Source of the DNA: Bdellovibrionales bacterium
GTDB taxonomy: Bacteria > Bdellovibrionota > Bdellovibrionia > Bdellovibrionales > JAUICD01
NCBI GenBank assembly: GCA_965262715.1
Contig: OZ253553.1
Span: 2,208,001-2,272,000, forward strand
Length of the DNA: 64,000 nt
Reading direction: 5' to 3'
Part shown: positions 1 to 64,000 of the stretch, in pieces
Layout: the number at the start of each line of letters is the position of its first letter
How positions within the stretch are numbered: position 1 is the stretch's first letter
Program-made: the position numbers and the translations under genes
The notes under the pieces: model-generated
The model's input: the letters and a program-made list of their open reading frames with translations, nothing else
Databases searched by the model: none
What the model was told of the DNA's origin: nothing

Positions 1-437
1 TGACATCTTTCTGCAGCAATAAGGCTTGTTTTTCCTGTTGTAACCACATCCTCTAATATCCAAACTTTATCACCTGGTTTCACATTATTCAGTCCTTCAA
101 TAGGTTGCTTTGTACCATAAGTTTTTACTTTTTCTCTAATATACAAATTCAATAAAGGGATATCCCATGTTAAAGATTTTAAAGAGACTGCAGTGGTCAA
201 TGGAAGTGCTCCTATACCCAGTCCCCCCACACCAACTACATGAGAGGTTTCTTCTTTAAAAAAAGTCAACATTAAATCACTAATGAGATCAAGTGCTTCT
301 GGATATAAGAGAGTGGGTTTAAGATTGATATAGAAATCACTGATTTCTCCAGAGGAAAGACGAATAGGGCCTTTAGTAAGAGACTTTTGCCGAATAACAT
401 TTATAAGTTGTGATTTTATATCTGATTGTCTATTCAC
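1..437 (-). CDS. pyrE: orotate phosphoribosyltransferase (runs off the window edge)
   Basis: Manual translation from GTG at 437 (GGGAGG RBS upstream): LSSGEISDFYIN...VGGLGIGALPL...REKVKNYGTKQPIEG...VWILEDVVTTGKTS (PRPP-binding motif). Not in the ORF track. Confidence 0.9.
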   Translation of the reverse strand, partial: MNRQSDIKSQLINVIRQKSLTKGPIRLSSGEISDFYINLKPTLLYPEALDLISDLMLTFFKEETSHVVGVGGLGIGALPLTTAVSLKSLTWDIPLLNLYIREKVKTYGTKQPIEGLNNVKPGDKVWILEDVVTTGKTSLIAAERC

Positions 438-735
438 ATTTATTTTCCTCCCCTCAAAACACACAGTGATTGCCTTATTTTAGTCAAATTATCCATAACT
501 TTCAATGATATCACAAAATTGTTACTTTTTAACTTGGAAAAAATATGATTTAGATCTTTTACAAGTTGTTCAAGTTTGTTGACAGAAAAGCAACTACTAT
601 GAACCTATAACAAGAATGCTTTGATTTTCAATCACATTCACTTCTTTTCATTATCTAGAGAGTTTAAACACTTTTAGTGAAAAAATCTCTTCATTGCCTA
701 GCACTATATTAAAGAGGCTATCCTTTAAGGATTAA

Positions 736-1646
736 TTACTCCGTACAGAGTGCTTTTTTCTTAAGTGAAGCACTTATTTCTTGTAATATCTGAGTGTAAT
801 CATCCTCACAGATGCTTTTTGATATTCCTCTTGTCTGGTTAACAAGAGCAGCAATTGGTTCATGGTATAAATCAACTTCCCAATCAAAATCATCCCCATC
901 TATCCAACGGCCAAAATCACCATTACTCTTGGCCTGATTGAAGCAATCTTCATCTTGAATAATAATACCATAATTTACATAAGGCTTTGAAGATGTAAAA
1001 GCATTTGTAACTGCTGCAAGAACATTCGCAGGTGTACGAGGTGAATAATCTTGAGGAACGCCTTCACTGTTAGGAGAAACTGTTGTTTCATTAGATAAGA
1101 TAATTGTAATGAGTGTCGCGCGATCTCTAAAAAATCCTGTGGTATTTTGTTGATCAATAGCATTCATAATACTCAAAAAAGGCTGTTCAGTGCTAGAGCC
1201 TTCAGAACACCTATCACCTGGATCACCTCGCCCTGCTGGACATGGTATACTTTCACGTTGAATCGTATTATCAAAAATTTCTTGAAGAACCCCTTGCCCG
1301 TTAAAATGATTTTCTAGCTCTGGTGTGAGTATTTGTACTGTATTTCCATCAATTAAAATTCGCCATTTGCATTTTCTAAGTTATAAAAAGCACCACTAAA
1401 ACCTGGTTGAATCTGAGTGTTATCTGTACTTGTAAAAGCTATTTGCCAATCTACATCTGCATCTGTAAGATTTGAAAACAGTTCTCTAAAAGGAACTGCA
1501 AAGTTTCCTTGATACTTAGACATTGAAGGAGAATTATCTATCACAACTAGAATATCTGCCATATCGCTTGGCGCGTCTGGGTCACAAGTAAGAGGTACTT
1601 GTCCATCATCTTCATCTTCGGGTTTTTCATCTGTTCCAAGAGGCAT
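736..1646 (-). pseudogene. vWA-domain protein, 5'-truncated and split by a frameshift near 1355
   Basis: ORF 1353..1646 carries DILVVIDNSPSM (MIDAS DxSxS). Adding one base to the run at 1355-1358 joins it through IDGNTVQILTPELE...STEQPFLSIMNAID into ORF 736..1176. No signal peptide or RBS at 1646. Confidence 0.7.
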
Positions 1647-2250
1647 TTGATGGAGAATGTGATAACTCTGAAAAAGATGGTTGTGCGAAAGGACGAGCTT
1701 ATCACCGTTTCTCTGGCTCCGATGCTACACATTATTATTGGGGATGCACAGGCGGCGGCGGTGGTTCTAAGACAAGCTACAACGCTTGTAAAATAGAAAG
1801 ACCTCAAGAAGATGGCGACTGTGGAAGCTCTTGTGGCCATTGTTTAGCAGGTTTTGCAGGCCGTACTAGCAATACATCCACGGCTTGCAGCTGGACATGT
1901 CAGGGTGTTGCAGATGGTGAAGATGACGAATGTAGTGCAGTAAGAAGCGCAGAATGTGGTAGTTATGAAGGAAACTGCACTGTAGGCAATTCAGAAGACC
2001 TGCCGGATACATCAACTCACTATGAATGGAAATGTACAACATCTAGTGGTAGTACTGATTATTGTGATGAGGAAATACCAGTTACACCCGGCACTTTACC
2101 TCCTACAGGACAAGGACCACAATGTGATGAAGCCACCGAAAACGGATGTTTAAGAGGTGGTCTAACAAATACACCAGTACACCCTCTGAGTATAAGTGGC
2201 AGTGCTCTGTAGGTAGCAGCATTGCCAACTGTAGTAAGGCCAAAGATTAA
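1646..2250 (+). pseudogene. Cys-rich repeat protein fragment with no start codon, frameshift near 2180
   Basis: Open frame 1646-2212: DGECDNSEKDGCAKG...THYYWGC...CSWTC...THYEWKC...QCDEATENGC. A shifted frame continues EYKWQCSVGSSIANCSKAKD* to 2250. Not in the ORF track. Confidence 0.7.
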
Positions 2251-2374
2251 CTATAAGGATAATAAAAAATAAAATAATCCTAAGTTCATAACTAGTACTA
2301 TATTGGCAAGCTATCTATCCTTATGATAGAAAGAAGGTTGCGTAAGGTCACTTAATTCATAAAACGTTTCACAT

Positions 2375-3139
2375 CTACGCTAAATCTATAGAAAATAGAT
2401 GCCAAAATACTTTCCAATAAAGCCTTTTTATTCTAAAACTTAACCAACTATCTGTATAAGGATCGATCTTTCTAAGCTTCTTTATCACCTCTGAGTTTGG
2501 AGCAGATTTTATCATAGCCTTTATCATACTCATATTCCCCACTACAACAGCGTTGTGAAAGGCCATGACTATATTCATTTCTGTAGGGTCAGATTGCATA
2601 AAAGACTGCACTATTAACTGCATATCTGTATCATCAATACGCGCTTGATAAGCTAATAAGGAAAAAGCTGTCACGCCTAATCCTGCAGTTGTGTCTATAG
2701 CTTCGAATTCTTCCAGTAATAAGTTCACTATATGAGGATAGCCCCTCTTTACAGCTAAGTGTAAAGGTGTTATAAGTAACTCCTCACTTGTAATATTTCG
2801 AACAACATTCACAACTTTATTTGAAGATATCAATGTATCGAAATCTATGAAAACAATATCCTCATCAAGTTCTACAAATCTTGTGTTATCATCAAACCCG
2901 AGAGCACTTAAAGGCACCCAAACATTTTGGTTTGCTCCATCATTCAAAAGTCTTCTTACAGCTCTATAATCTGGCTCTGAGATGGCACGCATTAAGCTGA
3001 GGCTAAGCGACCATTGCTCTTGAACAGACAAACTCGAAGCACAATCTAAACCTGTTTTATTCTGACTACTGGCTAATCCAGTGTGGGACATCAAAACAAT
3101 GATTAAACATACAACAACCCTACAAAAATACATCTGCAC
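2375..3139 (-). CDS. secreted ankyrin-repeat protein
   Basis: N-terminal hydrophobic signal; TPLHLAVKRGYPHIVNLLLE ankyrin consensus. Confidence 0.8.
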   Translation of the reverse strand: MQMYFCRVVVCLIIVLMSHTGLASSQNKTGLDCASSLSVQEQWSLSLSLMRAISEPDYRAVRRLLNDGANQNVWVPLSALGFDDNTRFVELDEDIVFIDFDTLISSNKVVNVVRNITSEELLITPLHLAVKRGYPHIVNLLLEEFEAIDTTAGLGVTAFSLLAYQARIDDTDMQLIVQSFMQSDPTEMNIVMAFHNAVVVGNMSMIKAMIKSAPNSEVIKKLRKIDPYTDSWLSFRIKRLYWKVFWHLFSIDLA

Positions 3140-3197
3140 TTCCTTAAACTGACTAAACTCGTCTTTTACTCTATATTTTGCAAAAAGTCAAGCCGGC

Positions 3198-3410
3198 CTC
3201 TGTTTCACTAAAATGCATCTGACGTCACTTTCTGGCGATAACCCTGATGGCTCCATCAGAAAATGGTTATCGCCTAGAAAGAAAGATGCATTTTAGGAAG
3301 GAGACTCTCCTCATTTTTTAACAAAATGTTAAGGAAATTTTCCATTTATTACTTACATCTTCAAGAAATTGCTGACTGCCTCAAAAATCCGTTTATTTTG
3401 AGTGAGTTTG
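3198..3410 (+). repeat. palindromic intergenic element, module A (full copy 3198-3340 plus a partial copy)
   Basis: ctgtttcactaaaatgcatct...agatgcattttag nested hairpin ending ttaacaaaatgttaaggaaat; homologous to copies at 4567, 24773, 26468, 36108, 45065 and 59491. Confidence 0.85.
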
Positions 3411-3685
3411 TATAATGCAAAACTGGTATCTTTTTTAAAACTTTTATCTCTAGTAGCATTTTTGAGATGGCTTCTATATATAATACGCGGACGCAGGTCA
3501 TAAAACCTGCCCGCACCCACTAGTCGAATCCAGTGGGGATGTTATCATTTATCTTCATCTACACTTTAAAGTTGTCAAATATTTTATTTAGAATAATATT
3601 TTTCCCTTTTAAATTTAACTCAAAGGGTTTCTTTAATTTTCAAATGGGATCATTTTAAAATAAGCCATATTTCAGAGAAATACTT

Positions 3686-4288
3686 TTATATTCCACTTTT
3701 GATATTTTTGAGTCTCTTATTTTGATTAATCGTCCATATATCCTGCTTATTATTACTAAATGACCTACTTGCACCAATTGTAAACTTTACTTTATGTCTA
3801 CCTGTATTCTCTACTTTTGCGTTTGCTGTTGCAGGAATAGCATCAGAAGTATCAGTAATGCAATCACAAGGATTACTACTAAGACACAATTTTTGTATAT
3901 TTACCAATTCGGTTTTATTACATTTTGTGTTTAAAACTTCTGGACCTTGATAACCAGGACACTGAGTTCTAGCATTTTGATGATTTGTATTGCAAACAGA
4001 AGGATTTGTGCCATCAGGCCATCCTGCATTGTAGGCTACATTACCTCTACTTCTAAACCCCATTTGTGGCAAGTTAGTGGTTCCATAGCCCCAATTAAGA
4101 GAAAAGGTGCGTTCTATAGTGTACATACTCGAAAGCAGCATTTTAGCTTCATTTTGCAAAGCTCTTCTTTGATATTTTTGGTACTGAGGAATAGCAATGA
4201 CTGTTAATATTCCTATAATAGCAACAGCCACCATAATTTCAATTAAAGAAAATCCATATTGATTGAGTTTTATTTTTACCCTTTTCAT
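3686..4288 (-). CDS. type IVa pilin-like protein
   Basis: Class III signal G|FSLIEIMVAVAIIGIL with E5; Cys-rich C-terminal region. Confidence 0.9.
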   Translation of the reverse strand: MKRVKIKLNQYGFSLIEIMVAVAIIGILTVIAIPQYQKYQRRALQNEAKMLLSSMYTIERTFSLNWGYGTTNLPQMGFRSRGNVAYNAGWPDGTNPSVCNTNHQNARTQCPGYQGPEVLNTKCNKTELVNIQKLCLSSNPCDCITDTSDAIPATANAKVENTGRHKVKFTIGASRSFSNNKQDIWTINQNKRLKNIKSGI

Positions 4289-4300
4289 AACCTCTCTCCT

Positions 4301-4720
4301 TACAAATCACCTAAATCTTTATAGTAAGTTAAAATTGAATACTTTAAGCCAAAGACGAGATATTCCGCAGAGTCATCGCTGTCTAAGCGATGGCTCGAGG
4401 ACTTCGAGGCTTGGCTTAAAATATTAAATCAAAGCTTTCAAAGATTTTTTCCTTGTTTTTTCTAAAAAAACAACACATCCCTCGTCTCTTAACATAATGT
4501 TAAGGAAATCCTGTTCTTATCTATTCTATCTTCTCTACTTCTTTTAGCCTTCTTATATAATCCAATCTCTCTGTCTCACTTAAAATGAACCTGCCTCTGG
4601 CAGCTTTTGGATAGTTAGCATGAAGGCTCACGCCTTCAATAAAATGCTAACTATCTCAAAAATCCGTTCATTTTAAGTAAACAGATATCCCTCGTCTCTT
4701 AACATTATGTTAAGGAAATC
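4301..4720 (+). repeat. composite palindromic element (module B, duplicated spacer, module A)
   Basis: Module B 4301-4480 (ttccgcaga-hairpin-tcgaggact core), module A 4567-4720; near-identical direct duplication 4477-4566 / 4687-4774. Confidence 0.85.
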
Positions 4721-4762
4721 CTGTTCTTATCTATTCTATCTTCTCTACTTCTTTTAGCCTTC

Positions 4763-5452
4763 TTATAATCCAATTTGAACATTCTTTAATCTTCCATTCT
4801 CGTTAATGTACCAATTATCATTATGTGAACTGCCTGTAAAACGTGCTGTTGCGCCAATGCCAAATTTTACTGCAGCAGCATCAGGGTCACTTTTATTATT
4901 TATCTCTATTTCATAGCTACCAAAAGTTGGTGGTATATCAAAATTTGAAGTAGCAGTAGGATTAAAGGTACATGGAGATTCATCCTTAAAATTACTGTCT
5001 TTACATACTTCTTTTACATTTGTGAAGTTTTTTAAAGCAGGAGGCGAAAGCCCTAAGTCATTATAACTAAGGCTTGGTCTATTTAAATCACTTGGCAAAT
5101 AAGGACCTTCATATTTAGTTACTGTTCCGCTACCATTAACCTCATTGATATCTGACGTTGCTGATATATGACTTGTTTCCCAACCAGCATTATAAAAGTA
5201 ATTGCCTCGAGGGAAAAACCCCAATTGATGAAAGTTGGGTGTCCCATAACCCCATTCGTCAACAAAAGCTCTTTCTTTTGCATAAAGTCCAGAAAGCAAA
5301 ACCTTTGCTTCAGTCTGCATGCCTTTTCTTTGTGATTTTTGATAATGAGGAATTCCAATCACAGTTAAAAGACCCACTATCACTAAAGTCATCAAAATTT
5401 CAGCTAAAGAAAATCCTTTTTGATCAAAATAAAAATACCATTTTTTTCTCAT
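4763..5452 (-). CDS. type IVa pilin-like protein
   Basis: G|FSLAEILMTLVIVGLL prepilin motif; paralogue of 3686..4288 (shared EAK.LLS..Y..ER.F...WGYGT.N..Q.GF..RGN..YNAGW). Confidence 0.9.
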   Translation of the reverse strand: MRKKWYFYFDQKGFSLAEILMTLVIVGLLTVIGIPHYQKSQRKGMQTEAKVLLSGLYAKERAFVDEWGYGTPNFHQLGFFPRGNYFYNAGWETSHISATSDINEVNGSGTVTKYEGPYLPSDLNRPSLSYNDLGLSPPALKNFTNVKEVCKDSNFKDESPCTFNPTATSNFDIPPTFGSYEIEINNKSDPDAAAVKFGIGATARFTGSSHNDNWYINENGRLKNVQIGL

Positions 5453-5612
5453 AAATTTAAGCTCACATATTCTCTATTTATCTTAATTTTATTATACATT
5501 ATCTGATTTCATTTTGCTGATTTTTATCTACAACGTGCTTTTATTCTTTATGATATTGGATCAAATCAATACATAAATCTTGCGGCGAATGTACTTTAGG
5601 TGGATGTTATTA

Positions 5613-5668
5613 TCCGGGATCTGGCATTCTGCCAATCCGGAAACCAGTCCCCGGGAACTGATACCAGA
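5613..5668. repeat. GC-rich short-period imperfect repeat (family C)
   Basis: tccgggatctggc...ccgggaactg; shares words with 45131-45196, 46798-46968 and (reverse) 26864-26908. Confidence 0.5.
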
Positions 5669-5759
5669 AGGTCTATTCTGAGCGCATAGATTACAATTTA
5701 TATTAAAATGCCTTATAATATCTAATTTTAAATTACAAAAGAGTTAAATAAAAGTTATT

Positions 5760-6534
5760 ATGAAAGACAAAAAGGTAACCACGCATAGACCAAAAACCTA
5801 GTAGAAACCCATAGAATCCAAAGCTTATAGTGAATATATTATCTTTGTTGATGAAAGTGGTGATCATGGCCTTGAGTCTATCGACAGCAAATATCCTCTA
5901 TTTGTTTTGAATTTTTGCATCTTCCATAAAGACAATTATATAAAAGATATTATACCAAAAATCCACAAATTCAAATTTAAACACTTTGGCTACGATACTG
6001 TAATATTACATGAACATCATATCCATAAGCAAAAACCACCTTTTACCTTCTTGCAAACTGAAAATAAACATGAAGTCTTTATGAAAGAATTAGGCAGATT
6101 GATTGAAGAACTTGAATTTACTATATTACCAGTTGTGATTAAAAAACAAGAACTGAAAATCAATACGCTAAACCCTGCAATTCTTACGAGTTGACACTTA
6201 CTTTCTGTATGGAAAAAACCTATTCCTTTCTTAGAAAACAATATCAGATTAAGAAACTTTCACATATTGTTATTTAAAAAAGAGGGCAAAAAAAGATGAA
6301 AAACTTAAACAAACTTTCCATGAAGTTTGTAATGGCAATAATTATAATGGGATAAAGATGAATAACTTTGAAATAATTTTTGCAGATAAAAAAATTAATT
6401 CCACAGGCCTACAATTAGCCGACCTAACAGCTCGCCCAATAGGCCGATATATTATGGACCCTCATCAAGACAACCGTGCGTGGAAAATTATTGAAAAAAA
6501 ATTGACTAACATTGGCATTAAAGTTTTTCCCTAA
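5760..6534 (+). pseudogene. DUF3800-family protein, multiply disrupted
   Basis: YIIFVDESGDHGLESIDSKYPLFVL at the N-terminus and KKINSTGLQLADLTARPIGR...IKVFP* at the C-terminus; in-frame stops near 5800 and frameshifts around 6150-6300. Confidence 0.8.
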
Positions 6535-6597
6535 AAAATGAAAAGCTCTAGAAACCCTAGAGCAAGTCACCGACCAGGAACAACCCCCAATCCAGTC
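6535..6597. ncRNA. candidate DUF3800-associated structured RNA motif
   Basis: Directly after the DUF3800 stop: gaaaa-gctctag aaacc ctagagc-aagtcaccgaccaggaacaacccccaatcc, GC-rich relative to its flanks; Rfam DUF3800 motifs occur beside such genes. Confidence 0.5.
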
Positions 6598-6933
6598 TTC
6601 ATAGTAACTCATGAACAATCCTTTGTCAAATCACAATGTCTTTTCTATAGCTGCTTCTGATTTATTATCTTAACCTGCATTTAATCTCTTGTTAATGTCT
6701 AAACCCAGATTTGATGTACAGTTTAGAATGCAATGTTTGATTTACGGACCTCAAACCCCATTTATTTATACTTTTAGCTGGTATATTTCTTGCTTATACC
6801 TTAAATATCCACTCAAGAGGGGTGTAAAATCTGAAGAAACAACTTTTAGAAAATATTGTATGAGCGCAGGAAATAAGATAAAAGAACAAATGTACATGAT
6901 ATAATAAAGAGAAAATAATAAAGGGTTAAAGTA

Positions 6934-7566
6934 ATGAGTTCAAAGAATAAACACAATCAAAAAGATCAAGAGAAAACACCTGCTTTTAATGAAGTTTGGC
7001 AAATATTGAAAGAAACTGCTAAAGAGCGAAAAGAATCTCATAAAGCTTTCAAAGAAGAAATGAAAGAGAGCCGAATAAAATTTGATAAAGACATGGAAGA
7101 AAGTCGTATAGAATTTGATAAAAACATGAATGAAATGCGAGGTATTTGGAATAATGCTTGGACTGATTTTGTAGAAAGTTTGGTAAGTGGCTCTCTAGCT
7201 AAAATGCTTCAAGAATGGATGCCTTCTATCACTCAAACTATGAAAAATATTGAGTGTTATCGTAATGGCCTTGATTGTGACATTGATATCATAGCAGTCA
7301 ATGATGAGAGCCTAGTTGCTGTTGACGTCAAATCAACTCTTAATATTAAAGATGTAAATGATTTTTTAGAAAAACTTCAAAAATTTATTATGTTTTTTCC
7401 TCAATTTAAGAATTACAATGTTTATGGAGCTCTTGCATACTTTAAAGTCACTCAAGGTGCTGACAAATTTGCAATGAAGCAAGGACTATTTGTCATCCGT
7501 GATAGCGGTGAAATTCTTAATAAAAAAGGTACTTTTAAACCTCAAATTATTAAACAGCTACCATAA
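6934..7566 (+). CDS. coiled-coil plus PD-(D/E)XK nuclease-like protein (DUF3782-like)
   Basis: DIDIIAVNDESLVAVDVKSTL motif; N-terminal 11-aa coiled-coil repeats. Confidence 0.7.
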   Translation: MSSKNKHNQKDQEKTPAFNEVWQILKETAKERKESHKAFKEEMKESRIKFDKDMEESRIEFDKNMNEMRGIWNNAWTDFVESLVSGSLAKMLQEWMPSITQTMKNIECYRNGLDCDIDIIAVNDESLVAVDVKSTLNIKDVNDFLEKLQKFIMFFPQFKNYNVYGALAYFKVTQGADKFAMKQGLFVIRDSGEILNKKGTFKPQIIKQLP

Positions 7567-7672
7567 AACTTTAAGAAACAACTTTTAGAAAATATTGTAT
7601 GAAAGCAAAAAACAAGATAGAAGAATAAATCTATATGATATAATGAAGAGAAAATGATGAAAGGTTAAAATA

Positions 7673-8392
7673 ATGAGTTTAAAGGATAAACACAATCTAA
7701 AAAATAAAGAAAAAATACCTACTTTTGATGAAGTTTGGCAAATATTGAAAGAAACTGCTAAAGAGCGAAAAGAATCTCATAAAGCTTTCAAAGAAGAAAT
7801 GAAAGAGAGCCGGATAAAGTCTGATAAAGACATGGAAGAAAGTCGAATAAAGTCTGATAAAGACATAAAAGAAAGTCGTATAGAATTCAATAAAAAACTA
7901 GAAGAGAGTCGGATAGAATTTGATAAAAAAATGAATAAAATGCGTGGTATCTGGAGTAATGCTTGGGGTGATTTTGTAGAAAGTTTGGTAAGCGGCTGTC
8001 TAGTTAAAATGCTCCAAGAATGGATACCTTCTATCAATCAAATTATGAAAAATATTGAATGTCATCGCAATGGTCATGATTGTGAAATTGATATCATAGC
8101 AGTCAATAATGAGAGCCTAGTTGCTGTTGAAGTCAAGTCAACTCTTAATATTAAAGATGTAAATAACTTTTTAGAAAAACTTCAAAGATTTGCTATGTTT
8201 TTTCCTCAATTCAAGAATTACAATGTTTATGGAGCTGTTGCATACCTTAAAGTCACTCAAAGTGCTGACAAGTTTGCAATGAAACAAGGATTATTTGTCA
8301 TACGTGCTACTGGCGATAGTGGTGAAATTCTTAATAAAAAAGGAGCTTTTAAACCTCAAGTCATCAAACAAATCCCTTTGAAGTATCTCTAA
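7673..8392 (+). CDS. coiled-coil plus PD-(D/E)XK nuclease-like protein (DUF3782-like), tandem paralogue
   Basis: EIDIIAVNNESLVAVEVKSTL; close duplicate of 6934..7566 with extra EESRIKSDKDM-type repeats. Confidence 0.75.
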   Translation: MSLKDKHNLKNKEKIPTFDEVWQILKETAKERKESHKAFKEEMKESRIKSDKDMEESRIKSDKDIKESRIEFNKKLEESRIEFDKKMNKMRGIWSNAWGDFVESLVSGCLVKMLQEWIPSINQIMKNIECHRNGHDCEIDIIAVNNESLVAVEVKSTLNIKDVNNFLEKLQRFAMFFPQFKNYNVYGAVAYLKVTQSADKFAMKQGLFVIRATGDSGEILNKKGAFKPQVIKQIPLKYL

Positions 8393-8415
8393 AGCAATAT
8401 ATCTATAGAATTTAG

Positions 8416-8841
8416 CTAAGACAATCTTTGAGAAGATATGGCCTTTTTTTGTGAAAATTCAAGTTCTTTTAGGGTTTTTTGTGCTTTTTCTTCAATTTTA
8501 TCAAGATCTGATCGCATTCGTTGTTTTAAAAGCCAATTTTCCTCTGCAATATTTAGAGCAGCTAAGATGGTCGCCATCTGAAAAGACCCACTTTTTAAAC
8601 AATTACGAGATTCTGTGAATTTTTTATTCACATAATAAACTAGTTTGCGAACTGTCTCTTCATCATAAGAAGACTTGACTTTAAGACTCATCTCGCCAAT
8701 CTTAACTCTAAAAAAATCTTTCTTTGCATTCTGATCAATAGAATTTTTCATGGCATTGGCTTTCATTTTTTTACTTTTATTGACTTTAAACGTATCTGTC
8801 ATTATTAAGATAATCGCATTAAGGCATTTGTATTGTGGCAC
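8416..8841 (-). CDS. zapA: cell division protein ZapA (true start probably about 8751-8766)
   Basis: VKIGEMSLKVKS...VRKLVYYVNKK...ILAALNIAEE plus C-terminal coiled coil. Confidence 0.8.
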   Translation of the reverse strand: MPQYKCLNAIILIMTDTFKVNKSKKMKANAMKNSIDQNAKKDFFRVKIGEMSLKVKSSYDEETVRKLVYYVNKKFTESRNCLKSGSFQMATILAALNIAEENWLLKQRMRSDLDKIEEKAQKTLKELEFSQKKAISSQRLS

Positions 8842-8905
8842 GTCTTATTATTTCATACAACAAAAGAAGTGCTATTGTTAGTGCCCATGACAAAAAGGAA
8901 TTTTT

Positions 8906-10200
8906 ATGAAGATTTTAATTATTGGAAGCGGGGCGAGAGAACACGCTATTATATACAACCTCAAATCTTCATCTACAAAAAAAGAGCTTTTTTGTTTTCC
9001 AGGCAGTGATGCTATATTTGAAGATGCTAGCCCTCTTCCAAATCAAATAACATCCGATATCTCTGCCTCAAAACTCAAAAACTTAGGTATTTCAATGGTA
9101 GTGATTGGTCCTGAAGCTCCTTTAGTTCAAGGCCTTGCAGATAACTTACGTAAAGAAGGACTTTTGTTTTTGGCCCATCAAAGGTAGGAGCAAAACTTGA
9201 AGGCTCTAAAATTTATGCTAAAGAATTTATGACAGAAGCCAAAATACCCACATCAAAATATCATATTGTATCTAACAAGATAGAAACCATCTCAATTGCT
9301 AAAAAACATTTTAATCCACCTTATGTGCTAAAAGTGGACAGTTTAGCTGCAGGCAAAGGCGTTTACATATCTCACAATCTCAAAGAATTGGAAGATGCTG
9401 CCATAGAAGTCTTTGAAAAAAAGCGCTTTGGTGATTCGCTAGCTTTATTAGAAGAGTACCAGAAAGGACAAGAGTTAAGCTATCTCGTACTAACTAATGG
9501 TAAGGACTTTATAGCTTTACCTATTGTTCAAGATTACAAACCTTTACTAGATGGCAATAAAGGGCCTAATACAGGAGGTATGGGAGCTGTTGGCCCTTTA
9601 AGCTTATCATCTGATTTAAAACAAAATATCGAAGCTAATATCGTAAAACCAACCATCCTCTCTCTTGAAAAAAACTCCATCGATTATAGAGGTGTTTTGT
9701 ATATAGGGCTTATTATCACTAAAACAGGACCAAAAGTTTTAGAATATAATGTGAGATTTGGAGACCCTGAAGCACAAGTGATTTTACCTTTACTTAAAAA
9801 TGATTGGCAAGATGTCTTTGAAAGCATAGCTAAAGGCATTTTACCTCCACTTCATTGGAAAGACAAATTTGTTAGTGTTGTTGTTGCTGTATCAGAAGGT
9901 TATCCAAAAGATTTTCAAAAAGGCTTTCCCATTTATGGCGACTTATCCCATAGGGACTTATCCCGTAGGGACTTATCCCATACAGATTTATCACAAAACC
10001 TCCATAATAGTTATTTTCTACATGCAGGAACAAAAAAAAATCCTCAAAATGAATGGATCACCTGTGGGGGAAGGGTTTTAAATGCTGTAGGCATTGGACA
10101 AACAAAACAGCAAGCTCTAGAAATATCTTACAAATCTCTTAAAAACATTGATTTTCAAGGGATAAGGTATAGGAAAGATATTGGGCAAGTCTATTCATGA
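8906..10200 (+). CDS. purD: phosphoribosylamine-glycine ligase, frameshift near 9165 (possible sequencing error)
   Basis: MKILIIGSGAREHAI, VIGPEAPLVQGLAD, then in a shifted frame FGPSKVGAKLEGSK, GPNTGGMGA, EYNVRFGDPE. Confidence 0.9.
9940..9999 (+). repeat. 15-bp in-frame tandem repeat x4 inside purD
   Basis: gacttatcccatagg / gacttatcccgtagg / gacttatcccataca / gatttatcacaaaac, encoding DLSHR DLSRR DLSHT DLSQN. Confidence 0.9.
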
Positions 10201-10799
10201 TTCATCTTGTACACACACCAGAAGCTGCAAGCGCATTGCTCTCAAAGGGAAAAGTGCTTATCTATCCAACAGAAACTCTTTGGGGTATGGGAGCTAGCAT
10301 TGAAAGCAAAACAGCTGTTTTGAAGATATTTGAACTTAAAAAGCGCAAGTTAAAGCAACCTATCAGCTTACTTATTAGAGATATTAAAATGGCAAAGCAA
10401 TATGCTATTTTAACAGAACCTGTCTTAACATATATGAATATTCTATGGCCTGGCCCAGTGACCTTTGTAATGCCATGTAAAGAGCTTGTTCCAAAAGAAG
10501 TGCACGCAGGAACTAATTACGTGGGTTTAAGATGTTCTCCTCACCCCTTTCTTCAAAGGCTCCTGCAGAAAATCGATGTCGCTATCACAAGCACTAGCGC
10601 AAATATTTCTAATGAAGAGCCTATAACCAAAATAAACCAAATAGATTCTGTTTTTAGTAACGATATCTACTGTGTGCCTAGCAATGATGTCTTAAAAGGC
10701 CCTGGATCAACTATTGTGAAGTGGAATGGATCTGAGCTTGTTTGTTTAAGAGAAGGGGTCTTACCCTTTCATCAACTCTTATCTCAAATCAACCCTTAA
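10197..10799 (+). CDS. tsaC: L-threonylcarbamoyladenylate synthase (TsaC/Sua5)
   Basis: YPTETLWGMG, KKR, WPGPVT, STSANIS motifs; ATGA overlap with purD. Confidence 0.92.
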   Translation: MIHLVHTPEAASALLSKGKVLIYPTETLWGMGASIESKTAVLKIFELKKRKLKQPISLLIRDIKMAKQYAILTEPVLTYMNILWPGPVTFVMPCKELVPKEVHAGTNYVGLRCSPHPFLQRLLQKIDVAITSTSANISNEEPITKINQIDSVFSNDIYCVPSNDVLKGPGSTIVKWNGSELVCLREGVLPFHQLLSQINP

Positions 10800-11215
10800 A
10801 CTATTTCATCTCCAAATGTTTAACAAAAATTATTATTTTGGGGATTGAACCAATAAGGTTTTACTGTACATTATGAAAGATTGTAGGTATCCTCCAAATG
10901 CTTTATAGAAATAAACTGACATTATTTTGCACCTAAAAACATTTAAATGGCTCAAAATTGGCACTTATACAATTTAATGCTAAAAGCCACAAATTAGGGA
11001 TATCATACATGATGACCTATTGTGCCTCTTTGTGTCTAATAAATAAACATTAAAAAAGCTGTGGTTTTTTAATATCTTATATATACTCTACCCATAAAAT
11101 ACACGAGTACTCTAAAATCTCTTGTTATAAAGTAGGCCACAACTTCTTATTCTATCCTGCTTGTATTTTTTAAAAAAATATAATACTTTCAACACCTTAT
11201 ACTTCTTACTTTTTT

Positions 11216-11231
11216 TGGCCTCTAATTTGCC
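11216..11231 (+). promoter_or_regulatory. sigma54 -24/-12 promoter candidate
   Basis: TGGCCT-CTAAT-TTGCC with correct GG/GC spacing, 55 bp before the metalloprotease ATG. Confidence 0.55.
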
Positions 11232-11285
11232 TTACTTAATTATAGAAGATGAAATAATTAATTTAAGTAAAGAAGTATAAAAAGT

Positions 11286-12149
11286 ATGAAATTTTTTAAA
11301 TTATATAGCCAAAAAACATATTTTATTTCAACATGCCTGCTAGGATGTTTTGCTTTATTTTTAGCATCTTGTGCAACTAAAAAAGAACCAAGTTGTGGAT
11401 TTGTTATAAATAGTGCTGAACAGCGCCTTTCTTGGAACAACAGCCTTCCACTCACTTTATCGTTACATCCTAATGTACCTAGTGACCTAAGACACGCCTT
11501 TTACACAGGTGCTGACCTCTGGGAGGAAGAACATGGTATAGATTTCTTCAATATCCAAGAATTATCAGAAGGGTCCTCTGCTATACCTAGAAGAGATAAT
11601 AGATCTATTGTTTACTGGGATAAACAATGGAACAAAAAGAAAGACAAAGAGTCCGAACAAGCTAAAACTACTATTTACTGGATGGGTTCTCAAATCATAG
11701 ATTCTGATATCCGTTTTAATGCTGAACATTATGGATTCTACACAAATGAGGACATTGATCGACATGAAGATATAGATAACATTTTTGGAAAAAACAATAA
11801 CCAACATATAAAGAAACAAGCTTCCACTAACAACTTCAATATAATCAATCATTTAATGGCATTTATTGAGCAAAGAGATTTCAAGGCCAATGTTATCAGT
11901 CAGGCCTCTAATATTTTACCTTCATACACTCACTTGAGGAGTATTTATATTAATGGAGTTGAACAAAAAAGCTATCTCATTCACTTAGAAAGCCTTATTG
12001 TACATGAGCTGGGACATGCTTTAGGTCTCGATCATAATGCAGATGTTGAAAGTGTCATGCAAGAAAGATTATCGGCACAAACAGAAAGAGATCAAATAGC
12101 AGAATCAGATTATAACAACATAAGATGTGAATATGCCCCTGCTATATAA
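11286..12149 (+). CDS. matrixin-like (metzincin) zinc metalloprotease lipoprotein
   Basis: Lipobox LASC; HELGHALGLDH plus Met-turn (SVM). Confidence 0.85.
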   Translation: MKFFKLYSQKTYFISTCLLGCFALFLASCATKKEPSCGFVINSAEQRLSWNNSLPLTLSLHPNVPSDLRHAFYTGADLWEEEHGIDFFNIQELSEGSSAIPRRDNRSIVYWDKQWNKKKDKESEQAKTTIYWMGSQIIDSDIRFNAEHYGFYTNEDIDRHEDIDNIFGKNNNQHIKKQASTNNFNIINHLMAFIEQRDFKANVISQASNILPSYTHLRSIYINGVEQKSYLIHLESLIVHELGHALGLDHNADVESVMQERLSAQTERDQIAESDYNNIRCEYAPAI

Positions 12150-12207
12150 TTTTTTTAACACTATTTAGCAGTTTTATGATATTTTAATTGATGTATTGAC
12201 ACCATGA

Positions 12208-12429
12208 ATGTTGATAAAAAAAGGAATTTATATTATGGTACAGATGAATAATTTATTACAGAACAATTTAAGCTCTATTTATAGTACAAGAACAACATCT
12301 TTAAATGAAACTTTCAATCATGATGGTTTAACAGAGTTAAGAAATCATATTTGTCATCTTGAAGAATTAAATGAGCGATTAAAATATATGATGACAGAAA
12401 TTCGCTTTCTAGTCACAGATAGCTTATAA
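12208..12429 (+). CDS. small hypothetical coiled-coil protein (start possibly 12235)
   Basis: AAGGA RBS before ATG 12235; helical C-terminus LEELNERLKYMMTEI. Confidence 0.5.
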   Translation: MLIKKGIYIMVQMNNLLQNNLSSIYSTRTTSLNETFNHDGLTELRNHICHLEELNERLKYMMTEIRFLVTDSL

Positions 12430-12604
12430 TCTCCTCTTCAGTATTTATTTCCTTATAATCTAAAAAGCCCCTTCTTACGAGTTTCACTTCAAATCCATTC
12501 ATCTTTCTCCAAAAATTATACTATCATTTTTGATACAAATGCTTCCTTGATTGAAAAAAGTCACTTTATGGTTTAAATATATGTTTAACAGCAGATGAGG
12601 CCTA

Positions 12605-13132
12605 ATGAAACCATCAATTTTTTGCTTGAAATTCTTCACTCTCTTTTGCTTTCTAAATCTTATATTCAATATATTGTCTATAGCACAAGAAAATAGTTCA
12701 TTGTCTTCTAATTGCCCCAACTTTATAGATTGCATTTTTATGAGAGATCCAATCAGAGTTCAACAGTTCATAGACGAAGGAGCAAGTATCAACATGCAAA
12801 ACCCTTACGGTAATACTTTTTTGATGTTCGCCGCTGGTGAAGGTAATATAGATACTCTCGTCTTCTTACTAAATCTAGAAGCAGACCCTGACATTCTAAA
12901 TATATATGGTTATACGCCATTAATAGCTGCCAGCAAGAATGGACATTTAGACATAGTCGATCTTTTAATAGAAGCAGGAGCAGATGTCACTATCAAGAAC
13001 CTTGAAAATAGAACAGCATTCTATTACATTATGAATGCTATCAGATATATGGCTATTTATGAAGATCCAGATAAACTAGATAGATTATTAGAAATAGCAG
13101 TCACCCTACGAGAAAAAGAAAGAGAAGAATAA
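12605..13132 (+). CDS. secreted ankyrin-repeat protein
   Basis: Signal peptide; GNTFLMFAA and GYTPLIAASKNGHLDIVDLLIEAGAD. Confidence 0.88.
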   Translation: MKPSIFCLKFFTLFCFLNLIFNILSIAQENSSLSSNCPNFIDCIFMRDPIRVQQFIDEGASINMQNPYGNTFLMFAAGEGNIDTLVFLLNLEADPDILNIYGYTPLIAASKNGHLDIVDLLIEAGADVTIKNLENRTAFYYIMNAIRYMAIYEDPDKLDRLLEIAVTLREKEREE

Positions 13133-13617
13133 CAAGATAAAGTAAAACAACATCTTATCTATCATCAATCACTTGATGAACATATTTTAGCTGAAGCTTT
13201 ATTTCATAGAAGAAGAAAACATCCTTAGTAATCCTGAAAAAGCACAACTACTAGCAGCCTCTTTTAAGCAATAAACCCATGCTCACAAGATTTTTAGACT
13301 TTAAGCCTGAAAAGATGAATATGTGATAGTTGATTCATTTTGATATGACAAGAAAATATGCCGATAAAAGCTAGCACTTTGGACAATTTATATTCTCTAG
13401 AACAAATATCTTCACAAAATGGTGATATTTTTGAAAAAGTCTTTTCAAGCCTTTTTATAAAGTAAGAAGCCAAATTTTACATTTTAAGCTTGTATTAGTA
13501 TGCCTTTATAGTGTATTATTTTATTCTTCTTTAAGACAATTTACTTGGTTATAGTGAGTTTTTGATTGAATTGTCGCTCAATCTGCCGATAATAAAATTT
13601 AGAGGAGCTTAAGGTAT

Positions 13618-14262
13618 ATGAAGGAACTATTACTTACAAATAGCTCAGTGGTTTTGATAATAGAAAGTCCTGTACCATCTGTAACTCATGAATTTTTGGT
13701 CAACCAAAAGATTATTCCTTCAGATTTTCAAATTCAAGGCACTCCCTTTTATACACCTCCTATCAGCCAAATAAAATACAACAATGGTTTTAATATAACC
13801 ACCGAACCCAGTAAAATACAACTTATGACCTCAAAACCTGCCGTCACAAAAGAAGAAAAAGGAAACTGTTTAAGTGAACTAAAAGATGTATCACTAAAAT
13901 ATGTTAAACTTTTTAATGATATAAATTTTAAGTCTATAGGAATTAATTTTCAATTTATAAGAAATGACTTACAGTTTAAACATTTAATAGAACAAACTAT
14001 AAAACCAGATAACCTCTGCTTAAAATTTGAAGATAATAAAGGTGAAGTTGGAACAATCAAGGTGTCTTATAATAAGTGGAAGGGCAAACAGTTCAATGTA
14101 GAAATTAATAAAATTAAAAAAATACATCCCCCACCTCCAACAGATGTTGTTCTCTTTAATGTCAATATAAACTACCCTAATAACTATGGCGAGAAAGTTA
14201 CTATTATTGAAGAACTAATAGAAGATTTTGAAAAATCACAAAAGTTCATAGAGAGGTTTTAA
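13618..14262 (+). CDS. TIGR04255-like protein (putative chaperone), gene 1 of a three-gene operon
   Basis: SVVL...P...FL...IIP.DF...TP.ISQI.Y...EP.KIQ...IGINF pattern as recalled for this family; GAGGAG RBS. Confidence 0.5.
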   Translation: MKELLLTNSSVVLIIESPVPSVTHEFLVNQKIIPSDFQIQGTPFYTPPISQIKYNNGFNITTEPSKIQLMTSKPAVTKEEKGNCLSELKDVSLKYVKLFNDINFKSIGINFQFIRNDLQFKHLIEQTIKPDNLCLKFEDNKGEVGTIKVSYNKWKGKQFNVEINKIKKIHPPPPTDVVLFNVNINYPNNYGEKVTIIEELIEDFEKSQKFIERF

Positions 14263-14906
14263 TGACTGATATTTTAAAAAAATTTGATTTTGAAGAGCTA
14301 AATTCTATGACAAATCTTTTTCAATCAAAAGTTTTATCTCAAAATTTTGAGCCATATAACCTTCTTAAAATTCAATCAAAGTCTTATAATGTGAATGATC
14401 CCTCATATACATATAGCTCTTTTATCATGAATTCTAAAGAATCCTTTAATATAATAGACTTATTGAATAAAGAAGAGGCACAGCGTTTGTATAACACTCT
14501 AGAGAGCTTACACGAAGAATGTGAAGAAGAAGGCTATGAGGTATTCGATGAAATAGCAAGAACAAATGCTAAGAAGGTACTAGATTTTTTATGTAAGAGT
14601 TTTCCTGAGTATGATTATGATATCTATCCTACTGATGGTCGTGAAATTAACATTGAATTTTATTCATTTAAAGGACGCATACTCATTCTTTGTGATTCTA
14701 AAGGTAGTGTCGCTTATTTTAAGAGCTTAACTGGAAAAATCAATAGATATCGATGTCAAGATATTGATGACTTTCCTTTTGATCAATTATATCAAGAATT
14801 TCAATCTTTCAAAAGTCATAAAAAAGAAACTTTTTTATCTAGTGATAATCCTAACATTAAATCCTCTGATTATGAGATGTTGAACAATGAAGACAGATGC
14901 GCCTAA
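14262..14906 (+). CDS. hypothetical protein (putative antitoxin), gene 2
   Basis: TAATG coupling to gene 1; EGYE...AKKVLDFL...DIYPTDGREINIEF...ILILCDSKGSVAYF core with low-complexity termini. Confidence 0.5.
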   Translation: MTDILKKFDFEELNSMTNLFQSKVLSQNFEPYNLLKIQSKSYNVNDPSYTYSSFIMNSKESFNIIDLLNKEEAQRLYNTLESLHEECEEEGYEVFDEIARTNAKKVLDFLCKSFPEYDYDIYPTDGREINIEFYSFKGRILILCDSKGSVAYFKSLTGKINRYRCQDIDDFPFDQLYQEFQSFKSHKKETFLSSDNPNIKSSDYEMLNNEDRCA

Positions 14907-15324
14907 AAATATTGAAGATGACGATTTACTTGGTAGAGCTATCTTTTCCAGTAGAGAAGCAAAAAGAGCAACGGTTGGAAAAATAAGAAGTAGTGTTTTT
15001 ACTGAAAAATTAAATAAAAGCCTTTCAGTCGATCGATTTAATTTTTGTTCGGATAAAGAATTGACCAATATTCAAGACAAAAATGCTCAAGTTCGATCAA
15101 CAAAAGAGAAGACTCAACGTTCATTTTACGGTTGGGCTAGCCTAAAAGTTTTTGATGCTCGAAAAGAAAATAGAAAAGTTCAATCAACACCAATCAAAGA
15201 AAATCCTTATCACGCTGATATTATACTACCAGAAGATATAGAAACAGAAGATGATCAAAGAGAGCATGCTATAAACCTTGCAGAAAGTTCCAAATGGAAA
15301 CCAAAATATTATAGCTCACATTAG
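14887..15324 (+). CDS. putative ADP-ribosyltransferase-fold toxin, gene 3
   Basis: LLGRAI (Arg in strand 1), LSVDR (Ser motif), NPYHADI; overlaps gene 2 by 20 bp. Confidence 0.5.
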   Translation: MKTDAPKNIEDDDLLGRAIFSSREAKRATVGKIRSSVFTEKLNKSLSVDRFNFCSDKELTNIQDKNAQVRSTKEKTQRSFYGWASLKVFDARKENRKVQSTPIKENPYHADIILPEDIETEDDQREHAINLAESSKWKPKYYSSH

Positions 15325-15585
15325 ATTTTACTGATGATTTGCCATAATGAGTTTCGAGCTTATTAAAACATCAACAGGGAAATAACCCACTTTATCATCA
15401 TAAATTTTGAACCTACTATGACTAGCTATATAATAACTCTCATATTTATCCCAAAAAACCCTAATACTTCTCCTAATTATATGTTATTTGATAGGGATTT
15501 CTAATAATCCAATAAATTATAGGTATTGACATACCATCATTTTATATTTACATCATTTCTAGGTTTTATTACCTACTAGGAGCTT

Positions 15586-16719
15586 ATGAGGATTATTTTA
15601 TTCACATTCATATTCATTCTACTTTTACAAAATAACTTTTATGTTCTAGCCAGTTCACAAGAAGTGACTCAAGCACAGTTAGGGGATCCATGTCAATTTG
15701 TAATAAAAGGAAGTAGCTTTGGGGCAAGGTTATCTAACAGCTTTCATGATTTACTCCTTTCTTATGGTAATGAAAGGCTTCCTATAGAGTTCTACATTGA
15801 TAGTCAAATACCGGACTATTTAATAGAACCTATCTACGAGACAGTCTCTGATTGGAATACATCAGCAGGATCTGAAGTCGTTACACTTGTTTCTTTTGAT
15901 GAAAATGCTATCGCCTTTACAGGTCAAGCAGATCAAAAAAATACCATTCATTGGGGATTTGTACCTAATTCTTCGATTTTAGCTTCTGCCTTCGGTGAAC
16001 TTCCTTCTCCAATAATGGCTTCACCAACTCCTTATTTACAAATTAGCACAATAAATATAGCAATAAACAATGCTCATCCTGATGTAGGCCTGATAAATCA
16101 AACAGAAAATTCTTTTAACAGAGTACGTAACCTTATAGAAACTTTTCAAAATATAGATCCTGAAATTTCGCCAAATGATTTACAAGATTTTGAAAGCTTT
16201 ATAGAAATGGGCGAAAAAATAGTACACCTTTTACAAAATGCAACTATTGAAAGAGTACGAGGTATATTTATAAGAGGATTTGAGCTTAAACAACAAAATT
16301 TAGGTTCAAGAAATTTTGATAATGAAAATGCGAAACAACTTGAAATAGACCTATTAGATCAACTCATTGATATTTATATAAGCCTGCCAGATGAAGATGT
16401 TGAAAGAACTCGAGATACAATGGCCACTGGTATAGAAGAACTTTTCAGTAGATCCAACTTCGAGGCTTTCTCTCAAAGAGCAACATATCTTGCTCATTTT
16501 AAGAGTGTTTTCACACATGAAGTAGGTCATGCTTTAGGATTAAGAGATATTCACGATGAAGAACTTCCAGATATAACAGAACAAATACCTTTAATGTGGC
16601 ACCCTGTTAATGGACAGGTAGATACGCTTTATAATCCCATTCAAATAGACCGTCTGGCTCTTCATGCCTTGTCATGCACTTATGATTTAGAGACTTTAAG
16701 AAGGCAAGCACAACCTTAG
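15586..16719 (+). CDS. secreted metzincin-like metalloprotease
   Basis: Signal peptide; HEVGHALGLRD plus PLM Met-turn. Confidence 0.75.
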   Translation: MRIILFTFIFILLLQNNFYVLASSQEVTQAQLGDPCQFVIKGSSFGARLSNSFHDLLLSYGNERLPIEFYIDSQIPDYLIEPIYETVSDWNTSAGSEVVTLVSFDENAIAFTGQADQKNTIHWGFVPNSSILASAFGELPSPIMASPTPYLQISTINIAINNAHPDVGLINQTENSFNRVRNLIETFQNIDPEISPNDLQDFESFIEMGEKIVHLLQNATIERVRGIFIRGFELKQQNLGSRNFDNENAKQLEIDLLDQLIDIYISLPDEDVERTRDTMATGIEELFSRSNFEAFSQRATYLAHFKSVFTHEVGHALGLRDIHDEELPDITEQIPLMWHPVNGQVDTLYNPIQIDRLALHALSCTYDLETLRRQAQP

Positions 16720-16757
16720 CCACTTATTTATACGTTTAGTATTAAGTTTCTTATTGC

Positions 16758-17762
16758 TTAAGTAAGAGACTCTCCACATGCAGAGAATTCTTCTCTTATT
16801 ATTCGATTTATGATACCAAGCAACTCTAAATATCTACCATCTTCTATTACACGCTGTTTTAAAATGCCTTCTACTGAATTGCCTTGATAATCTGGAATAT
16901 CAAAACGTCCTCCTAAACGCAACAACGCTTCAACAGACCCTAATAAAGCTTCCTTATAAAGAGCAGATATCATTGGAGTTTGATGCTTCCTCTTATTCAC
17001 AACATCAATATCTGCACCCTTAAAGACAAGAAGTTCAATAGCACCTATATTTTCCACCCTCGCCGCATGATGCAAGGCGGCAAAACCTCTTACAGATAAA
17101 GCATTGACATCAACACCATATTCAATGAGATATCCTGCAATTTCTACTTGTTTTTTATCAAATAACTCTTTTTGTGACGGATTTCTTCGAGCCATTCTCT
17201 GTTGATATTGCATATTTTCTGCAAATAAAAGATGCAATGCTGTAGAATGTGCATTGCGAGAAACAAAATCAGTCCTTGCCCCATTCTCTAATAAGACTCG
17301 TATATTTTCTGGATTTAAATCTTTACGTGTGACATAAAAAAATAAAGGAGGGCTCCCTTCTGCATTTAAACTATTTGGATTTGCACTGTGATCAATTAAT
17401 CTTTCTGTAATACTACGAGCTCTTGAATAATGAAGAGCTGTGTTATACTTATCAGCTGCATTTTGGAAGTCAGCCTCTGCTCCATGAGACAAAAGAGCTT
17501 CTACAAGTTCTAGATCACCTATTCGAACTGCATTCTGTAATAACGAATACCCTTCATGATTAACTGCGTTAATATGCATTGGATATTGTTGCAGTTTTGA
17601 TCTTAACTCTTCAACATTACGATCTAAGACTTGCTGATGAAGAAGCGCAGATATAGCTTGTTCGCTGAGAGTTAAGCTTTGATATAAGTGTGCTTGAACT
17701 TCAAAAGCAATAAAAATAAAAAAAATCACATAGAGAGTAGATATTTTATTCGGCATCTTCAA
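16758..17762 (-). CDS. secreted ankyrin-repeat protein
   Basis: Signal peptide; several ankyrin units (GYSLLQNAV, NTALHY, STALHL, GFAALHHAA). Confidence 0.88.
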   Translation of the reverse strand: MKMPNKISTLYVIFFIFIAFEVQAHLYQSLTLSEQAISALLHQQVLDRNVEELRSKLQQYPMHINAVNHEGYSLLQNAVRIGDLELVEALLSHGAEADFQNAADKYNTALHYSRARSITERLIDHSANPNSLNAEGSPPLFFYVTRKDLNPENIRVLLENGARTDFVSRNAHSTALHLLFAENMQYQQRMARRNPSQKELFDKKQVEIAGYLIEYGVDVNALSVRGFAALHHAARVENIGAIELLVFKGADIDVVNKRKHQTPMISALYKEALLGSVEALLRLGGRFDIPDYQGNSVEGILKQRVIEDGRYLELLGIINRIIREEFSACGESLT

Positions 17763-17977
17763 TTAAGGTTTCCCTTCTTTCTTTCACCCCTCTTTCTCTG
17801 AGAGCATCCGTACTCACTCCCCACACTTCTTACAGCAAAAACATTGATCTTACAAGCTCTCTCAAGCGTAAATTACTAAACAAGATTTAATATAATATGC
17901 GTTTATTTTGTTGATTATATTGATATAATAATTTGCAGTAAAGCATATTATAATATAAAAACAGAACATTAAGACAT

Positions 17978-18053
17978 AGGGATATAGCTCAGTTGGTAGA
18001 GCGCCACTCTTACAAAGTGGATGTCGTCGGTTCGAGTCCGGCTATCCCTACCA
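17978..18053 (+). tRNA. tRNA-Val (anticodon TAC)
   Basis: Acceptor AGGGATA/TATCCCT, D arm GCTC/GAGC, anticodon arm CCACT-CTTACAA-AGTGG, T loop TTCGAGT, encoded CCA; 76 nt. Confidence 0.97.
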
Positions 18054-18177
18054 TTAAATAAATCAAATCAGCTGGTAGAAGCTACTCTTTACTGATATGT
18101 AAAAATAATAGATAAAGATTGAAATAGGCTTATAATTCATAGTATAGGTGAACTCTACCTATTTATGGATTTAATTT

Positions 18178-18957
18178 ATGTCTTTCCAAGAAAAATATTC
18201 TCATATCCAAAAAGGCAACCTGCTTTACGAGGGTAAAGCTAAGCGTATTTACCATATCATCAATCAACCAGATTTAGTGCTCCATGAATTTAAAGACTCT
18301 TTAACAGCCTTTAATGGTGAAAAAAGCTCCTCTCTAGAAGGTAAAGGACAGCTAAATACTGCTATTTCTGCAATGCTTTTCCAACATTTAGAGATAACAA
18401 ATGGATTTAAAACTCATTTTATTGCTCAAAAAACTTTCGAGGGAAATAAAGCCATGCTTCTTACACAAAAATTGCAAATGATCCCTCTAGAAGTTGTTGT
18501 TAGAAATAAAGTTGCAGGCTCTTTAAAAAACAGATTAGGTTTAAAAGAAGGGGTAGACATCAAACCGATACTGCTTGAATTTTATTTAAAATCAGATGAA
18601 CTAAAAGATCCCCTAATTAATGGAGGACATATCCTATTACTAAAAATAGCAGAACAGGCAGACTTATCTGAAATAAAAAACTTAGCTTTAAGTATCAATA
18701 CACATTTACAAGCAATTTTTAATCTTATAAGTCTGACTTTAGTTGACTTTAAATTGGAGTTTGGAAGAGATAAAAACAATAAAATTGTTTTAGGAGATGA
18801 AATTTCACCAGATACTTGCCGAATTTGGGACACAAAAACAGGAGAAAAGCTAGATAAAGATTGTTTCCGTTATGATCTTGGAGATGTTAAAAAAGGCTAT
18901 CAAATTATAAAAGACAAACTAACAGAGATCACAAAAAAACAACCTAAAGGAATTTAG
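18178..18957 (+). CDS. purC: SAICAR synthetase
   Basis: LYEGKAK, IPLEVVVRN..AGS, LVDFKLEFG, GDEISPDTCRIWD. Confidence 0.97.
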   Translation: MSFQEKYSHIQKGNLLYEGKAKRIYHIINQPDLVLHEFKDSLTAFNGEKSSSLEGKGQLNTAISAMLFQHLEITNGFKTHFIAQKTFEGNKAMLLTQKLQMIPLEVVVRNKVAGSLKNRLGLKEGVDIKPILLEFYLKSDELKDPLINGGHILLLKIAEQADLSEIKNLALSINTHLQAIFNLISLTLVDFKLEFGRDKNNKIVLGDEISPDTCRIWDTKTGEKLDKDCFRYDLGDVKKGYQIIKDKLTEITKKQPKGI

Positions 18958-18963
18958 AATATT

Positions 18964-19212
18964 ATGAGATGGGGCATATCTATTTTACCAAAACCAGAAG
19001 TTTTAGACTCAAAAGGCAGAGCTGTTTTAAAATCATTACAACAAGAAGGTTTTAAAATTAGAAGTTGCAAGATCGGCAAATACATCATTTTAGATTTACA
19101 AGAAGAAAATAAAGAAACCTCTTATTTACAAGCTAAAAAAATAACTAAAGATATACTTCACAATCCTCTCATAGAAAGTTTCACTATAGAAAACCTTGAT
19201 AACAAAAAATAG
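18964..19212 (+). CDS. purS: FGAM synthase subunit PurS
   Basis: KPEVLDSKG, IGKYI, LHNPLIE; lies between purC and purQ. Confidence 0.92.
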   Translation: MRWGISILPKPEVLDSKGRAVLKSLQQEGFKIRSCKIGKYIILDLQEENKETSYLQAKKITKDILHNPLIESFTIENLDNKK

Positions 19213-19264
19213 AACTAAAAATACATTAAGATAAATCAAGATCAACTATTTAAAAAAAGGTCGT

Positions 19265-19918
19265 ATGAAAAAAATAGGAGTGTTGCGGTTTCCAGGAACA
19301 AACTGTGATTGGGATGTTTTTCATGCCTTGAGAACATTATCATATCAACCTCATTGGTTATGGCATAAGGACCACTTTGATCCCGAGCACTTTGATGGAT
19401 TTGTGGTGCCTGGAGGTTTTAGTTTTGGAGATTATCTAAGACCAGGCGTGCTGGCTGCTCGCAGCCGAGCAATGCAAGATTTAATCACTGCAGCTAAAAA
19501 ACAAAAACCTATACTAGGTATTTGCAATGGATTTCAAATTCTGTGTGAAGCAAAGCTATTACCTGGAATATTATTACCTAACATAGCTCTGCGATTTATT
19601 GACAAGTGGGTCTCTTTAGAAACAATTTTCCATTCAAATGTTTGGCAAGTATCTCAATCTCAGGAAAAACCCTGTTTTTATCTACCCATAGCTCATGATG
19701 AAGGACGATTTTTTGCCCCTTCTGAAACATTAAAATCCATGGAGGATAATGAGCAAATTTGGTTAAAGTACAAAAGTAATCCTAATGGCTCATTGCAAAG
19801 TATTGCAGGCATCTTCAACGAAACAAAAAATATTGCAGGCCTTATGCCTCATCCTGAAAGAGCTATATTTTCATGGATGAAAACTCAACACGGAACAAAC
19901 ATTCTAAAATGCTTCTAA
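19265..19918 (+). CDS. purQ: FGAM synthase glutaminase subunit PurQ
   Basis: FPGTNCD, PGGFSFGDYLR, GICNGFQIL, GLMPHPER. Confidence 0.97.
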   Translation: MKKIGVLRFPGTNCDWDVFHALRTLSYQPHWLWHKDHFDPEHFDGFVVPGGFSFGDYLRPGVLAARSRAMQDLITAAKKQKPILGICNGFQILCEAKLLPGILLPNIALRFIDKWVSLETIFHSNVWQVSQSQEKPCFYLPIAHDEGRFFAPSETLKSMEDNEQIWLKYKSNPNGSLQSIAGIFNETKNIAGLMPHPERAIFSWMKTQHGTNILKCF

Positions 19919-19967
19919 AAAATAACCTTTGATAAGCCTTTCTTATTCTTAACAAAATCAGCTTTTA

Positions 19968-19994
19968 TAAAACGATCTTTTATTTTGTCGATAG
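19968..19994 (+). promoter_or_regulatory. sigma28 (FliA)-like promoter candidate
   Basis: TAAA-N15-GTCGATAG versus consensus TAAA-N15-GCCGATAA. Confidence 0.45.
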
Positions 19995-20087
19995 TGATAA
20001 CCACACAATATTAAAAGAACATTCTATTGTTCATAAAATATTCTTATGAAAAATAATCTTTTGTAATTTTTATAATTTAAATTATGT

Positions 20088-21782
20088 ATGTTTTGTAAAG
20101 TTTACAAAACATACTATTTTAATAGACTTAAAAGAAAAATTCAAGTAAGTTACACAGTTATCATGAATTTCTATGTATTTGTTCAAAGAACTATTTTTAT
20201 TACAGGCTTTATAACATGTATTATCGCATTTTTATCTCAAGCCTCTTTCGCTAGTCCATTAACTCAAGAAGCATCTTCTGCTAGTATATGTGCAATAGCC
20301 CTTCAGCCTGGCATGACATCTTCAATACAAGAAGTTAAAGACATTATTGATGTAGCTAAAGTTATTTCTTTTTTAAGAGGAAATAAAGATCACTCAAGAT
20401 CACCTAATGGAAATATAATTATACATCCAATAGATATCCTTTTAGCTTCTATGACAATAGTTGTAGAAGTTGATAACGATCAAACTCATGTTGTCAAAGC
20501 AAATCTTACAACTGGTATTATATTTAACAGTTTAAAGAGTTTAAGAGAAGGCAGATTGTTATTTGATCTGCAAAACAGAGTTTGGGAAGAATTAAATGAT
20601 CCAATTAAAAAAAGGCTTAGTATCTTAGAATCACATGAAAATGGATATATTCTGGCACTCGATAGAAGATATACAAACTCTTTTGATAATATCATATCAC
20701 AAGATGCAATATTCAACCAAGGGGCCTTAGATTTATTACGAATAGAAACAGAAGGCAATGGAAATACTTATATTGATCCCAGAGATCTCCTTCTTGCTAT
20801 GATACAATCTCCTGATCTTTATTTTGTTTATGAGCTTTTTTCCTCTCAATTGACTGGAGTGCTCAGCTTCTTTGAAAGCTGGCTTGTTGATAATCAAAGA
20901 CAAATTGATGAAATCAGATCTATTATGAGTAACTCTACAAATACACCTCATAGATATACTCCCATATTACAACTGCAAATATCATATTATATGTCTCGAA
21001 GAAGACAAAATAATGGAAATAAAGAAGTTCAATCTGTCAATACGAATGCTCACCTTCTTAGAAAATTCGGTTTTCCTGGAAGAGCAGTCGAAAGATCAAT
21101 GGATCAAATAACAGATAATAAGTTTGATAATCTTAAGATAAGGATAAAAAGACGTATACTTAGAAATACTTCTTCAAATGAAGTTAGAGAAATTGAAGAT
21201 CTTAATAACAACGAGATAGATGCTTTAGTCAATGAAAATGATATTAGAAATTTTTTAAAATATCACCGCGACTTTACAGATGAGGAAGTTGAACTTTTTA
21301 TGCAAAGTTTTATACAAAAACAAGAAACCATAGAGCCAGAAACAAACAACACTATAAATAATGATACAACAACAATTCAAATACCTCAACCTCGTCAACA
21401 ACTTATTGAGAGATTAAGCCGTATGAATCAAGATGACTTAGAAATCTTTATAAGAGAAGTAGGTTTTGAAGTGAATAGTGATTTTATCCATCCTCTGATG
21501 GACCCTCAAAAAATACCCAAAGATATTAAAGATATTTTTATAAGATTCATAGCTGATGTAAGCCAAGCTGGTAGTATATTTGATATCAGAACATCTAATA
21601 ATGCTTATCAATTTAAAAAAATTCGAAGTTTTAGCAAAAGAAATAAAAAACACCAACGAAGCTCTACAAACTATCATTCCTTACACCTTGGCTGGAATTG
21701 GGTTTTAGTTGTGAGAGAAGAAGGAAATATCTTCATTCTAGATAGGATAATTTCTCACGGAACTTATGAAAGGTACTATTAA
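20088..21782 (+). CDS. putative secreted protein with a C-terminal RelE/HigB-like domain (start probably 20163)
   Basis: Signal-like ITGFITCIIAFLSQASFA; C-terminus YHSLHLGWNWVLVVREEGNIFILDRIISHGTYERYY. Confidence 0.55.
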   Translation: MFCKVYKTYYFNRLKRKIQVSYTVIMNFYVFVQRTIFITGFITCIIAFLSQASFASPLTQEASSASICAIALQPGMTSSIQEVKDIIDVAKVISFLRGNKDHSRSPNGNIIIHPIDILLASMTIVVEVDNDQTHVVKANLTTGIIFNSLKSLREGRLLFDLQNRVWEELNDPIKKRLSILESHENGYILALDRRYTNSFDNIISQDAIFNQGALDLLRIETEGNGNTYIDPRDLLLAMIQSPDLYFVYELFSSQLTGVLSFFESWLVDNQRQIDEIRSIMSNSTNTPHRYTPILQLQISYYMSRRRQNNGNKEVQSVNTNAHLLRKFGFPGRAVERSMDQITDNKFDNLKIRIKRRILRNTSSNEVREIEDLNNNEIDALVNENDIRNFLKYHRDFTDEEVELFMQSFIQKQETIEPETNNTINNDTTTIQIPQPRQQLIERLSRMNQDDLEIFIREVGFEVNSDFIHPLMDPQKIPKDIKDIFIRFIADVSQAGSIFDIRTSNNAYQFKKIRSFSKRNKKHQRSSTNYHSLHLGWNWVLVVREEGNIFILDRIISHGTYERYY

Positions 21783-21827
21783 ATGGCTTTGTTGCACAAA
21801 CATATATAGAAAGAAGACCGCACTAAA

Positions 21828-24215
21828 TTAAAAATCATGTGAAAAAACACTAACAAACTCTCTATCTGTAATCACTGTCTTTATGGCCACCTGCTCAGAA
21901 TATACTGGTTCTAAAATCACAGATTGTAGTCCTGGCTCTACATTAAATAAAACAAATCCACCCCTTTCTAAATCAGGTAAAGGGTTTTGCGAGCTTATCC
22001 CTCTGTCAAAATCAAAATAAACAATTTCAATATGATCGTTTCCTAAATAAGCCCTAAAAGATGAATTAGAAACATGACCCACAACCACTGATAACCCTGG
22101 GTGTTGAGTGATTTTATGTTTACCTGCCAATCCATTGATCCATGCGCGAGAAGGTACAGGAAAAGCAATAACATCTTCATTGCGATCAGATGTCAAAACC
22201 GTAGGATGATAAAGATTATCATTAGGTCTTACTTCAAAGTATTCTACACCACCAAAAGTACTAAAATTCAATCGCCCTGATTGTGTTTCCATTTCTTCTA
22301 TATCTGAACCTAGATAATTCACACGTGCAGATAACAAATCTCCTGTTTTATTATCAAAAACACAGAATTCAGTTTCTTTTCTTAATGTTTGTTCTAGTTT
22401 CACACTAGATATATAACCACTATCTGCCCATAAAACCTTAGAAGGAACTGTGAACTCCTCGCTATGACCTCTTAATAATTGAATTCCTGGGGACACATTC
22501 ACATAAGCAAAATATCCTGTAGATGTTGTTGCATTTCCTGCTACAAACTGATTATCCTCGGTTAAATAGTAAGGTCCATTTTGACTTTCTGCCAACTCTA
22601 AAGAGACTCCTTCAAGAGGGTTTCCATCCTTTAGTACTCTCCCCCAAATAATACCTAAATCTAAGTTCAAATTCGACACATGCTTCTGAAGAGATGTCAC
22701 AAGAGTTTTCTCTGGTGTTTCCCAGTCGTAAGTCATATCATTTGTTGATAAAAAGAGTGTTTTAAATAAGTCCTCTGTATGAACCCTGGCAATAAAACTA
22801 GAGCCTATAAGCATCTCCGGAATAGAAACTAAACCTTGATTATCAGACTTTGTAGTATTACCTATACCTTCAATCTCAACAAAAGCTTCCTTCAATGGTT
22901 TTCTACGATCTCCTACTTCAAAGACTTTCATGCTAGATGAATGATTAAAAGGCATAACTTGTAAGTTTACTTCAGCAGTATCAGAAAACACGACCCTGGA
23001 ATCTTCTAAAAACCTATCTTTGAAAAACTTTCTTAATGAAACTTGACCAGAGCCTCTTAACAAACCATTCTCATCTCTTAATTGAGCGCGTAAAATACCA
23101 GAAGATGGCTCTTCTACATCAATACTGAAACGACCCTTTCTTAAATCAATATCCGCTTCACGTACAAATGAACAACTATTTACATATTCAACATTTAATT
23201 TATTACCATCTACCAAACCAAGCCCACTCAATAAGGTTACATCTCCTATAATTCTTATAGGAGAAAGATTCATTAATCTTTCTTGTAGGTTGTTACCATC
23301 TGTAGAATCTACCATGCCACTAGCAGATATCATCCTAGTATCTTCAATAAGAAACTCTCGAGAAGGTACTTCTTTATTAAAATCAGAAATGGCTTTTCCA
23401 GAAGTAGTATTTGTGTTTTGAGAGATAATTAATGGCTTAGAAGAAGGCTGCTGATTTGGAAGACCTACCCAGATATTACCAACCCATTTTTGTTCAGGCA
23501 TAGAATTTCTAGCATCTACTATTGAACTGTCCTGTTCGTTTATATCAGGAGACGTTTTATTGCTTTCTTCTTCCATCTCTTGTATATATGCAAACCAACG
23601 TTTTTCAAATTCAGAAAGTCGATCTGTAAAAGTTGATGTAATCGGTTTTATAGTGTCTTCTACAACTTGCTCTAATGTCTGAGCTTGAGAAATTATTGTA
23701 TCATTTTTTAACTCTTCTCGACTAGGTAATTTAGGAAGCTCGACACTAGACAATGTAATTCCTTTAAGACGTAGGACTTTTAAAGGTGTCGTTTTAAAGG
23801 ACCTCTTAAAAGATTTAGTGTCTATAGATTTTGTCTCTATAGTTTTAGAACTGAGTAAAAGAGGTTTTTTAATATGAACAATGCGTCTTGATGGCACCTT
23901 ATGAAAAGTGTCAGCAAATATAACTGGGTTTCTTTTCTGAAATAGAGACGCGGATGGTTGAGTTTCTCTTACTTTAAATGATGGTGAGATACTCTCATCA
24001 ATAAAAGCAATCAAAGGTGGTGCATTACGCTTAACATTAACTTTTAAGCTAGTTTTTACATTTCTTACATTTTGATAAGTTAAATCAAAAGGAAAAAACC
24101 AACATATAAAAAATAACAAAAAGACGAAGTATTCTCTATCATTGAAAAGTAAAACTTTTTTCAAATCTGACATACTTTTAACTATCAATAAAATTATAGA
24201 TTTTAATTTATCCAA
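21828..24215 (-). CDS. large membrane-anchored hypothetical protein with carboxypeptidase-regulatory-like beta domains
   Basis: N-terminal TM; GIIWGRVLKDGNPLEGVSLEL, GYFAYVNVSPG and GGFVLFNVEPG repeats. Confidence 0.6.
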   Translation of the reverse strand: MDKLKSIILLIVKSMSDLKKVLLFNDREYFVFLLFFICWFFPFDLTYQNVRNVKTSLKVNVKRNAPPLIAFIDESISPSFKVRETQPSASLFQKRNPVIFADTFHKVPSRRIVHIKKPLLLSSKTIETKSIDTKSFKRSFKTTPLKVLRLKGITLSSVELPKLPSREELKNDTIISQAQTLEQVVEDTIKPITSTFTDRLSEFEKRWFAYIQEMEEESNKTSPDINEQDSSIVDARNSMPEQKWVGNIWVGLPNQQPSSKPLIISQNTNTTSGKAISDFNKEVPSREFLIEDTRMISASGMVDSTDGNNLQERLMNLSPIRIIGDVTLLSGLGLVDGNKLNVEYVNSCSFVREADIDLRKGRFSIDVEEPSSGILRAQLRDENGLLRGSGQVSLRKFFKDRFLEDSRVVFSDTAEVNLQVMPFNHSSSMKVFEVGDRRKPLKEAFVEIEGIGNTTKSDNQGLVSIPEMLIGSSFIARVHTEDLFKTLFLSTNDMTYDWETPEKTLVTSLQKHVSNLNLDLGIIWGRVLKDGNPLEGVSLELAESQNGPYYLTEDNQFVAGNATTSTGYFAYVNVSPGIQLLRGHSEEFTVPSKVLWADSGYISSVKLEQTLRKETEFCVFDNKTGDLLSARVNYLGSDIEEMETQSGRLNFSTFGGVEYFEVRPNDNLYHPTVLTSDRNEDVIAFPVPSRAWINGLAGKHKITQHPGLSVVVGHVSNSSFRAYLGNDHIEIVYFDFDRGISSQNPLPDLERGGFVLFNVEPGLQSVILEPVYSEQVAIKTVITDREFVSVFSHDF

Positions 24216-24253
24216 AAAAGAATTATCCTAAAAGTTTTCTACTTTTAGAATAT

Positions 24254-24760
24254 TTAATAAGGACGAAAGTTGTCAATCAAATCCCAACTTTTATCTCTTC
24301 TTAAAAGATCATCATAAATAGTTTTTCCTAGACTTTTAGCTGATATTGCTTCTACACCAACATAAGTCCATTTTCCAACAGCTAAATCTTTTTGTGAATT
24401 AACTTGATTAGGCCCTCCAGACACACGTATTTCTAAGTATACTTTCACTTTTAAATGATAAGGCCTCCTATCTCCTAAAATCCATACATGTGCCTGCGCG
24501 CGAAAAGCTCTTCTTTCAGTTAATTGATATTTCTCATTATAATAACCTGGATGAAAGTAGTTAGATTTCATCTCACGATGGTTTCTGCTAATCCACCCTA
24601 TTCCTTCAGGCAAATTTCTTTTTACAACAGATTGAATAATATGCAAAGGATAACTAATATCTCTTTTAGAATAATAGGACATACAACCTATCAAAAAGAC
24701 AAAAGAAAAAACACTCAATAACTTTATATAGTTTATAAAAATTTTTACAAATTTATTCAT
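24254..24760 (-). CDS. hypothetical lipoprotein
   Basis: Lipobox LIGC; intact 168-aa ORF. Confidence 0.65.
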   Translation of the reverse strand: MNKFVKIFINYIKLLSVFSFVFLIGCMSYYSKRDISYPLHIIQSVVKRNLPEGIGWISRNHREMKSNYFHPGYYNEKYQLTERRAFRAQAHVWILGDRRPYHLKVKVYLEIRVSGGPNQVNSQKDLAVGKWTYVGVEAISAKSLGKTIYDDLLRRDKSWDLIDNFRPY

Positions 24761-24772
24761 ATATTTATTCTA

Positions 24773-25587
24773 CTCTGTTTCACTAAAAATGTCTCTGGCC
24801 TCTGGCCACTTTCTGGCAATAAGCCTGAAGGGTAATACCTTCAGAAAAAGCTTATTGCCTAGAAAGAATGAAACATTTTTAGTAACAAGAGAATCTCCTC
24901 GTTATTTAATATAATGTTAAGGAAAATTTCCTCTGTTTCAGTAAAAATGTCTCTGGCCTCTGGCCACTTTCTGGCAATAAGCCTGAAGGGTAATACCTTC
25001 AGAAAAAGCTTATTGCCTAGAAAGAATGAAACATTTTTAGTAACAAGAGAATCTCCTCGTTATTTAATATAATGTTAAGGAAAATTTCCTCTGTTTCAGT
25101 AAAAATGTCTCTGGCCTCTGGCCACTTTCTGGCAATAAGCCTGAAGGGTAATACCTTCAGAAAAAGCTTATTGCCTAGAAAGAATGAAACATTTTTAGTA
25201 ACAAGAGAATCTCCTCGTTATTTAATATAATGTTAAGGAAAATTTCCTCTGTTTCAGTAAAAATGTCTCTGGCCTCTGGCCACTTTCTGGCAATAAGCCT
25301 GAAGGGTAATACCTTCAGAAAAAGCTTATTGCCTAGAAAGAATGAAACATTTTTAGTAACAAGAGAATCTCCTCGTTATTTAATATAATGTTAAGGAAAA
25401 TTTCCTCTGTTTCAGTAAAAATGTCTCTGGCCTCTGGCCACTTTCTGGCAATAAGCCTGAAGGGTAATACCTTCAGAAAAAGCTTATTGCCTAGAAAGAA
25501 TGAAACATTTTTAGTAACAAGAGAATCTCCTCGTTATTTAATATAATGTTAAGGAAAATTTCCTCTGTTTCAGTAAAAATGTCTCTG
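24773..25587 (+). repeat. tandem array of 158-bp module-A palindromic units (5 full plus 25 bp)
   Basis: Unit starts at 24773, 24931, 25089, 25247, 25405 and 25563; units read as identical except cactaaaa versus cagtaaaa in the first. Confidence 0.95.
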
Positions 25588-25686
25588 ATCACAGTTCTTT
25601 AAGTTGATAAATAGGATTAAAGGCCTACTTGGTTTGAGTAAATAGATTCAATTTTACAAAACCTTATTTTACAAGAGGAGACCGCT

Positions 25687-26409
25687 TTAAGATTTTTGAT
25701 GTTTCATAAGCTCATTATCTCTAGCAAATTTGTCTATCCCAATATCTGTTAAGGGATGTTTTACAAGTTGTTTGATCACCTTAAAAGGCATTGTAACAAC
25801 ATCTGCTGATGCAATAGACGCGTCTAAGACATGAAGAGGGTTGCGTATACTTGCAACTAATATCTTTGTTTGAAAATCATAATTACAAAAGATAACTTGT
25901 ATTTGAGAAACCATATCCATACCATAAGTAGAAATATCATCTAATCTTCCAACAAATGGAGAAACATAAGTCGCTCCTGCCTTTGCACACATTAAAGCCT
26001 GAAGAGGATGAAATACTAAAGTCACATTTGTCTTTATACCTTTTTGAGATAAAAATCGTACCGCTTTTAATCCTTCCATTGTCATAGGTATTTTCACTAT
26101 AATATTGCCTTGATCGTTTTTCTTACCAATTTCATCTATAAAAAACATAGCCTCTTTAATCATATCCTCAGATGTTTTAATAGAAGTTACTTCAACACTT
26201 ACTGGTTTATCCTCAACAGCTTTTAATATCTCTAAAACGATTTTATTTGCAACTTCTGTAGGTGTTCCATCATACTTATCTTTCTTATCTTTATATTTTT
26301 TAACCTCTTTAGCTAGAAGTGATGGGTTAGTTGTCACACCATCTACTAAACCATAAGATTGAACCTCTTTGACTTCATCCACATTAGCTGTATCAATAAA
26401 AAATTCCAT
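25687..26409 (-). CDS. fsa: transaldolase / fructose-6-phosphate aldolase
   Basis: FFIDTAN, GVTTNPSL, VKIPMT, TNVTLVF, YVSPFVGRLDD. Confidence 0.93.
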   Translation of the reverse strand: MEFFIDTANVDEVKEVQSYGLVDGVTTNPSLLAKEVKKYKDKKDKYDGTPTEVANKIVLEILKAVEDKPVSVEVTSIKTSEDMIKEAMFFIDEIGKKNDQGNIIVKIPMTMEGLKAVRFLSQKGIKTNVTLVFHPLQALMCAKAGATYVSPFVGRLDDISTYGMDMVSQIQVIFCNYDFQTKILVASIRNPLHVLDASIASADVVTMPFKVIKQLVKHPLTDIGIDKFARDNELMKHQKS

Positions 26410-26467
26410 AGCAAAAACCTCACTTGTGTTTGCTATACATAAAATAAATCTCTAAAAAGATCAAGGG

Positions 26468-26863
26468 CTGTTTCACTAAAAATGCCTTTTGCCTCTGGCA
26501 ACTTTCTGGCATTGCCCTCCAAACTGGCTTACGCCGTTTGACAAATAGGGCAATACCTAGAAAGCATAAGGCATTTTTAGTAAGGAGACTACCCTCGTCC
26601 CTTTACAAGATGTTAAGGAAAATTTCCTCTTACCATCTTATTTTTTATACACATCCCTCTAACAAATTACCTAAATCTTTAAATAGCTTATAAGAATTGA
26701 TGCATAAGTTAAAGGACGAGATCTTCCGCAGAGAAATTGCTATTGGCAATTTCTCGAGGACTTCGAGAACTTAACTTATGCATCAATTCAAAACTTTCAA
26801 AGATTTTTTTCTCTGTTTTTTCTAAAAAAACAGCACATCCCTTAACTCTGGCCACTTTCTGGC
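26468..26863 (+). repeat. composite palindromic element: A, linker, B, start of A
   Basis: A 26468-26626 (aaaaatgcctt/aaggcattttt stem); B 26661-26841 (gaattgatgcataagtt/aacttatgcatcaattc stem, ttccgcaga...tcgaggact core). Confidence 0.88.
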
Positions 26864-27049
26864 ATGGCAGAAATCGCTTCCCGGCAACAGTTTACCTGTT
26901 TTCCAGAAAAAGATAATGGAAGTTCATTGCTCGAGGGCACTCTGCCATTAGTGAAAAACCCTGCCAAAAGACACTACTAATATATGCAAATATTTTGCAG
27001 CAAGGCCCATTTGATGTATAAATATCAGTTAAAGGTTATAAAATATTGG

Positions 27050-27703
27050 CTACTGATAAGAAACTTCTGAAAAATTAAGAGAAATCATACCACCACCTTG
27101 ATGAGAAAGAATAGTCGCTTTTCCCACAGATCTGTTCTCAGAATTTTTAAGCACAAAAACCTCAGAATTCTTATCATTGACTTGGACGTCTATAACTTTT
27201 TCTACACTTTGAAAAGGAATAAACCAAAATGATCGATAATCTGTTAAAAACTCTGCTCTATCTTTAACTTTTTTCAATTCATTTTCATTTATTTCAGATT
27301 GAGCCTTCAGTTGAGAAATGCCTCCTTTATCGCGAATGACACTATAGTTTCCGCTTAAAACACCAAATTGGAACTGTTCTACCTTTGATGGTTTCTTTCC
27401 TAATTGAGATAAAGAGAGACGAGTGTTTTCTGTCAAGTTCTTAAGAAAACTTTGCTCATTTTTAACATAATCCAAAGACTTTTGAGATGTTTGAAATGAA
27501 TTTTGAGCAGAAGCAATAAATCTATCTGAATAATCCTGATTTTCCAATGCTAAAGGTTGATATTGATATTCTGTGTTATTAGACTCTCTATTTTTTGTAT
27601 TGATAAATGGGACAATAAACAAAACTCCCAATAATGTAATCGTAGTTATGATATCTTTCTTTCTATAACTCTTATAATATTTCATCAAATATCTCCTTGG
27701 CAA
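27050..27703 (-). CDS. hypothetical membrane-anchored protein (start probably 27685)
   Basis: N-terminal TM; AGGAGA RBS before ATG 27685. Confidence 0.65.
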   Translation of the reverse strand: MPRRYLMKYYKSYRKKDIITTITLLGVLFIVPFINTKNRESNNTEYQYQPLALENQDYSDRFIASAQNSFQTSQKSLDYVKNEQSFLKNLTENTRLSLSQLGKKPSKVEQFQFGVLSGNYSVIRDKGGISQLKAQSEINENELKKVKDRAEFLTDYRSFWFIPFQSVEKVIDVQVNDKNSEVFVLKNSENRSVGKATILSHQGGGMISLNFSEVSYQ

Positions 27704-27732
27704 ATAAAAATTTCTATCCTTACCCTTATGAG

Positions 27733-27748
27733 TGCTAATCTTGTGCCA
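27733..27748 (-). promoter_or_regulatory. sigma54 promoter candidate
   Basis: TGGCAC-AAGAT-TAGCA on the minus strand upstream of 27050..27703. Confidence 0.5.
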
Positions 27749-27808
27749 ACTTATATGAGCCTATATTCAATTTAGCTGTCTATACATTATACAATTGTCT
27801 ATATAAAC

Positions 27809-28756
27809 TTATCGGAGAGAAGGAACTGAAATATGAAGAAAATAAATAAGATAAGCCCAAAGGATGTGTGTTACAGTGAGATGAGTCAATTTCAATATAA
27901 CTGGAGACAGTGCCAAAAGATTCGTCAATCCTATTATAAAAGCTATAAAATAAAGCACCATAAGATGATTGACTCTAACTGTATGTTGTAGAAATTCTGC
28001 TTTCATAACCATGTTCTGTGTTATCTTTAATTTAAAAGATGAAAGCAAAAATAAACTCACAATAATATAACATATAGCAAAGATAGGGTGAAATATTCGC
28101 CATTGAATCAACCAATGAGCATTTCTTTGAAGATCCAACCAAAATCCTTCTATTAAAGATTCAGATGGAAAAAGTGTAGACGATAGTGCCGCAATAGCTC
28201 CTATTATTGATAAAAGCAAAAAACCAATCTCTAAAATATAGCCTTTCAGCTTTATATATTGATCTTGTTTAAAAAGAATACTTTTATAAGAAGTGAAAGG
28301 ATCTTTAAAAGATATAGCAAGACTACCTGTCAATAACAGGCTATTGATTTGATGAAGAGACATCACAAAAGCTCTTTGAAAACTACTGACATCCCCTACT
28401 AATTCTGAGAGCACCAGCTTAGCTCCAATAAGTGCTTCTGTTAGAGTAAAAAACAAGGTCCATAAACACAGTCTTCTGATCTTATGACCAGTAGGAAAGA
28501 GTTTAAAAGCCATAATCACTAAAAAGATCACCGCTAATCCAAAAATTCCTGTTGAAAAACGATGCGTCCATTCAATCCAAGTAGATAAATCTGTTGTGCT
28601 ATTGGGCAAAAAATCACCACGGCAAAGAGGCCAATTTCTACCACATCCATCCCCTGATTTTGAAACACGAACCCATGCGCCCCATAAAATAACAATTAAG
28701 GTATAAACCCAAAGAACTTTAACAAACTGAAAATACTTATCTTTTGATATCTTCAT
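27809..28756 (-). CDS. ctaA: heme A synthase (COX15/CtaA family)
   Basis: GAWVRVSKSGDGCGRNWPLC, IEWTHR, multiple TM helices with conserved His. Confidence 0.85.
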   Translation of the reverse strand: MKISKDKYFQFVKVLWVYTLIVILWGAWVRVSKSGDGCGRNWPLCRGDFLPNSTTDLSTWIEWTHRFSTGIFGLAVIFLVIMAFKLFPTGHKIRRLCLWTLFFTLTEALIGAKLVLSELVGDVSSFQRAFVMSLHQINSLLLTGSLAISFKDPFTSYKSILFKQDQYIKLKGYILEIGFLLLSIIGAIAALSSTLFPSESLIEGFWLDLQRNAHWLIQWRIFHPIFAICYIIVSLFLLSSFKLKITQNMVMKAEFLQHTVRVNHLMVLYFIAFIIGLTNLLALSPVILKLTHLTVTHILWAYLIYFLHISVPSLR

Positions 28757-29690
28757 ATTTTTTATTATCTATTACCTTGCTTCCAATCTGCCAAGTTTTA
28801 TGTACATCATGATATTGACCGATATTGTCCACATCAATCCAATAAGGGGTATATTTATTTCTAAACCATGTCATTTGTTTTTTAGCTAGCCTCATGGTGG
28901 CGCAAACAATCTCGTCTACCATATCTTCTTTTTTAATTTTTTCTTCTAAAAAATGCATCACTTGTTTATAACCTACACTTTTCATCATAGGCCAATCTTT
29001 TAACCCTTTTTGCACTAACTCTTGCACTTCATCTATCAAGCCTATCTCTAGCATTTGACAAGTTCGTTTATGAATTTTTTGTCTTAGCTGATTCTTATTA
29101 CACTTTAAACCTATCACTACTTTTGGATAAGGGAAAAGACAAGGTTGAAAGCCTTTTAGCATTTGAGTGATTGTTTGAGATTGTGTCCGCAATATTTCTA
29201 TAGCCCTCAAAACACGATGAACATCTCTATGGTGTACTCTCTCAGCATAAGCAATATCTTTATCTCTTAATTCTTTATATAGACAGTCCAAACCATCTTT
29301 TTTAAAGCTTTTAATAACATTATTCCTTTCTTCTATTGAGACCGTCGGCAAAGAAGGCATTCCTTTCAAAAGAGCCTGTAAATAAAAACCACTACCACCT
29401 ACAATAAAAACATAAGATACTTTTCGATCACAAAGATGTTTAAGTGTTCTAAGAGCAGATCTTCTGAAGTCTCCAGCAGTAAACTCCCCTCCTTCTTTAA
29501 CAATGTCAAAGAGATGATGAGGGATTTCAGCTTGTAATTTTTTTGAGGGCTTATTTGATCCAATATTTAAAGATTGAAAACACTGTACGCTATCCGCATT
29601 GAGAATATGACCACCAACAGATTTAGCCCATTTAAAAGCTAAGTCTGACTTTCCTACTCCAGTGGGACCCACAATAAAAATTGTTCTCAT
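28737..29690 (-). CDS. miaA: tRNA dimethylallyltransferase
   Basis: GPTGVGKS, NADSVQ, IGSNKPS, VGGSGFYL, AKKQMTWFR. Confidence 0.96.
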   Translation of the reverse strand: MRTIFIVGPTGVGKSDLAFKWAKSVGGHILNADSVQCFQSLNIGSNKPSKKLQAEIPHHLFDIVKEGGEFTAGDFRRSALRTLKHLCDRKVSYVFIVGGSGFYLQALLKGMPSLPTVSIEERNNVIKSFKKDGLDCLYKELRDKDIAYAERVHHRDVHRVLRAIEILRTQSQTITQMLKGFQPCLFPYPKVVIGLKCNKNQLRQKIHKRTCQMLEIGLIDEVQELVQKGLKDWPMMKSVGYKQVMHFLEEKIKKEDMVDEIVCATMRLAKKQMTWFRNKYTPYWIDVDNIGQYHDVHKTWQIGSKVIDNKKYEDIKR

Positions 29691-29913
29691 TTTTTCTAAT
29701 ATACTTTAAACTTTATAAAACTATATATCATAAATTTTGTTCTACTCAGTATCTGATGTTTGACAACAGGCAAGTCTAAGAATCTAAAGAGAAATTGTTG
29801 TCACAAAATAAGACACTTATAGACAAATTTTGTCTATCTTAAAATCTACAAGCTCTAAATACCCATTTTTATGGACAAAAAGGACTTTATTTTGATCTGA
29901 CACAAAATAACTA

Positions 29914-29929
29914 TGGTCTACTTCTTGCT
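29914..29929 (+). promoter_or_regulatory. sigma54 promoter candidate
   Basis: TGGTCT-ACTTC-TTGCT with correct spacing just upstream of the MepA-like gene. Confidence 0.4.
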
Positions 29930-29941
29930 TATTATTAAAGT

Positions 29942-31618
29942 ATGAGAAAATCAAAATATTATTTTTTAACAATTCAGCTCGTTTTATTTGCTTTAATCAT
30001 TTTTATCTTTTTGCCATCTTGTGGAAACAAAGCAGTTTCAACAAAAAAAGCTCCTGGCTATCTATCTAATATTGATACCCGTCTCCATACAAACAGGCCA
30101 GGGCACCGTATCGCTGATAGAACAGAAACCCCAATAGAAGGTGATTCAACAATAACACAAAATGAAGAAGAACAGCATATCCGCATAGAAGACATCTCTA
30201 TACAAGAGCAAAGGTCTATAGGAGGCCCACTGACAGCAACACTCAAACTTATTGTGGATGAAGAAGAAACGGAAATTGACCTTTTTGGAATAATAGATTC
30301 AGATGGAACAGTAGATTTGCGACCAATAGGACGAGGCAACTTAGTTCATGGTGTTGCTACATGTATTGACAAAGAATTTTGCCATCAAATTGTTTTAGAT
30401 ATCTATTATAGAACAGAGACTGGGACACTTAAAAGACACCAAGTTCAGTCTGTAACCCCTGAAGTTCAAGTCATTGAAAATATAGACATTCAAGACCCTT
30501 CTATTGATAACTCTAACGACCAACAAGAGCCTTCTCCTCAAATAGATTCTCCTAAAACAGAAGAAGAAACTCCAGTTATAGACACACCAAAAAAAGAACC
30601 TCTAATAGTGAATGTTCCTCCAGATATCCCCGAAGGTGCTGTTGAAGAACCATTATCAGTCATTATTACAAGACCTCCTTTTGATCTTGATGCAATTTAT
30701 AAATTACCTCTTCCTACACCTTCTCGTATAGAACGACAAAGAATGGACACCGCAATTATTAGAGAAAGACTTGAAGAAGGAGAAGACATAACATCCATTC
30801 AAGCAGATCTGCCTGAGCCAACAAATCAAACTCCTCTAGAAGCTGATGAAACCGATCCTAAAAGTGCAGAATTTACTCCAACGATTTCCCCTGATGATGA
30901 AGTAAGAGAAGCCATGGGAATAGCACCTAGCCAATTTAAAGATGATTATCTAAATCAGAATGGTTCTATGGAAAATGCAATTAGAAGGCAAGCCATCAAT
31001 AGAAGAAGTAGTGGAACACTACAAGAAGGAGAAAGGCTTATTCAAGATGTTTTCGGCATTAAATGGTTACAACATGGAGATTCTCATATCAAATGGGTTA
31101 CTTCAATGACAAATCATTTCATAAGAATAGTAGGATCAGAATATCAAAGACAGCACCCACAACATTTTGTGATCATAAACAGATCTTCAAAACAATACGG
31201 TGGACGTGTTAGTCCTCACAAAACACATCAAAATGGACTGGATTTAGATGTAGCTTACCCTCATGCAGATCGCCACATGCAACGCTTTTGGAATGTTTTT
31301 AACGGCAACGGGCAGTTTATTATGACAGAAAAAGATGCAGAGAAAACAATGGATCTATTAAAAACTATGTCTGCAACAGATGTTATTAATAAATATCATG
31401 TTGATCAATCTGTGAAGGATTATTTAACACATATAGCTGAGACAACAGGTCAACTTGAAGAGCAATGCCCTATTCTAACACAGCTTTGCCATGCTAGCGG
31501 TCACCGAAATCATATACATGTACAGCTTAAATGCACTCAATTCAATGAAGGCTGCCATGATTCCGCAGACCCACCTTATTCAACATGCCCCACGCCAAGA
31601 GCATGTCAAGGAATATAG
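29942..31618 (+). CDS. lipoprotein with a C-terminal MepA-like (penicillin-insensitive murein endopeptidase) domain
   Basis: Lipobox LPSC; GGRVSPHKTHQNGLDLD and HRNHIHV LAS-type zinc motifs; Pro/Glu-rich linker. Confidence 0.8.
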   Translation: MRKSKYYFLTIQLVLFALIIFIFLPSCGNKAVSTKKAPGYLSNIDTRLHTNRPGHRIADRTETPIEGDSTITQNEEEQHIRIEDISIQEQRSIGGPLTATLKLIVDEEETEIDLFGIIDSDGTVDLRPIGRGNLVHGVATCIDKEFCHQIVLDIYYRTETGTLKRHQVQSVTPEVQVIENIDIQDPSIDNSNDQQEPSPQIDSPKTEEETPVIDTPKKEPLIVNVPPDIPEGAVEEPLSVIITRPPFDLDAIYKLPLPTPSRIERQRMDTAIIRERLEEGEDITSIQADLPEPTNQTPLEADETDPKSAEFTPTISPDDEVREAMGIAPSQFKDDYLNQNGSMENAIRRQAINRRSSGTLQEGERLIQDVFGIKWLQHGDSHIKWVTSMTNHFIRIVGSEYQRQHPQHFVIINRSSKQYGGRVSPHKTHQNGLDLDVAYPHADRHMQRFWNVFNGNGQFIMTEKDAEKTMDLLKTMSATDVINKYHVDQSVKDYLTHIAETTGQLEEQCPILTQLCHASGHRNHIHVQLKCTQFNEGCHDSADPPYSTCPTPRACQGI

Positions 31619-31880
31619 TTTAAAAATATCTATTATTAAAAGATCTTTTTATATATTACTTTGATTTTCAAAAGCTTAGCAGTTAAGTCTTTTCGCAACT
31701 TGCTTCTAAATGTTTTGTCAAACTATCTATGCCTGAATACATACCATTGTAACAAATAAAGAAAACATAATCATATCAAAACATTTCAATAACCTAGACT
31801 TATGGCCATGGTTGCCTAAAACACTAATAACTTTAGTGTTTTATGTCTTTATTTTCATAATATTATATACATCTTTTACT

Positions 31881-31907
31881 TAAGTTTTCAGGCATTTTAA
31901 TCGATAA
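31881..31907 (+). promoter_or_regulatory. sigma28-like promoter candidate
   Basis: TAAG-N15-ATCGATAA upstream of 31979. Confidence 0.3.
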
Positions 31908-31978
31908 GAGAGAATGGTATACTATATTTAACAGACTCATAATGATAAGAATACAATCTATAACGAGAAGGGCAATCC

Positions 31979-32329
31979 ATGCTTATTAAGAAACACATTG
32001 GAGTTTTCATTGTAGTTTTTGTTCTTACATTTTTAACAACACAAATAGGACTTGCCAATCTTTATGTCCTAGTTAAAGGAAAAGTGAAATCTCATGAGGG
32101 TGGAATTTACACTATTGAAACTAACAAGTCTTTAGTCCACATAAAAGATCAAAGCCTTACATTAGAGCTTAAACGAACACTTCATAGAAGAATAGGCCGT
32201 CAAATACAAATAACCGTTCCACAACAGGCTATCGCTTCTCAATCTACTCAATCAAATAAATCGACTAGAACTCAAGCAAATATTAAAAAGAAAAGAACAT
32301 TAAATAAAAACTTAAAGGCAAATAAGTAA
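31979..32329 (+). CDS. small secreted hypothetical protein
   Basis: Signal peptide; basic beta-rich mature region. Confidence 0.6.
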   Translation: MLIKKHIGVFIVVFVLTFLTTQIGLANLYVLVKGKVKSHEGGIYTIETNKSLVHIKDQSLTLELKRTLHRRIGRQIQITVPQQAIASQSTQSNKSTRTQANIKKKRTLNKNLKANK

Positions 32330-32349
32330 AGAAAAGAGAGGTATTTAGA

Positions 32350-33057
32350 ATGAAGATGCGAAGGAACTCAAACCTATTTAATAAAGTTGTCTTACATAGA
32401 ATAATTTATAAGCTCATTATTTTCACTACAGCTTATATACCAAGTATGTATGTTCATGCTATTTATGAAGACTGTGAAGCTGTTACACACCCTTATATAG
32501 AAGTCAGTTTATGTAAAATAAGAATAAAAAACTGCAAAAACAATGGCGTCCCAGACACTAGAACAAATCTCGAGGCAACCTGTGATATAGCCCATTTGTC
32601 ATGCCCAGCAAGTTCTAATGCAGAATGTTATCCCTTCGCCTGTCCTACCAATCCAAATGAGTGTGCTAACGATAATGAAGGTGATGGTATTACAAATTAT
32701 ACAAACACCGCCACAATTCAAGCAATTCCACCATACAGTGGCTGTAAAAAACAAGGAGAAACAATAGTAGAAGACTACCGATGTAAAATGACAGTGACCT
32801 CTTGCAAACAAGGTCGTGAATATGCTATTCCCCCAGGAACTCCCGCAACAGCTGTTTGTGATACAGGTATATGTGATAGAAAAAATCCTCCAGATTGCAA
32901 GTGTCCTACTGACCCAAATGAATGTGTTAATGATTCCCAAGGAGATAATTTTACAGTTTATAACAATACTGAGTATATTAGATCATCAGATGTTAGAACA
33001 AGTCCACCAAGTCGACATAGGTGCCCCACACCAAGTTGTAGTGGAAGAAACAACTAA
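32350..33057 (+). CDS. secreted Cys-rich protein with two internal repeats
   Basis: Repeated CK...CK...CD...C...CPT(N/D)PNEC.ND..GD..T.Y.NT..I units. Confidence 0.75.
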   Translation: MKMRRNSNLFNKVVLHRIIYKLIIFTTAYIPSMYVHAIYEDCEAVTHPYIEVSLCKIRIKNCKNNGVPDTRTNLEATCDIAHLSCPASSNAECYPFACPTNPNECANDNEGDGITNYTNTATIQAIPPYSGCKKQGETIVEDYRCKMTVTSCKQGREYAIPPGTPATAVCDTGICDRKNPPDCKCPTDPNECVNDSQGDNFTVYNNTEYIRSSDVRTSPPSRHRCPTPSCSGRNN

Positions 33058-33094
33058 AAGATATTCTTTTTTAACAGTAGCGCACGTACATAAT

Positions 33095-33133
33095 AAAAGA
33101 GAGGGGTTATGATTTCAAGATAACTCCTTTTTT
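33095..33133. terminator. rho-independent terminator-like hairpin between convergent genes
   Basis: ggggttat-gatttcaag-ataactcc followed by a T run and preceded by an A-rich stretch. Confidence 0.5.
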
Positions 33134-33261
33134 CTATTTAAAACATTCAACAAAAACATCCTGTATATTGTGTAATATGAACATTTAATTTTCTATTTTT
33201 CAAATAGGTGCATTTTATTTGTCTGGAATCTGGCCTCTGGGAAACAAGAGATAAAGTTAAC

Positions 33262-35415
33262 TTACTTCAAGTTTTCTCTATAAATCAGAGGTAATCCTAT
33301 AAAAAAAGTAATAATAGATAAAAAAGTGGCTAGTCGCCAACTTAAGCTCTGGCCAAAATCAAACCGTATTTTATTCTGAGAAGGCACCATTCCTATCAAT
33401 CCAGGAGAGATTAAATAAATAGGATCATTCGTAGATGTTTTCCAAGAAGGATGGTAAGCAAACTTCACAACATGAGGAACACCAACACAATTTGTCTCTA
33501 AATCAAAACCAAAAAAATCTACAGTCACATTTGTCTCACAATCTTTCTTAGAATTGTTTTCAATAGTTATTTTAAATTTCTCTGTATCAGAATTTAAGGC
33601 GAGCAACTGCCATGGATTTTCTCCATCATATTTATCAAACCATTTGTTCATTGTGTGCCTCCAATCATCTGTTTTTTCAATAAGATTCACAGAACCATAA
33701 ATAGGGTCTGCAAATGAAGGAGAATTCTTTAAATGATAGAGTGTCCAGGGATCAAATCCTTTCTCTTCAATAAGGTAATCTGCTTGTCGAATTTTTTCCT
33801 TGCTTTCATCTGTAAAAACAATGATATGACCAATTCCCATAAGATTGAGCTTAGGAGCTAAATTTTCAATTCCATAACTTGGACAAATATAACCTCTGAT
33901 AGGACAAGAAGGCGACTTGCTCACTTTTGCTTGCATATAGTAAGATGTGGGGGAAAGTAAATTAGCTTCTGCATATAATCCTTCTAAGGTGGCTCTAGAG
34001 GTAAAATAAGGTAACATTTCAAAAACACGTGGAGTTCCGGCAGCGTTATGTAGAGTATTATGCTCGAATATAATACGAGGTTTAGAAAATCCAGGTGAAA
34101 TCCCTTCATACAACTTTTGTAAGTTAGGGTAATATTTCTTATTCTGCCATCCTGAATAATTCCATTGACTCCAATAAGAAAAATTCTTTATATAGCCTGT
34201 CATCCACCACATCATTAGTAAAATAGCGGGAAGAACAAATATAGAAAAACCCTTTTTTGGAATATAGATACGATTTACAAAAGCACATAAAATACTTGAA
34301 GAAATACATAAAAAGAGTGTAATTTGAGGAAGCACTCGACTATCTACTAAGCCTATTTTAGGAAACACAAAAAACAATCCAAAATAAACTAAGGCTGGTA
34401 TCATCCAAAACAGCAAAGACTTATATTCTAAAATTTTATGCTTCCTTTGAAAAAACACAAACCCCATAAAAACAAGTCCGATAAAACTAACTGCATATAT
34501 TGGATATAACTCTTTAGAAGTAAAAACATCTACAAGAGCCTTGGTTCCAAAATACATAGCTACAGGAGTTGTCCATGAATGATGATCCATCATAGGCCAT
34601 AAAAACCAAAGTGATAAAGCAAGAGTGGTCAATCCTGTAATAACCAATATTTTCAACCAACTAACCAACTGGTGTCTTTTCGCAAATACCAAAACTGAAA
34701 GAAAAAACACAGGAATAATAACAAAAACATACGCATGAGATAAAGCTGTGGCTGAAAAAAAACAAATAGCTGCTATAGATATGTGATTTTGTTTGATACT
34801 TTTAACCAAACATCCAAGCCCTAATAAAAGAAAGCAAAGAGCATAAAGGTGAGCAAACTGCCCTGAAAGAGTAGAAAGGGTATTTCCTCCAAACATAGAA
34901 TAAGACTCATTGTAAAGATGTGGTAAAGTTAAACATACAGCTAATATAGGTGTTGGAAATTTAAAATCCATTTGGCGCATACAAAAATAAACACAAAAAG
35001 GAAGCATAAAAATAGGTAAGAGTGTGCCAATATTAAAAGCTGTCCCTAAGTCTACAAAAAAACTTATAATGACCATAATCATAAAAGGCAGAGGAAAATA
35101 GTGGAGCAATACTGGCTCTCCACCTAAGTTTCCTGGATTCCACAACCGAAGATAGAGAGCTTGCTCGCCAAGATAACGAGGGTCTAATAATTTTAATAAA
35201 TAAGGAACTCCTTCATTTTTTAGAACATAAAGTGGCCAAAAGTGTGATCCCATATCACCACCTGTTGCAGGAAGTGAGTTAAGAACATCTATAGGAAGGT
35301 GGTAAATCAAAAAACCTGAAACAAAAATTAGGCCTAAAAGGTCTATGATGTTTTCTGCAATAAATTGTTTTGTTAATTTAATATAACTCATTATATTAAT
35401 CCCTATAAAAACCAA
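33262..35415 (-). CDS. polytopic membrane protein, GT-C-like glycosyltransferase (PTPS-related domain family)
   Basis: TGGDMGSH, WNPGNLGGEP..HYFPLP, GGNTLSTLSGQFA, RATLEGLYAE; many TM helices. Confidence 0.7.
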   Translation of the reverse strand: MVFIGINIMSYIKLTKQFIAENIIDLLGLIFVSGFLIYHLPIDVLNSLPATGGDMGSHFWPLYVLKNEGVPYLLKLLDPRYLGEQALYLRLWNPGNLGGEPVLLHYFPLPFMIMVIISFFVDLGTAFNIGTLLPIFMLPFCVYFCMRQMDFKFPTPILAVCLTLPHLYNESYSMFGGNTLSTLSGQFAHLYALCFLLLGLGCLVKSIKQNHISIAAICFFSATALSHAYVFVIIPVFFLSVLVFAKRHQLVSWLKILVITGLTTLALSLWFLWPMMDHHSWTTPVAMYFGTKALVDVFTSKELYPIYAVSFIGLVFMGFVFFQRKHKILEYKSLLFWMIPALVYFGLFFVFPKIGLVDSRVLPQITLFLCISSSILCAFVNRIYIPKKGFSIFVLPAILLMMWWMTGYIKNFSYWSQWNYSGWQNKKYYPNLQKLYEGISPGFSKPRIIFEHNTLHNAAGTPRVFEMLPYFTSRATLEGLYAEANLLSPTSYYMQAKVSKSPSCPIRGYICPSYGIENLAPKLNLMGIGHIIVFTDESKEKIRQADYLIEEKGFDPWTLYHLKNSPSFADPIYGSVNLIEKTDDWRHTMNKWFDKYDGENPWQLLALNSDTEKFKITIENNSKKDCETNVTVDFFGFDLETNCVGVPHVVKFAYHPSWKTSTNDPIYLISPGLIGMVPSQNKIRFDFGQSLSWRLATFLSIITFFIGLPLIYRENLK

Positions 35416-35458
35416 TTTTACTTAATTTTAATATTAAGTTATTTATCATCCTAAATCA

Positions 35459-36108
35459 CCGGTTTATTTTTAGGAAAGAGACTACCCTCGTTTTTTTACA
35501 TCATGTTAGGGAAATTGTTTTTGTTTCCTAAAAATAAACCTGCCTCTATTTCACTAAAATGCACCTGACCTCTGGTCACTTTCTGGCAGTTAGCATTTTT
35601 TTGAAGGCGTAAGCCTTCAGGCTAATTGCCCAAAAACTGCCAAAGGTAAGGGATGTATTGTTTTTTAGAAAAACAAGGAAAAAACCTTTGGGGCAATGAC
35701 TGGATATTTATGGCAAAGCCAAGTAGTCCTCGATGGGATCGCTTTTTAGCGATCCCATCTGCGGAAGAACCTGTCTTTGCCATAAATATCCAGTCTTATC
35801 TTGCTATGAAAAGATTAAAGGTAATTTGTAGAGGAGAAAGTAGGAAATGAGAAATAAAATAGTAAACGATTCCCTTAACATCGTGTAAAAGAATGAGGAT
35901 AGTCTCCTTCCTAAAAATAAACGGATTTTTGAGGCAGGTTCATTTTTAGGGATACAGTTTCCTTAACATCGTGTTAAAGAACGAGGGTAGTCTCTCTCCT
36001 AAAAATAGTCAGGCTTTCTAGGCATTGCCCTATTTGCCAAACGGCGTGAGCCAGTTTGGGGGCAATGCCAGAAAGTGGCCAGAGGCCAGACTATTTTTAG
36101 GGATACAG
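35459..36108. repeat. composite array of palindromic modules A and B in mixed orientation
   Basis: Reverse A 35958-36108 (aaaaatagtc/gactattttt stem), reverse B 35651-35830 (closely similar to 59951-60128), further A fragments 35459-35648 and 35868-35957. Confidence 0.88.
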
Positions 36109-36158
36109 GTCCAGTTTCTTATTGTTTATCTACGATATTATAGACTTTTCATGCTTGT

Positions 36159-36944
36159 TTGTTTTTTTATATAAGTCTTTCTGGTATTTTTAAAGCTATG
36201 AAGTACCGTTTTATATTCTTACTTGTCATTTTAAGTATTCTCTTATTAATTACCTGTTTCTATCATATAGATAATTCAAATACTTTTAAGTTAAAACATA
36301 TTTATATTTCTTATACCTCTCCAGACCAAACAAAACAGCTTTATTGGAAGGATCGTATAGACACTCTTAAAAACAAATGGGGCTCATTTAAAGGAAAAAA
36401 TCTTTGGAATATTCGTATTTCTAAAATCAAAAAAACCTTATCCAAAGAGGCATGGATTAAAAAACTTCAAGTACAACGCAAATGGCCTAATGCGCTAAAT
36501 ATTTTATTAACCCCTAAAAAAGTATTAGCTATTGAAGTAAGCAGTCAAGGGCTTGTTATGCCTCTATCTGAAAATGGGGAGCCTCTTGATCCAAGCCCAC
36601 TCACTAGGTCTATTATTGCTCCTGTTTTAAGATACTCTAAACAATATCTTCCACAAAATAATAAAAAAGTCAGGGCACAAATCACTCACCTACTATCTCG
36701 TCTGCCAGATCAAGGATATTTAAGCTTGTCACAAATTGATGAAATCACTGTAGAGCAAAATGAAATATACCTACATATTCTAAAAGAAAGAATGAAGATA
36801 CAACTTGGAGAAAAAAATATCCCTATAAAGATAGCAAGAGTGGAGAAGGTTCTAGAATATTTGAAAAGTCAAAATATTACAAGCCGCGTTATTGACGCTC
36901 ACCTCTCCCAAAAAGTTCTTGTGAGACCATATAAACATCGATAG
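36159..36944 (+). CDS. ftsQ: cell division protein FtsQ
   Basis: TM plus POTRA-like WIKKLQVQRKWPNALNI; directly upstream of ftsA. Confidence 0.85.
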   Translation: MFFYISLSGIFKAMKYRFIFLLVILSILLLITCFYHIDNSNTFKLKHIYISYTSPDQTKQLYWKDRIDTLKNKWGSFKGKNLWNIRISKIKKTLSKEAWIKKLQVQRKWPNALNILLTPKKVLAIEVSSQGLVMPLSENGEPLDPSPLTRSIIAPVLRYSKQYLPQNNKKVRAQITHLLSRLPDQGYLSLSQIDEITVEQNEIYLHILKERMKIQLGEKNIPIKIARVEKVLEYLKSQNITSRVIDAHLSQKVLVRPYKHR

Positions 36945-37069
36945 CCTAAAATAGGGGCTATTAGAAGCAAATCTTTGTAATTACTCATTTTTTAACCTGT
37001 TTGTCTATAGACAAAAGTCTTAATAATACATTTATGCATAATTACTTATGAAAAAAGGTAAAAAAGCAA

Positions 37070-38326
37070 ATGAAGAACCTCAAACGAAAAGAATCTATCA
37101 TCGCAAGTTTAGATATAGGCAGCATGGAGGTACGGGCTGTTATCGGCCAAGTCTTTGAATCAAATATAGATATTATAGGTGTTGGCCGAGCATCCAGCCA
37201 TGGTTTACGCAAAGGAATTGTCGTCAACATTGATGATACGACTAAAGCTATCCACGAAGCCATCGAAGCTGCTGAGCTTATGGCAGGAACGGATGTCTCT
37301 ACAGTTTATGTTGGAATTTCTGGCTCTCATATCAATTCTTTTGATTCAAGAGGAATGGTAGCAATTCAAGGTAAAGAAATTCGCTCTATTGATGTTCAAA
37401 GAGTGATAGATGCTAGCCAGGCTGTTTCTGTTCCTTCAGATCGCAATGTGATTCACATTATTTCCAAAGGATTTAAAGTGGATGATCAAGAAGGTATTAG
37501 TGACCCTATTGGAATGTCTGGCGTGAGATTAGAATCATCTGTACACATTGTGACAGCTAATCGCACAGCCCTACAAAACGTTTTAAAATGTTGTCAAAAA
37601 GCAGGCTTAAAAGTTGAATCTATTGCTTTAAACACATTAGCATCTGCTAATTTTCTACTCAGTGCAGATGAACAAAGCTTAGGAGTAGGCCTTGTAGATA
37701 TTGGGGAAGAAACAACTAATATTATTCTTTACACTAAAGGGGAATTAGCATTCACCACAGTATTACCTATAGGAGCTAATTCTATCACAAATGACATTGC
37801 TATTGTTTTAAAAACTCCTCTAACGGATGCAGAAAAACTCAAATGTCAATTTGGATGTGCCATGCCTAACTTGGTTATGGAAGGCGAAACTTTAGATATT
37901 TCAAGTGTAGGTGATCGTCCAAAACAAGATATACAAAGAAAATATCTCTGTGAAATTATTGAACCACGTGCTGAAGAAATATTCCATCTGATTCAAAATA
38001 AAATTCAAAAAACAAGTTTAGCCTCTCAACTAGCTTCAGGAATCGTTCTTACAGGAGGAGGCAGTCAACTAGATGGCCTTGTTGAGATGGGAGAATTTCT
38101 TTTTGACATGCCAGTAAGAAAAGGTCATTTGCAAAACATAGGAGGATTAAAAGAAACTGTCAGTTGCCCTTCGTTCACTATGGGGATAGGATTATTATTA
38201 TATGGGTTAGAAGAAAGAGAAAAAAGAAGATTTAGATCTCAACCTAGTCTAGCTCAATGGTTAAAAAAATCAGCTCAATTGTTAAAAGGCTTTGTGACAA
38301 GGAGGAAGCATGTTGGAAATAGATGA
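37070..38326 (+). CDS. ftsA: cell division protein FtsA
   Basis: [37 protein letters not shown]. Confidence 0.97.
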
Positions 38327-39944
38327 AAATATAGAATTTGGAGCAAATATCAAAGTCATCGGTGTTGGCGGTGGTGGTGGAAATGCTGTTTCAACTATGA
38401 TCAATAGTGGCTTAAAGGGCGTTGAGTTCATCATTGCAAATACAGATAAACAAGCTCTAAACTCTAACTCAGCAGATGTCCGCATACAACTGGGTCAGGA
38501 ACTTACAAAAGGATTAGGCGCAGGGGCTGATCCTGAAGTTGGCAGACGTGCTGCTATAGAATCACAAAATGATATTGCCAATGCCTTAAAAGGTATTGAT
38601 ATGGTATTTGTCACAGCTGGAATGGGAGGTGGAACAGGAACTGGCGGAGCCCCTGTTATTGCAAAAATTGCTAAGGATATGGGAGCTTTAACAATCGGAG
38701 TTGTCACTCGTCCATTTATTTTCGAAGGACGTAAAAGACAACGTCATGCAAATATAGGGCTTTCAGAACTTAAGGAGAATGTCGACACATTGATTGTTAT
38801 TCCCAATCAAAAACTACTTAGTATTTCTGCTGAAAAAACACCACTTCTTGATACCTTTAAAAAAGCTGATGAAGTTTTACTCAATGCTGTTCAGGGTATC
38901 TCTAACTTAATTAATGTAAAAGGACTAATTAATTTAGACTTTGCAGATATCAAGACAGTCATGTCAAATCAAGGTATGGCTATTATGGGAGCTGGAAGCG
39001 CATCAGGAGATAACCGAGCTACAGAAGCTGCCTCTAATTCTATATCCTCACCTTTACTTGAAAATATCTCTATTAAAGGTGCAACAGGCATTATCATCAA
39101 TGTAACAGGGCCTTCTAACCTTAGCCTACATGAAGTCAATGAGGCATCGACATTGATCACTGACTTAGCTCATGAAGATGCAGAGATTATATTTGGTGCT
39201 GTTATTGATGAAACCTTAACAGATGAATTGAAAGTGACAGTGATTGCGACAGGATTTGATGAAAACAAAAACGCTGAAATAGAAAAACCTCATTTTCACA
39301 CTCACAAAAACAATATAAATCACAGACATTTACAAACAAATAACTATCAAGATACGAGTTATTTAAATAATACACTTTCAAATACCCACAACCCTTCTCA
39401 TTTTGTAGATGCCACTCAACAAACCAACCATCCACCGCTACCTCCTCCTAACACCTGGCAAAACAAAGAATCAAATATACATTCTTCTTTAACATCTCTT
39501 GGCTTATCTTCTAAGTCTTTAGCACATCAAATATTGACAACTCTTCCTCCAAACACAGACTTACCTGTCAGCAATATAGATTTACCAACTCATGATACTA
39601 AAACAAAAGAGGGTGAGACTTCTAAGTCAAATCAGGATAACATCAATAATGAAGAAATCGAAAAGCTCAGTAGTGAACAAAACCAAATATTTGAAGAAGA
39701 GACAGAGAAAGACTTACAATCAAGACAAGCTTTATTAGACAAAATAAAATCTTATAAACAATCTTATCAAGAAAAAGATGATATAGCTTCTAGACAACTA
39801 TCCATGGATATACCTATAGAAGATACGACAAGTTCTGAAAACATCTTATTTGAAAAAGAACTAGACTCACCTTTTGATCAAAATATGCTTGATATACCTG
39901 CTTATATTAGAAAAAAGCATGCTCAAAAATCCAAAAATATTTGA
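38310..39944 (+). CDS. ftsZ: cell division protein FtsZ with a long linker
   Basis: [18 protein letters not shown] tubulin signature, C-terminal LDIPAYIRK. Confidence 0.98.
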
Positions 39945-40315
39945 ATTTAAAAGCATACAGTAGGCTTCTTCTATAGGCAACAAGCATCCCCCGTGCCACA
40001 TTACTGTTATTTTGTGATTTTATTATGGAATAAAATACTTCAAGAAAAATTTGTTCCCTGAGGCACTGGCCTGAGCCTAATGTATGATTTTAACTCTAAA
40101 TGTCTATTTTGTGTAACACTAAATCATTTAAAACAACCCCACCCCTAGAATAAGTATATAGATTCTTAAAGTAACTAAACTTCTGCAGAAAAACATCTTT
40201 TAATCATCTCTTACAAAAGCAAAGACGTAGTTAGACAAAAATACCAAAAATACCCTATACACTTAATATAAAGAGTATTATATTGAATAAGTAAAAACTT
40301 GGGAGCATATTACAA

Positions 40316-41176
40316 ATGAACTGGTTTGATCTTCGCAAAGGGTTTCTGATATTATTTGTGATTATATTACCATTACTATCACTTAATCTGCAAAACAAAA
40401 CATTAAAATGGTACTTAAGCCCTTTTATTTCAATAGCTTCTAATATACAAAGTGCTTACTCTGGCTTCACAGCAAGCATACAAAGTACAACATCTCTATA
40501 TTTAAATCTCATAGACATAAAGAAAAAAAACCTCAAGCTAAAAAAAGAAGTGATAAAAATAAATGCGCTCAAGGTTCAACTTTCAGAAGTTCAAATAGAA
40601 AATGAACGTTTAGAGCAGCTTTTAAATTTCAAGAATAACATACAACAACAATCATTAGCCGCTAGGGTCATAGCTCATGACTTGTTGTTTGGCACACATT
40701 CCACTATTCGTGTTAATCGCGGCACACAAGATGGAGTTGAAATCAACCAATCTGCTATCACTCCTTTAGGAGTCGTAGGTGTTGTTTTCCATGCTGAAAA
40801 GACATTCTCAGACATCCTCATATTAACAGATAACTTTTCAACAATAGATGCCATGGTCCAAAGGTCTCGAGTGCGTGGTGTGATTGCGGGTAAAAGAGGT
40901 TCTTGCACAATGCAGTACCTTGAAAGAGCTGATGATGTCCAAAGTGGTGATTTGATTATAACAACCGGTCTCGACAATATTTTTCCAAAAGGCATCCCCA
41001 TAGGTCATGTCATAAAAGTGCAAAAAAGAAGTCACGACATCTCTCAACAGGTTGAAGTAGAGCCTCTTATTAATCCTCATAATTTAGAAGAAGTACTTAT
41101 CATATTAAAACTTCCTACAGTCAAAACTATTCAGCCTTTAATTTCAAAAAATGAATTAAAAAAAGAAGAAATGTAA
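40316..41176 (+). CDS. mreC: rod shape-determining protein MreC
   Basis: TM, coiled coil ENERLEQLL, VNRGTQDGV, TTGLDNIFPKGIPIG. Confidence 0.95.
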   Translation: MNWFDLRKGFLILFVIILPLLSLNLQNKTLKWYLSPFISIASNIQSAYSGFTASIQSTTSLYLNLIDIKKKNLKLKKEVIKINALKVQLSEVQIENERLEQLLNFKNNIQQQSLAARVIAHDLLFGTHSTIRVNRGTQDGVEINQSAITPLGVVGVVFHAEKTFSDILILTDNFSTIDAMVQRSRVRGVIAGKRGSCTMQYLERADDVQSGDLIITTGLDNIFPKGIPIGHVIKVQKRSHDISQQVEVEPLINPHNLEEVLIILKLPTVKTIQPLISKNELKKEEM

Positions 41177-41192
41177 TTTTAAAAAGATTATT

Positions 41193-41735
41193 ATGACAAA
41201 CAAATTAAACTTATATATCAACTTTACAATAATGTTTACATTACTTTTATTGTTCTGCTTAATACAAACAACCACTTTATCACAATCTATGACAGCCTCT
41301 CAAGCTCCTAATCTATGGATCGCTTTTACAGTATATATTGCTTTATTTAGAAGACTTCCAGAAGGGTTGCTTTGGATTTATTTAAGCAGCTTAACAGGAA
41401 CTATTTTTTCTCATTGTTCTTTAAGCTTTTTTCTCATCAGTCAAATAATAATTTTATTTTATATAAGAACTATGAATATTTTTTGGAAAGGCGGCAGATA
41501 TTTTCTAATATTTTATAGCACTTCCATTATTTTATTCTATATAAGTAATTACTTCCTTTCTGTATTATTAAACTTACAAACTTTATATGATGTTTATTGG
41601 AATTCCTTTTTTTATCAGATTTTATGGGCTATCATACTCGGCTATCCTATTTATCAATTGCTTAAATGGATAGATGACCTCACAAAACGAAGCTCATCCT
41701 CTATAGACGCAGATGATTTAACATTAACAATTTAA
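41193..41735 (+). CDS. mreD: rod shape-determining protein MreD
   Basis: Hydrophobic 180-aa protein between mreC and mrdA. Confidence 0.7.
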   Translation: MTNKLNLYINFTIMFTLLLLFCLIQTTTLSQSMTASQAPNLWIAFTVYIALFRRLPEGLLWIYLSSLTGTIFSHCSLSFFLISQIIILFYIRTMNIFWKGGRYFLIFYSTSIILFYISNYFLSVLLNLQTLYDVYWNSFFYQILWAIILGYPIYQLLKWIDDLTKRSSSSIDADDLTLTI

Positions 41736-41747
41736 AAGGGACTACTT

Positions 41748-43787
41748 GTGAAAAAACTATATTTATCAAACCCTGAAGAAGAAGTTAAGGAATTTGCGCA
41801 CAAGTATAAGTTTCTGTATTCTATTCTTGGTATTGTATTTATGATCTTTGCTTGTCGTCTTTGGTATCTACAAGTATTTCAAGGCAAAGATCTACGCCTA
41901 TGGTCAGAAAGAAATCACATTAAATTACAAAAACTAGATGCACCAAGGGGAATGATCTTAGATCGCAAAGGACGAGTTATTGTTGATAATCGACATGGTT
42001 TTGATGTGGTTATCACACCACAATATGCTAGAAAACTCAATGAAACAGCATATCAAATTGCAAAGATTCTTAATTTAGAAACTTCTTACATCATAGAAAA
42101 AGTAAAAAAATCCAGCAAAAAAAACGGGGCTTTTAAACCTATTGTTATCAAAGAGGACCTAAACCGAGATGAAGTTGCTAGAATTGAACGAATGAGAAAA
42201 CATCATCCAGGTCTAAAAATTGAGATCCGTATTAAACGCACTTATTTGATGGGAGATAATGGTGCCCAGCTCTTTGGATATGTAGGGGAGGCAACGTCTC
42301 AACAAATACAAAAAAGAAATATCCAATCTTCATCTCATCATATTTATCAAGGTGATACCACAGGAAGAAGTGGTATAGAAGCTGACTTTGACACATATCT
42401 TAGAGGTAAAAGTGGTATGAATTTTGTCCAAGTCGATGTTTCAGGAAGAGAATTCAAATCTGTAGAAGCACCACGAGTACTGAGTTTACTTGATTCTATA
42501 CAAGAACCTCAACCTGGGCATTCCCTAATCTTAACATTAGATAAACAAATTCAAGAAGTGGCCTACAATGCATTTGCTAAAACAGGACGTATAGGATCTG
42601 TTGTTGTATTAGAAAATAAAACAGGAAAAGTTTTAGCGTGGGTAAATTCTCCAAGCTTTGACCCCTCATTATTTTGGCCAAAGATAAAATCAGAGAATTG
42701 GCAAACTCTTATAAACAATCCTTTAGAACCCTTAAGAAATAAAGTCATTCAAAATCACTACCCTCCAGGGTCGACATTTAAAGTCATTCTTGCTCTTGCA
42801 GGCCTTCAGGAAGGTTTAATAGATACTCAAACAACTCATGATTGCAACGGATCATTGAAGTTAGGGCGTCGCAGATTTTATTGCGCTAAACGGCACGGAC
42901 ATGGACAGCTAAACATAGTTCAAGCTATTGAAGAATCTTGTAATGTCTTTTTTTATAAACTAGGTATGAGCTTGGGCATTGAAAAAATAGCTCAATATGG
43001 ACGCTCGTTGGGTATAGGCCAGAAAACAGGAATAGACATCACAGGCGAAGTGTCTGGCCTGATGCCTGATGCTTTTTGGAAAGAAAAAACCAAAAAAGAA
43101 CCATGGCAATTAGGAGAAACTTTAAATATTTCCATTGGACAAGGATTTTTATTAACTTCACCTCTACAATTGGCAAGTATTTTATCAGGTATTGCAAATA
43201 GCGGTCCTGTTTACAAGCCCTACATTGTAGATAAAATATTAAATGTAGAAGGACAAGCTATACACCAAACAAAGCCTCAATTACTACGAGATCCTTCAAG
43301 TGGATTCAACACAGAAGTGACTATTTCAAAGAAAAACTATCAAATTTTACAACAAGGTCTCTTTTCAGTCATACATGGAAAGAAAGGCACTGCAAGATGG
43401 TATAAAGTTCCAGGTATAAAAGCTGCTGGTAAATCAGGAACCGTACAAGTCAAGACAATGAACGCAGAACAGCTTTTTAAAAAATGTGAAGAACTACCTG
43501 TTTTACAACGCCATCATGGCTGGTTCATTGGCTATGCGCCTTTTGATCAACCAGAAATCACAATAGCTGTTTTTGCACAGAATGCTTGTTCAGGATCAAG
43601 AGGAGGAGCTCCAGTTTTTAGAGATATTGTAAAAGCTTACTTTAAAGAAAATCTCATACAAAAGAAAACTTCTCTACAGACTTCTAATAAACTGATCTTA
43701 AAAGGCAATATCACATCAAAAAAAGGCAACCTAAATAACAATCATTTATCTTTGATCAACAATAAAAACCTCAAGGTTATTCAATAG
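41748..43787 (+). CDS. mrdA: penicillin-binding protein 2
   Basis: APRGMILDR, PGSTFK (SxxK), SCN, KSGT. Confidence 0.95.
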   Translation: MKKLYLSNPEEEVKEFAHKYKFLYSILGIVFMIFACRLWYLQVFQGKDLRLWSERNHIKLQKLDAPRGMILDRKGRVIVDNRHGFDVVITPQYARKLNETAYQIAKILNLETSYIIEKVKKSSKKNGAFKPIVIKEDLNRDEVARIERMRKHHPGLKIEIRIKRTYLMGDNGAQLFGYVGEATSQQIQKRNIQSSSHHIYQGDTTGRSGIEADFDTYLRGKSGMNFVQVDVSGREFKSVEAPRVLSLLDSIQEPQPGHSLILTLDKQIQEVAYNAFAKTGRIGSVVVLENKTGKVLAWVNSPSFDPSLFWPKIKSENWQTLINNPLEPLRNKVIQNHYPPGSTFKVILALAGLQEGLIDTQTTHDCNGSLKLGRRRFYCAKRHGHGQLNIVQAIEESCNVFFYKLGMSLGIEKIAQYGRSLGIGQKTGIDITGEVSGLMPDAFWKEKTKKEPWQLGETLNISIGQGFLLTSPLQLASILSGIANSGPVYKPYIVDKILNVEGQAIHQTKPQLLRDPSSGFNTEVTISKKNYQILQQGLFSVIHGKKGTARWYKVPGIKAAGKSGTVQVKTMNAEQLFKKCEELPVLQRHHGWFIGYAPFDQPEITIAVFAQNACSGSRGGAPVFRDIVKAYFKENLIQKKTSLQTSNKLILKGNITSKKGNLNNNHLSLINNKNLKVIQ

Positions 43788-44908
43788 TGAGTCAATATTT
43801 ACAAGTAGAAAAAAAATCTTTACTTCACAAAATTGACTGGCGTTTAGTCACAGTTATTTTATTTTTAAATGTTGTTGGACTTTTGAATCTATATAGCGCG
43901 ACTCATGGAGTTCATACAATAGGTTTAAGCAGAAATTTCTTATTTCAAATAACATGTCTTTTAGGAGGATGGACTGTTTTTACTATAATCACACTCATAA
44001 ACTACAAACATTTGATACGATTTTCTTATATTTTTTACATTTTAAATCTTATAGCTTTAATATTAGTTCCTTTTATTGGTCGTTCTACATATGGTGCTAA
44101 AAGATGGATAGATCTTGGATTTTTTAGTTTTCAGCCTTCTGAAACCATGAAGGTTGCGCTGATTTTGATATTAAGCCATCTTTTAATTCATCACAGATAT
44201 ATACAACTATTAAGGTTAAAAGACTTAGCAATACCATTTTTAGTAACTATCATACCTTTCATTCTCACTCTCCGTCAGCCAGATTTAGGAACAGCTATGA
44301 TATTTTTAGCAATAACTCTTTCTATGATTTTATTTATAGGCATACAAAGACCAATTTTTATTGCATGCATTTTCATGGGCATTATAGCTATACCACTTGC
44401 TTGGAATTTTGCTTTAAAGGATTATCAAAAAGGGAGAATTTTAACCTTTTTAGATCCTTCAAGAGACCCTCAAGGTTCTGGCTACAATTCCAATCAATCG
44501 AAAATATCTATAGGCTCAGGTCAAATACTGGGCAAAGGATTTAGGCAAGGCACTCAATCACAATTAAGATTTTTGCCTGAAAGGCATACTGATTTTATAT
44601 TTAGTGTTTTAAGCGAGGAGCATGGTTTTTTAGGTAGTATGGCCACTGTCGGACTTTTTTCTCTTCTACTACTTATAGGTATAAGCATTGCCTCTACCGC
44701 TGCTGACAAAACAGGAGCACTGCTTTCTATGGGATGCGTAGCTGTTCTTTTTTGGCATATATTTGTAAACATTGGAATGGTAACAGGTTTATTGCCAATT
44801 GTTGGCATTCCTCTCCCGCTATTATCTTACGGCGGATCTAATCTTTTACTCACCATGTTCACTCTCGGCCTCATATCAAGTGTAGCGGTGAATAAGAATC
44901 TATTTTAG
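43787..44908 (+). CDS. rodA: rod shape-determining protein RodA
   Basis: GAKRWI, FQPSE, QPDLGTA, LPERHTDFIF, PLLSYGGS. Confidence 0.96.
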   Translation: MSQYLQVEKKSLLHKIDWRLVTVILFLNVVGLLNLYSATHGVHTIGLSRNFLFQITCLLGGWTVFTIITLINYKHLIRFSYIFYILNLIALILVPFIGRSTYGAKRWIDLGFFSFQPSETMKVALILILSHLLIHHRYIQLLRLKDLAIPFLVTIIPFILTLRQPDLGTAMIFLAITLSMILFIGIQRPIFIACIFMGIIAIPLAWNFALKDYQKGRILTFLDPSRDPQGSGYNSNQSKISIGSGQILGKGFRQGTQSQLRFLPERHTDFIFSVLSEEHGFLGSMATVGLFSLLLLIGISIASTAADKTGALLSMGCVAVLFWHIFVNIGMVTGLLPIVGIPLPLLSYGGSNLLLTMFTLGLISSVAVNKNLF

Positions 44909-44914
44909 TGAAAC

Positions 44915-45065
44915 GATTTCCTTAACATTTTATTAAAAGACGAACAGAGTCTCCTTACTAAAAATAAACGGGTTTTTGAGGCAGTTAGCACTTTCTTGAA
45001 GACGTAAGTCTTCAGGCTAACTGTCCAAAAATGACCAGAGGTCAGTTTATTTTTAGGGAAACAGC
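44915..45065 (-). repeat. module-A palindromic element flanked by 32-bp direct repeats
   Basis: tagcggtgaataagaatctattttagtgaaac at 44883-44914 and 45066-45097. Confidence 0.9.
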
Positions 45066-45130
45066 TAGCGGTGAATAAGAATCTATTTTAGTGAAACAGA
45101 TAATTTACCTAAGTTACACCATTAAACTAT

Positions 45131-45196
45131 TTCCGGCCTCCGGGAACTGTTGCCGATACAGTCTCCCGGACTGCCCGACTGCCTGATTGCCCGATG
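45131..45196. repeat. GC-rich short-period repeat (family C)
   Basis: ccgggaactgttgccg...cccggactgcccgactgcctgattgcccgat. Confidence 0.55.
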
Positions 45197-45374
45197 CAAG
45201 GACCTTATTTTGTCTCCTATTTAAGTCTGTTTTACAAAAAAAGTCACCTTCAAAGATTCTTATCTATTTCAATTATCTTTAAAGTTCAAAACAAATATCT
45301 TAAAACACCTGTTTTTACAATAGACACAAGATAACCCTTTCTAAATAAGATATATGTTTTGCTCTTCATTTATG

Positions 45375-45390
45375 TGGCACGACTTTTGCT
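45375..45390 (+). promoter_or_regulatory. sigma54 promoter
   Basis: TGGCAC-GACTT-TTGCT, near-perfect consensus. Confidence 0.75.
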
Positions 45391-45445
45391 TCTTTATTCC
45401 TTGAATTAAATAATTTTTTATAACTATATTTTAGGAGATATTAAT

Positions 45446-46771
45446 ATGCGCAATTTAACTTATTTATTAACAGGAACACTTTTATTCACATCTATAATAG
45501 TAGGATGTAAAAAAGATAAATCACCTTCTTCATCCAATCCTACAGGCAATCAAAATTCTAATATAGAAAATATATCTAATACAGAAGATCACTATGCCTT
45601 AACAGATTCAGGTTCTACCTCAATAACTGATGTAGATACAAATGAAAACAGACATAATCTTTCTATAAAAAAATGGGGATTTCAAGTTAATGATGAAAGC
45701 AGTGTTACAGCTATAAGTTATGGAGAAGATGTCTTTACACTTGAAAGATTTATGACAACACCTAATGAAGAACTTATATTAATTTCAGCTAATAACATAA
45801 CAAATAACAGTATCTCTATTCTCAAACTCACCCACAAATCAGAAGATAATGATACTCTTATAGGTCAAGTTCAAACAGTAACTCATCCTAATGTTGTTCA
45901 AGAAATAAGAGCTTTTATTAATGATCCTACAGAAAACATCATCTTAGACAGCTATACAGAAGCAGGAACTTTTGAAGATGCTATTTTCAATATCAGTTTT
46001 TATCAAGCTTCATATACTATGAAGGATGATTTTTTCTTCCCTAATCCATTGTCTGCAAATTTTACACACAGACAAAGGATGGCATATCTCATGATTGCAA
46101 ACACTACAGTTGCTAACAATAGATATGTTGATGCAAATATAGTTATTGCATCTACTCCTGCACCTAAGTTTCCTGTGCCCGTAAATGCCATGAGACATGA
46201 AGAGCCTTTAAATCTTTCTTTCCAGCAATCCCAGGAAGACTTCTCGGTAAACACTCCAACTACAGCTCTGATGGAAGGACTAAATATTGAAGAATATAAT
46301 ACTCTTGATATGGATGTTAATACAGTTTTTAACAATCAATCAATTGTATTTACTTTCAATCGATACTTACAGATTTATAATAGAGAGACACAGTTTCAAG
46401 TAGAAATCACTTCAGATATGAAACCACTTCATTTCTCAGTATCACTTTCGAATGTGGCTAGAAGAACTTGGTTACGCATTCAAGAATTTATGCAGTCAGA
46501 TCAAATTCAAGCAGCTTTATCAACAACTCAAGATGCAGCAGCACACTCTCTTGAAAAGAGTCAAGAATTTATGCAGTCAGATGCATTTCAAACAGCCGTA
46601 TCAAAAGTTAAAGAAGGAGCATCGCAATACGCTATGATCAAAATAGGACAACTTATGCAACCACCGACACCCTTATTCTCTCTTGAAGATGAAAATACAG
46701 ATAACTCACCAAACAATGAGCACAATCAAAATCAAGATGTTCCATATATAACCATAAGACTTGACGAATAA
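45446..46771 (+). CDS. lipoprotein, paralogue 1 of a tandem family
   Basis: Lipobox IVGC; AGGAGA RBS; first 239 bp identical to 47988..48226. Confidence 0.85.
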   Translation: MRNLTYLLTGTLLFTSIIVGCKKDKSPSSSNPTGNQNSNIENISNTEDHYALTDSGSTSITDVDTNENRHNLSIKKWGFQVNDESSVTAISYGEDVFTLERFMTTPNEELILISANNITNNSISILKLTHKSEDNDTLIGQVQTVTHPNVVQEIRAFINDPTENIILDSYTEAGTFEDAIFNISFYQASYTMKDDFFFPNPLSANFTHRQRMAYLMIANTTVANNRYVDANIVIASTPAPKFPVPVNAMRHEEPLNLSFQQSQEDFSVNTPTTALMEGLNIEEYNTLDMDVNTVFNNQSIVFTFNRYLQIYNRETQFQVEITSDMKPLHFSVSLSNVARRTWLRIQEFMQSDQIQAALSTTQDAAAHSLEKSQEFMQSDAFQTAVSKVKEGASQYAMIKIGQLMQPPTPLFSLEDENTDNSPNNEHNQNQDVPYITIRLDE

Positions 46772-46797
46772 ATATAGTTCATAACTACTTAAGCCTC

Positions 46798-46968
46798 TTT
46801 CCGGAATCAGGTAATCAGGTAAGCTGATTCCCAGACTGCCCGACTGCCAGAAGCTTTTTAGTGAAACGATTTCCTTAACATGATATTTTCCGGGATTCCG
46901 ACAAACTGTGTCAGGTAACTGTTGCCGGATACCGTTTCCCGGACTGCCAGTTTGCCATATCCCGGAAT
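46798..46968. repeat. GC-rich family C repeat containing a module-A end fragment (46855-46885)
   Basis: cccagactgcccgactgcc; ttttagtgaaacgatttccttaaca; ggtaactgttgccgg; cccggactgcc. Confidence 0.6.
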
Positions 46969-47034
46969 AAAGAGGGTTTAAGTTGTCTTGAATCTTATTT
47001 AATAAAGACATATTTTTGTCCTTTTTTAAACATA

Positions 47035-47378
47035 AGAGAGGATTGCCTACAGGACATGTTACTCAAGATAATCCTCCTACTCCACCATCAATTGATAGAG
47101 CAGAAGATCAAATACAACCTCTGGTTTCAACATCTCCTCAGCAAGCTCTACGTGAGTTTGAAGAGCACAATGCACATGTGCCTAGTATTCCTAAGATTTG
47201 CTGAAGAAATGACAGTCATCTCACCTGAAGACCCAGACTTTACAGGCATTGAAAAGTGACAGTCACCCCATCTAATAATTGTGGTGCAATATATGCACAA
47301 GAAGGGTTAGCTGACAATTATAGAAACTGTGCAAGAGCTGTTATAGAAATAGGATCAGAAGATTTTACTACAAATTAA
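47035..47378 (+). pseudogene. orphan frameshifted copy of the lipoprotein C-terminal cassette
   Basis: RGLPTGHVTQDNPPTPPSIDRAEDQIQPLV...NCARAVIEIGSEDFTTN*, homologous to about 49735-50137. Confidence 0.8.
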
Positions 47379-47410
47379 AATATAATATGTAGCTCTCTTC
47401 GGAGAGGTAT

Positions 47411-47733
47411 CTGCCTTACTAAAAATGAACATGATTTTGAGACAATTAGCATTTTCTTGAAGACTTAGGCTTTTCAGACTAACTGGTAAATAACAACACT
47501 TTCCTTAACATTGTGTTAAAAAACGAGGGGAGCCTCCCTCCTAAAAATAAACAGGTTTTTGAGGTAGTTAGCATTTTCTTGAAGATGCAAGTCTTCAGGC
47601 TAATTAGATACATTTAAAGAGTCTATCATCTATAAATTAGACACCTGTAATCTTTAAAAATCTCAGTGAGACAAGCCTTAACGCTTGTCTATTCCAAAAA
47701 TGACCAGAGGTCAGTTTATTTTGAGTGAAACAG
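47411..47733 (-). repeat. module-A element copies (one partial, one interrupted)
   Basis: ttccttaaca...ctaaaaataaacagg...gttagcattttcttgaaga...ttcaggctaa and terminal ccagaggtcagtttattttgagtgaaacag. Confidence 0.8.
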
Positions 47734-47907
47734 AAGAACATATTTTGTCTTCTACTGAAAGCTATTTGACAAAAAAAGTCACTTTAAAGCTGTCTATCTA
47801 CTTCAGAAATCTTTAGAATTCAAAACAAATGCCTTAAAGTGGCCGTTTTACAATAGATACAAGATGATTTTCTCTAAATAAAATAAATACTTTATCTTTT
47901 ATTTATA

Positions 47908-47923
47908 TGGCACAATTTTTGCT
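47908..47923 (+). promoter_or_regulatory. sigma54 promoter
   Basis: TGGCAC-AATTT-TTGCT. Confidence 0.75.
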
Positions 47924-47987
47924 CTTTTATATTTAAAATCAAATTTAATTTAAACAATTTTATAAAATATAATCAGGAGAATTTATT

Positions 47988-49919
47988 ATGCGCAATTTAA
48001 CTTATTTATTAACAGGAACACTTTTATTCACATCTATAATAGTAGGATGTAAAAAAGATAAATCACCTTCTTCATCCAATCCTACAGGCAATCAAAATTC
48101 TAATATAGAAAATATATCTAATACAGAAGATCACTATGCCTTAACAGATTCAGGTTCTACCTCAATAACTGATGTAGATACAAATGAAAACAGACATAAT
48201 CTTTCTATAAAAAAATGGGGATTTCAGCTTAATGCAGATAATACAGTTACAGCTTTAAGTTATGGAACAGACATTTTCACTCTTCAAAAAGCTATGAAGA
48301 CCTCTGATGAATATCCTATACTCATTTCAAATAATGCTTTAACAAGTAACAGCATCTCTATTCTTAAATTCATTTACAAATCAGAACATGAGGATATTCT
48401 TATAGGTCAAATGCAAACAGTAACTCATCCTGATGTCATTCAAGAAATAAGAGACTTCATTAATGGTGTTGATGAAGATGATACTTTAAATAGCTATACA
48501 GAACTAGAAAATTCTGAAAAAGTTGATTTTAATATAAGCTTCTATAAAGCTTCATATACTGTTGAGCATTCATTTTCTTTTTTCTCATCAGCCAATGTTT
48601 CTTTTAGAAACAGAAACCCCCAAGCTTATATGATGATTGCAGATACTGCAGTTGGAGAAGAAAGACAAGTTGGCGTAAATATAGCCCTCGTATCTAACTC
48701 TAACCCTTCAACTATTGCATATCAAGAACCTTTACATCTCTCTTTCCAGCAACCTTATGCAGCTTTATCAACAAACTCTAATACTACAGGTTTTATAGAA
48801 GGATTAAATATTGAAGGACTGGACCCTCTTACTATGAATGTTGCTACAACTACTACTGACCCCATCTCATTTTCTTTCAGTCAAACTCTATCTGTTAATG
48901 ATCAAGAGAAAGAACTTCAAATAACAGTCACTTCAGACATGGAACCACTTTACTTTGAAACACCTGTTCTAAATCAACTTTCAAGAGCTTTTACAAACAC
49001 TTTAGAAGTTGCTGAAGACATTCTCTATTCAGATACAGCTCAAAACACATTAATAACTGCATTAACATATAGAGCAAGACTTCGCAACTGGGTGGAATCA
49101 AAGTTTTTTCCTGAAAATGAAGCAAGCCTTATGCAACGACTAGGATCACGGGTAGGATCATTGTTTTCTGGAAGTGAGAATACAGAAGAAGAATATAAAC
49201 AGAATGCAGAAAATGTAAAAAGTTTTTCTCGGGATGACATTTATACAAGAGGATTGCCTACAGGACAAGTCACTCAAGATAACAATCCCACTTCACAACA
49301 AGTTGATAGTGAAAATGAAACAGGCTTTATACAATGGGCAAGATCATTGTTTTCTGGAAGTGAGAATACAGAAGAAGAATATAAACAGAATGCAGAAAAT
49401 GTAAAAAGTTTTTCTCGGGATGACATTTATACAAGAGGACTGCCTACAGGACAAGTCACTCAAGATAACAATCCCACTTCACAACAAGTTGATAGTGAAA
49501 ATGAAACAGGCTTTATACAATCAATAAGCTCGTTTTTCTCTTCTGAAAATGATACCACAGAGGCTGTACAAGAAATTGATTGGAACGAAGTTTATCAAAC
49601 TTCACAACGGGTTGATAATGAAGCAGGCTTTATACAATGGGCAAGATCATTGTTTTCTGGAAGTGAGAATACAGAAGAAGAATATAAACAGAATGCAGAA
49701 AATGTAAAAAGTTTTTCTCGGGATGACATTTATACAAGAGGACTGCCTACAGGACAGGTTACTCAAGATAATACTCCTACTCCACCATCAATTGATAGAG
49801 CAGAAGATCAAATACAACCTCTAGTTTCAACATCTCCTCAGCAAGCTCTACGTGAATTTGAAGAGCGCAATGCACATGCACCTAGTATTCCGATTCTAAG
49901 GTTTGTTGAAGAAATGTGA
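47988..49919 (+). CDS. lipoprotein, paralogue 2, with 62-aa internal repeats; ancestral frame probably continued to 50137
   Basis: Lipobox IVGC; extra tg near 49916 (gaaatgtgaca versus gaaatgaca near 47207) separates the 49916..50137 tail. Confidence 0.85.
   Translation: MRNLTYLLTGTLLFTSIIVGCKKDKSPSSSNPTGNQNSNIENISNTEDHYALTDSGSTSITDVDTNENRHNLSIKKWGFQLNADNTVTALSYGTDIFTLQKAMKTSDEYPILISNNALTSNSISILKFIYKSEHEDILIGQMQTVTHPDVIQEIRDFINGVDEDDTLNSYTELENSEKVDFNISFYKASYTVEHSFSFFSSANVSFRNRNPQAYMMIADTAVGEERQVGVNIALVSNSNPSTIAYQEPLHLSFQQPYAALSTNSNTTGFIEGLNIEGLDPLTMNVATTTTDPISFSFSQTLSVNDQEKELQITVTSDMEPLYFETPVLNQLSRAFTNTLEVAEDILYSDTAQNTLITALTYRARLRNWVESKFFPENEASLMQRLGSRVGSLFSGSENTEEEYKQNAENVKSFSRDDIYTRGLPTGQVTQDNNPTSQQVDSENETGFIQWARSLFSGSENTEEEYKQNAENVKSFSRDDIYTRGLPTGQVTQDNNPTSQQVDSENETGFIQSISSFFSSENDTTEAVQEIDWNEVYQTSQRVDNEAGFIQWARSLFSGSENTEEEYKQNAENVKSFSRDDIYTRGLPTGQVTQDNTPTPPSIDRAEDQIQPLVSTSPQQALREFEERNAHAPSIPILRFVEEM
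49156..49771 (+). repeat. 186-bp intragenic repeat (two tandem copies plus a partial third)
   Basis: Unit starts at 49156, 49342 and 49645 (SLFSGSENTEEEYKQNAENVKSFSRDDIYTRGLPTGQVTQDN). Confidence 0.92.
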
Positions 49920-50152
49920 CAATCATCTCACCTGAAGACCCAGACTTTGCAGGCATTGAACAAGTGACGGTCATCGCACCTGAAGGGCCAGCTTTCTCAG
50001 GCCTTGTTGAACAAGTGACAGTCACCCCATCTAATAATTGTGATGCAATATATGCACAAGAAGGGTTAACTGACAATTATAGAAGCTGTGCAAGAGCTGC
50101 TATAGAAATAGGATCAGAAGATTTTACAACAAATTAAAATAGAACATAATAT

Positions 50153-50184
50153 GTACCTCTCTTCTAAAAAGAGAGGTGCTTTTT
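50153..50184 (+). terminator. rho-independent terminator after the 50137 tail
   Basis: gtacctctctt-ctaa-aaagagaggtgc followed by a T run. Confidence 0.65.
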
Positions 50185-50387
50185 AAGCTTCTATACTTAT
50201 TCATTCATCTTACTTATGCAATTTTTATAACTTTAAGAAACTTGTTGTTTATTGATTTATCTAAGTTAAAACTTACTTGATGGCCATCTTTCGGAATCCA
50301 AAAGTCCAAGAGATTGAAAATCTGGCAGTCTGCTTATTTTGAACTTTTCCCTAATTTTTTCTCCCAACAAAAGATAAATAAAAAGTT

Positions 50388-50442
50388 GTATCCCTAAAAA
50401 TGAACCACTCTCGACAAGCCTGTTTATTTTGAGTGATACAGC
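50388..50442. repeat. internally deleted module-A remnant
   Basis: tgtatccctaaaaatgaac...gtttattttgagtgataca terminal inverted repeat. Confidence 0.65.
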
Positions 50443-50687
50443 TTACCTTGTCTGCCCAACTCCAAGACACTAGATAAATATAGTTTTCTAAAACGAGGAC
50501 ATCTTATTTATTAAGAAAACATATTTTGTCTCTTACTAAAAGCTATTCGACAAAAAAAGTCACTTTCAAAAGTTTTATCTATTTCAATTATCTTTGAAAA
50601 CTAAAACAAGTGCCTTAAAATGGCTGTTTTACAATAGATACAAGATGATTTTCTCTAAATAAATATAAATCCTACTTCTTATTTATA

Positions 50688-50703
50688 TGGCATAATTTTT
50701 GCT
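50688..50703 (+). promoter_or_regulatory. sigma54 promoter
   Basis: TGGCAT-AATTT-TTGCT. Confidence 0.7.
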
Positions 50704-50769
50704 CTTTTATATTTAAACATATATATAATTTAAATAACTTTATAAGAAATAGAATCAGGAGAGATTAAT

Positions 50770-52059
50770 ATGCGTAGCTTAACTTATTTATTAACAGGAA
50801 CACTTTTATTCACCTCTATAATAATAGGATGTAATGAAAATCAATCACCTTCTTCACCCAGTCCTACAAGTGACCAAGAATCACCTCAGACAGAAAATAG
50901 TCCTGATACAAGTACTCAGCCTGTTTTAGTAGGAGCAGGTTCTACCTCAGTAAATACAGATCCAAACACAACTCTACCGAACTCATCTATAAAAAAATGG
51001 GGGTTTCAGTTTAATGCAAGTAATGAACTTACAGCTTTTAGCTATGGAACAAATACTTTCACTTTTGAAAGAGTTATGATGACATCTGATTATCCTATAC
51101 TCATTTCAAATAATGCTTTAACAAACGACAGTATCTCTATTCTCCACTTCACTCACAACCCAGAAGATAAAGATGTTCTTATAGGTCAAATTCAAATTGT
51201 AACTCATCCTGATGTTATTCAAGAAATAAGAGACTTTATTAATGGTGCTGGAGAAGACAATACTCTAGATAGCTATACAGAAGTAGAAACCTCTGAAAAA
51301 GTTGATTTTAATATAAGCTTCTATAAAACTTCTTATACTGTTGAACATCAATTTCCTTTTATATCATCAGGCAACATCTCTTTTACAAACAGAAAAAAAC
51401 AAGCTTATATGATGATTGCAGACACTGTAGTTGAAGGAGAAAGACAGGCTGGTGTAAATATAGCCATCGTATCTAACTCTAACCCTTCAACTATTGCATA
51501 TCAAGAACCTTTACATCTCTCTTTCCAGCAACCTTATGGAGCTTTTTCAACAAACTCTAACACTACAGGCTTGATAGAAGGACTAAATATTGAAGGGCTG
51601 GACCCTCTTATTACTATGAATGTTGACACAACTACTGAATCTCTCCCCTTCTCATTTTCTTTCAGTCAAACTCTACATATCAATGATCAAGATATAGAGC
51701 TCCAAATAGAAGTTACTTCAGACATGGAACCACTTCATTTTGAAGCAGGTTTATTAAGTACCCTTAGAAGAGCTGGATCAGACTTTATACAATCGATAGG
51801 ATCATTTTTCTCTTCTGAACAGGACACTCAAGATAATACTCCTACTCCACCATCAATTGATAGAGCAGAAGATCAAATACAACCTCTAGTTCAAACACCT
51901 CCACAGCAGGCTTTGCGCGAATTCGAACAACGCAGTGCACATGAAGCTGAACAGCAGGCTATACTCGAACTTGAGCAACGCAACGCACGCGAATCTGAAC
52001 AACTAAATATTCCAATTCTAAGGTTTTCCGAAGGAATAACAGTATATCCAGCTAACTAA
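50770..52059 (+). CDS. lipoprotein, paralogue 3
   Basis: Lipobox IIGC; central domain close to paralogue 2; decayed tail copy at about 52060-52152. Confidence 0.85.
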   Translation: MRSLTYLLTGTLLFTSIIIGCNENQSPSSPSPTSDQESPQTENSPDTSTQPVLVGAGSTSVNTDPNTTLPNSSIKKWGFQFNASNELTAFSYGTNTFTFERVMMTSDYPILISNNALTNDSISILHFTHNPEDKDVLIGQIQIVTHPDVIQEIRDFINGAGEDNTLDSYTEVETSEKVDFNISFYKTSYTVEHQFPFISSGNISFTNRKKQAYMMIADTVVEGERQAGVNIAIVSNSNPSTIAYQEPLHLSFQQPYGAFSTNSNTTGLIEGLNIEGLDPLITMNVDTTTESLPFSFSFSQTLHINDQDIELQIEVTSDMEPLHFEAGLLSTLRRAGSDFIQSIGSFFSSEQDTQDNTPTPPSIDRAEDQIQPLVQTPPQQALREFEQRSAHEAEQQAILELEQRNARESEQLNIPILRFSEGITVYPAN

Positions 52060-52516
52060 GATGCATATATGAGCAGAAAGGTTAACTGAGAACTATAGAG
52101 AGAAACTGCCAAGATTTGCTGTAAAACAAGATCGGTATTTTACAGCAAATTAAAATTAAAACGTCAAGTACATGCCTTTCCTTTAAAAAGGAGAGGCGCT
52201 TCCAGTATTCCATATTCATTCAAATCATATACAAGTCTTAATTTTTCTATCTCATAAACCATTGTATCATAAAGACCTAATTACTCTGTATATTTCCAGT
52301 AATTAAGATTAAAAGTAGAAGAATTCACAAGATAATCATAAAATTGCCAATAAACCACTGCTATGTTAAAATTAAAGAATTAAAAGAAACAATAACAATA
52401 TAGTGTAAAGAATTATGTGGGAAAATCATAAACAAATCCAGCCTAGTTGTCAAAAACAAATTGCTAGAATACCAAACTGCCTGTCTGTCAGAAAATAAAC
52501 TTATGGAATATAACTT

Positions 52517-53665
52517 ATGCCCTCTAAAATAAATAAACCCCTTACTAAAAAAATAAATGATTGGGTATCGCACAAATTCATCACAAAAAAACAAGCAGAA
52601 AAGATTATAAATTATGAAACCAGAAACTCCGGCCGTTCTTGGGTGCTTTATGGATTCTCATTATTAGGCTTTACCACTATAGCAATAGGGATTATTTCTC
52701 TTATTGCTGCTAATTGGCAACTCATTCCTGGCGATATTAAATTATTGATCAACTTCTTATTCTTAATACTAACAGCTTTATGGGTTTATTATTCTTGGAA
52801 AAACACAAAGTTCATTATGTTTGAAGTGAGCCTAGTCTTTTTTATGCTCCTATGTTTAGCTTCTATAGGCTTAATTTCCCAGGTTTACCATACAGGCGGA
52901 CAGTTATATGAAGCCCTGCTTTTATGGGCAGCTATTACATTTGGGTTAGCTTTAGTTTCTCAAAAAACATTTCCACCTTCTATTTGGTCTGCAGGCTTTT
53001 TTTTAAGCTTAAGTATTGCCATATTTCAGTCACCTATTTTACAACCTATCTTTCAAGATCGCATAGCTCCTATATTTATGACTTTTCCATTATTTTCTGC
53101 CTTTTTAGCAATGATTTGTAAAAAATTCAACTTGGAACCACAAACAAAAGCTTTAAACATCTGGATCATCATTATTGGGATATCTGGCCTAGTAACTTCA
53201 GAATTTTATCATTCTGTTGAGACCACTTATATTTACTCAGAGGATATGCCTGCATTTGCTATAGGTTATGTTTTAGTTGTTTTATCAGCACTATTTGTTC
53301 TTATGGATATTGAATACAAGAAGTTACAAAAAAATATATTATTACTTACATTGATATCCTATCTTGTCCCTTTTCATTTTGGGTTTTTTGATATTGAATC
53401 ACAAATAGTTTATGCCTTTTCTTCCATAATTATATTAACAATGTTTGCAACATTTTTAGCCAGCCTACAAAAGCGTAGGTTGTTTCAATTTTTCTTAATC
53501 TTAATTGGTCTTAGATTTTTTATATTATACTGTCAAGAACTTGGAGGAATGATGACTACTGGTTTTATTCTAATCACTTCTGGCATTCTTATCATTGCTA
53601 TGGTCCTAGGCTGGAATAAATACCATCATAGGTTCACACTGTGGACAGAAAGGCTTGTAAGATGA
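52517..53665 (+). CDS. DUF2157-family membrane protein
   Basis: GIISLIAANWQLIP...LISQVYH; many TMs; paired with a GDYXXLXY gene. Confidence 0.8.
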   Translation: MPSKINKPLTKKINDWVSHKFITKKQAEKIINYETRNSGRSWVLYGFSLLGFTTIAIGIISLIAANWQLIPGDIKLLINFLFLILTALWVYYSWKNTKFIMFEVSLVFFMLLCLASIGLISQVYHTGGQLYEALLLWAAITFGLALVSQKTFPPSIWSAGFFLSLSIAIFQSPILQPIFQDRIAPIFMTFPLFSAFLAMICKKFNLEPQTKALNIWIIIIGISGLVTSEFYHSVETTYIYSEDMPAFAIGYVLVVLSALFVLMDIEYKKLQKNILLLTLISYLVPFHFGFFDIESQIVYAFSSIIILTMFATFLASLQKRRLFQFFLILIGLRFFILYCQELGGMMTTGFILITSGILIIAMVLGWNKYHHRFTLWTERLVR

Positions 53666-54144
53666 TCAAATCCAAGACAGTTATTCTAATAGCACTCATT
53701 ATCCCTATTGTAGCCCTTCTATCATTAACTATTTATAAAAAATACACCTTTTTAAAAGGACGTCAGATCACTCTATCTATCAGGGCTTATGACCCAAGAG
53801 ATCTGCTATCAGGATATTATTTAAATTATACTATAAAATATGATGTTGAGGAAGTTTGTCACAATAAAAGATATCGAGAAAATAAGCATGCTTATATTTG
53901 TCTTAACCCAAAAAAATTTAGTTATACTAAACCCTATAATTGTGACTTATTCATAAAAGGAGTTTGTAATAAACTAGACTTTAAAGCAGGAATAGAAAGA
54001 TATTATGTTCCTAAACAGCAAGCAAAGCGACTTGAAAAACTGCTCAGATCTAATAAAGCTAGTATTGTTTTATCAGTTCCAAAAAATGGAGATGCTCAAG
54101 TAAAAGACCTATTGATCAATGGTAAGTCATGGAAAGACCAATAA
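53641..54144 (+). CDS. GDYXXLXY-domain protein (start probably 53662)
   Basis: YDPRDLLSGYYLNY and AGIERYYVP; ATGA overlap with the upstream gene. Confidence 0.8.
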   Translation: MDRKACKMIKSKTVILIALIIPIVALLSLTIYKKYTFLKGRQITLSIRAYDPRDLLSGYYLNYTIKYDVEEVCHNKRYRENKHAYICLNPKKFSYTKPYNCDLFIKGVCNKLDFKAGIERYYVPKQQAKRLEKLLRSNKASIVLSVPKNGDAQVKDLLINGKSWKDQ

Positions 54145-54160
54145 CGCTCCATACTATCAA

Positions 54161-55861
54161 TCACATCTCCGAAGGAGTAGGCACTCCTAAAATTGAAAGG
54201 CTCTGACTTAAGATGTTTTCTACACAATAAACTAATGTCATACGTGTATCTTCCATATCTTTATCATTTTCTCCTAGGATTCTGTGATTATTATAAAAAG
54301 TGTTAAACTCCTGACACAATTTTAAAACATATTGAGCAAGAATGTGTGGTTTAAAAGTCCTCCATGCTGTTTGTAAAATCTCTGAGAAGTACATCAAAGT
54401 TACTAATAGCTGCATCTCCTCTTGTGTTTCAATATCTTTTTTAAAACAAGTACAAACATCTTTCTTATATTTTTTTAAAAGACTGCGACAACGGACTAAA
54501 CAATACTGAGCATAAGGCCCACTATCACCATTAAAATCAAGTACCTTAGACCAATCAAAATCAATATTTCTTATGCGGTCATGCAGCAAATCATTAAATA
54601 TGATGGCACCTACACCTACCTGTTTTGCAACCTCTTCCTTATCTTGTAAAACAGATTTCTTTTCTTCTATAATTTTATAAGTTCGTCCAACTGCTTCTTT
54701 TAAAACATCTGCCATAAATATGACATTACCTTTTCGTGTCGACATTTTACCATCTTTGAATCTATACAAACCAAAAGCAATATGATGACAATCTTTTGCC
54801 CAACTTAAGCGCATTTTATCCAAAACACCAAAAATTTGTTTAAAGTGCAATGACTGTTCTGAGCCTACAACATATAAAAGTTCATCAGCTTTAATCACCT
54901 CATGACGATAAAGAGCGCTGGCAATATCTCTAGTTGCATAGAGTGAAGAGCCATCTGATTTTTTAATTAAACAAGGAGGTCCATCTTCCAAAAAAACAAC
55001 AAAGGCTCCCTCGCTTTCTTTTAAACATCCTGCATCTTGAATTCTTTTTACAACCTTATCCAAGCTATCTTTGTAGAAAGATTCTCCTTGAACAACATCA
55101 AAGCTTACACCTAGAAGATCATATAATTTTTTATGTTCTTTAAGAGTTATAGAAATAAAACGTTGCCATAATTTGGTTATATCCGGATCTCCAGCCTCTA
55201 ATTTTCTAAAATACTCTGCACCTTTTTCTTTCAATTCAGGTTTATCTTCCATCTCATCATGGAAGCGTACATATAACTGATAAAGAGCTTGCAGTGGCTG
55301 CGTTTCAAAGTCATATTCCTCACTCCATTTCTGATAAGCATAAGCTAAATGACCAAACTGAACACCCCAATCTCCTAAATGATTCCATCTTACAACTTCA
55401 AATCCTTGTGTCTTTGCTAAATGACATAGGCAATGACCAATAACAGTTGCCCTAAGATGGCCTATGCCTAAAGGTTTTGCGACATTAGGAGAAGAATATT
55501 CAATAATGATTTTTTTTGAAGTCTTTTTTTTATGGAGTTGCTTTGAAAAAACAAAATCACATAAAAGCTTTTCAAGATAAAGACTTGAGAATTTAAAATT
55601 AACAAACCCACTAATAGCCTCTACAGAGGTAATTCCATTGATATTCTTTTGAAGAACTTCTTTTGATATTTGAGTTGCTAATTGATGTGGATTTTGACGC
55701 AACTCTTTTGATAAAGAAAAAACAGGCAGAGCTAGATGACCGTGAGAAAAAGTCTTAGGTAATGTTAATGCTCTGGAGATATCTTCTACACTTTGCCAAG
55801 ATGTGTTTTCAAATAAAGAAAGTAAGTTCTGTGATAATTCTTTTTTGATAGCAGTTAACAT
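54161..55861 (-). CDS. argS: arginyl-tRNA synthetase
   Basis: EYSSPNVAKPLGIGHLR, NHLGDWG, KMSTRKG, GDSGPYAQY. Confidence 0.97.
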   Translation of the reverse strand: MLTAIKKELSQNLLSLFENTSWQSVEDISRALTLPKTFSHGHLALPVFSLSKELRQNPHQLATQISKEVLQKNINGITSVEAISGFVNFKFSSLYLEKLLCDFVFSKQLHKKKTSKKIIIEYSSPNVAKPLGIGHLRATVIGHCLCHLAKTQGFEVVRWNHLGDWGVQFGHLAYAYQKWSEEYDFETQPLQALYQLYVRFHDEMEDKPELKEKGAEYFRKLEAGDPDITKLWQRFISITLKEHKKLYDLLGVSFDVVQGESFYKDSLDKVVKRIQDAGCLKESEGAFVVFLEDGPPCLIKKSDGSSLYATRDIASALYRHEVIKADELLYVVGSEQSLHFKQIFGVLDKMRLSWAKDCHHIAFGLYRFKDGKMSTRKGNVIFMADVLKEAVGRTYKIIEEKKSVLQDKEEVAKQVGVGAIIFNDLLHDRIRNIDFDWSKVLDFNGDSGPYAQYCLVRCRSLLKKYKKDVCTCFKKDIETQEEMQLLVTLMYFSEILQTAWRTFKPHILAQYVLKLCQEFNTFYNNHRILGENDKDMEDTRMTLVYCVENILSQSLSILGVPTPSEM

Positions 55862-55882
55862 CTTTGTCCAAAAATGTTGTTT

Positions 55883-57538
55883 TTAAAATCTATTATTGCT
55901 TTTCATTTTCTCCAAGAAAACAGCAACTTGAGGCGATAAGAGATCAAATCCTTCTATATGGCTTTCTTTTATAGATTTATCCATTTGTTCACCCATAACT
56001 TTTAATTCTTGTTCTATAATTTGAAGCTCTCTTGTCAATTCTAAATCAAGCTCTTCCTTAACATATCCTAATGCAGACGATTGTAATTGATTAAAGGAGG
56101 TTTCCCATGAGGAATAAAAACTTCTCCACTCTGTTACATCTTTATTATATCGATCATATCCCTTTTCTAGCTGCCTAACCTGACCATAAAGAGTTTCCAC
56201 ACTTTTTGGAACAGGTTGTTTTTGCTTAGCAATAACATTTACGATTTTTCTTCTTTTAATTGTTTCAAGCTTTTGTTTTTCTTGTTGCCTAATTTGATGA
56301 AATTCTGACAACTTATAAGTAAATGTTTCTTTATCTTTCCCAACAAAAAATTTGCGACTGAAAAACTTATCTTCATCTATTTGTCCTAAAAAAGTATAAT
56401 ACCCTTCTACCAACTCCAAATGATCTAATCGCAGTATAGCACGCCCATCTTTATCTAAAACAAGCTTAATATGATGTTCAAATTTATTGGCTGTTAATGT
56501 TTGCTGTCTATCATTCTTTATTTTTAGCAGTACTTTTGATTTAGCGTACTGCTCAATCCAAAAATGCAACTCTAATCCATTATGCAAAACTTTATATTGT
56601 AAAGGTATATTCTTTTTATGTAACTTTTCATTCATATAAGAAGGCAGTAATAAATAACCTATAACACATAAAGACACAAAAAATATACCTATTATATAAA
56701 GCCCTTTACTCAAATAACTACGATTTTGATTTTTTGACCCAGTTAAAGAAGATAAAAGATGACTTGAAAACTTTTCTTCTTGGATAGATTGATGTGATAA
56801 GCTTTTTGAACGTATCACATCACTATCTTTGTTTTGACCAAATTTTAAATTTCCAAACTGCTTTGTCAAGCTAGGCCCTTGAGCTTCATCTACTTTCTTC
56901 CCTGTCTCTATCAAAGAAGATATAAGAGATGATGAAGGCTTTGCTCTCATTACAGATTGATATAATTCTACATCTGAAACTTCTCCTAAGTTAAAAGATT
57001 TTGTATTTGAAGCTTTTTCTGCATTTTCAGTTGCTATTTGCTTATTAAATATAGGTAAATTTCTAATACATTTCCAATCTTTCATTCCATGTGTCCAAAT
57101 CCAATGAGAATAAAATATTTCCCCCTTATGAAGGGCTTGTAGCACTTCTTTTGTAGAGTAACAAAGGTATTGATAATTAGAAAGACTTTTGTTTTTAGAA
57201 TTATCCTCTATATTTTCTTGCTTTAAAACCACCCAATCTTTTTTAGGCATATTTTGCACTTTATTGCTTTTTGAAATTGCTTTTTGAAATTGCCATCTGT
57301 CTATAACACAAGTCCATCTCTTTTCTCCAGAACAATAAATAAGATCATCAGTATCAATTTCTTTCTGCTCAATCATTTTTTCCATCTCTAATAACGAAAA
57401 TGGCCCTTTCACTTGACCTAAAATGCAGTGGTACCAATTTTTCATCCTTACCTCTTTTTTATTGACAAAACAGGGGCTATTTAAGTTATTTTTATAATGT
57501 AACCCTTTAATTTTTAAGCTTTTTTTTAATAAACACAA
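55883..57538 (-). CDS. GYF_2 (DUF4339)-domain membrane protein (start probably 57445)
   Basis: WYHCILGQVKGPFS and WIWTHGMKDWK GYF-like units; central TM. Confidence 0.7.
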   Translation of the reverse strand: MCLLKKSLKIKGLHYKNNLNSPCFVNKKEVRMKNWYHCILGQVKGPFSLLEMEKMIEQKEIDTDDLIYCSGEKRWTCVIDRWQFQKAISKSNKVQNMPKKDWVVLKQENIEDNSKNKSLSNYQYLCYSTKEVLQALHKGEIFYSHWIWTHGMKDWKCIRNLPIFNKQIATENAEKASNTKSFNLGEVSDVELYQSVMRAKPSSSLISSLIETGKKVDEAQGPSLTKQFGNLKFGQNKDSDVIRSKSLSHQSIQEEKFSSHLLSSLTGSKNQNRSYLSKGLYIIGIFFVSLCVIGYLLLPSYMNEKLHKKNIPLQYKVLHNGLELHFWIEQYAKSKVLLKIKNDRQQTLTANKFEHHIKLVLDKDGRAILRLDHLELVEGYYTFLGQIDEDKFFSRKFFVGKDKETFTYKLSEFHQIRQQEKQKLETIKRRKIVNVIAKQKQPVPKSVETLYGQVRQLEKGYDRYNKDVTEWRSFYSSWETSFNQLQSSALGYVKEELDLELTRELQIIEQELKVMGEQMDKSIKESHIEGFDLLSPQVAVFLEKMKSNNRF

Positions 57539-57689
57539 TAGGAATTACAAACTGAGCTACTCTTTAGTCCTAAAGTCTAAAAATAACATCCTAAGTTTTA
57601 TACAATCATAAGATTAAAATGATAAAAGATAAAAATGAGTATTGATAAAAATCAACAAATGTCTTATTACCAATTAAATAAGGTGAAAT

Positions 57690-58844
57690 ATGTTTAAAGT
57701 ATTCTTAGGGTCACAACTGGTTGCCATTGGTAATATGATTTACCTGTCTTACATACACTATAATCTCAAATTTGGGATAGGTGAAAAAAGCCTTTGTAAT
57801 ATCAATGATACATTTAATTGTGACATTGTAAATCTAAGCACTTATGCCACTCTATTAGGGCAACCCATAAGTCTTTGGGGGGTTTTTGCTAACTTAACTC
57901 TTTTGTTTTTAGGTGTGTCAGCATACATTGAGGAGAAAGAAAGTAAAAAATACTTTACGACACTTCTTAGCACTTTATTTGCAGCTGGTATTGCTGCAGC
58001 TTCTGTCATTTTTGCAACAATTTCCTTCTTTGTATTAGAAACCTATTGCCTATTTTGTATATTTGCTTATATTTTATCTTTTATTTCTTTAGCTTCTTTA
58101 ATAATCTGGCGAACATTACATTCCAAACAAAATAAACCAAATCTTATAACAGAAATTATTGATTTTAAAAAATATTCTCATCTCTTCTTACCCATTTTCC
58201 TAATAATTCCAATAACTTTAATAACTCATAGCATTGTAAAAACAAATATGGCTGGTCAATATCTAAAACAATTAGATTCTTTATTTGATGAGTGGATGGA
58301 CAGTCCAATTATAGAATTTCAAACTGACGAAGCTTTAATACACACTACAACCCAAGAGTCTAAAATGACAATCCTTGAATTTGCAGACTTTCAATGTCCT
58401 GCTTGCCAAAGAGCTTCTGGGGTACTCCATAACTTCATGAAATCCAGAGATGACGTTAGATTCGTTTTCATGTTTTTTCCCTTAGATAATGCTTGTAATG
58501 AATCTGCACTTAGAGCTGGAAATGGTCGTTCTTGCTGGCTGGCTTCTGCCACTTATTGCGCCAACAAACAAAATAAGGGCTGGCTAATGCATGATTGGAT
58601 TTTTGAAGTATTTAGTGAGATAAAAAGAAGCGATCTAGACAAAGTTGCAAACGATATAGGCTTAGATCATCAGCAGTTTACTAAGTGTTTAGATGATAGT
58701 AACACTTTAGAAATTATTAAGTCACAAGCTCGACAAGGAGAAAAAGCAAATATTAGAGGTACTCCGAGCATATTCATTAACGGCAAATACCTTCCATCTG
58801 CCCCATCTTGGATGATGTTAGAAAGAATTTACAACTCTCTCTAA
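57690..58844 (+). CDS. VKOR-DsbA/thioredoxin fusion
   Basis: CNINDTFNC and YCLFC (VKOR); FADFQCPAC and GTPSIFING (DsbA). Confidence 0.9.
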   Translation: MFKVFLGSQLVAIGNMIYLSYIHYNLKFGIGEKSLCNINDTFNCDIVNLSTYATLLGQPISLWGVFANLTLLFLGVSAYIEEKESKKYFTTLLSTLFAAGIAAASVIFATISFFVLETYCLFCIFAYILSFISLASLIIWRTLHSKQNKPNLITEIIDFKKYSHLFLPIFLIIPITLITHSIVKTNMAGQYLKQLDSLFDEWMDSPIIEFQTDEALIHTTTQESKMTILEFADFQCPACQRASGVLHNFMKSRDDVRFVFMFFPLDNACNESALRAGNGRSCWLASATYCANKQNKGWLMHDWIFEVFSEIKRSDLDKVANDIGLDHQQFTKCLDDSNTLEIIKSQARQGEKANIRGTPSIFINGKYLPSAPSWMMLERIYNSL

Positions 58845-58855
58845 CAGTTGTTGTC

Positions 58856-59362
58856 CTAAGAAGACTTCATTTGACAAGGTAATACTTCTAATCGAGTTAC
58901 TGAACCTGTATAGGATTTGTTATGAGGAGCAAGCCTCTCTTTTTCTTCATCATCAAGCTTCACAGTTCTATGAGCATCTGAAAGGGCAACAATAGGAGTT
59001 TTTAAAGACCTATCCGTACTTTCCATCTGATTAAAAGCTCCTTCAAAATTAAAGGTTTTACATATAAAATTACGCTCTTCATAGTCATCTTGAACATAAT
59101 AACGATTTTCTTCTTCATCAATAACTTGAATCCCATGTAATAAAGTGATGTTTTTTTCTTTATTATGTTCCATTCTTTGAACAACAATTATTTTCTCATC
59201 ATTAGGAAACTCAAGCTCTATTTGAATACTTCTAGATAGAGAAGATGGAAGATTACCATAAGTTAAAGGGATCGCAAACAACTGATCAAGATTTGAAAAG
59301 CCAATAATAACGCCTAAAATAAATAATAAGGCATGTAAAGCAAACAATTTTATTTTTTTCAT
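58856..59362 (-). CDS. secreted or membrane-anchored hypothetical protein
   Basis: N-terminal hydrophobic segment; AGGAG RBS. Confidence 0.7.
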   Translation of the reverse strand: MKKIKLFALHALLFILGVIIGFSNLDQLFAIPLTYGNLPSSLSRSIQIELEFPNDEKIIVVQRMEHNKEKNITLLHGIQVIDEEENRYYVQDDYEERNFICKTFNFEGAFNQMESTDRSLKTPIVALSDAHRTVKLDDEEKERLAPHNKSYTGSVTRLEVLPCQMKSS

Positions 59363-59390
59363 TTAAAACTCCTTCTATATATACTTATTA

Positions 59391-59406
59391 AGCAAAATAC
59401 ATACCA
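59391..59406 (-). promoter_or_regulatory. sigma54 promoter candidate
   Basis: TGGTAT-GTATT-TTGCT on the minus strand, about 30 bp before ATG 59362. Confidence 0.55.
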
Positions 59407-59490
59407 ATTTGATACAGATTAAAAGGGCACTTAAATGTATTTAAGAGTTAATATAAGAGACAAAAATAGGGTTTTTACCAAAAAAAGTCA

Positions 59491-60274
59491 CTCTTTCCCT
59501 AAAAATAAACCAGCCTCTGGCTGTTTTTGGGCAGTCAGCCTGAAGATTTACATCTTCAAGAAAATGCTGACTGCCTCAAAAACCTGTTTATTTTTAGGAG
59601 GGAGACTCCCCTCGTTCTTTAACACGATGTTAAGGAAATCGCTGACTACTTTATCCCTAGTTCCTCTTACTATCTCTTCCTCCCCTTACAAATTACATTA
59701 AATCTTTTCATAGCAACTTAAGATTTTTCCTTGTTTTTTCTAAAAAAACAACACGCCCCTTAACTCTGGCTGTTTTTGGACAGTTAGCCTGAAGGCTCAC
59801 GCTACGGGATATATCATCTTCAAGAAAATGCTGACTGCCTCAAAAACCTGTTTATTTTTAGGAGGGAGACTCCTCTCGTTCTTTAACACGATATTAAGGA
59901 AATCGCTGACTACTTTATCCCTAGTTCCTCTTACTATCTCTTCCTCCCCTTACAAATCACACCAAATCTTTAGCAAGATAAGACTGGATATTTATGGCAA
60001 AAAGACAAGTTCTTCCGCAGATGGGATCGCTAAAAAGCGATCCCATCGAGGACTACTTGGCTTTGCCATAAATATCCAGTCATTGCCCCAAAGATTTTTT
60101 CCTTGTTTTTCTAAAAAACAATACACCTCTTGCCTCTGGCTGTTTTTGGGCAGTCAGCCTGAAGGCTCACGCTACGGAATATATCTCCTTCAAGGAAATG
60201 CTAACTGCCTCAAAAAGCTGTTCATTTTTAGGAGGGAGATTCTCTTCATTTTTTGACAAGATGTTAAGGAAATC
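59491..60274 (+). repeat. composite array A-linker-B(short)-A-linker-B-A
   Basis: Three A modules ending ttaaggaaatc at 59640, 59904 and 60274; B core ttccgcagatgggatcgct...agcgatcccatcgaggact near 60013-60054. Confidence 0.9.
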
Positions 60275-60344
60275 GTTTACTACTTTAGCAATCTGTCATA
60301 CATGTTGGTGCTTCCGGTAATTTTAACGGAACTATCGACACTTG

Positions 60345-61472
60345 TTAAAACGTCTTATTATTAAGGCTTTCTAAATCTATAGGGTTTACTGGAAGAGGTT
60401 CAATATTTAATAAAACATCCAAGAAAACAGCAAATCCTTTTCCAACAACCAACTCTTCAAAATATGATGTCTCTGTGGTTAAGTTCTTTCTGGTTTCTAA
60501 GTCCACTATTATTTCATCACTTATGCTCTCGTTACTTAAATCCTGATCAAGTTCTAATCCTGCTTGTTTTAAAGCTTGATTGGTAGAATAAGAATGAAAG
60601 CGAGAGTAAAAATAAAAGGCTGCTATAACTTGCGTCTCATCTCTATTTTCTCCAGAATTTAAATTTAATTGAGAAATGAGTGCGCCATTATTATTGCCAT
60701 AATATAATTGCTGAACTGTAGAAAAATCTAAGTCTACTTTCTGATCTACGATACCTCTATTACCTTCATTCGTTTCTATCTCAATAATTGAGAGGGCATG
60801 AGCTAATAGGTGTGCTTGAACATTTTCTTCAACTCCTGAGTCAATATTAACAACATATCTATCACCTTCTTCTGCTATATCTATATCTAAATCTAAATGA
60901 TTTACAAAAACAGATAACTCAGAGTCTTCTGTTATATCGAATTCTTGCAAAGAAACTTGAATATTCTCTTGATTGTCGTTGTAAAACGCTCTTATCTGCC
61001 TACCTCTATCTGGTGATGTCTTTGCTATCTGATTAATAAGACTATTCACCGTAGTTGTGCTTTGTATTTTATTTTGAAATCTCCTAAGTCCACAAGATAT
61101 TATATCAATGCTAGGATTTGAATCTAAAGATTCTCCAACATAAATATTAAGCTCAATAGTATCATCTTCACCAGAAATAACAGACTGATCATTTTCTCTA
61201 CAATCAGAAGAAACGTATTCTGTATTGTTAGGAAGGTCATTGGGAAATTGTTGCCTATGAATGTGAATCTTGTCTGAATATTGGTTTAAAAAATCTTGTA
61301 ACTCTGGACTTAAAGAGTTGCGATCATTCTCACTTATATTCCTTCGAACACCGATATCTGCTTTATCAATGACAGCGCCTTGATTTGAAAAACAAGCGAC
61401 TAAACTCAATGAAAAGCTTAGGCTCGCTACACTCATACTCTTTATGATACTTTTTCTACTTACAATAACCAT
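60345..61472 (-). CDS. hypothetical lipoprotein
   Basis: Lipobox LVAC; acidic, Asn-rich 375-aa ORF. Confidence 0.7.
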   Translation of the reverse strand: MVIVSRKSIIKSMSVASLSFSLSLVACFSNQGAVIDKADIGVRRNISENDRNSLSPELQDFLNQYSDKIHIHRQQFPNDLPNNTEYVSSDCRENDQSVISGEDDTIELNIYVGESLDSNPSIDIISCGLRRFQNKIQSTTTVNSLINQIAKTSPDRGRQIRAFYNDNQENIQVSLQEFDITEDSELSVFVNHLDLDIDIAEEGDRYVVNIDSGVEENVQAHLLAHALSIIEIETNEGNRGIVDQKVDLDFSTVQQLYYGNNNGALISQLNLNSGENRDETQVIAAFYFYSRFHSYSTNQALKQAGLELDQDLSNESISDEIIVDLETRKNLTTETSYFEELVVGKGFAVFLDVLLNIEPLPVNPIDLESLNNKTF

Positions 61473-61712
61473 TTTATCAAAATCCTTTAAAATAAATTTT
61501 ATATTAATATTAGAGTAATATGTTCAAAAGTTGGGCCAAATCAGAAATCAATGTAACCTTCTCATTTTCTTCAGTTTTATACTTCTAGACCTGTGTTTAT
61601 ACGACAAAAATTGTTATCCTAAAACAAAAAGTGTCTCTTTTTCATTTACAAGTTTGAAGAATTATGGAAGTTATAGACTAAATATCCAATCAACAATCAA
61701 CAGTTTTATATT

Positions 61713-62573
61713 ATGTCACAAGAAAAGCAAAATCCACTTAAAAGAGCTCTAAAAAATATTTTCTCTATAGATTTTTACAAACACAAAAGATCAAAGAAAA
61801 GTGTTCGTCTTTATGATGAAATCCTCATTGTATTTATTGTATTGAGTATTGTGATTGTTTTTTTAGATAGCACTCAGTCTATACATGTCAGATTTAAAAC
61901 TTTTTTCACAATTTGTGAATGGTTTTTTGTCATTGTTTTTACTATAGAGTATATTTTGAGAGTTTATTTCGCTAAAGATAAAAGAAAGTATATTTTTAGT
62001 TTTTATGGTATTATTGATTTTATCGCCGTCTTTCCGTCTTACTTTAGCTTATTTCTTGCCGGAACAACATCTCTCCTTGTCATTCGATCTTTTAGATTGT
62101 TGCGAGTTTTTCGTATACTTAAACTATTAAAGTATTTAGAAGCTGTTAAAGTCTTGATCTTTGTTCTAAAAGAAAGTCGTCATAAAGTCATTGTTTTTTT
62201 AGCCGCTGTAGCCGTCTTTGTAATACTTATGGGCTCTGTGATGTTTTTTATAGAAGGTGAAGAAAATGGATTTACCAGTATCCCAAGTTCTATTTATTGG
62301 TCTATTGTAACAATTACTACTGTAGGTTATGGTGATATCACACCTAAAACCATACTAGGCCAGATGGTGGCTAGCGTATTAATGATTGTTAGTTATGGAG
62401 TCATTGCTATACCTACAGGGATCATCTCTTCCACATTTACAAAATATCAAGCCTCAAAGCTTATATGCCCTGGATGCCAAGCTTCCTTTCATGATGGTGA
62501 TGCTAAACACTGTAAGCTTTGTGGCACAGGTCTTAGGCCGGCTATTATCGCAAAACCACATAAACCTACTTAA
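61713..62573 (+). CDS. voltage-gated potassium channel-like ion transporter
   Basis: S4 RSFRLLRVFRILKLLK; selectivity filter TTVGYGD; C-terminal CxxC...CxxC. Confidence 0.92.
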   Translation: MSQEKQNPLKRALKNIFSIDFYKHKRSKKSVRLYDEILIVFIVLSIVIVFLDSTQSIHVRFKTFFTICEWFFVIVFTIEYILRVYFAKDKRKYIFSFYGIIDFIAVFPSYFSLFLAGTTSLLVIRSFRLLRVFRILKLLKYLEAVKVLIFVLKESRHKVIVFLAAVAVFVILMGSVMFFIEGEENGFTSIPSSIYWSIVTITTVGYGDITPKTILGQMVASVLMIVSYGVIAIPTGIISSTFTKYQASKLICPGCQASFHDGDAKHCKLCGTGLRPAIIAKPHKPT

Positions 62574-62645
62574 AACACAACAACTCCAAACAATCTCTTG
62601 AGAGGTCCTTGACCTCACACGAGCTTATCTTTATATTGCTCAACA

Positions 62646-63380
62646 ATGATAAGACTTTCTGATATATCTCTTATTTTCAATGAAGTTAATATTTTATCTT
62701 CTATTTGTCTTAATCTTGAAGCCCAAAAAACTCATGTTTTATTAGGCCCAAGCGGATGTGGCAAATCCACACTTCTAAAAATTATTTTAGGCATTTATAA
62801 GCCAACAAAAGGACAAGTTTTTATCAATAAAACACTTTTAAGTCCTGAAAACCAAAGGCGGTTCGTACAAAAAATAGGTTATTGTGTTCAAGATGGAGGA
62901 CTCTTTCCTTCTCTCACAGCAAAAGATAACATCCTTCTCGTCTCAAAATTAAGAAAAAATGACCCTAAGACAACCCAAGAAAGACTAAAATACCTCTGTG
63001 AGCTTGTTCAAGTAGAAAAAACCACCTTAGAGCTTTATCCATCTACGCTCAGTGGCGGAGAAAAACAAAGAATATCTTTAATGAGAGCTTTGATGTGCGA
63101 TCCTGATATTTTATTGATGGATGAACCACTAGGCGCATTAGATCCCATAAAACGCAACCTTCTTCAAGAAGAATTATACAATATTTTTAAAAAACTAAAA
63201 AAGACTGTCATTTTTGTTACACATGATATTTTTGAGGCTTCCTATTTAAGTCAAAATGTCATTTTGATGTCTAAGAGCACTATTGTTCAAGAAGGTCCTT
63301 TTAAAACACTTGTTACAAATCCTTCCAATAAATTCGTATCTAATTTCATTCAAGCACAAAGAAAAGGACACACGCTATGA
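62646..63380 (+). CDS. osmoprotectant ABC transporter ATP-binding protein
   Basis: GPSGCGKS, LSGGEKQR, LLMDEPLGALD. Confidence 0.9.
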   Translation: MIRLSDISLIFNEVNILSSICLNLEAQKTHVLLGPSGCGKSTLLKIILGIYKPTKGQVFINKTLLSPENQRRFVQKIGYCVQDGGLFPSLTAKDNILLVSKLRKNDPKTTQERLKYLCELVQVEKTTLELYPSTLSGGEKQRISLMRALMCDPDILLMDEPLGALDPIKRNLLQEELYNIFKKLKKTVIFVTHDIFEASYLSQNVILMSKSTIVQEGPFKTLVTNPSNKFVSNFIQAQRKGHTL

Positions 63381-64000
63381 TGTCATTCATAAAATACCTA
63401 TTTCTTTGTACATTATTCATTGGCATAACAGTTGCCCTTGCCCAAACAGCACAGCAAAGAATTGTTATTGGATCAAAAAATTTTACAGAAAGTTATCTCT
63501 TATCAGAACTGATTGCCCAAAAACTAGAGCAAAAAGGTTTTGTTGTTGAAAGACGATTTGGTTTAGGAGGTACAGGAATGCTTTTTGAAGCTATATCTTC
63601 TGAAGTAATTGATATATACCCTGAGTACACAGGCACTATATCAAAATCTCTACTAAAACAGTCCCAAGCCATAAAAGATTATGACGCCCTTTATCAAAAG
63701 TTATCTGATATGGGTTATGAAATCAGTAAAAGCTTTGGTTTCAACAACACTTACGCTTTAGCAATAAGGCAAGACTCTGCTCAAAAATTACAAATTTCAA
63801 AAATATCTCATTTACAAAAACATCCTCAATTACAAGCAGCATTCAGTCATGAATTTCTTAACAGAGCTGATGGCTATCCTGGCCTTCAACAAACATACGG
63901 TTTGAATTTTTCTAATGTTCGTGGAATCCAACATGCCCTTGCATATAGTGCTTTAAGCTCAAATCAAATTGACTTGACGGATATTTATTCCACTGATGCA
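63377..64000 (+). CDS. glycine betaine/osmoprotectant ABC substrate-binding protein, partial (runs off the window)
   Basis: Manual translation MMSFIKYLFL...IVIGSKNFTESY...LGGTG...IDIYPEYTGT...GFNNTYALA...EFLNRADGYPGL; ATGA overlap. Confidence 0.88.
   Translation, partial: MMSFIKYLFLCTLFIGITVALAQTAQQRIVIGSKNFTESYLLSELIAQKLEQKGFVVERRFGLGGTGMLFEAISSEVIDIYPEYTGTISKSLLKQSQAIKDYDALYQKLSDMGYEISKSFGFNNTYALAIRQDSAQKLQISKISHLQKHPQLQAAFSHEFLNRADGYPGLQQTYGLNFSNVRGIQHALAYSALSSNQIDLTDIYSTDA

What the first reader, a model, noticed from the sequence alone, without database searches (positions are those of the whole stretch)
3198..60274. Modular palindromic element family with compensatory covariation at about 10 intergenic loci
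Seen: module A (about 150 bp) keeps fixed ends (ctgtttc[a/c]ctaaaa and ggagact..cctcgt...ttaaca..atgttaaggaaat), while its stems change sequence between copies yet stay paired. Outer stems: aaaatgcatct/agatgcatttt (3198), aaaaatgcctt/aaggcattttt (26468), aaaaatagtc/gactattttt (36108 reverse). Middle stems: CGATAACC/GGTTATCG, CAATAAGC/GCTTATTG, CATTGCCCT/AGGGCAATA, ATAGTTAGCA/TGCTAACTAT, GCAGTCAGC/GCTGACTGC. Modules assemble into mosaics (A-B-A-B-A at 59491-60274; mixed orientation at 35459-36108), as BIME/REPIN arrays do. No transposase is in the window. Inference: a non-autonomous element whose structure rather than sequence is conserved (ssDNA hairpin or RNA), mobilised in trans.
Basis: partly seen in the sequence, partly recalled or inferred. 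Interest (0 to 1): 0.8.

Follow-up and report, generated by a model that had tools for sequence, protein, structure and literature searches.

The report
Enzyme-orphan folded selfish DNA repeat
A 150-base repeat with a conserved three-armed fold sits between genes hundreds of times in one genus of uncultured Bdellovibrio-like bacteria and likely spreads as folded single-stranded DNA, yet none of the known enzyme families we searched for that move such DNA was found in the relative where it is copying fastest.

Summary
Module A is real at 8 intergenic loci in the window, with about 450 copies in this genome and over 1,100 in its congener G001. Its three-way-junction fold covaries beyond a tree-based null (16 pairs, all inside the structure), almost entirely through Watson-Crick swaps. 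Rfam has no match. It is confined to this genus among 151 genomes of the order; the one outside hit lies on contaminant contigs.

It is mobile: orthologous positions are mostly not shared, empty paralogous sites exist, and identical copies sit at 8 separate G001 loci. Junctions are asymmetric: a fairly fixed left end, a right end running on 8-27 bases, and no fixed target duplication. Insertions lose or duplicate target DNA (an exact 32-bp duplication at 44883-45097). Module C is a second covarying hairpin family, not part of A.

It behaves like REP/BIME or one-ended IS91, but no RAYT, IS91 or IS110 enzyme was found in either genome, and no Y1 enzyme or reverse transcriptase in G001. Best reading: a non-autonomous single-strand element with an unidentified or lost HUH-like mobiliser. 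The scan reported this family before in other windows of this genome. New variant of a known kind.

The parts
3200..3337 (+). module A, variant lacking the small P2 arm; a right-half fragment follows at 3352-3404
4302..4469 (+). module C, a second covarying hairpin family, followed by an isolated A tail ending at 4508
4509..4567 (+). duplicated right flank (about 58 bp, repeated at 4719-4775, reaching the stop codon of ORF 4763-5452), joined to the left end of the next A
   Evidence: read from the sequence
4571..4718 (+). module A, full length
24775..25590 (+). five near-identical 158-bp head-to-tail A units plus a terminal partial left end
26468..26621 (+). module A, full length, long P4 variant
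26622..26890 (+). pyrimidine-rich linker B, module C (26662-26829) and the start of a variant A left half
35443..36108 (.). mixed-orientation mosaic: A tail (+), partial A (+, from 35546), variant A and C (-, 35659-35829), partial A (-), full A (-, 35958-36108)
44917..45064 (-). module A, full length, just past the rodA-family stop codon
44883..44914 (.). 32-bp stretch (a left-end remnant plus the gene's 3' end), copied exactly at 45066-45097 on the other side of the element
   Evidence: 100% over 32 bp
47402..47733 (-). A with an internal insert (47500-47733) followed by a partial A
59491..60272 (+). array: A (59491-59638), B, A' (59732-59902), B+C (C at 59952-60120), A'' (60103-60272)

Best explanation
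Module A is a genus-specific, non-coding mobile repeat with a conserved three-way-junction fold that likely moves as folded single-stranded DNA, by a nick-and-strand-transfer (HUH-like, REP/BIME- or IS91-style) reaction whose enzyme is not identified. Shown: copy number, the fold, mobility, a narrowly placed left junction, a variable right run-on, no fixed target duplication, nesting into its own small hairpins, and local duplications whose source lies mostly on the right-end side. Inferred: an enzyme supplied in trans recognises the fold and the invariant motifs (left CnCTnAAA, right ATGTTARG), nicks at the foot of the main stem and joins that left end to a target. Copying then runs past the right tail and is resolved, probably by host repair at short microhomologies, 8-27 bases further on and sometimes kilobases. 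That would give target loss or duplication, tandem arrays, captured gene ends and A/B/C mosaics. Selection for the fold among donors would explain the Watson-Crick covariation.
For: Left junctions with a traceable source: 78 of 92 break between -12 and -3 (the search could not see breaks left of -12). Local duplications with non-element targets have their source on the right-end side in 18 of 20 events in G000 and 13 of 20 in G001. No position-wise target-duplication signal in 209 unique copies. Empty paralogous sites show replacement of 0-29 bp or duplication of 17 bp, and the window shows an exact 32-bp duplication. Left ends follow the element's own P2 arm in 45 of 317 and 140 of 883 cases, and an opposite-strand tail in 76 of 883 in G001. 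An identical core occurs at 8 separate G001 loci. 61 of 667 G001 copies are at least 98% identical to a copy with unrelated flanks, against 4 of 259 in G000. In helices P1-P4, 4269 of 4654 cells are Watson-Crick, 49 G.T and 119 A.C. The junction geometry matches the BIME amplification model of Fig. 7B in PMC3333891 (passages read) and one-ended transposition in PMC13181058 (passages). PMC3333891 also notes that REPs persist in strains lacking tnpAREP.
Against: No HUH enzyme was found that could do it. RAYT, Y2, Rep_trans, TrwC and Relaxase are missing from both genomes; the Rep_1 search had no positive control; Y1 is present only in G000. There is no GTAG tag at either end (0-1 of each set) and CGTC is near only 23 of 883 left ends. 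There is no fixed target tetranucleotide and no link to local GC skew (p=0.55 and 0.30; the skew is weak or broken in both genomes). The direction bias is weaker in G001 (35 downstream, 18 upstream, 6 inverted with all targets). Core mismatches favour wobble on the bottom strand (A.C over G.T on top: 21 vs 7 and 58 vs 22), whereas a simple left-end nick would displace the top strand. The 60 filled/empty pairs are noisy and not independent.
Confidence: 0.5

Rival explanations
1. No dedicated enzyme: the hairpins stall replication or transcription, and host template switching, microhomology repair and gene conversion copy them, with palindrome correction producing the matched changes.
For: No cognate enzyme found. 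Microhomology at the P2 loop and at right junctions. Hairpin-rich targets such as tRNA ends and CRISPR repeats, hit at the same repeat position in both genomes. SbcD is found in G000, where copies are older, but not in G001. G000 has other short tandem duplications, such as four damaged tRNA copies.
Against: Invariant terminal motifs across three species, and the same bulge and junction geometry, are not needed for slippage. Whole units land at distant empty sites. G002-G004 also lack SbcD and carry no element on their genuine contigs.
Confidence: 0.22
2. SINE-like retro-copying: read-through transcripts of the bottom strand are reverse-transcribed from a target nick. The left end would be the RNA's 3' end and the variable right run-on its 5' end.
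For: Wobble favours the bottom strand. All 8 G000 local duplications that break inside a gene are in genes transcribed towards the right end. Genes within 150 bp of the right end point at it 49 vs 12 in G000 and 57 vs 21 in G001. Variable target duplication or loss is typical of target-primed retro-insertion (recalled). G000 has a group II intron RT and a retron RT.
Against: No RT in G001, the more active genome. Wobble is very rare for an RNA. Orientation to flanking co-directional genes is 76:52 in G000 but 74:71 in G001. The 3'-end proximity may only reflect the room promoters need.
Confidence: 0.13
3. Module A is the cis-acting part of a new system whose protein is one of the expanded small families next to it: the four-helix-bundle (TIGR02436, Avd-like) gene or an Rpn/PD-(D/E)XK nuclease.
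For: Four-helix-bundle genes lie within 300 bp of A in 13 of 20 cases in G000 (background 14% of 2105 genes) and 10 of 10 in G001 (background 28%). It is one of two orthologue pairs flanked on both sides in both genomes. PDDEXK_2-family ORFs are within 300 bp in 30 of 30 cases in G001.
Against: A often sits inside and breaks these genes. G004 has 19 four-helix-bundle matches, and 0 of the 5 loci examined have A. The 3 intact PDDEXK_2 genes of G000 have no A within 1.2 kb. There is no constant RAYT-like arrangement, and other dispensable families are also adjacent.
Confidence: 0.1
4. A host-selected regulatory RNA or promoter/terminator module whose fold is kept for function.
For: Strong covariation; terminator-like stems exceed shuffles (8 vs 0.8+/-1.0); a TTAACA half-site in the tail resembles a -35 box.
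Against: Positions are near chance between orthologues (17 of 70 upstream, 15 of 104 downstream shared). Both orientations occur, copies break genes, promoter-like matches are at chance level (3 vs 2.6), and Rfam has no match.
Confidence: 0.05

Closest known systems
REP/BIME and REPINs mobilised by RAYT (TnpA-REP) (PMC3333891 and PMC3116915, passages read; PMC8266576, abstract and introduction read)
   Same: Extragenic, hundreds of copies, compensatory stem changes, tandem arrays that include flanking DNA, nesting in or next to existing copies, capture of gene fragments, no fixed target duplication
   Different: An asymmetric 150-nt three-way junction with a tail rather than 20-50-nt palindromes in inverted doublets; no GTAG/CGTC tag; no RAYT in either genome
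IS91/IS1294 one-ended rolling-circle transposition (PMC13181058, passages read)
   Same: One narrowly placed end, a leaky other end, co-mobilised adjacent DNA
   Different: No Y2 enzyme, no GTTC/CTTG target, and targets are lost or duplicated by variable lengths
bcr1 of the Bacillus cereus group, with YPAL/RU-2, ERIC and RPE as size-class relatives (PMC3184786, passages read)
   Same: About 155 bp, a branched fold kept by compensatory changes, positions not conserved between relatives
   Different: bcr1 has 5-bp direct repeats and is transcribed; A has no fixed direct repeat, its transcription is untested, and no sequence likeness to these families was tested
Classical MITEs moved by DDE transposases
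   Same: Short, non-coding, non-autonomous; the genome holds several DDE-type IS families (most names recalled from the sequences)
   Different: Only an 8-of-11 likeness between the end motifs, true ends lying outside them, and no fixed target duplication

Membership tests
REP/BIME/REPIN | GTAG or CGTC tag at the foot of the palindrome | tested here: not met
   GTAG near 0 of 317 and 0 of 883 left ends, and 1 of 383 and 1 of 945 right ends; CGTC near 3 of 317 and 23 of 883 left ends
REP/BIME/REPIN | Cognate RAYT gene flanked by the repeats | tested here: not met
   NF047646 found in 0 of 2 genomes; the single Y1 in G000 is IS200-type with its own ends; none in G001
REP/BIME/REPIN | Extragenic, compensatory changes, tandem and nested arrays | tested here: met
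   0 of 241 and 0 of 369 loci inside ORFs of 120 aa or more (broken genes are not counted)
MITE (DDE-mobilised) | Terminal inverted repeats | tested here: inconclusive
   End motifs match at 8 of 11 positions (profiles), but junctions lie 3-9 and 8-27 bases outside them
MITE (DDE-mobilised) | Fixed-length target site duplication | tested here: not met
MITE (DDE-mobilised) | Ends matching a resident IS | not tested
   IS ends were not aligned to A; IS families are not enriched within 300 bp of A
IS91/ISCR non-autonomous derivative | Y2 transposase in the genome | tested here: not met
   PF04986 found in 0 of 2 genomes (no control genome passed the cut-off)
IS91/ISCR non-autonomous derivative | Fixed tetranucleotide target at the oriIS end | tested here: not met
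   target profiles
IS91/ISCR non-autonomous derivative | One-ended capture of adjacent DNA | tested here: met
IS110/bridge-RNA element | IS110 recombinase; variable guide matching the target | tested here: not met
   PF02371 missing from G000 and G001; the right run-on matches the left flank no better than shuffled pairs
Non-autonomous retroelement | Reverse transcriptase in the same genome | tested here: inconclusive
   Present in G000, not found in G001
Non-autonomous retroelement | RNA intermediate | not testable with these tools
   no RNA run was listed
Known structured RNA family | Rfam match at the gathering score | tested here: not met
   only a tRNA in the window

The most novel reading that the evidence does not exclude
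A structure-recognised mobile DNA that has reached about 6% of a bacterial genome, moved by an enzyme outside the described Y1, Y2, RAYT, IS110 and RT families (a new single-strand transposase, or a co-opted host or four-helix-bundle/Rpn protein). It duplicates gene ends and carries dispensable genes around the chromosome.
Probability: 0.3. Interest if true: 0.8.

Novelty: new variant of a known kind. Interest (0 to 1): 0.5.

Why it matters
How palindromic bacterial repeats spread and keep their fold when no cognate transposase is in sight is unresolved. This family offers about 1,600 naturally varied copies in two single-contig genomes, a statistically solid fold, mapped junctions and a recent burst in a genome where no searched mobiliser family was found. 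That makes the search for the enzyme tractable, and a new single-strand transposase would matter for genome evolution and as a tool. If the enzyme proves to be a lost or plasmid-borne RAYT or Y1, the family is an ordinary extension of REP/BIME biology.

Tried and rejected
1. Spread beyond the genus. BLAST gave 3 of 41 relatives and the covariance model 3 of 151 genomes of the order. The third genome's matches all lie on contigs C1, C4 and C11, which are 76-92% identical in protein to G000 against 45-55% for its other contigs, and which carry a second rplB. They are contaminants, so a planned G003/G004 gene comparison was dropped.
2. An exact gapped pattern that finds 73 sites in G000 found 0 in viral contigs and 0 in metagenome contigs.
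3. Guide or bridge hypothesis: no signal, although one insertion in a four-helix-bundle gene looked like an inverted target copy.
4. Xer/dif or attC reading: the tail resembles a XerD arm (motif recalled) but its inner TT is not conserved. Both genomes have only two tyrosine recombinases, and G002, which lacks the element, has more.
5. Hammerhead or HDV ribozyme: the CTGA stretch is paired and covaries; motifs recalled, not searched further.
6. An HUH-motif regex over both predicted proteomes gave only the IS200 TnpA and what look like housekeeping hits.
7. B and C as part of one long element: of 121 C matches in G000, 32 follow an A right end, 41 are otherwise near A and 48 stand alone (counts include reverse self-matches of the palindrome). 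The G000 C model finds none in G001.
8. No replichore bias.
9. No RNA holder listed.
10. The test of whether long duplications end at A ends had no null and is not used (first attempt timed out).
11. Literature searches listed no paper on this family; only listings were seen except for the five papers cited. No supplements were read.
Full report
Setting. The window is C1:2208001-2272000 of a one-contig, 2.94-Mb, 33.6% GC genome. The closest named homologue of a window gene is from a Bdellovibrionales MAG (64% identity).

Observation. The quoted stems are present as written. A profile from 7 window copies found 455 genomic hits, 293 near full length, covering 2.1% of the genome. A refined profile found 533 hits, 447 at 25 bits or more, in 241 loci, none inside an ORF of 120 aa or more. 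The window holds 8 loci. Rfam finds only a tRNA. Short-read contigs carry the 158-bp array unit at about 5-6 times single-copy depth, so the array is unlikely to be an assembly artefact (the runs may include the source sample).

Structure. From 164 full-length copies of typical length, 112 remained after removing those over 95% identical. They fold into a long closing stem P1, a 5-bp arm P2, a long arm P3/P4 with an A-rich bulge, and a separate tail ending in invariant ATGTTARG. Sixteen pairs pass a tree-simulated threshold, all within the structure, and same-branch double changes number 175 against 23.4+/-4.3 (recombination between copies violates the tree assumption). A tool count on 34 copies from three species agrees. 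Wobble is rare: 49 G.T and 119 A.C in 4654 cells. In core pairs A.C exceeds G.T in both genomes (21 vs 7 in 44 of 47 copies; 58 vs 22 in 155 of 171), which points to the bottom strand as the tolerated or exposed one. Both strands fold about equally well as DNA. Module C is a second covarying hairpin family, often but not always after A.

Distribution. The element is in G000 and G001 (same genus): 1143 hits of 25 bits or more, 683 full length, 385 loci and 5.9% of the 2.4 Mb of G001 that was read. It was not found in the other genomes of the order searched, except on three contaminant contigs of G004 that come from a third close species. Pattern scans of viral and metagenome collections were empty.

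Mobility. Among 992 orthologue pairs, shared occupancy is low: 17 of 70 upstream and 15 of 104 downstream. Paralogous four-helix-bundle genes and repeats give empty sites. G001 has an identical core at 8 separate loci with differing flanks, and 61 of 667 copies at least 98% identical to a copy with unrelated flanks, against 4 of 259 in G000 (equal-length pairs only). So G001 is the more recently active genome.

Junctions. There is no fixed target duplication. Left junctions cluster: 78 of 92 at -12 to -3 (bounded at -12 by design). The right end carries a run-on, with 18 of 26 local G001 breaks at +15 to +21. Of 60 raw filled/empty pairs, 24 have left breaks at -9 to -3; they are noisy and several descend from one event. 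The clean ones replace 0-29 bp of target, and one duplicates 17 bp. In the window, the copy at 44917-45064 is bracketed by an exact 32-bp duplication, and the copy at 4571 is preceded by a roughly 58-bp copy of its own right flank. Local duplications draw on DNA beyond the right end in 18 of 20 (G000) and 13 of 20 (G001) events with non-element targets. Favoured targets are small hairpins: the element's P2 loop, an opposite-strand tail, tRNA ends, and the same position of a CRISPR repeat in both genomes. Mixed-orientation loci have left ends outward (14 vs 1; 86 vs 7), which nesting in tails could explain.

Enzyme. G000 has one ordinary IS200-type TnpA with its own ends, a group II intron RT and a retron RT. 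G001 has no Y1 and no RT. Neither has RAYT, Y2, IS110, Rep_trans, TrwC or Relaxase matches. The genomes are rated 93% and 90% complete, and plasmids may be unbinned. Four-helix-bundle and Rpn-type genes are enriched next to A, but A often breaks them and the link fails in G004 and for the intact G000 PDDEXK_2 genes. They may be cargo or safe landing sites.

Mechanism. The geometry matches the BIME amplification model (PMC3333891, passages) and one-ended IS91 transposition (PMC13181058, passages): a nick at one end, copying past the other, and joining at a variable site. I commit to that at 0.5. The enzyme, the single-strand intermediate and the strand are all inferred. Rivals are host repair alone (0.22), retro-copying of bottom-strand transcripts (0.13), a neighbouring small protein as mobiliser (0.10) and a regulatory module (0.05).

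Comparison. It works like REP/BIME/REPIN but fails their tag and RAYT tests (definitions from PMC8266576 abstract and introduction, and PMC3116915 passages). It fails the MITE and IS91 membership tests. In size and compensatory fold it resembles bcr1 (PMC3184786, passages). Five literature searches listed no description of this family.

Earlier scan notes described this family in other windows of this genome. They gave me the three-way-junction, one-ended and four-helix-bundle leads, which I then tested. Their agreement is not counted as evidence.

Verdict: real, mobile, structure-conserved, enzyme unidentified; new variant of a known kind; interest 0.5.

Noticed in passing
window 3405-3480: Another repeated module follows the 3352-3404 A fragment; its 16-mers occur about 45 times in the genome.
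   Followed up: no
window 50385-50441 (-): A roughly 57-bp mini-palindrome made of two inverted A left ends, in the third of three tandem paralogous gene units (45446, 47988, 50770) at the place where the second unit carries A copies.
   Followed up: partly
window 59828-60256: A 142-aa ORF that only reads through the repeat array; similar ORFs recur at other arrays.
   Followed up: no
G000:C1:1927000-1930400 (L097): A group II intron with a full RT gene is inserted into a different palindromic repeat family of about 80 copies.
   Followed up: no
G000:C1:476747, 482125, 490464 and 2607213; G001:C1:369402: A is joined to CRISPR repeats: a type I-F-like repeat (label recalled) at the same position in both genomes, and a Cas12a-like repeat in G000.
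   Followed up: partly
G000:C1:2198524-2198863: Four tandem damaged tRNA copies just before tRNA-Trp.
   Followed up: no
G004 contigs C1, C4, C11 (L012-L014, L125): Contaminant contigs from a species close to G000, with a second rplB 96% identical to G000's.
   Followed up: yes
G000:C1:1722305-1726865: An sbcD gene and a following 1007-aa gene among pilin paralogues, with no counterpart in G001; sbcD not found in G002-G004 either.
   Followed up: partly
G000:C1:2650522-2652294 (L098): A retron St85-family effector-RT fusion close to tRNA-Asp and an A copy.
   Followed up: no
G001, e.g. L195:13001-15490: An 11-member family of roughly 700-aa proteins with repeated HTH units, all within 300 bp of A.
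   Followed up: partly
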